DNA of 47,565 nt from a virus (lineage: Duplodnaviria; Caudoviricetes). The position numbers were made by a program, and so were the translations under genes. Below, in pieces: positions 1 to 47,565 of the stretch. The DNA lies in IMG/VR virus record IMGVR_UViG_3300043220_000046, positions 1 through 47,565 of that record; one strand, written 5' to 3'. The notes beneath the pieces were generated by a model. It did no database searches. It saw only the letters and a list, made by a program, of their open reading frames with translations, and had not been told where the DNA came from. The number at the start of each line of letters is the position of its first letter. Positions within the stretch are counted from its first letter, which is position 1.

Positions 1-127
1 GGGGGAGGGGTGTCGGCTAGAAGGGATTGCCGACGAGCTTCGAGATGGTGGCACTGAGCAGGCTGCTTATCCAGTTGCTGACCTCGGCATTGATGTCGGC
101 GGCCATCGCAGCACTGAGGTTGAGCGC
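1..127 (+). repeat. Terminal direct repeat, left copy (assembly overlap)
   Basis: Identical to 47439-47565; 127 bp is a common assembler k-mer length and the repeat cuts through a CDS. Confidence 0.95.
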
Positions 128-289
128 CTGGGCCCTTGTGTGCCGCAGTTCGGCGGTCACATCCTCGCCGGCCAGCTGCTTGGCCATGAGGCCGGCCAGG
201 TCAGTCGCCAGGGCGACGGCGAGGGCTTTGTCCTCCTCGGAGGTGACGAGGGTCTTGACGCGCTCTACGAGGTCTTCCAGTGGCTTCAT
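17..289 (-). CDS. Hypothetical 90-aa helical Ala/Leu-rich protein
   Basis: ATG overlaps upstream TGA (ATGA); typical codon usage; followed across the circular junction by a terminator. Confidence 0.8.
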   Translation of the reverse strand: MKPLEDLVERVKTLVTSEEDKALAVALATDLAGLMAKQLAGEDVTAELRHTRAQALNLSAAMAADINAEVSNWISSLLSATISKLVGNPF

Positions 290-357
290 GGGAGTATACG
301 CTTGAGGAGAATGAGGGTGGCGATGGTGCCGGCTACTGCGAGCGGGTAGATGATCAC
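286..357 (-). CDS. 23-aa single-TM membrane peptide MIIYPLAVAGTIATLILLKRILP
   Basis: GTG overlaps lipoprotein stop (GTGA); its TGA overlaps next ATG (ATGA); fills the gap exactly; hydrophobic helix followed by KR. Confidence 0.7.
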   Translation of the reverse strand: MIIYPLAVAGTIATLILLKRILP

Positions 358-587
358 CGCGGGGTGGACGCGGGGGCGCTTGCCTCGATCCGCCGGCGCC
401 ACGAGGAGACGGTCGCGATGCGCCGTGCCTTCTGGACCTCGGAGAGCTTCGGGTCGGCTGTGACGTAGGCCTGATACTCGGGCGCGATCGCCTCGTAGGT
501 TGCCTGGTCGGCGCGGTTCTGGAGCGAGGACCCAGCGCAGGAGCTTAGCAAGAAGACTAGAACGACGATTGTTGCTTTGATTCTCAT
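354..587 (-). CDS. Small lipoprotein (77 aa)
   Basis: MRIKATIVVLVFLLSSC: basic N-region, hydrophobic core, lipobox LSSC. Confidence 0.8.
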   Translation of the reverse strand: MRIKATIVVLVFLLSSCAGSSLQNRADQATYEAIAPEYQAYVTADPKLSEVQKARRIATVSSWRRRIEASAPASTPR

Positions 588-610
588 GGTGTGATTCCGC
601 CACGCTTGGG

Positions 611-638
611 ACGGTAGCGGAGGGCTTGAGGGAATCAA
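611..638 (-). promoter_or_regulatory. Putative sigma70-type promoter of the lipoprotein operon
   Basis: TTGATT-16 nt-TACCGT, CAAGCCCTC in spacer; same architecture as promoters at 2916, 3564 and 47346. Confidence 0.5.
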
Positions 639-779
639 GGCTTCGGTCCTATGTGTTCTGAGCCGGGCCACGGGGTGGTGACGTCGGCGCCGTCGCTCGA
701 GTACTCTCTGGCCGACTCGATCGAGGATCTCGGCGGCGTTTGCGATCGCCAGGTCGGATCCGGATCGCCTCGGACCTTG

Positions 780-1052
780 CTACTCGCTCTGAGCAGGGCC
801 ACGGGTCTTCCGACTCACGCCGTAGCAGTAGCCGAGGATGGCATCACGCCAGACGACGAGGGCGCGCTTCTCGCCGTATCTGTCTCGAGCTTCGCGTGCG
901 GCGCGGAAGGCTGCGCGCCTGGTGCGCCTGGTGCCGAGCGCGATGAACGCGCCGGCGCGCCCCTTGCGGAAGCGCACGCGGGGCTCGCGCCGGTGGCCGA
1001 GCGAGCGGCCGAGGATGACCTCGACCTCGTGTGGGTCGTCGGGGTGGGTCAC
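780..1052 (-). CDS. Arg-rich hypothetical protein (90 aa)
   Basis: GTG start overlaps upstream TGA (GTGA at 1049-1052). Confidence 0.6.
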   Translation of the reverse strand: MTHPDDPHEVEVILGRSLGHRREPRVRFRKGRAGAFIALGTRRTRRAAFRAAREARDRYGEKRALVVWRDAILGYCYGVSRKTRGPAQSE

Positions 1053-1228
1053 GAGCACTCGCACTCGCGTTCGTATTCACCGCACTCGGGACAGTGGTTG
1101 TCCAGGCAGGCGTCGTCGATGGCGCGCTCCTCGCTGCAGCAGTCCGAGCAAAGCTCGGGCTTGTCCCCGCCGGCGCTGGGCTTTCCGCAGCGTGGACAAG
1201 GCTTCATGTTGTCGGGTGGGATGGGCAT
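1049..1228 (-). CDS. Small Cys-rich zinc-finger-like protein (59 aa)
   Basis: CPRC, CSDCC, CPEC and CEC motifs; start 4 nt after upstream stop. Confidence 0.75.
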   Translation of the reverse strand: MPIPPDNMKPCPRCGKPSAGGDKPELCSDCCSEERAIDDACLDNHCPECGEYERECECS

Positions 1229-1232
1229 GGGC

Positions 1233-1652
1233 TCAGACCTGGACGTCGTCGAAAGGGGTGAGTGCCGCGACAAGCCTCGCGACGTTGTTGTAGTGGTAGT
1301 CGATGCGCGCCTTCCTGCCTTCGGGGTAGTCGGGGAAGGCGAGGTGTCGCGCCGCGCTGACGAGTTCGCGGAACGGATCGTCTTGGATGGGCTCCTCGTT
1401 GCGCAGTAGCTGACCTGGCTTGAGTTCGATGGTTGCGCCGTAGGCGTGGGCGATCTCTCCCTCGGTGAGCATGCGCGCGGCGTCGAGACGCCAGCCGCCG
1501 CCGGCGACGTGTTCGCTGGCATCGGCGTCGGAGTCGAAGCGGTCGCATGTCGGGCATGCTCGGATCCAGCCAAACTTGGCGATGCGCCAGCCTGGGCAGT
1601 CCGGCGCGCATCGACTCGGCTCGACCTGCTCGCCGGCTACGTGCTCGGGCAT
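1233..1652 (-). CDS. Hypothetical protein (139 aa) with N-terminal Cys motifs
   Basis: MPEHVAG start; CAPDC and CPTC motifs; fits between neighbouring genes. Confidence 0.7.
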   Translation of the reverse strand: MPEHVAGEQVEPSRCAPDCPGWRIAKFGWIRACPTCDRFDSDADASEHVAGGGWRLDAARMLTEGEIAHAYGATIELKPGQLLRNEEPIQDDPFRELVSAARHLAFPDYPEGRKARIDYHYNNVARLVAALTPFDDVQV

Positions 1653-2143
1653 GAGATCCCCTTGAGCATTCTGATGTATCCATCGACGCGCTTGCCCCAG
1701 CGCTCGATACTCCCTGGCGTGCACTTGCACGGTGGCCCATTGAGGACTGAGACGCGGCCGCAAGGGCAGCCCTGCTGAGTGGCGTAGATGCTGAATCGGG
1801 TCGGGACCTCGACCACGGTCCCCGTCGGCCCATGCCGGAAGAGGGTGGCCTGATCTTGGAAGGCAAGGGCGATCGCTGAGATCACTTCGCGTCTGAACTC
1901 GGGCAGGTCGTCGAGCACGAGCACTCCCCCGCCGGCAAGCATGATCTCGCCAGGTGTGATGAGGAATATTCCGGTCTCGGGGCACCGCCGTAGTCCGCCG
2001 GCGATGCCGGGCAGCCCGACGGTGTGGTGAGGGAAGCGGATAGCGTGGTGCCGGCATCGCTGCTCGGCCTCGCGCTTGGCAACGGTCAGGGCGGGTTCGA
2101 GGCCTGGGGCTTCGTGGAAGACTTTGAAGACTGGAGCGATCAT
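1637..2143 (-). CDS. Truncated ComM/YifB (Mg-chelatase-like AAA+) homologue
   Basis: RFPHHT, PGEIMLAGGGVLVLDDLPEF, PTRF..YATQQGCPCG and CKCTP match the ComM/YifB core; no Walker A. Confidence 0.85.
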   Translation of the reverse strand: MIAPVFKVFHEAPGLEPALTVAKREAEQRCRHHAIRFPHHTVGLPGIAGGLRRCPETGIFLITPGEIMLAGGGVLVLDDLPEFRREVISAIALAFQDQATLFRHGPTGTVVEVPTRFSIYATQQGCPCGRVSVLNGPPCKCTPGSIERWGKRVDGYIRMLKGISCPST

Positions 2144-2643
2144 GGTTCTGGGACGTCGAGGGAGACGGAGTCGATAGGCGCGCTGCGCGCGTTGGAGAAC
2201 GAGTAGTAGCGGCTCGCGCCGATGACGATGTGATCGAGAACGCGGATGCCGAGTAGTAGGCCGGCCTCGGTCAAGCGCTCGGTGACGCGCTTGTCCTCGG
2301 TGCTCGGGCTGCAGTCTCCCGATGGGTGATTGTGCGCCAGGATGATTGCGGCCGCGTTCACGGCTAGGGCAGGGCGGAAGACGTTGGCAGGCGGAACGGG
2401 CGCGCTGTCGATCGTGCCGATCGAGCAGACATGGAAGCCGATCGTTCGGTGCCGCGTGTCGAGGTAGAGAGCGCAGAAGGCCTCGCGTTCGGATGGCACG
2501 AGGCCGAGTCGCTGCAGGCCGAGGAAGTAGCGGACCGCGTCGTCGCCAGCGCGCACGGGCTTCGGTGCTGTCCCGTCGGAGGGGGCAGGCTCGCGCACGA
2601 TGTCGAAGAGGACTCGGTAGCCGTTGCCGTTGTAGGCCTTCAT
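2140..2643 (-). CDS. radC: RadC-like JAB domain protein
   Basis: EAFCALYLD, GTID, IILAHNHPSGDCSPSTED and VLDHIVIG motifs; ATGA overlap at 2640-2643. Confidence 0.93.
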   Translation of the reverse strand: MKAYNGNGYRVLFDIVREPAPSDGTAPKPVRAGDDAVRYFLGLQRLGLVPSEREAFCALYLDTRHRTIGFHVCSIGTIDSAPVPPANVFRPALAVNAAAIILAHNHPSGDCSPSTEDKRVTERLTEAGLLLGIRVLDHIVIGASRYYSFSNARSAPIDSVSLDVPEP

Positions 2644-2909
2644 GAGTCCTGCACCTCGTAGAGGAGCGCCCATGCGGAGATCCGTCGTTCGACGATGTTG
2701 AGATCGTCGAGGTTGGTCGTTAGAGCGACCTCGGGCTTGCTGGCGTCAAGCTGAAGGACATAGGCTTTCCCCTGGGCGATGTCGACCTCAGCGGGGAAGC
2801 CGCCACGCGCACGCCACTCAGCGTAGTGGTCAGCGAGTTGAGCAGCGCGGTCGTTGTCACCATGGGCGATGGCAGCAATGAAGAGGCGGAAGGTTACGTT
2901 GGGATCCAT
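2640..2909 (-). CDS. Hypothetical phage protein (MDPN...W..RGGF type), first gene of leftward early cassette
   Basis: Clean ORF coupled to radC; ATG 6 nt after a putative -10 box. Confidence 0.8.
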   Translation of the reverse strand: MDPNVTFRLFIAAIAHGDNDRAAQLADHYAEWRARGGFPAEVDIAQGKAYVLQLDASKPEVALTTNLDDLNIVERRISAWALLYEVQDS

Positions 2910-2915
2910 GCTCGA

Positions 2916-2944
2916 AGCCTACCACGAGAGCTTGAGACGGTCCA
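2916..2944 (-). promoter_or_regulatory. Putative leftward promoter giving a leaderless mRNA
   Basis: TGGACC-17 nt-TAGGCT with extended -10 TG; spacer contains CAAGCTCTCG, identical to the promoter at 47346. Confidence 0.5.
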
Positions 2945-2970
2945 CGCCCTGGGTCTAAGAAGGCGGATTA

Positions 2971-3002
2971 GCTTGGGAGCTTGAGGCTTGGGAGGCTTTG
3001 GG
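2971..3002. repeat. Tandem array of short GCTT(T)GRG repeats (putative operator)
   Basis: GCTTG at 2971, 2979 and 2986 and GCTTTG at 2995, upstream of the leftward promoter. Confidence 0.55.
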
Positions 3003-3492
3003 TATTGGATGTTGAGGAGTGGGAGACAGGATGCCAGGGTCGGGGGAGGACAGCCTCCTGGATTGATGGTCAACAAGTGGGTTTGGAGTGGGATGGGGCG
3101 ATTTGGTGGGGAGCTAGCGCCCCGGCGCACTGGTCAACAGGCCGGCCGTCGACACCGTCAAGCAGGGTGCCGGCAACACCGAACCCCACTCGCGCAGGAT
3201 GAGGGGAGGCGGCCTCGCAGGCGGGCTGTGAGTTGAGGCCTTGAGACAGCCAGGGGGACAGGAGGGCGGCGCGCAGGGTGGCTGGAGGGCAGCAGCGCCG
3301 GGGATGCGAGACCCGGACCCGGCGGGTCCCATCGGGGCGGGGGGGTTGATTCTAGCCACCCCACACTTCCCCCCAACCACAATGCAAATCCTGTCCAAAG
3401 CAAACCAGTCAGCAAGAACTCCCCGAACAACCCCTATACCCTATACCCATGTTGACATATCCCTTCTCGGGTATGTGTAGTGTGTATATATA

Positions 3493-3534
3493 CTCTCTAT
3501 AGGGGGGGTCTACATGGGAACGCCCCTTAGAGAG
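3493..3534. repeat. Imperfect inverted repeat beside an AT-rich patch in the divergent control region
   Basis: CTCTCTATAGGGG (3493-3505) / CCCCTTAGAGAG (3523-3534). Confidence 0.5.
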
Positions 3535-3563
3535 AGAGATGCCCACTTGCTCGACAGGGGAAC

Positions 3564-3591
3564 TTGTAAACTGGTTCCAAGGCGCTACCCT
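3564..3591 (+). promoter_or_regulatory. Putative rightward promoter, leaderless mRNA
   Basis: TTGTAA-16 nt-TACCCT, ATG 7 nt downstream at 3599. Confidence 0.5.
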
Positions 3592-3598
3592 CCAGCGT

Positions 3599-3928
3599 AT
3601 GGAAAGCCCTCCTCAGATGCATCGGATCTCCAAGACCGCGGCGAAGCGCCTGGCCGACCTCAAGCGCGCCTTCGTCCCGGAACACCTCAGGGACCCCGAA
3701 ATCCCGCTCGTCCGCAACGCCGGCTGGCCAGAGCACGGGAATTCAACCTCCGTGATGCTCGAGTTCCTGATCTGGTGGTTCGAGCAAACCCGCGAAGAAG
3801 GCTTGACCCGGGTCATGCTATCTTCGTTCCGGCCCGAGACCCGCAATGGACGCCCTGTGAGCGGTAAGCACCGCCAGCAGACCCCCGCCGAACTTCGCAA
3901 AGCTCAGGGCCTTGAAAGGAACTGGTGA
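3599..3928 (+). CDS. Putative DNA-binding regulator (ribbon-helix-helix-like)
   Basis: Strand MHRIS, helix KTAAKRLADLKRAF, later helix STSVMLEFLIWWF; first gene after the control region; fold is inferred. Confidence 0.55.
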   Translation: MESPPQMHRISKTAAKRLADLKRAFVPEHLRDPEIPLVRNAGWPEHGNSTSVMLEFLIWWFEQTREEGLTRVMLSSFRPETRNGRPVSGKHRQQTPAELRKAQGLERNW

Positions 3929-3945
3929 CTTCGTAGGCTCTCGGC

Positions 3946-4380
3946 ATGAGCCCAGCAACCGATCATGCCGATCCCACCACCACCGAAGCCTCCGCCCCCG
4001 CCGGCCCCGCGCCCGAGACCCCCACAGACGACGTCGAGGCGCCGGCGGCGGTCGTGAAGAAGCCGACCGCGGCGAATCGGTATCAGCTGTTCGACGACGG
4101 CCAGGGCGACTACCGGATCTACGAGATCTCGCAGTCCAAGGAGCTCCCCAAGGGAACCCTCCTGCCGATCGCGGAAGTCCCCGGCTTCGAGTCGAGCGCG
4201 GCCGCGCGGAAGTTCATCAACAACTCGGGCGACCTGCTCGAGGGCAAGCAACTCATGATCCTCAAGGGCCTCGAGATCTGCGCCGTCGACGTGCAGACCG
4301 TGAAGAAGGTCGACGTCAAGTTCAAGCCGAAGCGCGCGATCACCGGGCCGGCGTCGAGCACTGGTGAGGACGGCAAGTGA
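3946..4380 (+). CDS. Hypothetical protein (144 aa)
   Basis: Strong GC3 codon bias; coupled to next gene (GTGA). Confidence 0.85.
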   Translation: MSPATDHADPTTTEASAPAGPAPETPTDDVEAPAAVVKKPTAANRYQLFDDGQGDYRIYEISQSKELPKGTLLPIAEVPGFESSAAARKFINNSGDLLEGKQLMILKGLEICAVDVQTVKKVDVKFKPKRAITGPASSTGEDGK

Positions 4381-4601
4381 CCGAGTTCGGTGAACTCTCG
4401 TCGACCGAGGTCCGCATCCTGCGCGAGCACCGCGCGCTGCGGGCGATCCAGTCGAGGCCGGTCGAGACTGTCGACGCTACGCTGCCGACCCGCCGCGCAA
4501 TCATTGCTCTGATAGAGCTCGCCACAGTGCTCGAGCCGAAGGCTGAGGTCTGGCCTACCATTCGCTCGCTCCTGGCTCAGCACACGGTGAAGGGGCTCTA
4601 A
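4377..4601 (+). CDS. Hypothetical protein (74 aa)
   Basis: Start overlaps upstream stop. Confidence 0.75.
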   Translation: MTEFGELSSTEVRILREHRALRAIQSRPVETVDATLPTRRAIIALIELATVLEPKAEVWPTIRSLLAQHTVKGL

Positions 4602-4604
4602 GCG

Positions 4605-4847
4605 ATGGCACGGGAGATGGACGTAGCGCCGGTCAAGACTCAGCCCGATCCGCTCGACCCCTGGGCGCACCGTTCGGACAACATGCAGTGTATGACCTGC
4701 ATCTTCTTCGTTGAAAAGGCGACGGCGCCGAACCTAAATTCCCCCCTCGGTCGCTGCCGGCGCCACGCGCCGACTATGAACGGCTACCCGATCGTGTTCC
4801 CGACCGACTGGTGCGGAGATCACAGGCTTGACGAGGCGAAGGTATGA
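4605..4847 (+). CDS. Small Cys-rich metal-binding phage protein
   Basis: CMTCIFF...GRCRRHAP...DWCGDH four-Cys pattern common in phage proteins. Confidence 0.8.
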   Translation: MAREMDVAPVKTQPDPLDPWAHRSDNMQCMTCIFFVEKATAPNLNSPLGRCRRHAPTMNGYPIVFPTDWCGDHRLDEAKV

Positions 4848-5104
4848 AACCCACCGACGAAGATCTCCGGAATCGGTTCTTCTACCACCCACCGCCGAAC
4901 CAACAACGCATCGACGATCACGCGCTGGTGTCGCAGTGGTGCTTCGAGCTCGCGGTGCACCTGCGCAACCAGTGCCCGGAAGGGCGCAATCTGAGCCTGG
5001 CGCTCACGCACCTCGAGGACACGCGGATGCGAGCAAACGCTGCGCTAGCTTGCGACTCACCACCGGAACCAGTCGAGCCGCCGAACACGGGTTCTGGTGG
5101 CTGA
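4844..5104 (+). CDS. Acb2/Tad1 hairpin-family protein (candidate cyclic-nucleotide sponge, anti-defence)
   Basis: NRFFYHPP...CPEGRNLSLALTHLEDTRMRANAALA resembles the R..ALTH.E...M..N helix of Tad1-type proteins. Confidence 0.7.
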   Translation: MKPTDEDLRNRFFYHPPPNQQRIDDHALVSQWCFELAVHLRNQCPEGRNLSLALTHLEDTRMRANAALACDSPPEPVEPPNTGSGG

Positions 5105-5855
5105 AACACGGACCCGCAAAGCCAAGGGCGGCATCCGTTCGGCACTCGTAGATCCGAAGGCGAAGCAGCGCCTCGAGAAGGCGGCTAAGGCTGCCGGCCT
5201 GGACCTCGAGGGCCTGATCAACCTGGTCGCCGACAGCGGCGCGCTCGCGATGCCGCAGGACGACGGCGTTACCGAGACCTACTCGCTCGAGGACCTCGGC
5301 GTGCAGATGCACGCGCAGATGCCCCCTCCGTTGGAACGGCCGGCCTGGTTCCTTGGCCTGGTCGACGCGCAACGGATCGCTCTGGTCGTGATGCTGCGTG
5401 CGCGCGGCTACTCGAGCGTGGTGATCGCTCGCGACTTCGGGATCGCCGACATCGAGGTAGGTCGGATCTACTCGAAGTATGCTGACGACCTCGGCGCGCA
5501 GGTGATCAACGTCCGGCTGAACACCCTGGTCGGCAACCTGCAGCTGGCGGCCGAGCGCGCCGGCGAGGGCGCGATGGTGAAGAAGGACTGGGGCACCTAC
5601 TGGCGCATCCAGAAAGAGATGATTGCGCTCCTGCAGTCGCTCGGGATCGTCAAGCAGGCCATCCGCAAGGTCGAAATCGCGCACAAGTTCGACGATCAGA
5701 AGACGGCCGAAGTCGATCAACTACTCGACCTCGAGCGCAAGAAGCGTGCTCGCCTCGAGGAGATCAAGCAGGCCGACTTCACGCTCGTCGATGAAGTGCC
5801 ACAGCTGTCGCTGCCGGCGGCGCCTGGTTCAATGGAGAAGCCCTTTGAAGAGTGA
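5097..5855 (+). CDS. terS: Probable terminase small subunit
   Basis: HTH-like RGYSSVVIARDFGIADIEVGRIY plus helical body; upstream of TerL in the same operon; assignment is by position. Confidence 0.55.
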   Translation: MAETRTRKAKGGIRSALVDPKAKQRLEKAAKAAGLDLEGLINLVADSGALAMPQDDGVTETYSLEDLGVQMHAQMPPPLERPAWFLGLVDAQRIALVVMLRARGYSSVVIARDFGIADIEVGRIYSKYADDLGAQVINVRLNTLVGNLQLAAERAGEGAMVKKDWGTYWRIQKEMIALLQSLGIVKQAIRKVEIAHKFDDQKTAEVDQLLDLERKKRARLEEIKQADFTLVDEVPQLSLPAAPGSMEKPFEE

Positions 5856-6654
5856 CACCGTCTACGTCGCGCCGTTCGTTGGCGAGTTCGGCTGGGAGTG
5901 CATGATGTGGGCGCCGTGGCTGCGCAATCAGAAGCACTGCCGCGCCAAGCCGTTCATGGTGCTCTGCGAATACGGCAAGGCGGCGCTCTACGAGGATTTC
6001 GCGAAGGTGATCGAGATCGACCCGATCCCAACGAAGAAGCGCGACTGCCAGCACGGCTTCGATGACGAGCGCGGCAAGTTCGATCGGCGCTTCTACGCCG
6101 ACGTGGTCTTCGCCGCGACCGCGGGGTTCCATCGCCCAACCCTAACACCGCTCGACTTGAAGGTGCTGTGGCCGGCCGACTACCCACCGACCCCGATAGG
6201 CGCGAAGCATCACTCGCTACATGTCGAGGTCGATGAGCCATACAACCTGATCGCGGTCCATGCTCGATCACTGGATCGCGTGCCGTTGCGCAACTGGTCT
6301 CCAGTCAAATGGGACGAGCTCGTCGACAAGCTCAAGTTCGAGGGCTACCACGTCTTCGCGATCGGCTCCAAGGGCGAAGCCCTGTGCCCTTCGGGTTGCG
6401 AGGACATGCGCGGGGCGTCTCTACACGAGCTCTCTAGAGTGCTTAGCCGGACCGATGCTGTCATCGGCCCGAGCTCCGGACCGCTGCACTTCGCCAACCT
6501 ATGCAAGACTCCTGTGGTCTGGTGGTCGGCCAACGGCAAGGATATCAAACGCTACTCGACCTACTGGAATCCCTTCAACTGTGAGAACGTCCAGGTGACG
6601 CGCTCATGGAAACCGACCATCGACGAGGTCCTACAATGCACGATGACTTTCTGA
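5845..6654 (+). CDS. Glycosyltransferase family 9-like (heptosyltransferase-like) protein
   Basis: RNWSPVKWDEL, DMRGASLHEL and VIGPSSGPLHFANLCKTP motifs; TTG start after GGAG. Confidence 0.8.
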   Translation: MKSDTVYVAPFVGEFGWECMMWAPWLRNQKHCRAKPFMVLCEYGKAALYEDFAKVIEIDPIPTKKRDCQHGFDDERGKFDRRFYADVVFAATAGFHRPTLTPLDLKVLWPADYPPTPIGAKHHSLHVEVDEPYNLIAVHARSLDRVPLRNWSPVKWDELVDKLKFEGYHVFAIGSKGEALCPSGCEDMRGASLHELSRVLSRTDAVIGPSSGPLHFANLCKTPVVWWSANGKDIKRYSTYWNPFNCENVQVTRSWKPTIDEVLQCTMTF

Positions 6655-7871
6655 TCCTCTCTATCGGCCGAACAGCAACCGCCTACTTCGCAGAAGTGCT
6701 CGGGGTCGATCACGAGCCGGCCGAGTTGAACGGCTCAGCTGTCTCGCCGAAGCACCTGTTCAGGATGACTACGGGCTGGAAGATCCCGAAGAACTACCGG
6801 GTGGTCATCCTGGTTCGCAATGCGGAAGCGCAGATGCTGTCGATCCTCAATCGCGCGGCCGCGCTCGGCGCCGGCAAGGTGACGATGTTCCGCGAGAAGC
6901 TGCCGGACTACCTGCGCATCCTCAACGAGCTCGTGCGCGACGGCGCTCAGATCTACTCGAGCGATGCTCTGCTCGCGATGGACGTCACGGAACTGTCGCT
7001 CTGGGCACGCGAAGCCCTCGGCGTCAATTCGATCAAGGTCACGGAGCGGCCGGACACCTTCCCGATCGTGCTCACCGAGCTCCCCCCGTGGGCCAAGGTC
7101 GCTGCGGCGAAGATGCAGAAGCACTACGACGCCTGGCTGAACACCGAGGCGCTCGAGTTCGATCCAGACGAGATCGATCCGACGCGGCACGAGATCATCT
7201 ACGGGGGCATGATTTACCGGATGGACTACGTGTTCCCGGCCGAGATCGCCGCGCTGCGGGCGAAGAAGAGCGGGCAGTTCCAGGAGCTCCCGGTCCTGCA
7301 GTGGCTCGCACAGAGGGAGTTGAAGGGCACCTACGTCGACATCGGCGCGCATATCGGCAACCACTCGCTCTTCTTCGCGAATCACTGTCCGTCCGACAGC
7401 GTGATCTCGATCGAGGCGCACCCGCAGATTGCCGAGCTCTGCGGCGAGAACCTGCGGCGCAACATGAATCCCGTGAAGGAGCGCGAGTGGTTCCTGATCC
7501 GGAAGGCGGCCTGGTCGAAGAGCGCGGAGACCGTGAAGATGGCGCCGATCCCGCACAACAACGCGGGGCACACCTGCATCAAGGACGACGGCGTGACTCC
7601 GGTCGAGACGATCGCGCTCGACGACCTGGCGCTGACCAACGTCTCCGTCATCAAGATCGACGTCGAGGATGTCGAGGTGCAGGTCCTCGAGGGCGCGATG
7701 CAGACGATCACGCGAGATCGGCCGGTGATCATCGCGGAGCGGCACACCGCGGAGCAACTCGCCGAATTCGAGGGTCCACTCCTCGAGCTCGGTTACAAGC
7801 GCACGGTCGAGTGGCCGGGCATCCACACTTACGCCTGGCTTCCAGGCGAGGAACCACAAGAACCACAATGA
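6636..7871 (+). CDS. Sulfotransferase-like domain fused to FkbM-family methyltransferase
   Basis: N-term ILSIGRTAT..HEP..ILVRN; C-term VDIGAHIGNHS and IKIDVEDVEVQVLEGA..RPVI. Confidence 0.8.
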   Translation: MHDDFLILSIGRTATAYFAEVLGVDHEPAELNGSAVSPKHLFRMTTGWKIPKNYRVVILVRNAEAQMLSILNRAAALGAGKVTMFREKLPDYLRILNELVRDGAQIYSSDALLAMDVTELSLWAREALGVNSIKVTERPDTFPIVLTELPPWAKVAAAKMQKHYDAWLNTEALEFDPDEIDPTRHEIIYGGMIYRMDYVFPAEIAALRAKKSGQFQELPVLQWLAQRELKGTYVDIGAHIGNHSLFFANHCPSDSVISIEAHPQIAELCGENLRRNMNPVKEREWFLIRKAAWSKSAETVKMAPIPHNNAGHTCIKDDGVTPVETIALDDLALTNVSVIKIDVEDVEVQVLEGAMQTITRDRPVIIAERHTAEQLAEFEGPLLELGYKRTVEWPGIHTYAWLPGEEPQEPQ

Positions 7872-8203
7872 GCAAAGCAGAAGTTCTCAGCAAGTCGATC
7901 GGCGGGACCGCGATCAAGGTCACGACGACCAGCGTCTTTCCCATCCACGTCCTCCCGGCGCAGAAGACTCGTGCGCGGATCTGCCTGCAGATCTCGAACA
8001 ACTACGAGACCGCTCACGTCGTGGAGATTCACTTCAACGGGCAGATGTCCGAGATCACCGTTCCGGCGCACGACTCGCGCAACTTCGGTCCTTTTGTTCT
8101 GCACGGCCAGGCCATCGACGGCACCGACCTCCCGAACAAGACCTTGTCGGTCAAGACCAATTGCGCCGATGTGCTCTTCGTCATGGGTGAGGTTTCGGAC
8201 TGA
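7868..8203 (+). CDS. Small beta-rich protein, paralogue of 36170-36547
   Basis: ATGA and TGATG overlaps with neighbours; S.SIGG.A...HV.P motif shared with the paralogue. Confidence 0.8.
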   Translation: MSKAEVLSKSIGGTAIKVTTTSVFPIHVLPAQKTRARICLQISNNYETAHVVEIHFNGQMSEITVPAHDSRNFGPFVLHGQAIDGTDLPNKTLSVKTNCADVLFVMGEVSD

Positions 8204-8952
8204 TGGGCGACCGGCTCGTGACGTTGGCGATGGCGGTCTACGGGCAGCCCAAGATGCTCGAGGTGTGGTTCGACACGCTTCGCAGCTACTCGAAGCCCAT
8301 GCTTGCCAGCATGGAGCTTCTCATCGTTGACGACTGCGGCGATCCTGCCGCGGTCGTCCCTGACGACATCCAGGCGCTGCTACCGTGTCACCTGTTCAGG
8401 GTGACCGAGAACATCCCCTGGAATCAGCCAGGCGCACGCAACCTGGCGCTCGATCACTGCCTCACTGACCTGGTGCTCTTCGTCGACCCCGACATGGTGT
8501 TCCCACTCGGGATGATGACGATGATGCTCGACGCCGGCCTGGCGCTCGAGCGCGGCAACGTGATCCGCTTCCAGTTGAAGCATCGAGGAGGGCGCAACGC
8601 TGGCGCGATCGACCCGAGCTCGCCGAACACCTGGTTCTTGCACGCCAAGGACTTCCTCGAGGTGGGCGGCTACGACGAGGACTACTCGGGCCACAAGGGC
8701 TGGAGCGACGTTCAGCTGCTCGACGTGATGCGGTCCGTCTACAAGATCAGGCACGATCCGAAGTTGCATGCCGACTTCTACAACATCGAGGAGGTCCCGG
8801 ACGCCATGGTGACCACTCTCGACCGCAGCCACCGGGCCAACAAGGCCCAGCGGTTGCTCAAGGTGAAGGAGGCTCGCATGATGGGGGGCTGGCCGAAATG
8901 GATCCAAACTCCGAGAAAGAGGCTTCGGTTCGAATGGCGCAAGCTCCTGTAG
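8203..8952 (+). CDS. Glycosyltransferase family 2/7-like (GT-A fold)
   Basis: LIVDDCG, NQPGARNLAL, FVDPD (DxD) and GGYDEDYSG..SD motifs. Confidence 0.9.
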   Translation: MGDRLVTLAMAVYGQPKMLEVWFDTLRSYSKPMLASMELLIVDDCGDPAAVVPDDIQALLPCHLFRVTENIPWNQPGARNLALDHCLTDLVLFVDPDMVFPLGMMTMMLDAGLALERGNVIRFQLKHRGGRNAGAIDPSSPNTWFLHAKDFLEVGGYDEDYSGHKGWSDVQLLDVMRSVYKIRHDPKLHADFYNIEEVPDAMVTTLDRSHRANKAQRLLKVKEARMMGGWPKWIQTPRKRLRFEWRKLL

Positions 8953-10733
8953 AACTAGGAATCGACGACCTTCGCTCCGAGAGGATCCGTCGGCAGCGCG
9001 AGTGGTATCTGTCCGATGACGGGTTCCTCGACTTCGTGCGCGACAGCGGCGCGGCGCCCGACGCGGTCTACGAACCGCACGGCCGCTATTGCCAGTCCTT
9101 GATCAGCTGGCACTCCACTCCAGACCCAGACGTCGTCGGGGTGTTCCGCTTCAAGGGGAAGCTGGTGCTCTGGCCGCGTGGCTCGTTCAAGAGCCAGGTC
9201 TTCAACGTGGGGCACGTCGCATGGTTGATCGCCCGCGATGCCAACCTCCGAATCCTGGTCACGTCGGAGACGAACAAGCAGGCCATCAAGTTTGTCAAGG
9301 AGACGATGAAGATCGTCGAGTCGGAGTGGTTCAAGGAACTCTTCGGTGATCACACTCAGGGTGAGTGGAAGCCTGGGGCTGGCCTGTTCACGAGCTCGCT
9401 TCGCACGCGCAAGGGCGTCAAGGATCCGACGCTGTGCGCCTCTGGCGTGGGTGAAGTGCAGACCGGCGCGCACTGGGACTTCGTCTTCATGGACGACATC
9501 TGCTCCCAGGAGAACACGAAGACACCTGAAAGCATCGAGGCGCTCTGGAATTGGTTCGGCGAGATCCAAGCACAGTTGGACCCGGGCATCCTCGCTCCAG
9601 ACGGTGTGACGATCTGGGGCGGCAAGCTGTTCATTATCGGCACGCTGCACCACTACAGCGACATCTACTGCCGGCTCATGAAGGACGCTGACATCATCGA
9701 AGGCTTTGAGGTCTCGAAGTTCGGCTGGTCCGATCCGATCGTTGATCCTCGCAAGACAGCGGAAGAAGCGCCGGCCAAGCTGTTCTTCCCTGGTCGTTTG
9801 ACCAGAGCGTTTGTTGGTGAAAAGAAGAACCGATTGCCGCCACGGCTCTACGCCTGCTTCTACGAGAACAGGCCGACGACCGGCGAGCAGCAGCTGTTCA
9901 GGCCCGAGTATTTCCGCACCATCCCGGACGAGAACATCCCGAGCGCGGTCTGGACCTACATCCTCAGCGACTTCGCGTTCATCGCCGACGAGAAGAAGAA
10001 CAAGGGCCGTGCTGATCGCACGGTGTTCTGGGTGGTGAGCATGGACTGCAACCGGGTCGCCTATGTGCGCGACATCGTGATCGGTCGATGGAAGCCGAGC
10101 GACTCCGTGCGCATCGCGTGCGACCTGTGGAACCGCTACCAGTGGGCCAACCTTCACGGGATGACGGTCGAGAAGACGACCTACAACGAGCTCCTCTCGT
10201 CGGTGTTCGAAGAGGTTCGCCGACAGACGCACGTCATGCCGCGGTTCATCTCAATCGGCGGCCGTAGCCAGGAGATCAAGGACATGCGCATCGAGGCCGC
10301 TGAGCCTCGGTGGCGTGGCGGCGACATCTACTTCGCGCAGTCGGTCCGCGACAATTGGCGCAAGTGGAAGCCCATGTTCGACGAGATGACCGAGTGGCCG
10401 TTCTCGTCGCACGACGACGTGCCCGACGCGATCAGCGATCTCGACAAGAAGGACGAGAGCGACCCGCACAACCCGATCTTCTACTGCCCAGCCCCTCCCG
10501 TCGGCTGGGCGCAGCAACCAATCAAGCGATTCCAGCCTGATCTGATCAATGGACAGTTCAACCCTGAGCGCGATTACCCTGCTCGGGAGTTCACCAAGGC
10601 CAACCAGCAAGGTCACGACCTATGGCATCCCTCAGACTCTACGACTCGACACGGCCAGCAAACCGGCCACCCCAGCGAGGACCAAAGCAGTATCTTCCAG
10701 AAGCAACCGCCGCCGCCAACGCGGTGGCCATGA
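8934..10733 (+). CDS. terL: Terminase large subunit
   Basis: Walker A-like PRGSFKS, Walker B FVFMDD, IIGT coupling motif, nuclease HDDVPDA; alternative start at 8898. Confidence 0.92.
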   Translation: MAQAPVELGIDDLRSERIRRQREWYLSDDGFLDFVRDSGAAPDAVYEPHGRYCQSLISWHSTPDPDVVGVFRFKGKLVLWPRGSFKSQVFNVGHVAWLIARDANLRILVTSETNKQAIKFVKETMKIVESEWFKELFGDHTQGEWKPGAGLFTSSLRTRKGVKDPTLCASGVGEVQTGAHWDFVFMDDICSQENTKTPESIEALWNWFGEIQAQLDPGILAPDGVTIWGGKLFIIGTLHHYSDIYCRLMKDADIIEGFEVSKFGWSDPIVDPRKTAEEAPAKLFFPGRLTRAFVGEKKNRLPPRLYACFYENRPTTGEQQLFRPEYFRTIPDENIPSAVWTYILSDFAFIADEKKNKGRADRTVFWVVSMDCNRVAYVRDIVIGRWKPSDSVRIACDLWNRYQWANLHGMTVEKTTYNELLSSVFEEVRRQTHVMPRFISIGGRSQEIKDMRIEAAEPRWRGGDIYFAQSVRDNWRKWKPMFDEMTEWPFSSHDDVPDAISDLDKKDESDPHNPIFYCPAPPVGWAQQPIKRFQPDLINGQFNPERDYPAREFTKANQQGHDLWHPSDSTTRHGQQTGHPSEDQSSIFQKQPPPPTRWP

Positions 10734-11128
10734 TCCTGGTCGAGAAGTATGGGCAGCAGCAGTGGATCCTGCAGTGCATGAACGGCATTCAGGAGTGCGT
10801 CCAGAACAGCGTGCAGATGTTGTCGGGCGCCGCTCCGGTGCACAACGCGGTCGGTCTAGCGCAGGGTGGTCGATACACTCATCCGGCGCGCACGGCCGCT
10901 GAGATTCAGGCAACGCAAGAGCAGGCGGCCGTCGCTGGGATGGTCTCGCCGGCGGCACCAGGTCAGGCCGTCGCGGCCGGCCAGGCGGAGCAAGCCCTTG
11001 CCGATGGTCAACTGGATATGTTCGCGCTTCTGCAGAAGCAGGCTGGCCTGCAGGATCCCGCGTCACAAGGAATGCCAGCCCAGGAAGCGCCAGTGAATGA
11101 GCCCGGAAGCGACGAGTGGATCCTTTGA
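10730..11128 (+). CDS. Hypothetical Gln/Ala-rich protein (132 aa)
   Basis: ATGA overlap with terL stop. Confidence 0.75.
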   Translation: MILVEKYGQQQWILQCMNGIQECVQNSVQMLSGAAPVHNAVGLAQGGRYTHPARTAAEIQATQEQAAVAGMVSPAAPGQAVAAGQAEQALADGQLDMFALLQKQAGLQDPASQGMPAQEAPVNEPGSDEWIL

Positions 11129-11309
11129 GTGTCGGCAGTGCGGACGCTCGCTGAAGACTGTGGTCGGTGGGCAGACGTGGTTCTGCTCGAAGGCCTGCAA
11201 CAAGAAATACGTGGCCAAGAAGGCCAAGGAGGGCATGCGTGCTCGATATCATCATCCCGGCGCACAAGCCGAACTACGTCCGCCTCGCGTATCGAGGTCT
11301 GAATCCTAA
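11097..11309 (+). CDS. Small zinc-finger protein (CxxC...FCSxxC)
   Basis: CRQCGR...WFCSKAC; covers the gap between flanking genes but overlaps both. Confidence 0.6.
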   Translation: MSPEATSGSFECRQCGRSLKTVVGGQTWFCSKACNKKYVAKKAKEGMRARYHHPGAQAELRPPRVSRSES

Positions 11310-11886
11310 CGGTGCTCTGACAACGAGCACGATCCTCGGATCCCTGCCCTCAGCGGTTGGTCGGGTTCCGGTTGCTGGCAAGGTGATCCTCTCCCTCGAG
11401 GGTGGCAAGCATCAGGACTTCGAGGCGGCCGAGGCCTACCTGTCAACGCAGAACCTGGCCTGGCAGGTCGTTCACTCGAGCGAGGTCACTGGCTACTACC
11501 AGGCGCTCATGCGCGGCCTCGAGCGAGCTACATCCCCACTCGTGGCGGTGGTGCCGCCCTGGGTGGAGATCACGGACGACCTGTGGGTTCAGCGCATGAC
11601 CTGGCCGATGACCAAGGACACGACCGCCCTACTCTGCGGGACCTGGGGTGAGCCTGGCCCGGCGAGGGACCTGGCCCCGCACATCGTCAAAAGGCGCGTC
11701 TGGCCAGGTGGCGATGCGTTCATCGCTCGCCGGGAGGCGCTCACTGACATCTTGCGAATGTCGACGGCAGACAATTTCCGCGAGTCCCTCGCCGGCGCGA
11801 ATGGCTGGCAACTCTGGGCGCACCCTGGGATTCGGTTCAAGGTCCTCGAGCACGAGCAGCATGAAGCAAAGCAGACGACTCGGTAG
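11239..11886 (+). CDS. Degenerate GT2-like (GT-A fold) protein lacking DxD
   Basis: AAGGAGG then GTG; DIIIPAH start and GYYQALMRGLERATSPLVAVV match GT2 layout, but PPW replaces DxD. Confidence 0.65.
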   Translation: MLDIIIPAHKPNYVRLAYRGLNPNGALTTSTILGSLPSAVGRVPVAGKVILSLEGGKHQDFEAAEAYLSTQNLAWQVVHSSEVTGYYQALMRGLERATSPLVAVVPPWVEITDDLWVQRMTWPMTKDTTALLCGTWGEPGPARDLAPHIVKRRVWPGGDAFIARREALTDILRMSTADNFRESLAGANGWQLWAHPGIRFKVLEHEQHEAKQTTR

Positions 11887-13237
11887 CCGCTCGAGCGACA
11901 CGGTGAGGGTCGCGATCGCCGACGACTCACGGCTCATGTTCTCGGACGACTTTCGCGAGGGATGGGCGTGGGGCTTCACGGCTCTCGGTTGTGAAGTGCA
12001 ATCCTTCGACGTCGCCGAGCTCCGGAAAGGCCTCTCGCTGGGCGCGAGCTCGAGCGTTCTCTCGATGGGTCGCAACCAGGCGGCGAAACCTCTCGGCGAC
12101 ATGATCGCCAACTGGGGCCCCGACATCGTCTTCGCTCACCACGGCCGCGCGGCGTCGAACCCGATGTTCCTGGATCGACTCAGAGCTCGAGGCATCAAGG
12201 TAGCGACCTACCTCTGCGACGAGCCCTACGAGACCGGCGAGACTGCCCTATACAGCCCTTCGTTCGACTTGGTCTTCACGATGGACCCCTGCACCGTCGA
12301 GGCCCATAGGCGGTCGCGTGCGGATCGCAAGGGTGTCTTCTACCTGCCGCCCGGCGTGCACACCGACCACTTCAAGCCGCGGCCCTACTTCGATGAGGAC
12401 GGCCATCAGGTCCGCGAGCTCTCAGCCCTCTTCATCGGCAACGGAACGCTTGTCCCGAGGCTCGACTACTTCGAGCCGGTCAACCGGATCGTCGCGGGGG
12501 CCTGCTTCCAGTATCTGCGCAAGGCCGTGTCGAAGGCTCACAAGCGGGAGTGGATCCCCTACTACAAGCACCCGCACTGGTATAGCAACTGCAGGGTTGG
12601 CCTCAACGTCCATCGGGCGCCGTGGATCACCAAGGAATGCTTCCGGGACCGCGTCACCAATCGATACGCCTCAGCCCCTGTTCCCGCCGGCTTCAAGATC
12701 CCGCACACACCTCCCCCGCAAGGCTGGGGGACGGGCTTCTGGAATGACGGGAACCTGCCGGCGGCGCACATCAATCCGCGCTTCCTCGAAATGGCGGCGT
12801 GCGGAACGCTGGTCGTCAGCGACAACCATCGGAGCGAGCTCGCTCGGATGTTCCCAGGAGCGCCGCAGGCGAGCGATCCAGATCACTACCTCGAGCTCGT
12901 GCTCTACTACCTCGAACACCCAGAAGAAGCTGAGGCGATCGGCGAGAAATGCTCCTACCTGATTTCAAAGCGGCACAGCTACAAGCACCGAGCCGCGGAG
13001 GTTCTAGTCCGTGCTGGCTTGCAGGACTCGCTGCCGGCCGCTCAGTTTTCATCCTTGGGGCTGCCGGAGGACTGGTTGACTCTCCAGGACTTGCCTTCGC
13101 TCGGGATCAACTCGTCATCGGAACCAACTGGACCCTCCGAGCGTTGGAGCCCTCGATTTGGCATGTCGTGGACCGAGCGGTCTATGATGCCGAGCGACAT
13201 GCAATCGGTGGATGCTCCGACGCCCTGGTTGTTGTAG
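11861..13237 (+). CDS. CgeB/YkvP-family glycosyltransferase (GT-B)
   Basis: DEPYE, FDLVFT, NPRFLEMAACG, YYLEHPEEAEAIG and HSYKHRA motifs. Confidence 0.88.
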   Translation: MKQSRRLGSRSSDTVRVAIADDSRLMFSDDFREGWAWGFTALGCEVQSFDVAELRKGLSLGASSSVLSMGRNQAAKPLGDMIANWGPDIVFAHHGRAASNPMFLDRLRARGIKVATYLCDEPYETGETALYSPSFDLVFTMDPCTVEAHRRSRADRKGVFYLPPGVHTDHFKPRPYFDEDGHQVRELSALFIGNGTLVPRLDYFEPVNRIVAGACFQYLRKAVSKAHKREWIPYYKHPHWYSNCRVGLNVHRAPWITKECFRDRVTNRYASAPVPAGFKIPHTPPPQGWGTGFWNDGNLPAAHINPRFLEMAACGTLVVSDNHRSELARMFPGAPQASDPDHYLELVLYYLEHPEEAEAIGEKCSYLISKRHSYKHRAAEVLVRAGLQDSLPAAQFSSLGLPEDWLTLQDLPSLGINSSSEPTGPSERWSPRFGMSWTERSMMPSDMQSVDAPTPWLL

Positions 13238-13758
13238 CGAACAAGGGAATCTTCGGTCAGGGCGCGTTCTCGATGCGTGGCGCGGCCTTGGCTCGGATGA
13301 TCGGGTCGAAGAAGATCAATCCCTACCAGATCACGATCGCCAAGGCGAAGGGGACGGTCCTGTGCCCGGACGGGGTCAGGCGCAACGGGATCACCGACCC
13401 CTACATGCCTGAGGACCTGGAGGCGGAGTTTCACCCAGGGGGGAACTCGCTCTGCTACACGATCCAGACGGCGCACCTGATGGGGTCTAAGGACATCCTC
13501 TGCATGGGTTTCACGCTCAAGAGCGGTGGCCGCTACTTCTTCGGCACGGAGAAGAATCCGATCACCAAGAGGGCTTCGATCTACGACACTCACCGTGCGC
13601 TTGGCTGGCTGTCCTGGTATGAATCCCAGTGGCCGGGCCGGGCTCGCCTGATGGAAGGCTGGGGCGGACCCGTCTACGACGTGTTGCAACAGGTGACCCA
13701 CGAAGAGCTTCGAGAGCAATTCGGGGGACCGAAGCCTGAACAGGAGTGGATCGTCTAA
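12949..13758 (+). CDS. Maf/MptE-like (DUF115-type) glycosyltransferase-like protein
   Basis: GRSVFILGA, VIGTN and GGNS..TIQTAHLMGSKDILCMGF motifs. Confidence 0.75.
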   Translation: MLLPDFKAAQLQAPSRGGSSPCWLAGLAAGRSVFILGAAGGLVDSPGLAFARDQLVIGTNWTLRALEPSIWHVVDRAVYDAERHAIGGCSDALVVVANKGIFGQGAFSMRGAALARMIGSKKINPYQITIAKAKGTVLCPDGVRRNGITDPYMPEDLEAEFHPGGNSLCYTIQTAHLMGSKDILCMGFTLKSGGRYFFGTEKNPITKRASIYDTHRALGWLSWYESQWPGRARLMEGWGGPVYDVLQQVTHEELREQFGGPKPEQEWIV

Positions 13759-16175
13759 TGGGTGATCGTGGCGGACTGGATGGGTTGACGATCTCGAAGG
13801 ACGTAGGAACCTCGGCGCGAGCTCGCGGCCTGGGGACCTACACGAAACGGGAGGGGGTAGAACCAAACTTCAAGCCCTACGACCTGGTCGAGCAGGGCGC
13901 CGGCGACTCCACCCCGGAGCGGTCGGCCAGGCTTTACGCGGAGTCGGTCGGCTACAAGAATCTCGCAGGCAACAACAGCGTGACGGAGCGCGCGAAGTAT
14001 GCCGTGCAGGTAGGGCTCAAGGACGTCTTCAACGTCATGGAGTTCTTGCGCAACAAGTGGCTCATCCTCTACCGGCTCTACCGCGGTGAGTCGGTGAACG
14101 AGTTCAGCTACGGCCGACTCCCCCTGCACAGCCCTGAGCCCTACAAGATTGTCGAGACGATTCAACCGCAGATCTTCCGGACGCTGTTCGGCAGCGATCA
14201 GTGGTTCAGGCTCTACGCGGAAGCGATGGAGCACGACGACAACTCGAAGTCCCAAGAGGCTCTTTGTCGCAAGCAGATCAGGGCGATGAAACACGGGCAG
14301 AAGGCCTCTCGAGGGATTCGGGACGGCCTGATTTACGGGACCCAGATTCAAAAGCTCTGGTGGAAGCAGGAGATCGGGGAGATGAAGCGACGGGTCGGCA
14401 AGCGCATCGCCGATCCGAACATTCCTGGCGGCACAAAAGTCGAGCTCGAGGAGGTCAAGACTGATGAGTTCACCTTCGACGGGAACTACATGGAGAACGT
14501 CTCGATCTTCGACTTCCTGACGTCGCCGAACGCAAGCGATATCAACGATGCGGAGTGGTGTGCCGATCGGTCGATGTGGCCTGACTACAAAGTCAAGGAA
14601 ATGGCCGAGCTCGGGCACTGGACGAACATCGAGAAGCTCCGCGACTACGCTGGATCGAAGGACTCATCTTTCGGTGACGAGTTCAAGGAGAGGAAGAGCT
14701 ACGCCTACGGGGTCTTCGATCCGCGCGAGGCTTCGAATGCTCCGCACATCCCGCACTACGAGGTCGTCGATTGGTGGGGTCCCCTCGTCGTCAAGGAGGA
14801 GGACGGGTCCTACGTGACCAAGCAATGCAACGTGGTCATGATCGAGCCGGAGTCGCTCGGTCTGATCGTGCGCATCACAGAGAACCCGTATTGGCACAAG
14901 CAGAAGCCTTACCAGGCGTGGAAGCCGATCGATCTCGAGGACGAGTTCTACGGCATCGGTGCGATCGAGATGATCGCCAGGCTCTCGCGCGAGAAGGACG
15001 TCAAGCGACAGCTTCTCATGGCCGCAACGCAACTCGAAGCGAACCCGATGTTCGAGGTCAGTGACCAGGCGAACATTCCGGACGGCCAACTGATCCTGCA
15101 GCCAGGCTTGTGCTTGCGCGTGCCGGTAGTCGGCAAGTCGATTGCCCCGATTCACGTCCCGAAGGTCAGTGACGCGGCGCTCAAGGCTGAGAACCAGTTG
15201 ACGGTCGACATCCGCGAGACGGCCGGCACGAGCTCGCCGACCATGGGGGCGCAGGATCCATTCGGGACGAGCGGCAAGACGGCTACTCAGCACACCAGCG
15301 AGATCGACCAGGGCAAGCTGCGTATCTCGCCGATGATCGCCAACTACGAGATGCAGATGGTTGAGCCGATGCTCGATCAGATGACTTGGAACAACCAGCA
15401 ATTCCTCAGCTACGAGCAGGTCATCAGGGAAACCGGATCGGCGGGTCTCAACTACACCGATCGCTACACGGTTGGCCCCGAGCAGTTGATCGGAAAGTTC
15501 ATCGTGCAGCCCCTGGCTTCGTTCAAGCTGTTGACCAAGCAAACGCAGGTCCAGCAGCTGGTGAACCTGCTAGACCGGATCCCGATCTTCGCGCAGACCT
15601 ACGGGCCGAATTCGATCAAGGGCCCCGCGCTCCTCGCTCACGTCCTCGAGTTCGGGTTCGACATTCGGAACGCGGCCGACTTCGTTCAGGTCCCACCGGA
15701 CGAATCAGACCTGCTGAGCGGCCTGCAGGAGCAGGAGCTCTGGTATCACTCGAAGGTCCCTCCAGTCAGGGCCGACGACAACCATCTTCGGCACGCCCTC
15801 ATGCACCTCGAGGAACTCAAGGGCGAGCGATTCGAGAAGCTGTTCCAGCACGATCCTGGCACGGCGGCCCGGGCTCGAGCTCACGTCGCCGAGCATATGC
15901 AGATCCTGGCGATCACTCAGGAGCAGCAGGAAAAACAGATCATGGACATGCAGCAGGTGGCGACGTCGATGCAGATCCAACCACCCCAGTCGATCGGTGG
16001 TCATGGTGTCGACGGCGCCGCGGTCAGCATCCCTGGCGCGGGAACACCCACGCAACAGCCAGGCTCTCCGAAGGTCCGCAAGAACGAGCTCGAGCGTGGT
16101 GAAGGCAACAGCGCGGCGACGTCCGAAGCGAAGTCGGCGGCTACTCAGAACGCTCCAAACCCAGGTGCCCAGTGA
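13758..16175 (+). CDS. Portal protein (P22/SU10-like)
   Basis: ~805 aa; EFYGIG..E, KTAT motif, Q-rich C-terminal tail; precedes scaffold and capsid genes. Confidence 0.9.
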   Translation: MGDRGGLDGLTISKDVGTSARARGLGTYTKREGVEPNFKPYDLVEQGAGDSTPERSARLYAESVGYKNLAGNNSVTERAKYAVQVGLKDVFNVMEFLRNKWLILYRLYRGESVNEFSYGRLPLHSPEPYKIVETIQPQIFRTLFGSDQWFRLYAEAMEHDDNSKSQEALCRKQIRAMKHGQKASRGIRDGLIYGTQIQKLWWKQEIGEMKRRVGKRIADPNIPGGTKVELEEVKTDEFTFDGNYMENVSIFDFLTSPNASDINDAEWCADRSMWPDYKVKEMAELGHWTNIEKLRDYAGSKDSSFGDEFKERKSYAYGVFDPREASNAPHIPHYEVVDWWGPLVVKEEDGSYVTKQCNVVMIEPESLGLIVRITENPYWHKQKPYQAWKPIDLEDEFYGIGAIEMIARLSREKDVKRQLLMAATQLEANPMFEVSDQANIPDGQLILQPGLCLRVPVVGKSIAPIHVPKVSDAALKAENQLTVDIRETAGTSSPTMGAQDPFGTSGKTATQHTSEIDQGKLRISPMIANYEMQMVEPMLDQMTWNNQQFLSYEQVIRETGSAGLNYTDRYTVGPEQLIGKFIVQPLASFKLLTKQTQVQQLVNLLDRIPIFAQTYGPNSIKGPALLAHVLEFGFDIRNAADFVQVPPDESDLLSGLQEQELWYHSKVPPVRADDNHLRHALMHLEELKGERFEKLFQHDPGTAARARAHVAEHMQILAITQEQQEKQIMDMQQVATSMQIQPPQSIGGHGVDGAAVSIPGAGTPTQQPGSPKVRKNELERGEGNSAATSEAKSAATQNAPNPGAQ

Positions 16176-16585
16176 CCCAGATCAGCGACAAGCTCACCCC
16201 GTCCGACGACTTCTGGAGCCAAAAAGCTCAGGAGAAGTCCTACAGGGACCAACTCGATTCTCAGATTTCCAACCTCAAGGGCGCGGTCAACTTGGCGTCC
16301 AAGATCCTGGCTCTAAAGGGGAATGCGGGCTGGTCCGAGTTCCAGAAGGCGATCGAGGACTGCCGCGCCTACCGCCGCGTGGAGCTTGAGCTCTCGACGG
16401 GAACTGATGCGGAGCTTAGGATTCTGCAGGGTCGATGCCGTGAGCTTGGAGCAATCCTGTCTCTCATGACGGAGACCGAGAAGAACACCGAGACTCTGGC
16501 GACCCGTCTCCGGGGTCTCACGGAAGAGCGCGAAGCGTTCGTTCGACCAGACGGGAAAGTGCAACCTCGAGGACTCCAGACATGA
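16172..16585 (+). CDS. Helical protein typical of the post-portal position
   Basis: GTGA overlap; GW..F...LQGR pattern. Confidence 0.8.
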   Translation: MTQISDKLTPSDDFWSQKAQEKSYRDQLDSQISNLKGAVNLASKILALKGNAGWSEFQKAIEDCRAYRRVELELSTGTDAELRILQGRCRELGAILSLMTETEKNTETLATRLRGLTEEREAFVRPDGKVQPRGLQT

Positions 16586-16806
16586 ACAACTCCACCCCAG
16601 GGGCCATCAAGGCCAAGCAGGGCGACAACGCCTGCGTTCTGAGCCGTAGCGAGGGCTATCGGAAGACCGAAGCTGCGATGGGCAGCAAGACCCGCTCGCG
16701 CCACAAGGGCACCGACCTTCACAACAAGTGGGGCCCGGTCCCTGGTGACGGCATGGGCGGCAACGTCAAGGGCTACAGCGACCACGGGAGCAAGCACAGC
16801 TACTAA
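16582..16806 (+). CDS. Small basic Gly/Lys/His-rich protein (74 aa)
   Basis: ATGA overlap; typical codon usage. Confidence 0.75.
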   Translation: MNNSTPGAIKAKQGDNACVLSRSEGYRKTEAAMGSKTRSRHKGTDLHNKWGPVPGDGMGGNVKGYSDHGSKHSY

Positions 16807-16813
16807 GGCATAG

Positions 16814-16948
16814 CGGTTCCGGCCGGACTCCGGGCACCGTGGCTCTTGTGCAGTAGAGCCTGGCTGGCGGACTACCGTCACCATTGCGTTGTAGGCCGAG
16901 TCGCGCCGGCACCCCCTGCGCTGAATCAGAGACGGAAGTCGCGCACCG
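16814..16948 (+). promoter_or_regulatory. Structured leader upstream of scaffold gene
   Basis: Three adjacent hairpins (16814-16883), then two hairpins with AGTCGCGC in the loop (16899, 16937). Confidence 0.45.
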
Positions 16949-16958
16949 CCGAACGAAG

Positions 16959-17960
16959 ATGACCCAACTCGAAGGACAACCTCAACAGCAGTCCGCATTC
17001 AATCAGCGGGCCGACAACGCGGCGCTAGCTCTCAAAGACCAACTTGGTCAAGAGCTCAGTGCACAGACCGGACAGCAAGTGGTTCTCCCACCGAGTCCGG
17101 TGCCAGTAGGTCAGGACGGTCAACCTGTCGGACAGCTTCCCCCCGAGGGGAGCTACGCACGCACGGCACTCGAGCAGCAGCAGCAACAAGCCCAGCCGCC
17201 GCAGCAACAGCAGCCAGCGCCGACCCCAGCGACACCGCCCGCACCTGCGCCGCAGCAGCAAGAGCCAATCTCTCAGAGGGCGCAGGAACGAATCACCTCG
17301 CTCGTCTCACAACTCAGAACCAAGGATCAAGAATTCCAGCAACTGCAACAGCAGCAGGTCCAGCAGGCGACGTCGGTCGAGGAGTTGCAATCGCAACTCA
17401 CCGCCCAGCAGAACCAGATGCAGAACCTGCTCGAGCAGAACCTGGAGAGCTTGGACCCCGAGGCGCGCGCTCAGGTAATGCAAAGCGCGCAACTCAGCCA
17501 AGCCGTTGCGGCATCCGAGCAGAGAATTCTGCAGAGGATCACTCCGAAGGTGCAGGCCCTGGAAAACAGGAACCTGCAACTGGAGAAGAGCGGCTTGAGT
17601 GGCACCTATCGGGGTTACGACCCGATGGTGCACGATGCCTTGATCGACGAGTTCAGACGAGGGAACCCGAACTGCTCAGTCGAGCAGGCGTTCCGGGCAT
17701 GCGCTACCGCTGAGGAGTTGTCTGTTGGAGCAGGTCGGCCAGCACCCGCACCACCGCCAGCGATCCCACCAGGAAACGGAGCACCGTCTCCCCGCTACAT
17801 GCCCCAAGCACAGGCCAACCAACCGGATCCGATTCAGCAGATCAAGGACGACGCCGCACGCGCGGCCGAGCTCGCTCGCTCTTCGGATCCTGCAGACCAG
17901 AAGGCCGCCACGGCGCTCTGGAACAAGAACCTGGCTGACCGATTGTTCGGACCGCAGTAG
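16959..17960 (+). CDS. Capsid scaffolding protein
   Basis: Q/P-rich linkers plus coiled coil (RAQERITSLV); directly before the major capsid gene. Confidence 0.8.
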   Translation: MTQLEGQPQQQSAFNQRADNAALALKDQLGQELSAQTGQQVVLPPSPVPVGQDGQPVGQLPPEGSYARTALEQQQQQAQPPQQQQPAPTPATPPAPAPQQQEPISQRAQERITSLVSQLRTKDQEFQQLQQQQVQQATSVEELQSQLTAQQNQMQNLLEQNLESLDPEARAQVMQSAQLSQAVAASEQRILQRITPKVQALENRNLQLEKSGLSGTYRGYDPMVHDALIDEFRRGNPNCSVEQAFRACATAEELSVGAGRPAPAPPPAIPPGNGAPSPRYMPQAQANQPDPIQQIKDDAARAAELARSSDPADQKAATALWNKNLADRLFGPQ

Positions 17961-18029
17961 CCGGAAGAAACCGCTCACGACCTGGTGCGCTGCCTTGGTG
18001 CGGGGAACAACCAACCCCAATCCAATACC

Positions 18030-19055
18030 ATGGCTTTCGTAGGCAGTCTCGGAGTTCTCAACTCCTTCGATGTCGGCACAGGTAACCGCGAGGACCTGCT
18101 CGACATCATCACCAATATCAGCCCGATGGACACGTTGTTCCTCTCGGGCTTCGAGAAGGTGCCAGCATCCAACATCACTCACGAGTGGCTGGTGGACATC
18201 CTGGCGACCTTCGGCGACCCGGACGTAGGCAATGCCGACGTGCAGGCCGTCGCAGAAGGCAGCGATGCCGACTTCACCACGCTTGTTCCACGCAAGCGAT
18301 TGTGCAACCTGACGCACATCATTCGTCGGACCTTCGACGTTTCGGACACCCAGCGGGACATCAACACCGCCGGCATCCGCGACGAATACGTCTACCAGCT
18401 GCGCAAGGCTGGCATGGAGCTCGCTCGGTTCATCGAGTTTGCTCTCGTGCACAGCCAGCGTCAGTTCCAGACGGCGCAGGGCAACACGGGCGGCGTGCTG
18501 CCGCGCAAGATGGATGGTTTCGACGCCTACGCGGCGGCGAGCGATCCGACCTGCGCGACTACTCTCGGTCTGAGCTCTGACGAGCTCGGAACCGTCACCC
18601 TGGTAGGTGGCGCTTCGCCGGCGAACTGCATCGATGAGTGCACACTCAACGAGCACCTGCAGGCGATGTGGGAGAAGGGTGCGCAGACCGACACGCTCTG
18701 GTGCAATGCTGTCCAGAAGCGTTCGCTCTCGAACCTGACCCTCAACCCGAACTCGCAGATTCGCTACAACATCAATGCGAACGATCGGACCGTGATCAAC
18801 ACGGTGGACTACTACCAGTCCGACTTCGGGACCCAGAAGGTCTATCTGCACCGCTACCAGAACAACGCGCGCATCGCGACTGCTGAGGCCAACAAGCTCC
18901 GCATCGCTGTTCTGCGTCCCGTTCTGGCCGTCGAGCTCGCCAAGCTCGGCTCGTCGACGAAGGGCATGATCGAGTGGGAGGGCACCCTCGAGGTTCTCGC
19001 CCCCAACGCGATCGGCTTCATCGACACCCTCTGCACCGGCGTTGCCGGCTGCTAG
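18030..19055 (+). CDS. Major capsid protein (SU10/DUF5309 type)
   Basis: REDLLDIITNISP.DT.F, HEW..D.L, AEGSD, YQL.KA..EL.R.IE, SDFG and EGTLEV motifs. Confidence 0.93.
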   Translation: MAFVGSLGVLNSFDVGTGNREDLLDIITNISPMDTLFLSGFEKVPASNITHEWLVDILATFGDPDVGNADVQAVAEGSDADFTTLVPRKRLCNLTHIIRRTFDVSDTQRDINTAGIRDEYVYQLRKAGMELARFIEFALVHSQRQFQTAQGNTGGVLPRKMDGFDAYAAASDPTCATTLGLSSDELGTVTLVGGASPANCIDECTLNEHLQAMWEKGAQTDTLWCNAVQKRSLSNLTLNPNSQIRYNINANDRTVINTVDYYQSDFGTQKVYLHRYQNNARIATAEANKLRIAVLRPVLAVELAKLGSSTKGMIEWEGTLEVLAPNAIGFIDTLCTGVAGC

Positions 19056-19065
19056 TAGTTAGCAA

Positions 19066-19100
19066 GCCGCGGAGTCGCCATCGGCTCCGCGGCACCTCTT
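19066..19100 (+). terminator. Hairpin after major capsid gene (weak terminator or mRNA stabiliser)
   Basis: 12-bp stem GCCGCGGAGTCG/CGGCTCCGCGGC, loop CCAT, poor U-tract (ACCTCTT). Confidence 0.6.
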
Positions 19101-19114
19101 CACGGGAGTAGATC

Positions 19115-19678
19115 ATGGGTGCTGGCAGATTCAGTCTTGGAGGCCTTCAGCGAGTAGAGGCATTCCCACCGTTGGTCTGTGAGACCCTGGCCCTCGGGCG
19201 CTCGTTCTCTCTCGTGACGGACTTCATCGATCTGGATCCTCTGAGCCTCGAGGAGTCCTTGTTGGTGGTCGAGAACACAATCTACGGACTGCTATCGATC
19301 GACACGTTTTCGGCGGCTGTGGCTGGCGGGGCTATTGCTGGTGCGCCAGGAACAGACTTCGCGGTCCTGTTTCGGGCGCTCTTGAATCCCACCGAGCACA
19401 ATGCTCCGGCCGAACTCACTGCGGTCGCCCTCAACCAGGCGGAGGATCGCATCCAGGGATTCAAGGGGAACGCATTTCAGCACGACGGGTCGAACACGGC
19501 CGGGCCAGTCGATGGCGCTTTGGTGGGGACAGTTTCGTTGTCGCGGGGAAGCACGCTGCCGCCACTCAACACAGGAATCATCCTGAAGAAGGGTGATGTC
19601 TTCGTCATCTCGGGAGTGAACGAGGGCATCTTGACCCCGGTTAGTGTGTCGCTGCAGGTTCACGTTTTGGACGTATAG
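19115..19678 (+). CDS. Putative head decoration / minor structural protein
   Basis: GGAG RBS; beta-rich; directly after capsid gene. Confidence 0.7.
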   Translation: MGAGRFSLGGLQRVEAFPPLVCETLALGRSFSLVTDFIDLDPLSLEESLLVVENTIYGLLSIDTFSAAVAGGAIAGAPGTDFAVLFRALLNPTEHNAPAELTAVALNQAEDRIQGFKGNAFQHDGSNTAGPVDGALVGTVSLSRGSTLPPLNTGIILKKGDVFVISGVNEGILTPVSVSLQVHVLDV

Positions 19679-19682
19679 ACCC

Positions 19683-20144
19683 ATGCCTAGATTCAGTTCA
19701 TTCATCTTCCCAACCGGCTTCCAAGCTCTGGCTCAGGCGTCCGGTAAGCAGGCGATCCTGGCTGTCGCAACGGGCGACAAGCATGGTCTGATCATCGACG
19801 ACATCGTGTTCTCTACGGATGCGTCTAGCCCGGTGAAGGTTTGGGTCAAGGTGGCCAGTCTGCCGGCGGCTCATGGCCTGACGGCTACGGTCACTGCGGC
19901 ACTCACCAATCGAAGCAAGACCGCTTTCGCCGGGACTGCGTTTCGATCCAAGGGGACCATTGCTGTGAATGCACTGGCTGGAGATCTGGCCTTCCAGACG
20001 TTCGCGATCGCCGGATCACTTCGGTTGAGACAGCTACGAAACCTCATCCTACCCCCGGACAAGGTCATCGTTGTGGAGGCCGAGACCGCGGCCGACTGCT
20101 CGGTTGGCGTTGTCCTCAGCGCCCACTATGAGCCCCACGCATGA
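19683..20144 (+). CDS. Putative beta-sandwich structural protein
   Basis: ATG at 19683; Ala/Val/Thr-rich strands; structural module context. Confidence 0.7.
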   Translation: MPRFSSFIFPTGFQALAQASGKQAILAVATGDKHGLIIDDIVFSTDASSPVKVWVKVASLPAAHGLTATVTAALTNRSKTAFAGTAFRSKGTIAVNALAGDLAFQTFAIAGSLRLRQLRNLILPPDKVIVVEAETAADCSVGVVLSAHYEPHA

Positions 20145-20335
20145 GAGCCAGGCCGTGCGAGCGATGCGGTTCTATGGCCGAGGTGACCAGGCAGAAGAAG
20201 CTGCAGATCACCAAATGCTCGCACTGCAAGCACAAGACGATCAAGCACATCATCAACAAAGGCTGCGGAGGCTGAGGCGGTCGCAACCGCCTGCGCCGTG
20301 TGCGCCGCGCCACTAGGAACCTGACCATCTCATGA
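20141..20335 (+). CDS. Zinc-ribbon protein with in-frame UGA (20273-20275) in a CGGU motif; 44 aa if terminated, 64 aa if recoded
   Basis: MRARPCERCG...KCSHCK...KGCGG*GGRNRLRRVRRATRNLTIS; ATGA overlaps at both 20141 and 20332. Confidence 0.7.
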
Positions 20336-20757
20336 GATACCCGTTCAAGTGCTACGACTGCGAGACCGATCAGACGATCGACACTCGCCCACTCCATCCC
20401 CCGAAGGCACCGGACTGCCCGGCCTGCGGCGAAGCCATGGACCGCGTCTACGGCTGCAGCATCAACACGAGCTCTTGCCAGGACGTGGACTTCATCCCCG
20501 AGAAGGATCGGATTGCCTGCGGCGCCGGCGACCAGAACATGACGTCCGGCCAGGCGGCAGCGATCGAGAAGAAGCACGCCGCGCACAACGAGCAGACCAG
20601 GCGCGACCTGGCCGACGGCGGCAACCGGGGGCAGATGAAGAAGAAGATGCAGATCCCGGCCGCGCTCTACCATGGCAAGATCAAGCAGACCGGGGACCGC
20701 AACTACTGGGATGACTCGAAGAACCGGAACCGGCACAAGTCCTGCCAGGTGAGCTAG
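20332..20757 (+). CDS. FmdB-like zinc-ribbon protein
   Basis: MRYPFKCYDC...CPACGEAMDRVY N-terminus. Confidence 0.8.
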   Translation: MRYPFKCYDCETDQTIDTRPLHPPKAPDCPACGEAMDRVYGCSINTSSCQDVDFIPEKDRIACGAGDQNMTSGQAAAIEKKHAAHNEQTRRDLADGGNRGQMKKKMQIPAALYHGKIKQTGDRNYWDDSKNRNRHKSCQVS

Positions 20758-20761
20758 CCCC

Positions 20762-22399
20762 ATGACCGAAGCCTTCGAAGACAAATTCAACCGGCCCGAT
20801 GCGGTGGTGGGGACCAACTACACCGTCCCATGCGGCAGTGCGCATATCTTCGACGAATCGGTGCTCCCGGTGAAGGTCGAGACCATCAACGGCTCAGAGG
20901 TCCTAGAAACGCCCCTGGAGCGATGCCAGGTCATCCTCACCGCTGAGGTCCTCGACAGCCCCGACCAAGCTCTCAGGGCGGTCTGGGGCCACGACGCGGT
21001 CGTCCCAGCCGGTGTAGACACTCCGCCGAGCTTCACGATCCTCGCCAGGGCCACAAAGGACCCCCTGGTGATTGACCTGGCGCCGCCGGACGAGTCGCCA
21101 GACTGCTACGACCAGTTCTACGGGCTCCGGGTCACCTGCCCTCTTGACGGCTCGAGCCCGATCCTCAAGCTGATCAAGAAGCAGCCGAGGAACCGGGTGT
21201 CCGGGCTATCGAACCCGAGCTCGGTCGAGCCTGACCTTGCCCAGGTCTTGGCGTCGGTGGTGATCATCAGCCAGGCGCTCAACGTGGACCCGACCTGGGA
21301 CAACACAGGCGACCCACCCTACCGGGGCTTCTGGCAGGACATGCGTCTGCGCATCCGCCGCGGCGACAACGAGGTGGTGCTCGAGGCGTTCCTCAACGAT
21401 CGCTACTTGAACAACCCGATCCTCACCTACACGGATCACCAGGACCCGCTCTGGTCGACGATCGGCGAGCCAGGCTTTGAGTTCCTCTCGGCCGTGCTCT
21501 CGACCCAACCTGCAGGCGCATCGCCGTTTGCTCAAGGCGCCGCGGCGCTCATGCGCTGCACGCTGTTCTCGGTCCAGACGGTGAAGGACGTCCGTCGGCC
21601 GAACATGGTGATTCCGTCGAACCAGTTCACCTACGCCCGCGTCGTCGATCGCGTGATCACGCTCGTCGAGAAGAACGGCGATGCCAAATACACGGCCACC
21701 AACTCAGGCGTAACGAAGCGCGAGACCTACCTCGGCTTCGTGCTCGAGGCTGAGGGTGAGATCATTCGCGAGGAGGGCTACTACCACTGGCTTCGTCGAA
21801 CCCAGCGAATCTTCCTCGAGGATGGACAGGACACCTACGAGCTCCCCGAGAACGTCGGCGAGATCCAGATGGTTCGGCCAGGAAACTTCGTCTCGGGTCC
21901 GCTCAGTGAGATGGAGCCGTTCGACTTCCATCAGTCGATCGCCGGTCGGCTGAGCTCTGGCGGCAAGCCAGCGATTTACATCATGGCGCCAGAGACGGTG
22001 AACAACCGACCGGCGATTCGCTTGTTCCCGACACCGCTGATCTCCTCGATCGCGGTGAACGACGACACCCTCAGTCCCTTCCTCGAGATTGACTATTACG
22101 CGCGCCAGGTGTTCCCCAGCGATCCGTCGATGCAGATCCCGTTCGTCCCGCAGCAGGACATCGACGTTCTGACCTACGGGGCGACGGCGCATGCTCTCAC
22201 GCTCGACACCGACGACGCCAACTCGCAGCGCATGCTCGCCATGTATATGGGTAAGCGCGCTGGTCTGCGCCGCAAGAACAACCGCAAGGTGTCAGGTCGC
22301 CGGACTGTCATGCGATCGGCCGCCGACGTCTTCGTTCCAACCGAGGGGACTCGGGTCCCGACTCTCCGAGCAACCCAGCTGCAGAACTTCCTCCTATGA
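20762..22399 (+). CDS. Head-tail adaptor with ~290-aa N-terminal beta-rich extension
   Basis: C-terminal half W.RRTQ..L..GQDTYELP..G.P..Y..IRLFPTP..IDYY..P..P..DVL.YGA is podoviral adaptor-like. Confidence 0.7.
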   Translation: MTEAFEDKFNRPDAVVGTNYTVPCGSAHIFDESVLPVKVETINGSEVLETPLERCQVILTAEVLDSPDQALRAVWGHDAVVPAGVDTPPSFTILARATKDPLVIDLAPPDESPDCYDQFYGLRVTCPLDGSSPILKLIKKQPRNRVSGLSNPSSVEPDLAQVLASVVIISQALNVDPTWDNTGDPPYRGFWQDMRLRIRRGDNEVVLEAFLNDRYLNNPILTYTDHQDPLWSTIGEPGFEFLSAVLSTQPAGASPFAQGAAALMRCTLFSVQTVKDVRRPNMVIPSNQFTYARVVDRVITLVEKNGDAKYTATNSGVTKRETYLGFVLEAEGEIIREEGYYHWLRRTQRIFLEDGQDTYELPENVGEIQMVRPGNFVSGPLSEMEPFDFHQSIAGRLSSGGKPAIYIMAPETVNNRPAIRLFPTPLISSIAVNDDTLSPFLEIDYYARQVFPSDPSMQIPFVPQQDIDVLTYGATAHALTLDTDDANSQRMLAMYMGKRAGLRRKNNRKVSGRRTVMRSAADVFVPTEGTRVPTLRATQLQNFLL

Positions 22400-23280
22400 C
22401 CAAGATGCAGGAGTTCCCGCTTCGGCCTCAAGGCCGACCATGGGCGGGCATCAACACCAGGTCGGGAAAGCTCGACGACGGTTCAGGCCAGATGACCGAT
22501 TCCTCGGTCAACTGCATCATCAACCGCGCCGACGAGCTCTCGAAGCGCAAGGGCATGGTGCGCGGCATCGACGAGCGATTCGCTGGCTCGGTGTGCGGCC
22601 TGCACAAATACAGCGACGAATGTGGACGAGAATGGTTGCTTGTGGCCGATGAAGGGGGCTTCTCAGTTCGGCAGCCATTCTCGATCCCTTCCTTCGCGGC
22701 GTCGGATGCATATCCGAGTGATGCATTTGCATCAGACGGCCCGGTCGACACCAACTTCTGGAACGACACGGAGGGCTACGAGCAGGCGGGCGGAGCTCTC
22801 GTCCTGCAGGCGGGGCAGTCGAATCCTGGCGACATGACCTGGTTCAAGGTCGCGAGCAACTTCTCCTACCAGTCCGTCGTCGACTTCACGATCGACAACG
22901 ACTCGACCGTGGTCGCCATCATCAAGAAGGCGGCCGTCGCCCGCCTCGAGGCGCGCATCGTCCGCGTTGCCGGCAACGGGATCGTGACCCTCGTCTGGAC
23001 CGACTCAAGCGGATCCGAAACCGTCCTTGGGACCGCCGGCATCAACACCGCCACAGCTGGATCCATGACCCTGAGCTACGAACGCAACGCCGTGGGCAAC
23101 ACCTTCACCGCCAAGCTCGAGGTCTTCCCCGAAGGCCTGGCGTCATTCGTCCTCGAGGATTCCGACACGATCAACGCCCTCGCTGATTCCGACCTTGGTC
23201 AACAGACCGCGCTCAGACTTGAAAGCGCGACCGGCGCGAGCTCGGGCACCGTCCTCGAGATCCAGGGGAGCCCGCTCTAA
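22396..23280 (+). CDS. Tail protein carrying the N-terminal part of a nozzle/stabilisation protein
   Basis: WAGINT...VN......LSKRKG...VCGLH resembles N-termini of P22 gp10-like nozzle proteins. Confidence 0.6.
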   Translation: MTKMQEFPLRPQGRPWAGINTRSGKLDDGSGQMTDSSVNCIINRADELSKRKGMVRGIDERFAGSVCGLHKYSDECGREWLLVADEGGFSVRQPFSIPSFAASDAYPSDAFASDGPVDTNFWNDTEGYEQAGGALVLQAGQSNPGDMTWFKVASNFSYQSVVDFTIDNDSTVVAIIKKAAVARLEARIVRVAGNGIVTLVWTDSSGSETVLGTAGINTATAGSMTLSYERNAVGNTFTAKLEVFPEGLASFVLEDSDTINALADSDLGQQTALRLESATGASSGTVLEIQGSPL

Positions 23281-26200
23281 TGGCTGGCCTCCGCTACCCA
23301 GGCACCGTCCTCGCGAACGGCTGGCTCAACATCGGCGGCGCAACCGGCGGGTGGTCGCCGTTCGTCCTGACCGACAACTGGCTGACCTCGTCGCTCGAGC
23401 ACCACCGCCTTTACCTCGCGCCGAGTCGCTACAGCAGCGTGCGCAAGGTGATCTTCTCGCTCACCTTCCAGCACATCCAGACGGGCGGCACTCTCGCCGA
23501 CACCTTCTCGATGCGGGTGGCGCCCTCGAGCACGAGCACGCAGAACCGCGACACGATCGAGAGCAACGCGATCGCTCAAGACTCACGGCCCGTCGTCTCC
23601 GGTGTCGGCCAGATCTGGAGCGTCAACGAACCGCTGCGGGACGCGGCCTTCTACGCGCTCAACGGCAGCGAGAACCAACTCGCCCCGCGCCAGGTCGCGA
23701 ACGAGCCACCGATCACGACGGACGCCCAGACCCTCGTCGTCGAGTTCGATCGGTTCAGCGCGGGGAGCGCGGACTTCTTCGCCGACTGGGACGCGATCGT
23801 CGATCTCGCTTCTGACGATCGCTACATCGCCTACGCCCTGGGCATCCAGAGGGACAGCCTCTCAGCCTTCACGGGCGGACTCGGCGACACGACCAGGCAT
23901 CCAACGATCATCGGCTGCCAGGTCACCGTGGTTCAGGCTCCAGCATTGGAGAACAACACCTGCACTTACGTCCCGATGACCAACGGCCTCCACCCGGACG
24001 AGAACTTCAATGTGCCAGGCACGATCCAGAAGATGGTGCCGTTCACCTTCCGGGCGGCCGACTGGGATGGGATCGAGTCGATCAACTGGGTGATGCGCCA
24101 GACCCCGCGCTCCGGAGCCAACAGCGTCGGCTTCTACCAGGTCCACCTGCAGGAGATCGCGAACAACGAATCGAAGCCTGGCACGCTGATCGACACGCAC
24201 CAGGTCTCGCCAAGCGCAACGAACATCAGCACGTTCATGCGCTCGGACGACATCAAGGCGTTCTTCGGGGACGGCAAGACCTACACGGCGAGCTTCACGT
24301 CGAACACTGGCAGCGGCCAGCAGGATCTGCCATGGGGCTGGCTCGAGATCATCCAGAAGAACTGCACGAAGAAGGTCACGATCCATCCGGTCGGCATGGG
24401 CAACGTCGCCGGCGTCACCACCTTCGTCCCGTCGGCCCCGTCGTCGATCGGTGACTTCCGCTTCGCGAGCGACCAGTCCCTCTTCGATCCTGATTGGTAT
24501 GAGAACATGCCGATCTCGTTCTTCCTCGGCCAACGGTTCTTTGGCGGCATCGACCACATTGCCGACAGCGACACCGATCAGATGTTCGTCCTGAACAACG
24601 ACCTCGGTGCCGACATTCCGAACTCAGCGTTCAACCTGGTCGGCGACGAGGTGAGCTCGACCCCTGATGCCGACCCTGGCGTCCGCCTTCGGAACAGGCC
24701 TATCACGAGTGGGCGGGTGAACCCGTTGCTTGTGGGTGTCCGCAGCGTTCTCAAGATGCGCTACAACCGCGACAGCTGGGACGCCCTCGAGGTGTCCGGC
24801 CTGAGCGGGGTTGCCTACACGTTCACGATCCCGAACAAGGAGTTCCTCGAGCTCGGCCCGATCTTCGAGATTGGGAAGTTCGATCCAGAGGGTTGCACGA
24901 GCACAGCTGCAGGTCTCGGCGATAGCCCGGGAATGCTCTTCCTCACGAATGGGAGCTCCATCCCGAAGAAGTTCAACCCAACGTCAGGGATCGTCGACAA
25001 CGCGGGCATGCCGACGCCATTCCGCGATCAGGAGCCGTCGGTGACGACCGACAGTGTCGCGCTCTCGCCGGACGGCGGTCTCACGCCTGGTGTCTACAAG
25101 TATCGCTACACCCTGCGCAACTGCTGCACGGGCAAGGAGAGTGATCCGAACCCGGTCGACATCGAGGCGGATGCCAACGGGGAGACGCCGGCGGCGGAGG
25201 TGACCCTCAATTTCTCGGGCGTGGTCATCCCTGCGGACTCGCAGATTTGCGAGATCTGCATCTACCGGACGATCATCGACGGGGACTTCCCGGTGATGGC
25301 GAAGGTCGGCTGCTTCGACCCGGACGATACCTCGACCTTCGTCGACATCCTGAGCGACTCGCTCCTCGACTTCGTGAACGACTCGCTCTCGATCCTCAAC
25401 GCACCGATGCCGTGCGTGAGCGTGGTCGCGCAGTTCCGCAATCGTCTCTTCGGGCTCGGCGACATTCCTCAGCTGGATCCACCGGGGACCGTGAGCGTCA
25501 CGCTCGATAGCGACATCCTCGAGGGCGACAGCGAGACTGAGTTCGATCGCTGCGTGATTGGCAAGTTCATTCAGATTGAAGGCGACTGCACTTCCTACGA
25601 GGTCGTCGAGCTCCTGGCGCCGATCGAGTCGACACCGCTCGCTGGCGTGAGGCTCAAGCTCGATCGACCCTACGAGGGGATCACCGACGAAGGGCTGAAC
25701 TACATCACCTGCGGGCACCCGAACCGGCTCTACATTTCGGAGCCCCTCGAGGGCGAGTGCTGGCCGGGGATCAACTTCCTCGACATCGACCCAGGCGACG
25801 GCGATCGCCTGATGGGTGCCATCACCAACTTCAACCGCCTGGTGGTCTGCAAGCGAAACAAGACCTACGTGGTTGCCTTCCGCGAGCAGCCGATCCTTGA
25901 AATCGTGGTGCCGACCCTGATCTCGAGCGACATCGGTTGTGTTGCCCCGCGCAGTGTCGCGCAGGTCGCCAGCGGCTCGGTGTGGCTGAGCGATCGCGGC
26001 CTGGCGCTCTACGACGGCCGCGGCGTTGGGGCTGTCCCGGAAAGCGCCGTGATGAACGATCTGTTCGTCAACCCTGAGAACCCGAACTACCTGCGCCGCG
26101 ACTCCAATGGACGGGTGCTCGGCGCCGCCGGCGTCTTCTACCCGAGGCGTGAGCAATACCTGCTCCTGCTTCCAACGGTGAAGACGACCCGTGGCGCGAG

Positions 26201-27074
26201 TATGCTTCTGGTGTGGGACACTCAGCTTCGCAACGTCACGCTCTTGGAGTTCTGCCAAGAGTTCCTCTCAATCGAAGTAGCCAAGGACTCGGACGGGAAC
26301 GAGCGCGTCTACCTGGGCGACACCAACGGGTTCGTCTGGATCTGGGACGTGGGCGACACGGATGGCGTGGGGTTCCCGAACGCTACTGGCACCGTTCGCG
26401 GAACCGTCACCGAGGCCGGCGTTGATTCGCTGACCGGGGCGAGCTTCCTCGAGGACAGCGCCGCTTCATTCGTGACCGGGGGTGTGCCCGGGATCGCCGA
26501 TCTGTCGGGACTGGCAGGGACGTCTGGGCTCACCGGGCAGTCGAATATGGGCCTTGCTGGGACCTGCGTCTTCTGGCGTCCCGCTGATGCCCCTTTAGGC
26601 ACCCCCTGGCAGTCCCGTTTTATCTATCTCTCGACGCCGACCAAGCTGTTCGTGACGCCCAACTGGGGACCCGACACGCCGAACTTCGGAGAGGACGGCG
26701 ACGAATACATGCTCGGCCCGATCAACTTCGTGGCCGAGTTCAAGCCGAGCAACTACGGAACCGATGACTTCACGAAGAGAGACTGGCGGCAAATCCTCGT
26801 GCACGAGCCCGAAGCAGTTTCGACAGATCTCCGCACGGAGCTCCTTCGCGACTTCCAAAACTCGGATGTCGACGAAGATACTGTCACGGATTCAAGCGGC
26901 GAGACCGGGCAGGGTCGTAACTACGATCTTGGCTTCGGTAAGGGTCGGCAGATCCGACCAGTGGGACGTCTGGTTCACGACTTCATGGGTGTCCGCCTGA
27001 GCAACTTCGCGCCTGACGAGCCACTCACGATCCTCAATCACCTGTTGCTGATGCTGCCGAGGACCAGCCGATGA
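23280..27074 (+). CDS. Tail nozzle / stabilisation-like protein with large N-terminal addition (1264 aa)
   Basis: YKYRYT..ES, IYRT, FRNRLF, PNRLYISEP, IGCVAPRS and WLSDRG..YDG beta-propeller motifs. Confidence 0.75.
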   Translation: MAGLRYPGTVLANGWLNIGGATGGWSPFVLTDNWLTSSLEHHRLYLAPSRYSSVRKVIFSLTFQHIQTGGTLADTFSMRVAPSSTSTQNRDTIESNAIAQDSRPVVSGVGQIWSVNEPLRDAAFYALNGSENQLAPRQVANEPPITTDAQTLVVEFDRFSAGSADFFADWDAIVDLASDDRYIAYALGIQRDSLSAFTGGLGDTTRHPTIIGCQVTVVQAPALENNTCTYVPMTNGLHPDENFNVPGTIQKMVPFTFRAADWDGIESINWVMRQTPRSGANSVGFYQVHLQEIANNESKPGTLIDTHQVSPSATNISTFMRSDDIKAFFGDGKTYTASFTSNTGSGQQDLPWGWLEIIQKNCTKKVTIHPVGMGNVAGVTTFVPSAPSSIGDFRFASDQSLFDPDWYENMPISFFLGQRFFGGIDHIADSDTDQMFVLNNDLGADIPNSAFNLVGDEVSSTPDADPGVRLRNRPITSGRVNPLLVGVRSVLKMRYNRDSWDALEVSGLSGVAYTFTIPNKEFLELGPIFEIGKFDPEGCTSTAAGLGDSPGMLFLTNGSSIPKKFNPTSGIVDNAGMPTPFRDQEPSVTTDSVALSPDGGLTPGVYKYRYTLRNCCTGKESDPNPVDIEADANGETPAAEVTLNFSGVVIPADSQICEICIYRTIIDGDFPVMAKVGCFDPDDTSTFVDILSDSLLDFVNDSLSILNAPMPCVSVVAQFRNRLFGLGDIPQLDPPGTVSVTLDSDILEGDSETEFDRCVIGKFIQIEGDCTSYEVVELLAPIESTPLAGVRLKLDRPYEGITDEGLNYITCGHPNRLYISEPLEGECWPGINFLDIDPGDGDRLMGAITNFNRLVVCKRNKTYVVAFREQPILEIVVPTLISSDIGCVAPRSVAQVASGSVWLSDRGLALYDGRGVGAVPESAVMNDLFVNPENPNYLRRDSNGRVLGAAGVFYPRREQYLLLLPTVKTTRGASMLLVWDTQLRNVTLLEFCQEFLSIEVAKDSDGNERVYLGDTNGFVWIWDVGDTDGVGFPNATGTVRGTVTEAGVDSLTGASFLEDSAASFVTGGVPGIADLSGLAGTSGLTGQSNMGLAGTCVFWRPADAPLGTPWQSRFIYLSTPTKLFVTPNWGPDTPNFGEDGDEYMLGPINFVAEFKPSNYGTDDFTKRDWRQILVHEPEAVSTDLRTELLRDFQNSDVDEDTVTDSSGETGQGRNYDLGFGKGRQIRPVGRLVHDFMGVRLSNFAPDEPLTILNHLLLMLPRTSR

Positions 27075-27613
27075 GTAGCTTCGAGATCTGCACCTTCGAG
27101 GACTACGTCGCCGAGGTGACGGCGCAGCCAGGCTCCCTCGAGGAAGCGGCTTCCACTCAGGAGATCCTCTCGCAGCAGATCGAGGGCTACCTCTCGAGGA
27201 TGCGCCAGGCGATGTGCAACGACGTGCAGAACCTCGAGGCTCAGATCATCGCCGGCGGTGGCGGGGGCGGTGCGGCGCTCCCTGACGTCCCGGCCGACAC
27301 CGAGGTAGCCAGCGGCCGGAAGCTCCTGGGCTCGGATTCGTTCTTCAAGATCATCACCCTGGGGGCTATGCCGAACGCCACGACCAAGACGGTCGCGCAC
27401 GGCATTGGTGCACCCTTCACCCTGATTACTCAGTTCGGATCGACGCAGAACCCGACGACCGACGACCAGCGGCCCCTGCCGTTCGTGTCTCACTCGAACG
27501 TGACCAACCAGATCCTGATCATCGTGGACGCGACGAACGTGATCATCATCAACCAGTGGAACGCCTCAGCCTGGACGAACAGCTGGCTCTCCGTCGAATA
27601 CATCAAGGTCTGA
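27071..27613 (+). CDS. Short tail fibre/needle-like protein
   Basis: Coiled coil, Gly linker, then GAMPNATTKTVAHGI...VDATNV...VEYIK domain seen at phage tail-protein C-termini. Confidence 0.65.
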   Translation: MSSFEICTFEDYVAEVTAQPGSLEEAASTQEILSQQIEGYLSRMRQAMCNDVQNLEAQIIAGGGGGGAALPDVPADTEVASGRKLLGSDSFFKIITLGAMPNATTKTVAHGIGAPFTLITQFGSTQNPTTDDQRPLPFVSHSNVTNQILIIVDATNVIIINQWNASAWTNSWLSVEYIKV

Positions 27614-27616
27614 CCC

Positions 27617-28495
27617 ATGACTTCACTCGATAGCATCCAAGGTATTGCCGAGCAGCCAGGCCAGCAGCAGCAGCAGATGCCGCTCCAGCCAGGCCAATCG
27701 CCTTCCCAGACGAACGTCCCCGGCCTTCCTCCGACGGCCCTGTCGATGCAGTCGGCCTCGCTCAACGAGCAATACCAGCAGCAACAGCAGCAGGCCCAGG
27801 CCGGCGGCATGCAGGCGATGGGCGCCGGGCTACAGACTGGCGGCGGCCTCATGCTCGAGGGACACAAGCCAGCACCGACCGGCGAAGACCGGGGCTACGG
27901 CGTCTCGAGCTTGCAGGACATGGCCGAGAAGCTCGCCCGGGGCTACGGCCTCGAGTTCGGCCGCGGCAGCCTGGTCGACGCCGAAGGGAACTTCATGCAG
28001 ACCCCCGAGCAGCTGGCAGCGAGCCAGGCCGGCGGGGGCGACATGGCGGGGGTCGCGGCGAACATGAACTACATTGCCCAGGCGATCAACGATCGTCAGG
28101 TGCAGATGCAGCAGGACAAGGCGACGGCCGCCCTGCAGGCTGGCATGGGTCAGGTTCAAAGCCGCGGCCGCGGCAGCCTGGCCGCGATGCAGTCCGGCTT
28201 CTATCAGGCGATGGCGGCGAACTACACCGACCCGAACCTGCTTCCCGAGCAGGCCGACTTCTCGTTCTGGATCCAGAAGGCCGGGTTCGACGAGGCAGCT
28301 TCGAAGCTGGGTGACGAAGCGGCCGGAACCAAGATGCAGACGAAGCCGACCACCGGCGACGAGCAGAAATCCACTACGACAAGTCCGACAGGAAAGGGCG
28401 ACCCTGTCACAACTGGGCCGCATGCTGGGCAGCGACCCGTCTACACCTATGACCCAGTCAGTAAGACGACGACCGTCTCCTGGGAGGACGTATAG
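27617..28495 (+). CDS. Putative internal virion / DNA ejection protein
   Basis: Q/A/G/M-rich helical protein in the position of podoviral ejection genes. Confidence 0.6.
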   Translation: MTSLDSIQGIAEQPGQQQQQMPLQPGQSPSQTNVPGLPPTALSMQSASLNEQYQQQQQQAQAGGMQAMGAGLQTGGGLMLEGHKPAPTGEDRGYGVSSLQDMAEKLARGYGLEFGRGSLVDAEGNFMQTPEQLAASQAGGGDMAGVAANMNYIAQAINDRQVQMQQDKATAALQAGMGQVQSRGRGSLAAMQSGFYQAMAANYTDPNLLPEQADFSFWIQKAGFDEAASKLGDEAAGTKMQTKPTTGDEQKSTTTSPTGKGDPVTTGPHAGQRPVYTYDPVSKTTTVSWEDV

Positions 28496-28497
28496 CC

Positions 28498-29967
28498 ATG
28501 GCACGCACCGACAAGTTGGAACAATCCCGGATCATGCTTCAAGCCGGGCAGTCCGGCCAAAGCGCAAAGCAGCGAGCTCAAGAGAGCGCCGTAGCCGAGC
28601 GGCAGGGCGAGCGCCGCATGGACATCTCGGAAGAGCAGTCCAACCTCAACCGCCAGCAGCGGCAGTGGGAGCAGACGCGGAGCGATCGCGCCCGGCGTGA
28701 GCAGGACCTGGCGCGACGTCAGGCGGGGAAGCCTCGCACCACGAACTTCGGTGGCGAGGGCTACGATCCCAACGCGCAGCAGCAACCCGACGCGAAGCTC
28801 GAGGAGTCGAAGCGGCAGTTCGACGTCTCGCACACCGAGAGGCAACGGCAGTTCGACGTATCGACCGATCTCGCGGCCGCGAAGAGTGGCCTGCAGCAGG
28901 GAGGGACTCCTGGAGCCGAAGCGCCGTTCGATCCTCGGCCTGGCTTGGCCGAGGGCGAGCAAGGACCTGTAGATCCGCGTCTACTGCAGCTGCAGAGGGA
29001 CATGGCTCGTGGTCGAGAGCAGATGAATGCTGGCCTCGAATCCCGCGGCCGCCGAGGCTTCGTCGCTACGCCGGAAGCTGAGGCGGCAGGGCGGCAGGAG
29101 GCCGGTATGAGTGAGCGTGCCATGCAGGTGAAGGAGCTTGAAGCCGCGGCGAAGTGGCAGAGCGCCGTCACCTCTCATGGAAGGCTGTTAGCTCAGGAGA
29201 ATGCTGCGAAGAGCGGCGAGACTCGAGCGACGATCAGGGCCAAGCGCCTCAAGGTCGAGGAGAGCCTCATGCAGCCGATCAAGAGCTCGTCGGCGAAGCT
29301 CGATCGGATGATGAAGGGTGAGGGCACCGAGGCAGACTGGCAATCTATCGAGTCGATGCTGAGCAAGGTCCCGCCTGTCGGGAACGCCAGGGCGAGTCAT
29401 GAGGAGCTCGCTGCCCGCGAGTTCGGCCCTGCGCTTGTCCGCTTCATCGGTGAGAAGGTTGCAGCCAACGCCGTCCAATACATCTACGCCACGGGCAAGC
29501 TGCCCGACGGCGGCCTGGTCGACTTCAGTTCGGCCGGGATGCAGGAATTCAGCCAACGAGCGATCGAAGCAAGGCAGCAATTGCTGCCGAACACAGTTGC
29601 CGGTCAACTTCTCACCGACGAAGAAGTCGGCCAGGTCAAGCGGGGCTGGGCTGACCACCTCTTGATGGTGCATAAGCTGGCAGCCCTTCTCGTTATGAAG
29701 AAGCAGAAGGCTGGTGGAGTCATGCCATCAGCGGCGATGTCCGCACAGCAGGAGCCAACCCATGAGCAGCGTCGAGTCGATCCCTCCAAGCCCACTACCT
29801 TCGCCGAGGAATACGGACAGATCACTCCCGAGGAGGCAGGGCGACGAGCAGAGGAGGCCGGAGGAACAGCAGCCCCAAAGACCGGACTCGCTCCAATCAC
29901 AGACCCCAACCCCGAGTATCCAAGCAGGGGAAGCGTCTCAGGTCGAAAGCCCAGCCAATACCGATAG
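28498..29967 (+). CDS. Putative internal virion / DNA ejection protein
   Basis: Charged coiled coil with duplicated RQFDVS motif; position. Confidence 0.6.
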   Translation: MARTDKLEQSRIMLQAGQSGQSAKQRAQESAVAERQGERRMDISEEQSNLNRQQRQWEQTRSDRARREQDLARRQAGKPRTTNFGGEGYDPNAQQQPDAKLEESKRQFDVSHTERQRQFDVSTDLAAAKSGLQQGGTPGAEAPFDPRPGLAEGEQGPVDPRLLQLQRDMARGREQMNAGLESRGRRGFVATPEAEAAGRQEAGMSERAMQVKELEAAAKWQSAVTSHGRLLAQENAAKSGETRATIRAKRLKVEESLMQPIKSSSAKLDRMMKGEGTEADWQSIESMLSKVPPVGNARASHEELAAREFGPALVRFIGEKVAANAVQYIYATGKLPDGGLVDFSSAGMQEFSQRAIEARQQLLPNTVAGQLLTDEEVGQVKRGWADHLLMVHKLAALLVMKKQKAGGVMPSAAMSAQQEPTHEQRRVDPSKPTTFAEEYGQITPEEAGRRAEEAGGTAAPKTGLAPITDPNPEYPSRGSVSGRKPSQYR

Positions 29968-32900
29968 GTCGGCGGATCTCTACAGCCTGCAGCTGGACGC
30001 CCTGGCGTCCGGTGACGACAGCCTGGCGTCCTACCTCAAGCAGATCCAGGTCGACCAGGCTGTCCTCGACCAGGGTCTCCTGCAGGCTCAAGGTGCCCCC
30101 GCCTCGTCCCCGACGGCGACGAGCCTGGGTGGCGATCCGGACATCGAGATCCACCGGCAGCTTTATGCCTACATGCAGCGCGAGAGCGCGATGGACGGCA
30201 TCCTGGAGCAGCACAACATCGGGGAACTCGGGACTTACCTCGGCACGGTGCTCGAGCGATACAAGGCGCACAACGAAGAGTCGCTCGAGCAGAACTCGGA
30301 CCAGATGAGCGACGAGCAGCGCATCAACTACATGCGCCAGTTAGAGCCGGTCGTCGTCGACCCGAACGAGATTGCGGAGCTCCGACAGCGCCTGGTGGAG
30401 ATCGACATGGCGATGAAGCAGGTCGATCCTCGAGCATCGGTCTACTCACACCCGAAGACGAAGAGGGTTGCCAACTGGCTGGCACGCGAGTCCGGCCCCT
30501 TCACGCCTGGATTCCTCAAGTCCGGTGAGCAGAAGATGGAAGGGTTGACCACCGGCCTGGGTGAGACGATGGCTCTGGCTGAGGGCGTCACCGGATTCGG
30601 CCTCAACATGCTCGCCGGCGCCGCGGACCTGACCGCCAACGCGATCAAGGGAATCATGGGCGAGGAGTATGGGCTGCCCTTCGCCGTCGCGACGAACTAC
30701 GTCGAGGACGAGAACGGTCGACTGGTCAACAACGGCGGCAAGGTGCCCGGGATCGTATCGATCATGGCGGCCGTCAATGCGCAGATCCTCGGCCAGAACG
30801 TGCTCGAGTATGTGAACCGCGTCGGCGCCGCTCGTGAGTTCGAGAGGCTGAACGAGTCCGGGTTCGACTACCTATCACGCGGTGCCGCCGGCATCGCTGG
30901 GATTGCTGCTGGCTTTGGCCCCATTGCGGGTGGCGCCATGGGGGCAGGCAAGGCTCTCGCGGTTGGTGGTCGCATCGGTGGCGGCACGGCCTCGATCGGC
31001 AAGCTCGGCTTCACGATGCCGAGTGTCACCGTGGGTGGTCTGGCGACGAAAGGCCTGATGCGCATGGCCGCCAGCGGTGCGTCCCCGCGCGTGATCAAGC
31101 TGACCAAGATCCTGGCGGGGACCGGCGGCGCCATGGTTGCCAACGGCCTGGCCGAGGGTCTGGCGTTCGGCCGGACCGAGGGCTACGGCCACGCCTTCGT
31201 CGGCGGGATGGCGATGGCGCCAGTCCTCATGGCGTTCGGCGCGATGGGTCGGAGCTCCGAGCGATTCTTGACCACCCGCGCGAAGATGCCGCAGCGCGTC
31301 GCTCAGTCGCTGTCCGGCGCCCTCGAGGGGGCTGGGTTCGGCGCCCTTGAGGCGCACCAGACCGGCGCCCTGTGGATGCTGATGAAGGACCCGACCCGGA
31401 GCAACTGGGAGATCTTCGCCAAGAACATGCTCGGCTTCGCTCTCTTCAAAGGCATGGCTGGGCGCTCGGTCGTGGAAGCCCCGACGTTCGGCGAGGCGCA
31501 AGGGCGCCAGACCTACCGGCAAGGTGCCCGCGAGGCCCTCGGGGAGGAGGTAGCGAGGGCGGATGTGGTGGGGGTGCGCGAGACGATCGGGGGTGTGCGT
31601 GAGACGATTGAGGGTCGTGAGCCCACCGTCCCCGAAGGCGAGCGCGGCGCTGAGCAGATCAAGGGCGTTCTGCCGGGTCCAGAAGCACAGATGAAGCAGG
31701 CGGCCCGCGGCGAACTCGTCGAGGGCGAGATCGTGCGCACCGAGGACGTCATGGCCGAGCGCACCAAGAAGGCCGAGGCTCAGGGTCGCGATCCCCTCGA
31801 GGACCCCGACTTCATGAAGCGGCCGGAGGCTGAGCGGCGGGCGATCACCGAGGCAGGTGCCGCCAGGGAGCGGCGCATCGCCGCCGAGGAGTTCGAAGGA
31901 CCTGAGCGTCGGCGCGCTGAGGGTGGAAGAGAACGGCCCGCCGAGGCCGAGCGTCTTCCACCCACCCCTGAAGGTGAGGCTCCGGCTCGACTTACCGCCG
32001 AGGAGATCCGGACTGAAACGGCCAGGCTTCGCGCGGAGGGTCCCACCCCCGAGAATCGGGCTCGGTTGATCGAGCTCCTCAACGCGGAGAAGGGTCGGAT
32101 CACCGAGGGCGTCGGCGAGGCCTACCGCCGGATCGGCAAGATGATCCCGCAGCCGCACAAGCAGGAGCTCCGCATCCCGCGTGCCGTCAAGGAGACGCCG
32201 GCGGAGGTGGGACGACGGGAGGACCTCGAGGCTCGTGTTCGGGAGAGCGGAATGCCCAGGGATCTTTTATCTGCCTTAGGCAGATTATCCCGTGCCCGCA
32301 AAGCCGCCAGATCGCCCGCTGAGGAAGCCAAGCTCTGGAAGGAGCAACGAGAGCTTGAGAAGGAGTTGGACGCCCTGGAGATGTCACAGGACCCCCTGAT
32401 GAACGCCAAGATGCGGGAGGCCCTGGCCGAGCTCGAGGTGGAGGAGCTCGACGTGCCGGTTGACCCGGAGTTCGGCGAGCGGGCGGGTCCGGAGTCCATG
32501 CGGGCGCCAGCGAGTCCCTTCCGTCAGCAGGAGAGCCTCCTCCGGCCTGGTGAGGAGCCTGTGCGGGCCTCCGACATCATTGAAGTCCTCAAGGGGCGCC
32601 CAGGCTTCCCGGGGATCCGGATGCCGTTCACCGGCCGCCGGCGCCTCTCGATCCCGGGGTCGGCGGTGCAGATCGCGATCCGCTCAGGGCGCATCTCAGG
32701 GAAGGGGACCGCGGGCGTGTTCAAGATCTTCGAGAACTTGACGCGGACCAAGGAAGGCATGGACCTGGTCGTCTCGCTGCACGAGTGGGCGCACGGCATG
32801 CAGCGCCAGGTCCTGGTCGGTGAGGGTGGGGAGAAGTTCTCAAGAGGTGTGAAGAAGTGGTTCAAAAGTCTCCCCGAAGACGCTCAGAACGACATGGGGA

Positions 32901-35900
32901 CAATCCTCCGTAACTACCCAGGGTGGCAGAAGCTACCGATCTGGGGCGTGGCGGCCGAGGCTTGGGCGGAGTGGCATGCGCGGAAGCTCCTGGGCGACCC
33001 CACCCTCGAGGCGGAGGTGCCGGCGCTCTCGCGCGAGCTCAACGCCTGGCTCGCCCGGACCCCGGAGCTCCGCACCCAATACGGCGAGCTCACGCAGCTG
33101 ATCGACACCTACAAGCGGCAGGGCGCCGAGTTCCGCGTCGACCAAAGCATCCGGCGAGGCAAGACGCGGAAGCAAGGCACCGTCGCCGAGCAGATCATCG
33201 GCGCCGGCGAGAAGGCATGGGACGCGGTCGTGAAGGGCTTCTTCGACGACATGCACCTGCTGAAGAAGAGCCAGCGCAAGTGGCTCGAGCTCTCCAGCAT
33301 CGACGAGGCCAGGCTGTCGATCATGAACAACCCCTCGAGAGTGTTCGACCTCCTGGCGATGACGGCCTCGAAGCAGGCTGAATCCTTCATCCACCGCGGC
33401 ACCCACAACCTCGCGCTCGAGCGGACCGGCGAGTCCCTCGAGAACATCTTTCACGACGTCGCCCGCTCCCCCGCCGGCGAACCACTCAAGGGGAAGGAGC
33501 GAGCGAGTTCGATCCGCGACTTCGTCAACTACCTGGTGTCGACCAGGTCCCTCGAGCTCATTGGTCACGGCAAGAAGCAGACGCTCCCCAAGTCGGACTA
33601 CCTCTACGCGAAACAGGCGCTTCTCAATCGACACCCAGAGTTCGCCGGCCTGGCTAAGCGCATGAAGGTCTGGTCGGACGCGCTGCTCGACCTGGTAGCT
33701 GAAGCAGGCAACGTCCCCCAAGCGGACATCCAGCGGATGAAGGACTACTCGACGGTCTACATCCCGTTCGTGCGCGCCCTCGAGGGAGCCGTCAAGGGTC
33801 GACCTGGTCGCGGTGTCGCCGAGAGAGGCGGTGGTATCAAGGGCATGAAGGGTGGCACCCAGGAGATCCTCGACCCGATGCGAGCGATGATGGAGGTGAC
33901 GACCACCATGATCGCCAAGGCGCACCAGCAGATGGTGATGAAGAGCCTTTACAAGACGACTCTCGTTGCCGACGTGGGCGGCCTGGCGACAGTCGTTCCA
34001 AAGAGCAATGTCCCGTCAAAGTTCCGGCTCGACCAGGTCTTCCGGCAGATGGAGCAGGCCGTGATGAAGCGGCTGCAGAAGGAGGGCCTCGAGGGCGAGG
34101 AGCTCGAAGGCTGGGACGAAGCCTTCGGCATGTTCGGCGAGCTCCTCGGCGAGGCTCAGATCTCCGATCAGCTGATCACGCTGTTCGGGCAGAAGGTCCT
34201 GCCGTTCGGCGAGGGCGCCAACATCATTGCCTACACCCCGCGCTTGACCGAGGCCGAGATCTCTGAGCTTCCGAAGCACGGCCAGGTCGTCGCTCGCCGG
34301 CAGAACGAAGAGATGCAGTGGCTCGAGGTCGACGCCGACGCCTACACCGCGCTCCTAGGCCTCGATCAGCCGGTCGGTCCGACTTTCCTTGACAACCCGA
34401 TCATGCAGGTGGTCTTCGTCAAGCCATGGAGGATGACCCGCTTCTTCGCGACGGAAGCTAACCCAGCATTCGTGGTGGCCAACTCGATCCGTGACACCAT
34501 GAGCGCGACGGTGTTCAGCCAGGAAGGCGAGATCAAATACAACCCGCTCGCCGGCCTGCAGAAGTTCACCGCCGGCGCTGCCCTGATGCTCGGCGGAAAG
34601 AACCAGCGGGTGGTCGATATGTATGAGGCGTCAGGCGCCTCAAGCGCGTCCCTCCACAGCGAGGGCGTCCGCCGTGAGATGCGAGGTGAAGCCACGACTA
34701 TGCTCGAGCGGTCGCGAGAAACCATCTCCAAGGCCATCGACAAGTGGCGTGGCTGGATGGGTAAGCCCGAGTCGTTCATTCGCATCGAGGAGTTCCGCCT
34801 GGTGCACGAGCGAGCGATCGCCGCGGGTAAAAGCCCGGTCGAGGCTGGGATGGAAGCCCTTGAGGCAGCGAAGGAGATCACGGTCAACTTCGCCCGCGCC
34901 GGCGGCATCGCCAGGTCGATCAATCAATACACCCCCTACTTCACAGCGAGCTTCGCCGGCCAGCGCAAGATGCTGCGGTCGATCGCCGGCATGGAAGGCC
35001 GCAACGATGGCGAGCGCGCCAGGATGCAACAGGCGGCGTTCGTCAATGGCCTGGTGTCGATCACCATGCCGACGCTCGCAGTCTGGGCACTCACCCACGA
35101 CGAGGACTGGTATCGCGACCTGCCCGAGTGGCGGAAGACGCACTTCATCAACATGAAGCTCCCAGGCTTCGACACGATCGTCTCAGTGCCGCTGCCGTTC
35201 GAGCTCGGCGTCATCTTCGGTTCGATGCCGGCGATCATGCTGGATCACATCACCGATTCGAATCCAGCCTCTCTCGGTCCAGCGCTGTGGGGAGCCATGT
35301 TCCCCTACCTCAGCGGCGTCAGCAGCCTCCTCCCCGCCGGCGCGAGGCCGATCCTCGAGGCGGTGACTGGCTACGACTTCTTCACGCAGAAGAAGCAGAC
35401 TCCGTTCTGGACAGAGAAGGGCCGGTTGCCAGCGGAGCAGATGCGTGCGGATACCACGGTCGTCGCCCAGGAGATGTTCAAGGCTGTTGGACACCTGATC
35501 CCGGGCATCGACAACCCGATCGAACTACAGCACGCGATCGGCGGCTACACGGCCGGCGCGAGCATCACCCTCATGAAGTCTCTTGACGAGCTCTTCGACC
35601 TCAAGGGTCACCCTGGAATCGCGCCAGGTGTGCTGGCTCCGTTCTCGAGCTTCCTGAATCGCTTCGCGCGACAGACACCGCATAGATCAAGCCGAGCAGT
35701 GGACGAGTTCTACGAACGATCCACCGAGCTCGAGCAAATGGGGCCAGCACGCAGTCAGAGGGAGAACCGACTGCTGAAGGCCATGAACCGTGATCGAAAG
35801 GCCATCTCTGCAATCCGCAAGCAGGTGGACCGTGGCTCGATCACACCGACAGAAGGGGATCGTCGGATTTACGAAATGGCGCGAAGGAGCCTTGAACGAT

Positions 35901-35908
35901 CGAACTGA
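29762..35908 (+). CDS. Large polyvalent / internal virion protein with HExxH motif and C-terminal LPD38-like domain (~2050 aa)
   Basis: AGGAG before ATG 29762; HEWAH; ITVNFARAG; WYRDLPEWRK..F....PLPFELG. Confidence 0.8.
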   Translation: MSSVESIPPSPLPSPRNTDRSLPRRQGDEQRRPEEQQPQRPDSLQSQTPTPSIQAGEASQVESPANTDRSADLYSLQLDALASGDDSLASYLKQIQVDQAVLDQGLLQAQGAPASSPTATSLGGDPDIEIHRQLYAYMQRESAMDGILEQHNIGELGTYLGTVLERYKAHNEESLEQNSDQMSDEQRINYMRQLEPVVVDPNEIAELRQRLVEIDMAMKQVDPRASVYSHPKTKRVANWLARESGPFTPGFLKSGEQKMEGLTTGLGETMALAEGVTGFGLNMLAGAADLTANAIKGIMGEEYGLPFAVATNYVEDENGRLVNNGGKVPGIVSIMAAVNAQILGQNVLEYVNRVGAAREFERLNESGFDYLSRGAAGIAGIAAGFGPIAGGAMGAGKALAVGGRIGGGTASIGKLGFTMPSVTVGGLATKGLMRMAASGASPRVIKLTKILAGTGGAMVANGLAEGLAFGRTEGYGHAFVGGMAMAPVLMAFGAMGRSSERFLTTRAKMPQRVAQSLSGALEGAGFGALEAHQTGALWMLMKDPTRSNWEIFAKNMLGFALFKGMAGRSVVEAPTFGEAQGRQTYRQGAREALGEEVARADVVGVRETIGGVRETIEGREPTVPEGERGAEQIKGVLPGPEAQMKQAARGELVEGEIVRTEDVMAERTKKAEAQGRDPLEDPDFMKRPEAERRAITEAGAARERRIAAEEFEGPERRRAEGGRERPAEAERLPPTPEGEAPARLTAEEIRTETARLRAEGPTPENRARLIELLNAEKGRITEGVGEAYRRIGKMIPQPHKQELRIPRAVKETPAEVGRREDLEARVRESGMPRDLLSALGRLSRARKAARSPAEEAKLWKEQRELEKELDALEMSQDPLMNAKMREALAELEVEELDVPVDPEFGERAGPESMRAPASPFRQQESLLRPGEEPVRASDIIEVLKGRPGFPGIRMPFTGRRRLSIPGSAVQIAIRSGRISGKGTAGVFKIFENLTRTKEGMDLVVSLHEWAHGMQRQVLVGEGGEKFSRGVKKWFKSLPEDAQNDMGTILRNYPGWQKLPIWGVAAEAWAEWHARKLLGDPTLEAEVPALSRELNAWLARTPELRTQYGELTQLIDTYKRQGAEFRVDQSIRRGKTRKQGTVAEQIIGAGEKAWDAVVKGFFDDMHLLKKSQRKWLELSSIDEARLSIMNNPSRVFDLLAMTASKQAESFIHRGTHNLALERTGESLENIFHDVARSPAGEPLKGKERASSIRDFVNYLVSTRSLELIGHGKKQTLPKSDYLYAKQALLNRHPEFAGLAKRMKVWSDALLDLVAEAGNVPQADIQRMKDYSTVYIPFVRALEGAVKGRPGRGVAERGGGIKGMKGGTQEILDPMRAMMEVTTTMIAKAHQQMVMKSLYKTTLVADVGGLATVVPKSNVPSKFRLDQVFRQMEQAVMKRLQKEGLEGEELEGWDEAFGMFGELLGEAQISDQLITLFGQKVLPFGEGANIIAYTPRLTEAEISELPKHGQVVARRQNEEMQWLEVDADAYTALLGLDQPVGPTFLDNPIMQVVFVKPWRMTRFFATEANPAFVVANSIRDTMSATVFSQEGEIKYNPLAGLQKFTAGAALMLGGKNQRVVDMYEASGASSASLHSEGVRREMRGEATTMLERSRETISKAIDKWRGWMGKPESFIRIEEFRLVHERAIAAGKSPVEAGMEALEAAKEITVNFARAGGIARSINQYTPYFTASFAGQRKMLRSIAGMEGRNDGERARMQQAAFVNGLVSITMPTLAVWALTHDEDWYRDLPEWRKTHFINMKLPGFDTIVSVPLPFELGVIFGSMPAIMLDHITDSNPASLGPALWGAMFPYLSGVSSLLPAGARPILEAVTGYDFFTQKKQTPFWTEKGRLPAEQMRADTTVVAQEMFKAVGHLIPGIDNPIELQHAIGGYTAGASITLMKSLDELFDLKGHPGIAPGVLAPFSSFLNRFARQTPHRSSRAVDEFYERSTELEQMGPARSQRENRLLKAMNRDRKAISAIRKQVDRGSITPTEGDRRIYEMARRSLERSN

Positions 35909-35913
35909 GAAAA

Positions 35914-36198
35914 ATGGACACCCTAAGCGCGGCAATTGTTGGCTTGAACGTGACGCTGGTCGGAGCCCTGATTTGGGTTCTGCGCTACGGCATTCTCAAG
36001 CTCTTCGGGGCTGAGGGAAAGAGGGGCGTCGTCGGCGAGCTCAACGACACCCTCCAAGAAATGAATACAGACATCAGGGAGAACACGCTCGCGATCCGCG
36101 AGTTCACCTCCACCCAAGTCGAAACGAACCGAACCCTACAAGCGATCCTTAGAGAGCAGGAAACAAACCATGGCGAGACCACTACGAGTCCAGACTGA
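35914..36198 (+). CDS. Holin-like membrane protein (N-terminal TM plus coiled coil)
   Basis: AIVGLNVTLVGALIWVL TM segment; end of late operon. Confidence 0.55.
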   Translation: MDTLSAAIVGLNVTLVGALIWVLRYGILKLFGAEGKRGVVGELNDTLQEMNTDIRENTLAIREFTSTQVETNRTLQAILREQETNHGETTTSPD

Positions 36199-36547
36199 CC
36201 GCTCACCCGCGAAGAAGATCCCCTTCTCGGAGTCCATCGGAGGCCAGGCCTTCGAGTCGGGCACCGGCGCCCAGATCGACCTGCACGTTGTCCCGGAGGG
36301 CTATCAGGACGAGGTCCACCTCTGGGTCAACAACCCGGACCCGGCGAACAATGGTCGGTTCCTCTGGCGGTTCGGCATCGGCGCCTCCAACGATCAGTTG
36401 ATCTCCATGGCGGCGGATACCATCGTGAAGGCGGTCGACGGCGTGCCGATCAGGGGGATCGCTGGAGGTCTCGGCATCGAGGTCCTCTCGATCACGGAAA
36501 CAATGAAGCTCACCGGCTACGTGATCCGCTCCGCGATCAATGTCTAG
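36170..36547 (+). CDS. Small beta-rich protein, paralogue of 7868-8203
   Basis: FSESIGGQA...LHVVP...DEVHLWVNN...LTGYV. Confidence 0.8.
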   Translation: MARPLRVQTDRSPAKKIPFSESIGGQAFESGTGAQIDLHVVPEGYQDEVHLWVNNPDPANNGRFLWRFGIGASNDQLISMAADTIVKAVDGVPIRGIAGGLGIEVLSITETMKLTGYVIRSAINV

Positions 36548-36990
36548 AAGAACGGCCAGAAGAACCGTCGAGGATCGATCGTCGGTCTGTTCTTGTATTT
36601 GTCCGGGATCGCACTCCACGGGATCGACTTCCGGCCTTCGCTGTAGGTCTTGACCTGGCCGGCGTCGATCACCGCGATCCGGTCGCCTCGCTGCCAGACG
36701 AGTAGGCCGATCCCGCCCGCCTGGTGAACCTCGTTGATCGCGATCACCTGGTGCGGCTTGAGGATCTTCTTGCTGAGCTCGAGCGATGGATTATCGCGCA
36801 TCTTGCACTCGAGGATGATCACTCGGCCGTTGATCGTAAAGCCCATGAAGTCCGCCGGCGTCTGCTCAGCGTGCAGCACCTTGCCGTCGACCATCTTGAT
36901 GTCGTTCGGGATCTTGTAGAGGCGGGCGACCTGGTTCTCATGCAGGGATCGGGCTACGCGGCGGACAAGGAGCTCTAGGGTGTTGGTCAT
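36544..36990 (-). CDS. recU: RecU-like Holliday junction resolvase (PD-(D/E)XK)
   Basis: TPADFMG, ILECK, LKPHQ and GGIGLLV motifs. Confidence 0.8.
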   Translation of the reverse strand: MTNTLELLVRRVARSLHENQVARLYKIPNDIKMVDGKVLHAEQTPADFMGFTINGRVIILECKMRDNPSLELSKKILKPHQVIAINEVHQAGGIGLLVWQRGDRIAVIDAGQVKTYSEGRKSIPWSAIPDKYKNRPTIDPRRFFWPFF

Positions 36991-37322
36991 GGTGCTGGGA
37001 TCATCCGGACCTTGCCGGTGACGATGTTGGTGGCTTCAACGAACTTCGGTTGGACGACGTCGCCGGCGTGCTTGCGCAGCATGCCGCGGGCCGCCTTGAA
37101 GGCTCGAACCTCGACGCTGATGATCTCCGCCTTCGTGAGCGGCCGCTTCGCCAGGTGCTCGTGCAGCTTGACCTCGAGCTTGTCGATCTTCTCGAACACG
37201 ACGGGACCTGCAGGTAGGTGCGGGAAGCACCGTTCGTATTCCTCCTCGAGCTTCTTCGCGACCCGGCGCATGGCCTGATTGCAGAGCTTGTCGGTGACGG
37301 TCCTAGAAGGGGCAGTCGTCAT
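36987..37322 (-). CDS. Hypothetical protein (~111 aa)
   Basis: Stop overlaps resolvase ATG; alternative start 37337. Confidence 0.75.
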   Translation of the reverse strand: MTTAPSRTVTDKLCNQAMRRVAKKLEEEYERCFPHLPAGPVVFEKIDKLEVKLHEHLAKRPLTKAEIISVEVRAFKAARGMLRKHAGDVVQPKFVEATNIVTGKVRMIPAP

Positions 37323-40300
37323 CGTAGGTCTCCCCATAGACGTCGAGCGGCTGCAGGTTGACTGGATCGTGGGTGATGCCCGGCAGGCTCCCTCGAGACT
37401 CGGGCGCGTTGTTCCAGTTCTCGAGCTCCCTGAACCTCGCGACGTAGGCCTCTGGGTTGTTGCGCGCCAGGTCGATCAGCCCGTGCAGGATGTTGAGCGC
37501 TCCCTCGGTCGGCCCGTAGCAGAGCTCGTTCCTGTAGCCCGTGCTCTCCTGCAGGGCGCTACTCCGCTGCAGGTGCGCGTGCCACCTAGCGAACTGCTTG
37601 AACTCCTCGATCTGACCACAGCCAGTAACCAGGCTCTGCAGTGAGCGCAGCGAGTTCGTCTCGCACAAGCGCGACAGCATGACGATCGCCTGATCCGGAT
37701 CGTCCAGGTCGAGGTAGATCGTGAAGGCGGCTTCGACGTGGAAGGGCTGCTTCACCGTGCGAGCCTGAATCACCCGCTGCGAATACTCGTCGTATTTGAG
37801 GTTCTGCCAGCATCGGATGATCCAGGCGATCGCCCACTGCACGTGCACCAGGCGCACCATGCACTCGCGCTCCTTGCCTTCGGGGTGGGAGTAGCACATG
37901 TTGGCGGCGGCGATCGCGATCCGGATGATCGAGTGGTGTTTCTCGATGCCGGTGTGCAGCGGCAAATCCTCGGCCGCGTAGATCGAGTCCCATTCAGAGG
38001 CAACTTGCTTCGCAAGCTGCACGGCCTCGGGTCCCAAGTGAATCTGATGCGGTTCCATTGCCCATCCCCGAAGGATCAGCGCTCGCGCGAGTTCGGGAGT
38101 CCACTGATGGTCGACATCCTGCTTCGTCATCTTCGCGGGGCTGTGCACGCACCAGGCGAAGTCCATTCTCGAGAGCGACTCGGGCACGCCGTAGAAGCTC
38201 AGCAGGTGCTGGCAGAAATACTGGAAGGTGCGGCGCGATCGGTTGGCCCAGTTGCCGGCGGTGATCAGCCGGACGGCCGCGGGTAGCTTGACGTCGCCGT
38301 AGACCTTGAGCGCGGAGACCCGCCCCTCGTCGCGCGCACTCTGCAGGTGCACCATCACGTTCTTGTCGGCCGGGCCGTTCGTCATGTGGTGGAACTCGTC
38401 GAGGAAGAGCATCTTCCGGTTGTTCTTCGGGAACAGACCTGGCTTCATCTTCGAGCCGTTGTCGGCGCCGCCAACCGTGAGGCCTGCCCGCGAGTAGTTC
38501 TCCATGCAGGTGAACGAGGTCCCGAGGCGCCAGTATTCGAACAGGCGCTTGACCGTCTCGCTCTTGCCCTGCCTGGTCTCACCGAAGAAGCAGGCGTCGA
38601 GCCAGGCTCTGTAGCGGTGCCCGTCGAGGTCATACCAAAGCGCCGAGTGAGCGACGAGCATCGTGCCGATGTGGAACTCTGGGCGGCCGTAGATCTGCGT
38701 GATGTTCTGCGAGTAGTCGAGCACCACCGAATCGATGTAGCGGTCGATCTCGGCCTGGTCGTTCGAGTTCCAAGGCGTCATGCCCATGAGGTCGACGTGG
38801 AAGTCCTCGAGGCGGACGTCTGGCTTGTCGAGTTGCACGAGCTTCGTCGCCAACACGCCCACGCTGTTCGTGCCGTAGTGCGCGTAGCCGGTGATGCCAA
38901 CTTCTCCGGACAGCGACGGCGATTCCGTCGAGACGATGTTGAGCATGTTGTTGCCGTCGTCGTCGTCGTCGGATGCGGTTGCCTGCCAGAAGGAGCCCAC
39001 CACTGTCTCGTCGTGAACGATCGCGCACTCGTTGCAGGCGGCCGGCTTGCACACCAGCCTGCGGATCCAGTAGGCCTCCGGGTCCTTCGACATCAGGCCA
39101 TTGAGTAGCTTGTCACGGTGCTGGCTCCAGTCGACATCGCCATCGGGGAAGAGGCGGAGCACTGGGCAGTCCTTGCAGCAGGTCTTAGTCCCTGCAGGGC
39201 AGACGATCTTGCTTGAGATCGGCACGGTCAAGGCGGGCTTCTCGATCGTCGCTACGGCGCCCTGGAAGCTGACATACTCGCCGGCGTTCTCGAAGACCTG
39301 TCGGTGCGAGACGTTGATCGGATCCTCTCGGTGCTCGACCAGGTCGGCGAGGTCACAGACCGGGAGCTCGTCGAAGCCCTTCTTCTTCGTCGCCCAGTCG
39401 CGCAGGTCGGCGCCGAAGTTGTCGACGGGATCTAGCGCGACGTGTAGGAGCTTGACCTTGCACTTGTTGGCGGCGAGCTTCTCGCAGACCCCGTTCACCA
39501 GGCTCTGCCGGCGGCGCCCCATCTCGCGGAGCTTCCTCGGCGTGGGTGCTCGAGCAGAATCGAAGTCGGGTCCTTGGAAGGTGTCGTTGTCGTAGCAGAC
39601 GTAGACCGTGCGGCCGCGCCAGGCGTCCGGCATCAGTGAGCTCGCGAGCGGCGACCCTGCCCCGCCGGTCCAGGTGAACGGGACGATCGGCGTCTCTCGC
39701 CTGTTGAGCTCGAGCATGATCCACGCGGCCAGGCAGTCCATCTCGCCTTCGCACAACAGGATTTCCGCGCCCTTGGGGATCTCGGGGACTGCCGGCCAGA
39801 AGCCGATCGGTCCTCCGCGGCCGTTCTTGCTCCAGCGCCACTTCACCTTGGCGAGCGGGGCGTAGATCCGATACCGCTCGCGCAGCGACCCGTCCGGGTT
39901 GAATTGGGCGAACACGATCGAGCCGTCGAGGAACCCGATGCCGAAGCGGGCAAGGATCTGCGGCCGCCATAGCCCACGGTCCGCGAAATGCTTCCGTGCC
40001 CACTCCGCGTCCGGATCCTCGCACAGATTGGCTATCGCCCGGTCGAGGCGCTCTACGGTCATCCTCGCGGCTTCTCGGCCGCGCTTCTTCTTCGCCTTCT
40101 GGTAGGGGATCCCGAGGAGATCGCCGACCTGCTTCGACGCGGCCCAGTCATCCTCGAGGCTGTGCTTCTCCTTCCACCATTCGAACAGGTCGAGCTTCCT
40201 CGAGCACTGCTTGCAGTTGATGAAGCCCGTAGCCTTCGAGATCGAGCAGCTGCCGTCGGTGTCGGTGCAACAGGGGCAGTTGATGTGCTGCCACTGAGGA

Positions 40301-40398
40301 TTCCCGCCATTCACCTTGACCAGCCCGAGAGCTTGGAGGCTAGAATCGAGATCTGCAGCGAATGCCTCTTTGACTACGGCGAAGTGGCTACGTTCCAT
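37303..40398 (-). CDS. Primase (Zn-binding + TOPRIM) fused to MCM-type AAA+ helicase
   Basis: CPCC..CKQC; CEGEMD, YDND; Walker A GETRQGKS, SRAGLT, Walker B LFLDEF, ITAGN, arginine finger SRMD. Confidence 0.88.
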   Translation of the reverse strand: MERSHFAVVKEAFAADLDSSLQALGLVKVNGGNPQWQHINCPCCTDTDGSCSISKATGFINCKQCSRKLDLFEWWKEKHSLEDDWAASKQVGDLLGIPYQKAKKKRGREAARMTVERLDRAIANLCEDPDAEWARKHFADRGLWRPQILARFGIGFLDGSIVFAQFNPDGSLRERYRIYAPLAKVKWRWSKNGRGGPIGFWPAVPEIPKGAEILLCEGEMDCLAAWIMLELNRRETPIVPFTWTGGAGSPLASSLMPDAWRGRTVYVCYDNDTFQGPDFDSARAPTPRKLREMGRRRQSLVNGVCEKLAANKCKVKLLHVALDPVDNFGADLRDWATKKKGFDELPVCDLADLVEHREDPINVSHRQVFENAGEYVSFQGAVATIEKPALTVPISSKIVCPAGTKTCCKDCPVLRLFPDGDVDWSQHRDKLLNGLMSKDPEAYWIRRLVCKPAACNECAIVHDETVVGSFWQATASDDDDDGNNMLNIVSTESPSLSGEVGITGYAHYGTNSVGVLATKLVQLDKPDVRLEDFHVDLMGMTPWNSNDQAEIDRYIDSVVLDYSQNITQIYGRPEFHIGTMLVAHSALWYDLDGHRYRAWLDACFFGETRQGKSETVKRLFEYWRLGTSFTCMENYSRAGLTVGGADNGSKMKPGLFPKNNRKMLFLDEFHHMTNGPADKNVMVHLQSARDEGRVSALKVYGDVKLPAAVRLITAGNWANRSRRTFQYFCQHLLSFYGVPESLSRMDFAWCVHSPAKMTKQDVDHQWTPELARALILRGWAMEPHQIHLGPEAVQLAKQVASEWDSIYAAEDLPLHTGIEKHHSIIRIAIAAANMCYSHPEGKERECMVRLVHVQWAIAWIIRCWQNLKYDEYSQRVIQARTVKQPFHVEAAFTIYLDLDDPDQAIVMLSRLCETNSLRSLQSLVTGCGQIEEFKQFARWHAHLQRSSALQESTGYRNELCYGPTEGALNILHGLIDLARNNPEAYVARFRELENWNNAPESRGSLPGITHDPVNLQPLDVYGETYDDDCPF

Positions 40399-40419
40399 TG
40401 ATGGATTCCTTGGACGTCA

Positions 40420-40464
40420 GAAGCCCCGCCGGTGACCTCAACCACCGGCGGGGCTTCGTTTTTT
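40420..40464 (+). terminator. Intrinsic terminator oriented for + strand transcripts, inside the - strand operon
   Basis: Perfect 15-bp stem GAAGCCCCGCCGGTG/CACCGGCGGGGCTTC followed by GTTTTTT on + strand. Confidence 0.75.
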
Positions 40465-40483
40465 CTAGGGGGACTGCTGGGGG

Positions 40484-41329
40484 CTAGGGGTCGATGTCGA
40501 AGTCGCCATCGCCGCTAGCTTCTTCGTCCGTGCTCTTGAGGTGACCGCTTTCATGCTTGTCTCTCACATTCTTGTAGAGTTCGTAGGCGGCGAGTTGAAG
40601 CTCGGCCGGGACTTTCTCGGTGGTCTGCCACGCCATCTGCAGCATGAAGTATTTCTTCGGATCCCCCGTAGCCATGGTCTTGGTGCCCTGGACGACGCGG
40701 ATCACGGTCGGGTGCGTCCACATGTATTTCTTGGTGCTGGTCCAGGCTGAGAGCCACTTGTTCGCCGCCTTGTAGCTGGAGCGGGAGAATCGGATGATGA
40801 CCGGGCCGAGGCTGGTCATCGCCACGAAGTGGTGCACCTGTGCGCCGAGTGGTGGCTTGTTGTTTTCGTCGTCCCAGTCCAGGCACTTTCGGCACTCCTC
40901 GCATGCACCGTAAACCGTGCCCTCGACCTGGTCGGGCGAGATGCAGGTCTCGAGGTCCTTGTATCGCTCGTCCTCCTTCGGGAAGAGGGCGTTGCCCTTG
41001 TGGTGGTGGACGATGATCACGCGGAGGTGGCCTTCGTCGAGAACCTCTTCGGAGCCGGTATGCATGAAGCGGCCAGGCACTGCGCCCTCGACCCCGTCGG
41101 TCACCGCGTCACTCGTGCCGTGCAGTAAGGCGAGCGTCGGCACGATCAGATCGTCGGGGTCGACGTTCTCTCGGCCGATGAGCTCGGGGATCCCCTCCAC
41201 TGTGAGGTCGGTGGCTGCGTCGAGTGGCAGCAGGTCGTTGCCTTTGAACTCCTTGGGCTTCCACACGGCAACGGCATCTGTCTTCTCTTCGGTGGTCGCT
41301 ACTGCGTCCGTCTTCTCTTCGCTGGTCAT
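40484..41329 (-). CDS. Putative single-stranded DNA-binding protein
   Basis: DLIVPTLALL..S..V...GAVPG.F motif, Cys cluster, acidic tail DGDFDIDP; upstream of primase-helicase. Confidence 0.6.
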   Translation of the reverse strand: MTSEEKTDAVATTEEKTDAVAVWKPKEFKGNDLLPLDAATDLTVEGIPELIGRENVDPDDLIVPTLALLHGTSDAVTDGVEGAVPGRFMHTGSEEVLDEGHLRVIIVHHHKGNALFPKEDERYKDLETCISPDQVEGTVYGACEECRKCLDWDDENNKPPLGAQVHHFVAMTSLGPVIIRFSRSSYKAANKWLSAWTSTKKYMWTHPTVIRVVQGTKTMATGDPKKYFMLQMAWQTTEKVPAELQLAAYELYKNVRDKHESGHLKSTDEEASGDGDFDIDP

Positions 41330-41334
41330 GGTTC

Positions 41335-41772
41335 TTAGCTCCTCTCGTTAGCTGAAAATTGTTTCCACCCGGTGCAGCTGACATCGGGCCTGGTCTTTAG
41401 CTTCATGAACTCGGGCACGTCGAACTCGTCGAGTTGCTCGCCTTCAATGTCGGCTTGGAGTCTCTCCTCCACGGTCTTCTTGTCCACCTTCTCGACGGTG
41501 AACTCGTTGACGTCGCCGTAGTGGCCGTGCAGCCACTCCTTCACATCCTCTTCGTTTTCCTTGTTGCAGGATATCGAGAACTGGTTGCGCAGGTTGAACG
41601 CGAGGCCGTTGTCGAGCTTCACGCCGCGCTGCTCGTCTGCGATCATCTGATCGACGAGCTTGGCTTTCGCAGCCTTGTGCTCCTTGTCGGCGGCCGCGGA
41701 GATCGCGTGCGCGTCGTCGTAGGTGAGACGGGTCGAGGTGTATTCCTCGAGAAGGTCATTCAGTGTTGTCAT
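41335..41772 (-). CDS. Conserved phage replication-module protein (acidic, N-terminal coiled coil)
   Basis: Clean 145-aa ORF; position upstream of SSB-like gene. Confidence 0.75.
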   Translation of the reverse strand: MTTLNDLLEEYTSTRLTYDDAHAISAAADKEHKAAKAKLVDQMIADEQRGVKLDNGLAFNLRNQFSISCNKENEEDVKEWLHGHYGDVNEFTVEKVDKKTVEERLQADIEGEQLDEFDVPEFMKLKTRPDVSCTGWKQFSANERS

Positions 41773-42067
41773 CGGCGGATTCCTTGGTTTCGGGATGGGT
41801 GAGCTCGAGAAGCTCGAGGATGAAAGGCACCGCCCGCAATGGGTGGTGTTGTAGGTAGAGCCCGACCTTCTGCTCTCGCGTGCAGTCCGTGTAGAGCTCC
41901 TCGGTCAGGGCTTCGAAGGATTCGAATTCAGGCATGGGATGGTCTCCTCCGCAGTCGCGGGGGGTGTGCTTGAAAGTGGTTTCGTTACAGGCGCCGCACG
42001 GGCACGTCGTCTCGGCTGCTCAACCCGACCAGGTCTTGCCGCAGCGCCAACACGGCCCGTGACTCAT
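41756..42067 (-). CDS. Cys-rich ORF with in-frame UGA (42022-42020); 103 aa if recoded; internal ATG 41935 gives a separate 59-aa protein
   Basis: MSHGPCWRCGKTWSG*AAETTCPCGACN...DCGGDHPMPEFESF...; ATGA overlap at 42064-42067; GGAGG before ATG 41935. Confidence 0.6.
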
Positions 42068-42459
42068 GAAGGTTTGCATTCCGTGTCCTTGAGACATTGC
42101 GCGATCGCCGCGCGGGCTTCGTCGGTGAGGTTGCTCGCATAGGAGAGCAGCCACTCGAGGTAGAACGAGTCCTCGGCAGCGATCTCGCTGATCAGGCGCC
42201 CTTCATACTTGCCGAACGTGAGGTGAGTCGCCGAATCGAGCGTGGGGAACAGGGCGTCGATCTCGTCGCTAACCTCGTCCCACCACCCTTCCCGACGGGG
42301 ATGGCCGACGAGCTTGGCGAACTTCCATGGGTTGATGTCGTTCGCTCGACACATCCGGAAGAGGATGCACGCGGCGGTGTCCTTCTCGGCATCGTTGCCA
42401 CCCTTGGCGAGGGCGGTCGACACGAGCAGGCGCATGCGGTTGGCTAAGCGCTCGGTCAT
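42064..42459 (-). CDS. Protein with C-terminal FGKY.G (DUF3820/ExoX-C-terminal-like) domain
   Basis: LTFGKYEGRLISEI....YLEWL; ATGA overlap at 42456-42459. Confidence 0.8.
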   Translation of the reverse strand: MTERLANRMRLLVSTALAKGGNDAEKDTAACILFRMCRANDINPWKFAKLVGHPRREGWWDEVSDEIDALFPTLDSATHLTFGKYEGRLISEIAAEDSFYLEWLLSYASNLTDEARAAIAQCLKDTECKPS

Positions 42460-42770
42460 GGTGTGCGCGCTAGCGCCTCCTCGCCTTCGACCGTCACCCA
42501 CCACACATAGGGCGCCGGCGCTGCGAAATTGCAGGACAGGAGGCCCTTGCGTAGCAGTCGATGCCGGCAGTCGTCGCTCCTTCTCGAGGTGCTTGGAATC
42601 AAGCCCTGCTCGCCTTTAGACAGGACTCGTCGGAGGAAACGTCGCTGCGATTTGTTGATCTTCACATCGCTAGGATTGCCGACCTTCTTCTCGTCGACAC
42701 GAGCTCTTGGCTGCGTTGCGCGGTTGGTCAACCATCTTTGCATTCGATCTCTGATTTCTGGTTCAGTCAT
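42456..42770 (-). CDS. Basic hypothetical protein, possibly winged helix
   Basis: Coupled to both neighbours; INKSQRRFL..L and LLRKGLL..W.VT.EG pattern. Confidence 0.65.
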   Translation of the reverse strand: MTEPEIRDRMQRWLTNRATQPRARVDEKKVGNPSDVKINKSQRRFLRRVLSKGEQGLIPSTSRRSDDCRHRLLRKGLLSCNFAAPAPYVWWVTVEGEEALARTP

Positions 42771-43044
42771 CGTTCGGTTTCTCCTCTCGGTGTCGTATCC
42801 GCATCGAAGCGTGTAGGCCGTCGAAGTAGTTGCCGACGCAGGTCAGGTGCAGGAGGATGATCGGGGTGAGGTCAGTCCAGACATCCACAAGGGCGGGGTC
42901 CTCAGCTGGATCGAAGAACAGGCAATCATCTAATTCCTCGTGATAGGTCCCGAAGCAAAACAGGGAGACGTAGTTCTGTCCCTTGCAGTCCTCGCCGCAG
43001 AAGTCGCAGTCGTAGCCAGCTTCGACTTCGTCAGTCACGGCCAT
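42763..43044 (-). CDS. Acidic Zn-finger-like protein
   Basis: CDFC...HLTC motifs. Confidence 0.75.
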   Translation of the reverse strand: MAVTDEVEAGYDCDFCGEDCKGQNYVSLFCFGTYHEELDDCLFFDPAEDPALVDVWTDLTPIILLHLTCVGNYFDGLHASMRIRHREEKPNDD

Positions 43045-43288
43045 ACCTCATGTATTCGTCCAGGCTCTCGAAGCCATCAGTGCCGGCCTTCTCCTCCTCG
43101 TCTTCAGCGAGGAGGAGGTCCTGGTTCTTCACGAGGTAGTCGTGCACGTCGGGCCAGTCCCTGATCCAGTCCTGCTTGAACAGCCAGAGCAGGTATGCGC
43201 TAGGCGCCTGGCCGATCGGGGTCCCCTTGTGCTGGCCCCACGGGAGGGGAGTCTGGTCGGTGTAGGTCACTCGTGGTGGCTTTGGCAT
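43031..43288 (-). CDS. DUF3820-like small protein
   Basis: LPWGQHKGTPIGQAPSAYLLWL motif. Confidence 0.8.
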   Translation of the reverse strand: MPKPPRVTYTDQTPLPWGQHKGTPIGQAPSAYLLWLFKQDWIRDWPDVHDYLVKNQDLLLAEDEEEKAGTDGFESLDEYMRYGRD

Positions 43289-43511
43289 CGGGATCCTCTG
43301 CGCTCATGATCTTGATTTGGACGGCAGCGACGACAGCCTCAGCCACCTTGAACTTCAACTCGGCCAGGTGCTTCTCCTGCGCGGTCATCAGCTTCTTACT
43401 GAGGTCGGCTTGCAGGCGCTTCGTAACCATGGTGCAGATGCGCATGACGCGATCCCTCTCGAGGATCACGCCCTGGCGCATCGACTCCTGCAGCTTCTTG
43501 TGCATGCTCAC
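43200..43511 (-). CDS. Hypothetical helical protein
   Basis: GTGA overlap with upstream stop; C-terminus overlaps next gene. Confidence 0.7.
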   Translation of the reverse strand: MSMHKKLQESMRQGVILERDRVMRICTMVTKRLQADLSKKLMTAQEKHLAELKFKVAEAVVAAVQIKIMSAEDPDAKATTSDLHRPDSPPVGPAQGDPDRPGA

Positions 43512-43978
43512 TTGGGAAGAGCACCGATCTCGCCGAGGACGTCGATCGCGAGTTGAGATGCTAGGCCGCGCGTCTTCGTGATCGCATACATGACGTCTCT
43601 CACCTTGTCGTGGTTTTTGGCCAGGGACTTGATCTCCTCGATCAGCTGCACGTTCTGCTTCGTGCCCTCCTCGATCCTTCTGTTGCGCTCGCGAAGAGTC
43701 GCGTTGTAGTTAGTTGCGGCTTTACTGAACTCGCTCTGCTCTCTGAGAAGCCTTTGCCGGACAAGCATCACGGTCTGCTGCGTGTCCTGCAGGAGGTTGA
43801 GGGTGACGTGGTTCGGATCGATTGGGTTTAGCTCGTTTGGATTCATGGTCTTCTGCTGGGTAAAGACTCGTGCCGAGAACGGCATGTCGTCGGGGTTGGA
43901 AATCGGGATCTCTTGGTCGTGCCCCCACTCCTCGCTGTCGGGGTGGAAGGTCATGCACTTGATGTTCATCTCGCTCAT
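43508..43978 (-). CDS. Hypothetical coiled-coil protein (156 aa)
   Basis: ATGA overlap; heptad pattern. Confidence 0.75.
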   Translation of the reverse strand: MSEMNIKCMTFHPDSEEWGHDQEIPISNPDDMPFSARVFTQQKTMNPNELNPIDPNHVTLNLLQDTQQTVMLVRQRLLREQSEFSKAATNYNATLRERNRRIEEGTKQNVQLIEEIKSLAKNHDKVRDVMYAITKTRGLASQLAIDVLGEIGALPK

Positions 43979-44415
43979 AGTTCTCGTAGCTCACTGTTGG
44001 GAATGAAGAAGGCGGCTCGGCCGCGCTGCGGGTCTTCCCACCACTTGGGAAGTTTCACCTGGTCAGCCTCCACCCATCCGACCAGGTCGAACTCGAACCA
44101 GGTCTTGCGGCGCACGAGTGCGAAGCGACCGTGGTCGTCCGGGTGCAGGATCAACCGCCCTTCGGCGTGGTGGGTGGACCGGATCTCCCAGTCCTTGAGG
44201 TCGCTAGCCTTGAACACGTGAGCCCCTGACCAGTAGAGGCCCTTGCCTTTCGAGAAGGCGAGCTCAGCGACGGCGCCGGCGATGTGCATCTCCCATCCAT
44301 CGACGCCGGCGCCGTAGCGATCGCGCCGGCCAAGCTCGAGGTTTTCAGCGTGCCGTCGGATGCCGACGTTGGCAGCCCACAGCAGTTCATTCCTCGTGAG
44401 CTTGACGTTGATCAC
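43975..44415 (-). CDS. Phage protein of probable PD-(D/E)XK nuclease fold
   Basis: GAVAELA...DL..WEIRST pattern. Confidence 0.65.
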   Translation of the reverse strand: MINVKLTRNELLWAANVGIRRHAENLELGRRDRYGAGVDGWEMHIAGAVAELAFSKGKGLYWSGAHVFKASDLKDWEIRSTHHAEGRLILHPDDHGRFALVRRKTWFEFDLVGWVEADQVKLPKWWEDPQRGRAAFFIPNSELREL

Positions 44416-45395
44416 GACTCGAGCTCCTTGGCAAAGCCTTGGACCATCTTCCGGCAGTTGAACAGTTGCTGGGACATCGCCGACATAATCGCCTTCCCTG
44501 AAGCTGAGTCGATCTCTGGGATCTTCACGGCCTGCAGGTTGCTGACGTAGAAGCTCAGCTTCTCGACGTCAGGCATCGCGGCCTTCCGCCGTTGCTCGAG
44601 TTCGGCGCGCTCGGTCTTCACGCGCGCTTCCTCGAGGCGCTTCTCCTCGACTTCGCGCTCGGCCTTCTCGCGGGCCTGGCGTTCATGCTCGAGCTTCTCG
44701 AGCTTGAGTTGGCGTTGCCTGATTTCATGTTCCTCGAGGCGCTGCTTCTCGGCGCGATCGCGGTCCTCTTTGAGGCGTGCATCTCGCCGGCGCTTGTCGT
44801 CGGCGTCCTGCTTCAGGCTTCGCTGGAGATCCTCGTGTTCGCGCTTCTCCTTGGCGATCAACTCCTCTTGGCGGATCTTCTCCTGGCGATCGTGCTCCTC
44901 GGCCTTCTGCGCCTTGCGCTCCTCCTCGAGCTTGGCGCGCTCCTCCTCGAGCTTCTTCCGCTCCTCAGCCAGGCGAGCCTGCTCGGCCTCGCGAATCTTC
45001 TTCTCCTCGGCTTCCTTCTCGGCGCGCTCCTTCTCGAGCTTCTTGCGTTCCACCTCGAGGCGCTTCTCCTCGATCTCCCGCTTGACCCTGGCCTTCTCGG
45101 AATCGATGGCTTCCTTGGCGCACTTGAGCGGTGTCTCGATCTCGAGCAGGGCGCCCGTGATGCGCCTCGCTTCGCCATCCACTCGCTTCCCGTAGGCCAG
45201 TGCGTCGGCCTTGAGCTCCTTGCGCCTGGTCTCGACCCCACTGCGGAGCTCGCGAGTGCAGCGGATGCCGGCGACGGCTTCCTTGTAGCCGGCGGGTGTG
45301 CTGGCGTCGGTGTCCTTGAACTTCTCAGCGATCTCGGCGATCGCGGCGTCGGTCACGTTGTATTGGATGACCAGGCCATCGACTTCTTCGCTCAC
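44412..45395 (-). CDS. Long charged coiled-coil phage protein
   Basis: RKELKADALAYGKRVDGEA motif followed by E/K/R-rich coil. Confidence 0.8.
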   Translation of the reverse strand: MSEEVDGLVIQYNVTDAAIAEIAEKFKDTDASTPAGYKEAVAGIRCTRELRSGVETRRKELKADALAYGKRVDGEARRITGALLEIETPLKCAKEAIDSEKARVKREIEEKRLEVERKKLEKERAEKEAEEKKIREAEQARLAEERKKLEEERAKLEEERKAQKAEEHDRQEKIRQEELIAKEKREHEDLQRSLKQDADDKRRRDARLKEDRDRAEKQRLEEHEIRQRQLKLEKLEHERQAREKAEREVEEKRLEEARVKTERAELEQRRKAAMPDVEKLSFYVSNLQAVKIPEIDSASGKAIMSAMSQQLFNCRKMVQGFAKELES

Positions 45396-47290
45396 AGTGC
45401 GTTCCTCAACTCGCCGATGGTGATTCGCCGTAGGGCCTGCTCGGCGTCAGCTTCTTTGGCCCTCAGCTTCTTGTGTAGGTAGACCTCGAACGTCTTGGAG
45501 ACGATCGGGACCTGGACATTGACGGTGCCGGTCTGCCCGATGCGGTGGCAACGGTCAGCGGCTTGTGCGTTGATGGCGGGGCTCCAGTCGCGGCCGTAGA
45601 AGATCACGTCCTGCGATGCAGTGAGGTTGAAGCCCTCGGCGATCTTCACTTGGCAGAACAGGACGGGGATCCCGCCCTTCTGAAAGGTGTCGATGATGTC
45701 GTCGCGCTGCGGCATGGAGAGGCCGCCGTGCAGCATGGCGGCGCCTTCCCACTGCTTGACCAGCCAGAACATCGGCGTGTTGAAGCGCGAGAAGATGACC
45801 GGGCGGCCGCCCTGCAGGATGATCGAGTTGATCGTCTCGGTGAGCCACTCGATCTTCGACGACTTGGGGAACACCAGGTGCCCAGTGCGACCAGGGATCT
45901 TGAAGGCCGTCTTCGAGATGAGCGGCGTGACCTTCTCGAGGTAGTTCTCGGGGATGCCGCCCAGGAAGCCCTGCGCGATCTGCTCGAGGCGCAGGGTTGC
46001 CTCGAGGGCGCTCTTCGCTTGAGGGTGGAAGATCGGCGTATCGTCACCGAGCTCAGCGAGCTCAATGAGTGCGCAGTCGCGCATCGCCTTGTAGATCTTG
46101 GCCGTCGAGGGGTCGAGGTCGAACTCGGGGTAGGTGAAGACCTTCGGCGGCAGGTCGAGCACATCCTCCTTCTTGCGCCGCACCTGCATGGTGTTGATCA
46201 CGGCGTTCATCTGCTCGATGTTGCGCGTCCTGCGCACCACGTTGATCGTCTTCGTGATTGGCACACCACCCCGCGTCTTCTTGCCGGTGTCGACCTTCAT
46301 GCTGCTGCGCACCAGGTGGAACTTGTCGAACTGATGGAAGGACGACCAGGTGCCCGGGCGTGCGACCTCGACCTGAGCCCATAGGTCCTCGGTGGTGTTG
46401 CGGATCGGTGTGCCCGACAGCATGAGCCGTCCCCGCGCTCCCCCGTCGGGAAGGGCCAGGTTTCGCAAGACGAACTGCGTGCGCTCGGCCTTGCGGTTCT
46501 TGATGTAGTGCGACTCGTCGCAGATCAGGAACTGGTCGTCCACCCATCGCTTGAGGATGTCGCGCTCGATGTCTGGGAGGCGGTGGAGCAGGTCGTAGTT
46601 GATGATGACTGCGCCGCGGGTCTGCTCGAGCAGGGCATCGCCGATGTTGTTCTCGTTCCAGCGCCTCGAGGATTCGATCTCGATGCAGGTGTTGGCGCGC
46701 TGCTTGGGCGTGCCCTCGATCAGGTAGACGTTGACGTGCTTGAGCGTTGCCCAGAGCTCGCGCTGCCAGTTCTTCTTCACCGTCTTCGGGCAGACGATCA
46801 GGGCGCGTGGCATGCCGGACTGCTGCCAGGCCCAGATCGAGCTCGAGGTTTTGCCGAGGCCCATGTCGTCGGTGAGCAGGGCGCGGTAATGCATGTAGCC
46901 CAGGGCGCGAATCGCCATGACTTGGTGCGGCATCGGCTGCCGGTTCCACTCGTCGGCCCAGAGCAGGGGCGCGTGATGCGACGGCGGCGGATCGAGCTCG
47001 GTGGCGATGCCGTCCAGGCCGCTCAGGACTGTCATGAGCGCGCCGTGTGTCCCCGCCGGCCATTCGATAGCGATCGTCTTCTGCTCGAGCAGGGGGACGA
47101 CGGTGGAGGGCCAGAGCCGTGCTTGGTAGAGGCTGCCCTGCTCGCCTGTGGGCGTGGTGATCGGCAGTGGCTTGCGATGCCAGCCTGCCCAGGTCGAGAT
47201 CAGCTTGTGGACGTCGTCGCGTCCCTTGGGCGATCCGCCGAGGAGTTGAACGGTGGTGGATCCCTGGATGCGAACGTGCGCCATCATCAT
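45392..47290 (-). CDS. SNF2-family (SF2) helicase
   Basis: DDMGLGKT, LIVCP, INYD, DESH, LSGTP, EGFNLT and QAADRCHRIGQ motifs. Confidence 0.93.
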   Translation of the reverse strand: MMMAHVRIQGSTTVQLLGGSPKGRDDVHKLISTWAGWHRKPLPITTPTGEQGSLYQARLWPSTVVPLLEQKTIAIEWPAGTHGALMTVLSGLDGIATELDPPPSHHAPLLWADEWNRQPMPHQVMAIRALGYMHYRALLTDDMGLGKTSSSIWAWQQSGMPRALIVCPKTVKKNWQRELWATLKHVNVYLIEGTPKQRANTCIEIESSRRWNENNIGDALLEQTRGAVIINYDLLHRLPDIERDILKRWVDDQFLICDESHYIKNRKAERTQFVLRNLALPDGGARGRLMLSGTPIRNTTEDLWAQVEVARPGTWSSFHQFDKFHLVRSSMKVDTGKKTRGGVPITKTINVVRRTRNIEQMNAVINTMQVRRKKEDVLDLPPKVFTYPEFDLDPSTAKIYKAMRDCALIELAELGDDTPIFHPQAKSALEATLRLEQIAQGFLGGIPENYLEKVTPLISKTAFKIPGRTGHLVFPKSSKIEWLTETINSIILQGGRPVIFSRFNTPMFWLVKQWEGAAMLHGGLSMPQRDDIIDTFQKGGIPVLFCQVKIAEGFNLTASQDVIFYGRDWSPAINAQAADRCHRIGQTGTVNVQVPIVSKTFEVYLHKKLRAKEADAEQALRRITIGELRNAL

Positions 47291-47345
47291 GAGCTACTGA
47301 CCTGCCCCTCACTTGAACCATCATTGGCGTCGGGAGGGCTGGACG

Positions 47346-47373
47346 ACCCTAGCGAGAGCTTGGGTAGATTCAA
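47346..47373 (-). promoter_or_regulatory. Putative promoter of the replication operon
   Basis: TTGAAT-16 nt-TAGGGT right after a terminator; CAAGCTCTCG in spacer. Confidence 0.55.
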
Positions 47374-47379
47374 GCTACG

Positions 47380-47418
47380 AAAAAGGACCCTCCCGCCATG
47401 GCAGCGGCGGGAGGGTCC
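47380..47418 (-). terminator. Intrinsic terminator ending the lipoprotein operon
   Basis: Perfect 13-bp stem GGACCCTCCCGCC/GGCGGGAGGGTCC followed by TTTTT on - strand. Confidence 0.85.
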
Positions 47419-47438
47419 AGGGGGGCGAGAACCAGGGA

Positions 47439-47565
47439 GGGGGAGGGGTGTCGGCTAGAAGGGATTGCCGACGAGCTTCGAGATGGTGGCACTGAGCAGG
47501 CTGCTTATCCAGTTGCTGACCTCGGCATTGATGTCGGCGGCCATCGCAGCACTGAGGTTGAGCGC
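47439..47565 (+). repeat. Terminal direct repeat, right copy (assembly overlap)
   Basis: Identical to 1-127. Confidence 0.95.

Follow-up and report, generated by a model that had tools for sequence, protein, structure and literature searches.

Does a small zinc-ribbon gene of an SU10-type podophage read an in-frame UGA as selenocysteine (Sec)? The question arises in the window, that is, the whole stretch of 47,565 nucleotides analysed here, a 47.6 kb phage record with the portal gene at 13746, the major capsid gene at 18027 and the adaptor gene at 20762. Between the latter two, the first-pass annotation had noted an unlisted ORF with a UGA in a CxxU motif and had proposed a phage selenoprotein made with the Sec machinery of the host. 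The genes and codons concerned are:

18027..19055, plus strand: SU10-type major capsid protein, the anchor of the family (PF17236, E 7e-65)
19683..20144, plus strand: upstream gene, its stop overlapping the start of the recoded gene (reading frame)
20141..20335, plus strand: putatively recoded zinc-ribbon gene (reading frame, family alignment, AlphaFold model)
20156..20227, plus strand: zinc-ribbon knuckles C6-x-x-C9 and C26-x-x-C29, the four Cys invariant in 25 of 25 aligned members
20264..20266, plus strand: Cys42, the partner Cys of the CxxU in the window, specific to the window member
20273..20275, plus strand: in-frame UGA, predicted selenocysteine codon (TGA in 26 of 26 distinct contexts, in contig L051 and in pattern scans)
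20332..20757, plus strand: downstream FmdB-like zinc-ribbon gene, its ATG overlapping the true stop of the recoded gene (profile matches)
20762..22399, plus strand: SU10 adaptor (head-tail) gene (PF24175, E 1e-10)

The reading frame proved to be as annotated. The ATG at 20141 and the stop of the preceding gene share the letters ATGA, and such coupling is found across the window genome, where 18 of the 43 listed genes have (A/G)TGA ends. The frame encodes CERC, then CSHC, then KGCGG and arrives at the TGA at 20273-20275. Behind it, 19 codons are open up to a TGA at 20333-20335, which overlaps the next ATG (20332). The gene thus has 64 codons if UGA 45 is a residue and 44 otherwise. It is laid out as a four-Cys zinc ribbon, a Gly-rich linker, the predicted Sec45 and a basic tail of 19 residues. 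AlphaFold, run with a 25-member alignment, modelled a four-stranded zinc ribbon for residues 3-36 with a pLDDT of about 90, and the tail with low confidence (pLDDT about 56). A frameshift fusion to the next gene was ruled out, the frame being closed by TAG in the window and by TGA in the related genome L001. TGA is a normal stop in the window genome, since it ends 25 of the 43 listed genes; the remaining 18 end in TAA or TAG.

We checked the TGA against the assembly. A Logan contig of run X1 (depth 51) had no differing letter over 19600-20800; the run is from marine sediment and may be the source of the window DNA, so that this agreement is not independent. A related contig, also in run X1, reads K-G-P-G-G-TGA-G-G-G. 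No RNA datasets holding the window sequence were listed.

The adaptor gene at 20762..22399 places the recoded gene inside the virion block. No family match was obtained for the upstream gene, and those of the downstream gene (PF09723, E 7e-4; TIGR02605, E 8e-3) were both below cut-off. In L020, L032, L023, L040 and L049, the N-terminal zinc ribbon of the downstream gene is apparently absent and its C-terminal part is kept. A perfect 12-bp palindrome lies across the stop/start overlap (20327-20338) and recurs in L001; it may merely reflect the coding of Ile-Ser-stop and Met-Arg. Elsewhere in the window, a glycosyltransferase cluster with an FkbM methyltransferase lies ahead of the portal gene (5623-13237), possibly for virion or DNA glycosylation. 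An Acb2/Tad1-type anti-defence sponge domain is found at 4844-5104 (E 2e-13), and a RadC/JAB domain gene at 2140-2673.

Is the ORF a gene at all, and does its UGA recur in relatives? Protein searches, three word-indexed and one full HMM search over 1.84 billion representatives, yielded 45 distinct small homologues, the window's own product among these; two long HMM matches (1,861 and 1,587 residues, with short repeated matches) were left out. All 45 end at K-G-x(0-3), which corresponds to the UGA position, and none continues there with a Cys. Searches of the tblastn type that started from the window protein, or from the protein encoded next to it downstream, gave no IMG/VR relative. Small-protein searches added two further genomes, L001 and L002/L003, and with the capsid protein as anchor we obtained 45 related viral loci. 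Using an iterated HMM on translations with all stops masked, we located the gene in 32 of the 45 loci, shortly after the major capsid gene. Among the 13 others, 12 end at most 58 nt from the capsid match and L030 has 308 nt; L033 was counted as a miss, yet its record carries the gene elsewhere. A scan of whole records found one copy in each of 15 records, 14 of which were already known carriers. Against GTDB genomes, the family alignment gave no match and the capsid query a single contig. Among 50,697 annotated phage records, there was no homologue and the nearest capsid proteins are at most 33% identical; the gene is absent from two regions with such distant capsid proteins. The members themselves are diverse, with pairwise protein identities of 26-89% (median 38%).

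At the equivalent position, all 26 distinct contexts that could be read as DNA have TGA, and never TAA or TAG. The genome-bin contig L051 likewise has TGA. We also ran two codon-blind pattern scans in which the codon was specified as TGN, the first over 38 of the 64 parts of the collection and with flanking DNA for 80 of its 120 loci. TGA was present in 8 of 8 distinct family matches, two of them new. Matches with Cys or Trp at this position were rejected, scoring at most 9.1 bits on the N-terminal family HMM versus at least 43 for members. No homologue with a Cys version was hence found among 45 database homologues, 26 DNA-read members and 198 codon-blind pattern matches, and the usual proof by a Sec/Cys pair is missing. 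A Cys homologue is a common criterion for prediction, and no requirement of the Sec mechanism.

Behind the UGA, relatives keep an open frame of at least 10 codons. Mostly 15-21 codons long, this tail has 10 codons in the shortest case and more than 59 in the longest; long tails are found in L023 (45 codons) and L049 (more than 59). Lys and Arg mostly make up 30-50% of the residues. In the window, L001 and L002, the tails all end in R-N-L-x-I-S, written with different codons (Arg AGG/CGC/AGA, Leu CTG/TTG, Ser TCA/AGC), and one 3-nt indel is found among the three. By the first-start rule, the tail's stop overlaps the next start (-1 or +2) in 25 of 27 rows. The gene that follows is usually an FmdB-like zinc ribbon; in L002, the tail ends in TAG and another gene lies downstream. 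Between subgroups the tail is poorly alignable, and where it is alignable, these comparisons show a tail conserved as a predicted protein. The putatively recoded gene is thus, as judged from its relatives, real and conserved, one of a phage family. The SaoL selenoprotein family was recognised through a similar aligned truncation at UGA (10.1101/2022.07.06.499078).

Two hairpins follow the UGA in the window:

20275..20292, plus strand: competing UGA-proximal hairpin (folding)
20288..20309, plus strand: bacterial SECIS-like hairpin (hairpin scan, loop-core count, folding)

The SECIS-like hairpin had been described as GCGC-CGUGU-GCGC with its loop 21 nt past the UGA, and this is what we found at 20293-20305. 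Its upper stem pairs 20293-20296 with 20302-20305 and its lower stem 20288-20290 with 20307-20309. The loop CGUGU occupies 20297-20301, with G26-U27 at 20298-20299. In a published model of the bacterial SECIS, the loop has 3-9 nt with a G in its first two positions, the stem has 4-16 pairs, the spacing from the UGA is 16-37 nt and the energy at most -7.5 kcal/mol (PMC13188914). We applied this model as coded by ourselves, with controls from the same phages. The window hairpin agrees with it (-8.5 kcal/mol, spacing 21, loop CGUGU), as does E. coli fdhF (NC_000913.3), our positive control. A SECIS prediction had been suggested as a check of the first-pass annotation, and it came out in favour: the coded model was passed by 21 of the 26 members, whereas of the controls 24 of 87 TGAs at gene ends and 77 of 300 Cys/Trp codons in frame did so. 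The window hairpin alone is no stabler than shuffled sequences (z -0.4 to +0.8), and the case for Sec hence rests on the family.

Of the 26 family members, 16 have a spacing of exactly 21 nt. The loop core consists of GU or GG between two complementary bases: C-GU-G in 14 members, G-GU-C in 10 and the GG form in two. A paired N-G-[GU]-N core on a stem of at least 3 pairs is present at +23..+32 in 25 of 26 members. The same pattern follows only 4 of 87 ordinary TGA stops and 353 of 10,745 sense codons, and if the tails were recoded synonymously, 5.2 of 26 members would be expected to show it. We defined this core once the family was known, and as the members are related, their counts are not independent events. 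In the MAFFT alignment the two loop classes are offset by 3 nt, and the pair counts given here come from our own script. The capsid tree mixes both loop classes, but at unsupported forks. A swap between C-GU-G and G-GU-C alters the protein (Arg-Val/Ala versus Gly-Arg) and involves codons of minor use, CGT with 12% of the Arg codons and GGT with 16% of the Gly codons; L006 and L023 have the core in other reading frames. These observations point to a constraint on the RNA. The loop of fdhF holds GGUC, which equals the G-GU-C core of the family, and in fdhF G23 and U24 are invariant loop bases, G23 being a named SelB contact (PMC8659212). Conservation of the loop G likewise served as a test in PMC13582414.

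The stability of the hairpin, in contrast to its loop, hardly exceeds what the protein's own demand would bring about: compared with synonymous recodings, the mean z is -0.43, with 16 of 26 members negative. With 12 nt masked, the hairpin is the dominant structure of the ensemble in no more than 13 of 26 members. In the window, the probability of the upper stem is 0.11 unmasked and 0.58-0.65 with 12-15 nt masked, as a ribosome would do. The competing hairpin, which had been raised as a caveat, does exist at 20275-20292; it is not conserved and leaves the upper SECIS-like stem free of overlap. A fold of at most -5 kcal/mol at +3..+22 was seen in 6 of 26 members, the window's being by far the strongest. 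A search with Rfam did not find a SECIS and gave chance matches only.

UxxC and CxxU are the usual selenoprotein redox motifs (PMC13188914). The CxxU that the first-pass annotation had pointed out is present in the window (Cys42), but it is no motif of the family, with a Cys at -3 in only 1 of 26 members. All 26 members have exactly one Cys within -8..+10 of the UGA, at +3 in 12, +7 in 6, +1 in 3, +4 in 2, +6 in 2 and -3 in 1. The relatives are mostly UxxC, and the window is the sole member in which the 10 codons after the UGA include no Cys. A Cys at most 8 codons after the UGA was found in 25 of 26 members and after 33 of 214 ordinary TGA stops with an open frame. A partner Cys that shifts along a flexible tail suggests a Sec-Cys pair. 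Taken together, our alignments show that the divergent members of this phage family have kept the UGA, the open tail, the core of the hairpin and a single Cys nearby. With TGA, tail and hairpin kept in the relatives and the assembly in agreement with run X1, neither of these two checks refuted the first-pass reading, and the proposed use of host Sec machinery for a protein of the virion block gains support.

How else could these observations be explained? A programmed readthrough independent of SelB would make the UGA leaky by means of the hairpin, have it decoded by a near-cognate tRNA (Trp or Cys) and so set a ratio of short to long product. Readthrough of stop codons is known in phages. An open and conserved tail agrees with it as well, and Sec is unproven by any Cys homologue. 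We nevertheless regard it as improbable, because the loop sequence rather than stability is conserved and matches the GU loop read by SelB at SECIS spacing. Furthermore, the base after the UGA is not conserved (G in 11 members, C in 6, A in 6, U in 3), the codon is never UAG or UAA and the Cys partner always adjoins the UGA.

Still less probable, and indeed very unlikely, is that the UGA is a true stop of a 44-residue zinc ribbon and the following 57 nt an RNA signal, such as an operator or leader of the next gene. Every database gene call ends at the UGA, the tail is poorly alignable between subgroups and modelled with low confidence, and a protein-binding hairpin ahead of a gene is plausible. 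A true stop would be expected to drift to TAA or TAG, with which 18 of 43 window genes end, yet TGA stands in 26 of 26 contexts. Moreover, the stop that ends the tail overlaps the following start in 25 of 27 rows, and the tail is left intact by synonymous substitutions and by indels that keep the frame. The position of the hairpin follows the UGA and not the start of the next gene, and L002 retains the hairpin ahead of a different gene. Finally, a genome-wide reassignment of UGA (table 4 or 25) or a sequencing error, for which only the open tail would speak, is effectively refuted, as TGA ends 25 of 43 listed window genes and the recoded gene's own tail, long genes are open under table 11, and the TGA recurs in 26 distinct contexts of separate assemblies and in run X1.

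The conserved UGA and the SECIS-type hairpin in the gene and its relatives thus make a selenium-containing protein very likely. In detail, the window gene very probably encodes a 64-residue selenoprotein with Sec inserted by the SelB of the host, a conclusion drawn from sequence comparison. Host SelB would bind the GU loop of the hairpin, 21 nt downstream of the UGA at 20273, and deliver the Sec-tRNA, whereupon the UGA would be read as selenocysteine. The ribosome would then continue to the true stop, finishing a protein of 64 residues, and would thereby be placed at the start of the next gene.

Since ARAGORN found no tRNA genes in the window and 28 loci, the Sec machinery would be the host's. 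Which host this is might be indicated by the GTDB bin G001 (Deltaproteobacteria/Myxococcota), which includes the 2.3 kb contig L051 with a capsid gene and the recoded gene. The bin holds selA, selB, tRNA-Sec and a UGA-containing selD over cut-off; its phage contig, however, is probably mis-binned and of little weight, because it has 59% GC versus 38-44% for seven loci of the bin. The trinucleotide correlation is negative, and the loop core of the family is absent from the selD hairpin of the bin. In the L051 capsid gene, we noted a run of N with a frame break. The RadC of the window gave no host clue.

What could such a protein do? Tentatively, and with somewhat less than even confidence, we suggest that the flexible basic tail of the zinc ribbon acts with its Sec-Cys redox pair in virion assembly. 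Its target could plausibly be the conserved Cys of the clade's capsid protein. The capsid residues Cys 93, 176, 201, 205, 336 and 342, which include a C-terminal C-x5-C, are kept in 24-26 of 26 relatives, and the capsid may possibly be disulfide-linked or metal-binding. Two distant capsid proteins (phiM5, ctKR88), whose regions lack the gene, have none of these Cys, a contrast that comprises two genomes and is not a test. Alternatively, the protein may be a redox-switched nucleic-acid binder by virtue of the basic tail, a metal-binding protein or mainly a selenium-sensing coupler for downstream genes. One may go further and picture a podophage clade with a core, Sec-only virion-assembly gene without cellular counterpart, whose Sec-Cys tail sets the redox state of an unusually Cys-rich capsid protein and whose phages are confined to Sec-using hosts. 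UGA and hairpin would then also couple the expression of downstream head-tail genes to the selenium status of the host, as the overlapping stop would be reached by Sec-inserting ribosomes only. As a whole, we consider this wider scenario rather doubtful.

Further candidates for recoding were seen in passing. On the minus strand of the window, an ORF at 41936-42067 with a TGA at 42020-42022 starts on an ATGA overlap with an ExoX-like gene and encodes CWRC, the in-frame TGA and then CPCGAC, and its frame continues into a gene of 59 codons that has a ribosome-binding site of its own. At +24 lies a 5-pair stem with a C-GU-G loop core; cores of this type are found near about 4% of all window TGAs (51/1,373). 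The letters agree with run X1, and no homologue was found in 32 related records. We regard this ORF as a candidate for which Sec, a nonsense mutation or chance may account. In the relative L092 (G025), two small ORFs at 5428 and 6763 on the plus strand each contain an in-frame TGA with good coding scores on both sides. The hairpins behind these TGAs have 8 pairs and GGUC or CGUG cores, and the two ORFs are candidates for recoded genes as well.

Compared with known systems, the phage gene resembles SelB-read genes with a SECIS inside the ORF, such as E. coli fdhF. It shares with them the in-frame UGA, a coding-region hairpin 16-37 nt downstream, a small apical loop with GU or GG near its start and the UxxC/CxxU context. 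In fdhF, the loop bases are G23-U24, in the phage family mostly G26-U27. In contrast to those genes, the phage gene is a conserved virion-block gene for which no Cys homologue and no Rfam SECIS match were found.

The FmdB family (TIGR02605) likewise comprises small four-Cys zinc ribbons with a predicted Sec. FmdB-family zinc-ribbon selenoproteins were predicted in GOS, with 807 Cys homologues (PMC2398784), and their motif is given as UxxU (PMC13188914). TIGR02605 matched 6 of 8 members of the recoded gene family with 10-16 bits and two not at all (cut-off 31.3), the best match of the ribbon having an E of 0.008 at 16 bits. The phage family differs in its K-G-x-G-U linker, its basic tail and its phage capsid context. 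NF041197, a dual CXXC motif small (seleno)protein, has a similar size of about 55-65 residues, two CxxC motifs and a predicted Sec, and matched members with at most 17.3 bits (cut-off 40) over the first 33 residues or fewer. Its own motif is RxU or GxU, and its Sec, judging from the name CxxC_Se_CxxC, lies between both CxxC; the Sec of the phage protein would follow both. Beyond these, Pfam and NCBIfam gave sub-threshold zinc-ribbon matches only, PHROG no family and a PDB sequence search generic zinc ribbons only.

In the literature that we could search, which omits most subscription papers, no phage-encoded selenoprotein was found described. The main text of a 2026 inventory of 119 prokaryotic selenoprotein families does not contain the words 'phage', 'virus' or 'viral' (PMC13188914). 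The same holds for the text of the BSepDB paper (PMC13326102), the database tables of which could hold prophage entries, and the accessible part of 10.64898/2026.09.15.751765 names no phage selenoprotein. If true, our reading has several consequences. A phage family with a bacterial SECIS would extend Sec use to viruses of bacteria and show that gene callers truncate this gene everywhere, as in 45 of 45 database entries. The gene would also be a host marker for an uncultured phage clade, since the host must use Sec, and its 26 members would represent a natural set of short SECIS variants. The viral selenoproteins named in a review are two poxvirus glutathione peroxidases, of molluscum contagiosum and fowlpox (PMC8310308). 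With these, the phage gene would share the reliance of a virus on the Sec machinery of its host. The poxvirus selenoproteins are cellular enzymes that animal viruses have captured, and their SECIS elements are eukaryotic. The phage family, in contrast, has no cellular homologue found by sequence, carries a bacterial-type SECIS and lies among morphogenesis genes. The recoding mechanism as such is known; what appears to be new is the protein family and the fact that bacteriophages carry it.

Follow-up and report, generated by a model that had tools for sequence, protein, structure and literature searches.

Two phage gene families with conserved in-frame UGA codons and SECIS-like hairpins as predicted selenoprotein genes

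Two genes with an in-frame UGA

The whole stretch of DNA analyzed here (the window, 47,565 nucleotides) is a complete 47.6-kb genome of an SU10-type podophage from marine sediment. A depth-51 contig that is possibly its source is identical to the window over both stretches described below. No cultured close phage was found, and the top capsid identity was about 33%. An earlier note on this DNA had seen no tRNA or sel gene in it and had taken UGA for an ordinary stop outside two special sites. A tRNA search of the window found no tRNA gene, and none was found in 34 fetched pieces from 13 relatives. Of 56 frames called roughly, 34 end in UGA, which is the commonest stop and often lies in ATGA overlaps. 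An Rfam search of the window gave no match.

Gene 1 (20141..20335, + strand, 64 codons) is a predicted selenoprotein gene located between the SU10-type major capsid protein gene (18030..19055, +, start approximate) and the SU10-type head-tail adaptor gene (20762..22399, +), which is next in the late operon. The conserved neighbour downstream of gene 1 encodes an FmdB-like zinc ribbon of 141 aa (20332..20757, +). This gene contains no UGA and matches viral clusters of unknown function. The start of gene 1 overlaps the upstream stop, and its own stop overlaps the next start (ATGA). The product is a basic zinc ribbon (pI 11.4) with the pattern CxxC-x16-CxxC, then KGxGG-U, then an Arg/Lys-rich tail. 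The in-frame UGA (20273-20275, +) is codon 45, within C-G-G-U, and the zinc ribbon is complete upstream of it. Behind it lies SECIS-like hairpin 1 (20293..20305, +) with a 4-bp stem and the loop CGUGU, which starts 21 nt past the UGA. An extra 6-bp hairpin immediately behind the UGA (20276..20291, +) dominates the predicted fold locally and is not a feature of the family. The structure model has four strands (pLDDT 85-92 for residues 1-40, low for the tail). A fold search found generic zinc ribbons only, none at E 0.001 or better.

Gene 2 (41936..42067, - strand, read from 42067 to 41936; 44 codons) is the other predicted selenoprotein gene. Its assigned start is the ATG at 42067, which overlaps the stop codon upstream; an alternative ATG is at 42079. 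It encodes a Cys/His-rich domain, CxxC-G-x2-W-x-G-U-x5-C-x1-2-CxxC..H..C, with the UGA (42022-42020, -) between two Cys clusters. SECIS-like hairpin 2 (41991..42005, -) has a 5-bp stem and the loop CGUGC, starting 19 nt past the UGA. In the window gene 2 has no stop of its own, and the frame continues to 41756 through a 59-aa gene (41756..41935, -) that has its own strong Shine-Dalgarno site and is a stand-alone gene in relatives. The model of gene 2 was of low quality, with a pLDDT of 70 and without regular structure; its fold search gave no match.

Both UGAs and both hairpins were thus present as the earlier note had described them. The note had also called these the only two clearly interrupted ORFs. 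We checked this solely by a screen for a hairpin together with two CxxC motifs, and it returned just these two in the window. A tblastn screen of all TGAs gave no usable result because out-of-frame matches dominated.

Conservation of the UGA codons and hairpins in relatives

In the window alone, the hairpin motif is not above chance: at 16-37 nt it follows 3 of 1380 TGAs, where 40 shuffles gave 1.9 on average. Folding z-scores of window stretches ranged from -0.31 to +0.79. It follows none of 30 terminal UGA stops. A loose rule that asks only for a G in the loop matches after 597 of the 1380 TGAs and was rejected as a sole criterion. The significance of the motif comes from relatives and not from the window alone. 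Conservation in related phages, a test named in the earlier note, was found at both sites.

Among 45 relatives identified by the capsid gene, 32 loci hold gene 1 (26 distinct sequences), and all 32 keep the UGA; no locus has UAA, UAG or a sense codon there. The locus L062 also has UGA at this position. Another candidate relative, L063, was rejected as a chance match of 8 residues, and no full family-1 match was found in the records of L143, L122 and L133. Gene 1 is present in all 10 near-complete relatives and is a core late gene. In relatives it lies either directly 3' of the major capsid protein gene or with inserted genes between. Past the UGA, synonymous/non-synonymous pair counts were 40/23 and 51/36 in frame, and 13/70, 5/76, 22/75 and 1/92 in the other frames. 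A Cys lies at most 7 residues past the U in 25 of 26 members, and 13 of 26 have UxxC; the window's own gene 1 has CxxU in place of UxxC. From 1.8 billion proteins, all 28 family-1-like representatives terminate at the Gly that precedes the UGA codon.

The family-1 loops are CGUGU (11), GGUC (9), CGUGC (4), GGUCC (1) and AGGU (1). They begin 18-27 nt past the UGA, with 24 of the 26 members at 18, 21, 24 or 27 nt, and an unbroken stem of at least 4 bp is present in 20 of 26. Inner pairs formed in 116 of 130 cases, compared with 83 in shuffles (maximum 96), and 15 cells were altered on both sides, a covariation that none of 500 shuffles equalled; these shuffle counts overstate independence, since the sequences are related and the loops were anchored by eye.

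Family 2 has nine distinct members, and all nine have UGA at this position in searches that also admitted other codons there. Protein homology extends about 30 residues beyond the UGA, where the synonymous/non-synonymous counts were 53/45 in frame versus 3/98 and 15/84 in the other frames. Four other TGA matches (L128, L135, L239 and L253) had no downstream homology and were not counted. Among close relatives, gene 2 was missing from the corresponding slot at 14 loci and from the 13 records that were fetched; it is a mobile accessory gene found in the replication regions of phages. The slot that it occupies is variable. The loops of this family are CGUGY, AGUGU, GUU and GGU at a spacing of 19 or 22 nt, with an unbroken stem of at least 4 bp in 8 of 9 members. 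Covariation, which the earlier note had proposed to look for, was found for gene 1 but was not significant for gene 2, where 154 of 500 shuffles scored as high. The gene-2 stem is there largely because the codons for T-C-P-C-G-A are conserved. Of the 15,445 TGAs that the related genomes contain, only 53 are followed by a motif trained on family 1, yet this motif matches gene 2.

Selenoprotein prediction usually relies on a Sec/Cys pair, that is, homologues with Cys at the UGA, although the mechanism does not require one. No such pair was found in either family: the Cys form was absent among the 28 representatives of family 1 and the nine members of family 2.

We compared both genes with the bSECIS model given in PMC13188914. 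In this model the apical loop has 3-9 nt and the upper stem 4-16 bp. A G lies within the first two nucleotides of the loop, and the base after it is mostly G or U. The UGA-to-loop distance is 16-37 nt and the folding energy -7.5 kcal/mol or lower. The window hairpins have 5-nt loops and stems of 4 and 5 bp; the position of the loop G and the UGA-to-loop spacing agree with the model in both families, and both genes have a conserved in-frame UGA with coding conservation beyond it. As isolated stretches the window hairpins reach -6.7 and -7.1 kcal/mol, short of the model's value, whereas the other eight members of family 2 have -7.5 to -11.3 kcal/mol. Stretches of 45 nt fold at -17.3 and -10.1 kcal/mol with other pairings, and the SECIS-like hairpins lie outside the predicted minimum-energy fold. 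Both genes fit most of the bacterial SECIS model.

Proposed decoding and alternative explanations

We propose that both mid-gene UGAs are very probably read as selenocysteine by host machinery that binds the downstream GU-loop hairpin. This agrees with the site-specific recoding suggested in the earlier note, which conservation in relatives supports at both sites. The families are unrelated (hhalign probability 4.4%), so the matched hairpins would reflect convergence on one decoding machine and not a recoding system made by the phage. With no tRNA gene in the phage, decoding of both UGAs would fall to host SelB and tRNA-Sec. SelB with Sec-tRNA would bind the hairpin as on host selenoprotein mRNAs; otherwise a release factor would terminate the chain at the UGA. 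In gene 1, readthrough would add Sec and a basic tail in which a Cys lies near the Sec, and the two most likely form a selenium-sulfur redox pair. The product is most likely a small nucleic-acid-binding protein of head assembly or the capsid interior. In gene 2 the UGA lies between the Cys clusters, so the metal site would not form without readthrough.

In a simpler form of readthrough, a standard tRNA (Trp or Cys) would decode the UGA at a low rate while the hairpin delays termination. Short and long products would then arise in a constant ratio and contain no selenium. This explains why the UGA is conserved, the frame open and the Cys form absent, and it has a precedent in the UGA readthrough site of the Q-beta coat cistron (cited in PMC8310308). 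However, it does not predict that two unrelated families share a G-U loop at the distance suited to SelB, nor the UxxC/CxxU context, and in gene 2 its short product would be 15 residues with half a metal site. We consider it improbable. We find it harder still to accept that UGA is a true stop followed by a conserved untranslated RNA element or the ribosome-binding region of the next gene. The complete zinc ribbon before the gene 1 UGA, the short forms that alone are found in databases and the Shine-Dalgarno site that the next gene often has are consistent with a true stop. The in-frame synonymous bias, the codon-step spacing and the stop-start overlap beyond the UGA argue against it, as do the gene 2 homology past the UGA and the fact that no family member has UAA or UAG.

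Nonsense mutations, assembly errors or genome-wide reassignment of UGA (a Trp or Gly code) are very improbable. Small phage genes often decay, and gene 2, in its variable slot, lacks its own stop in the window; but the identical codon at the identical place in 26 and 9 distinct sequences largely refutes mutation, and the exact match of the depth-51 contig speaks against assembly error. Reassignment (codes 4 and 25) was rejected on the frequency of UGA as a stop, also in ATGA overlaps, and because the long genes are open under table 11.

If the UGAs are read as selenocysteine, downstream genes could also be affected, as the earlier note had supposed. For gene 1 this coupling was borne out in part: in 23 of 26 members, across several tail lengths, the start of the next gene overlaps the second stop, but in 15 of those 23 the next gene has its own Shine-Dalgarno-like site. 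Gene 2 runs on in frame into the next gene in only 2 of 9 members, which rules out a conserved fusion, and that next gene carries its own strong Shine-Dalgarno site. Selenium gating of downstream genes would be partial at most. In a stronger version, ribosomes that pass from the capsid gene into gene 1 would need SelB and charged Sec-tRNA to get through efficiently to the head genes further downstream. Gene 1 would then encode an essential head protein that carries Sec and would also gate translation within the capsid operon, the podophage clade would be selenium-dependent, and virion assembly and host range would be tied to the selenium state of the host. We regard this version as rather unlikely.

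A search of cellular genomes with family 1 found only the genome G026 and three weak ribbon matches. G026 encodes selA, selB, selC and selD and carries one relative on a 2.3-kb contig, possibly mis-binned, with 59% GC versus 38-45% at three sampled G026 loci. Its selD and fdh hairpins have the loop GGGCU. Family 2 was found in none of 401 genomes sampled from the phylum of G026. These data point weakly to a host.

Comparison with known systems

Our literature search found no phage selenoprotein; the viral ones found in print were poxvirus peroxidases. The main texts of a catalogue of 119 selenoprotein families (PMC13188914) and of BSepDB with 111 families (PMC13326102) do not mention phages or viruses. 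If our reading is right, bacterial viruses also use selenocysteine, in two unrelated phage families. These families would serve as a marker for host prediction, since the host must have selA/B/C, and they would offer compact natural SECIS variants that can be tested directly with an E. coli reporter. Gene callers would then be cutting or missing such genes, as the truncated representatives indicate.

A close likeness is to bacterial bSECIS genes of the E. coli fdhF type, which SelB decodes: these have a UGA followed by a short stem within the coding sequence, G-U in a loop of 3-5 nt at 18-27 nt, and a UxxC/CxxU context (PMC13188914). G23/U24 of the bacterial SECIS loop are discussed in PMC8659212. 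Unlike those genes, the two families are encoded by phages without tRNA genes and have no Cys-form homologue that we could find.

Neither family reached any cut-off of the NCBIfam, Pfam and PHROG models. NF041197 (dual CXXC motif small (seleno)protein, OS_HP3) is also a small CxxC..CxxC ribbon. It matched 9 of 26 family-1 members weakly and over the ribbon only (best 19.6 bits, cut-off 40), and the family-1 profile finds two NF041197-like cellular genes with UGA (E ~6e-5). However, NF041197 has Sec in RxU between the CxxC pairs, whereas family 1 has U after the ribbon; membership was rejected on the score and this placement. In family 2 the U lies between Cys clusters, but there is no match to NF041197. 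FmdB-family selenoproteins (TIGR02605, UxxU; Table 1 of PMC13188914) are likewise small zinc ribbons with Sec in a C-terminal tail. Gene 1 scored 14.1 bits against TIGR02605 (cut-off 31.3), and the FmdB-like gene of this phage is instead the UGA-free neighbour of gene 1.

In the glutathione peroxidases of molluscum contagiosum and fowlpox viruses, the host Sec machinery decodes a viral UGA (PMC8310308), as proposed here. Those poxvirus proteins are captured eukaryotic enzymes with a eukaryotic SECIS, whereas the two families described here are phage or phage-like only and carry bacterial-type hairpins.

The two UGA sites in the window

At 47,565 bases and about 63% GC, the window is a complete virus record that carries terminal repeats; a marine-sediment run, possibly its source, contains it in full. 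The plus strand carries SU10-type portal, capsid and adaptor genes, and the minus strand those for helicase, primase and RecU. Other genes include 4844-5104 (+), whose product, given its Acb2/Tad1 hairpin domain (PF24729, E 2e-13), probably acts as a sponge for nucleotides of immune signalling, a RadC-like JAB gene (2140-2673, -) and an LPD38-domain protein of 2064 aa (29714-35908, +). Glycosyltransferase-like genes and an FkbM methyltransferase cluster at 5623-8952 and 11167-13758 (+), flanking the terminase gene, with a possible role in virion or DNA glycosylation.

The in-frame UGAs of the earlier note are both present, at 20273-20275 in gene 1 (20141-20335, +) and at 42022-42020 in gene 2 (42067-41936, -), and a source-like marine-sediment contig agrees at both. 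The hairpins said to follow them are also real: a CGUGU loop on 4 bp at 21 nt in gene 1, and a CGUGC loop on 5 bp at 19 nt in gene 2. As claimed, UGA is an ordinary stop elsewhere, terminating 34 of 56 roughly called frames, and the window yielded no tRNA gene; it yielded no Rfam match either. The motif was behind none of 30 ordinary terminal UGA stops. The shuffle check within the window was unremarkable, with the motif behind 3 of 1380 TGA triplets compared with 1.9 in 40 shuffles, and the folding z-scores of both sites were near zero. The motif is not above chance within the window; the case rests on relatives. When a motif trained only on family 1 was run over related genomes and the window, it followed 53 of 15,445 TGAs in the former and 5 of 1380 in the latter, and the gene 1 and gene 2 sites are two of these five.

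Gene 1 in related phages

A capsid search returned 45 viral loci (75-93% identity), of which 32 hold gene 1. Twelve of the other 13 end inside the capsid gene or no more than 60 bases past it, and one, L025, ends 308 bases past it; the frame directly 3' of its capsid gene (5238-5546) is presumably HNH-like, judging from its motif. In all 32 loci the UGA follows a KG..G motif, with Arg for the last Gly in L036. Gene 1 was present in all 10 relatives of at least 90% completeness. Including the window and locus L062 there are 26 distinct sequences, which share 28-70% identity with the protein of the window. Searching 1.84 billion representatives with a profile produced 47 matches. Thirty were fetched and 28 were family members, all ending at the Gly preceding the UGA position; these are proteins with stop codons not displayed, and some may come from the same phages as the 32 loci. 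The remaining 19 matches came from different proteins, whose short and partial alignments lay mainly in the ribbon. A contig from another study spans 20174-20369 and shows 15 differences; among the 11 listed, none falls in the UGA or hairpin.

The sequence past the UGA has the pattern of a coding region. Across two groups of closely related tails, synonymous/non-synonymous pairs (not independent) numbered 40/23 and 51/36 in frame, and 13/70, 5/76, 22/75 and 1/92 out of frame. The tail is 15-21 codons in 23 of the 26 sequences, and in those the second stop and the start codon of the next gene overlap; the exceptions are L035 and two loci that read into the next gene (L015 and L044). UxxC occurs in 13 of 26, and in 25 of 26 a Cys lies no more than seven residues past U. 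The window protein has no such downstream Cys; its Cys sits three residues before U.

A stem closed on a G-U-containing loop is possible in all 26 sequences (CGUGU 11, GGUC 9, CGUGC 4, GGUCC 1, AGGU 1). Eighteen sequences have 21 nt between UGA and loop, and six more have 18, 24 or 27 nt, which are codon steps. Because loops were positioned visually, in sequences that are related to each other, the shuffle counts are not probabilities: the five inner pairs formed in 116 of 130 cells compared with 83 (maximum 96) with shuffled partners, and among 12 of the 16 five-base-loop members, gap-free and distinct, 15 cells were altered on both sides, a value reached by 0 of 500 shuffles. Slid partners gave 32-75 cells. 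The loop is built from rare codons: in eight genes of the window CGT makes up 9% of Arg codons and GGT 17% of Gly codons.

In the window two genes (19115-20144, +) separate the capsid gene from gene 1, and the second had no match across the 45 related loci. In L006, L008, L010, L011, L017 and L062, gene 1 starts one or two codons past the capsid TAG, shares the capsid gene's frame and shows no clear Shine-Dalgarno site; ribosomes may reinitiate there, or the capsid protein may have an extended form.

Gene 2 and coupling to downstream genes

Gene 2, unrelated to family 1, starts in an ATGA overlap with its upstream gene. Search patterns permitted TGN or any codon at the UGA site. By search set, homologues were found in 1 of 1 and 3 of 39, and a further one was among the 4 confirmed out of 250; metagenomes gave at least six among the 85 in-frame matches listed (119 loci), at least four of them distinct. 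Five members come from virus records including the window, and four from metagenome contigs, one of which (L175) has phage-like small genes. The copies in L273 and L133 sit in replication-type regions. The gene was absent from the matching slot in 14 relatives' loci, where other small genes lie, and from 13 fetched records. In L056 and L057 the slot, upstream of a gp33-like gene, is occupied by different small Cys-rich frames that contain no UGA.

Cys, Trp, Gly and His columns are invariant on both sides of the UGA in eight aligned members, and post-UGA synonymous/non-synonymous pairs were 53/45 in frame versus 3/98 and 15/84 in the other frames. Hairpins lie 19 nt (CGUGY, AGUGU) or 22 nt (GUU, GGU) after the UGA; their covariation was not significant, with one compensatory cell and 154 of 500 shuffles as high. 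Site-specific recoding, as proposed earlier, is backed by the UGA in 32 of 32 gene 1 loci and in 9 of 9 distinct gene 2 members among the matches listed.

The coupling claims fared less well. In 15 of 23 cases the gene after gene 1 (FmdB-like, 20332-20757, +) is preceded by a Shine-Dalgarno-like site scoring -4 kcal/mol or better, and there is none in L001, L002, L003 and L014, the nearest kin of the window; in the window itself the score is -4.2 at long spacing. Gating by readthrough is thus possible in this subclade and not general. A selenium gate on virion assembly is unlikely. Fusion of gene 2 to its next gene occurs in 2 of 9 members and looks incidental; the window's 59-aa gene (41756-41935, -) has its own strong site (-9.5).

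Decoding, host and known systems

From sequence, the UGA sites are real and conserved. They are very probably read through, and the residue inserted is, with somewhat less confidence, selenocysteine. The genes most likely represent two phage selenoprotein families that are new, with the usual bacterial mechanism decoding their UGAs. As tRNA genes are also lacking in 13 relatives, decoding would fall to the host, whose SelB and Sec-tRNA would read both UGAs. PMC13188914 models bSECIS with a 3-9 nt loop, a 4-16 bp stem, a G in the first two loop positions, a UGA-loop spacing of 16-37 nt and -7.5 kcal/mol. Both window sites fit it in loop, stem, G position and spacing, and are borderline in energy. 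G23 and U24 are the fixed loop positions of the element described in PMC8659212.

The gene 1 product (pI 11.4) is modelled as a zinc ribbon of four strands plus a basic, unstructured tail; in structure it resembles generic ribbons only. Its capsid-adaptor position, its charge and the Cys beside U suggest that it is a head protein which binds nucleic acid and has a selenium-sulfur redox pair. In gene 2, readthrough would be needed to complete the Cys cluster, which is likeliest to bind a metal or a redox cofactor.

One of 185,579 genomes, a Deltaproteobacteria MAG, contained a capsid relative, on a 2.3-kb contig where gene 1, its UGA and its hairpin are found too. The MAG encodes selA, selB, tRNA-Sec and a UGA-bearing selD. 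As a candidate host this MAG is weak: the contig has 59% GC versus 38-45% at three MAG loci, and the MAG's own selD and fdh loops are GGGCU. Two genomes of the same phylum (L276 and L278, near 1501) have small cellular genes of the dual-CXXC kind, with RT-UGA and a GGG- or GGU-containing hairpin.

A literature search, thin for subscription journals, found no phage selenoprotein, and "phage", "virus" and "viral" do not occur in the main text of PMC13188914 or PMC13326102. In the accessible portions, 10.1101/2022.07.06.499078 and 10.64898/2026.04.03.716425 mention phages in other contexts, PMC10747093 merely suggests selenoproteins in huge phages from tRNA-Sec calls, and PMC8310308 names poxvirus peroxidases as viral selenoproteins. 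Neither family passed any curated family cut-off; the nearest, NF041197, matched below cut-off and has its Sec placed elsewhere.
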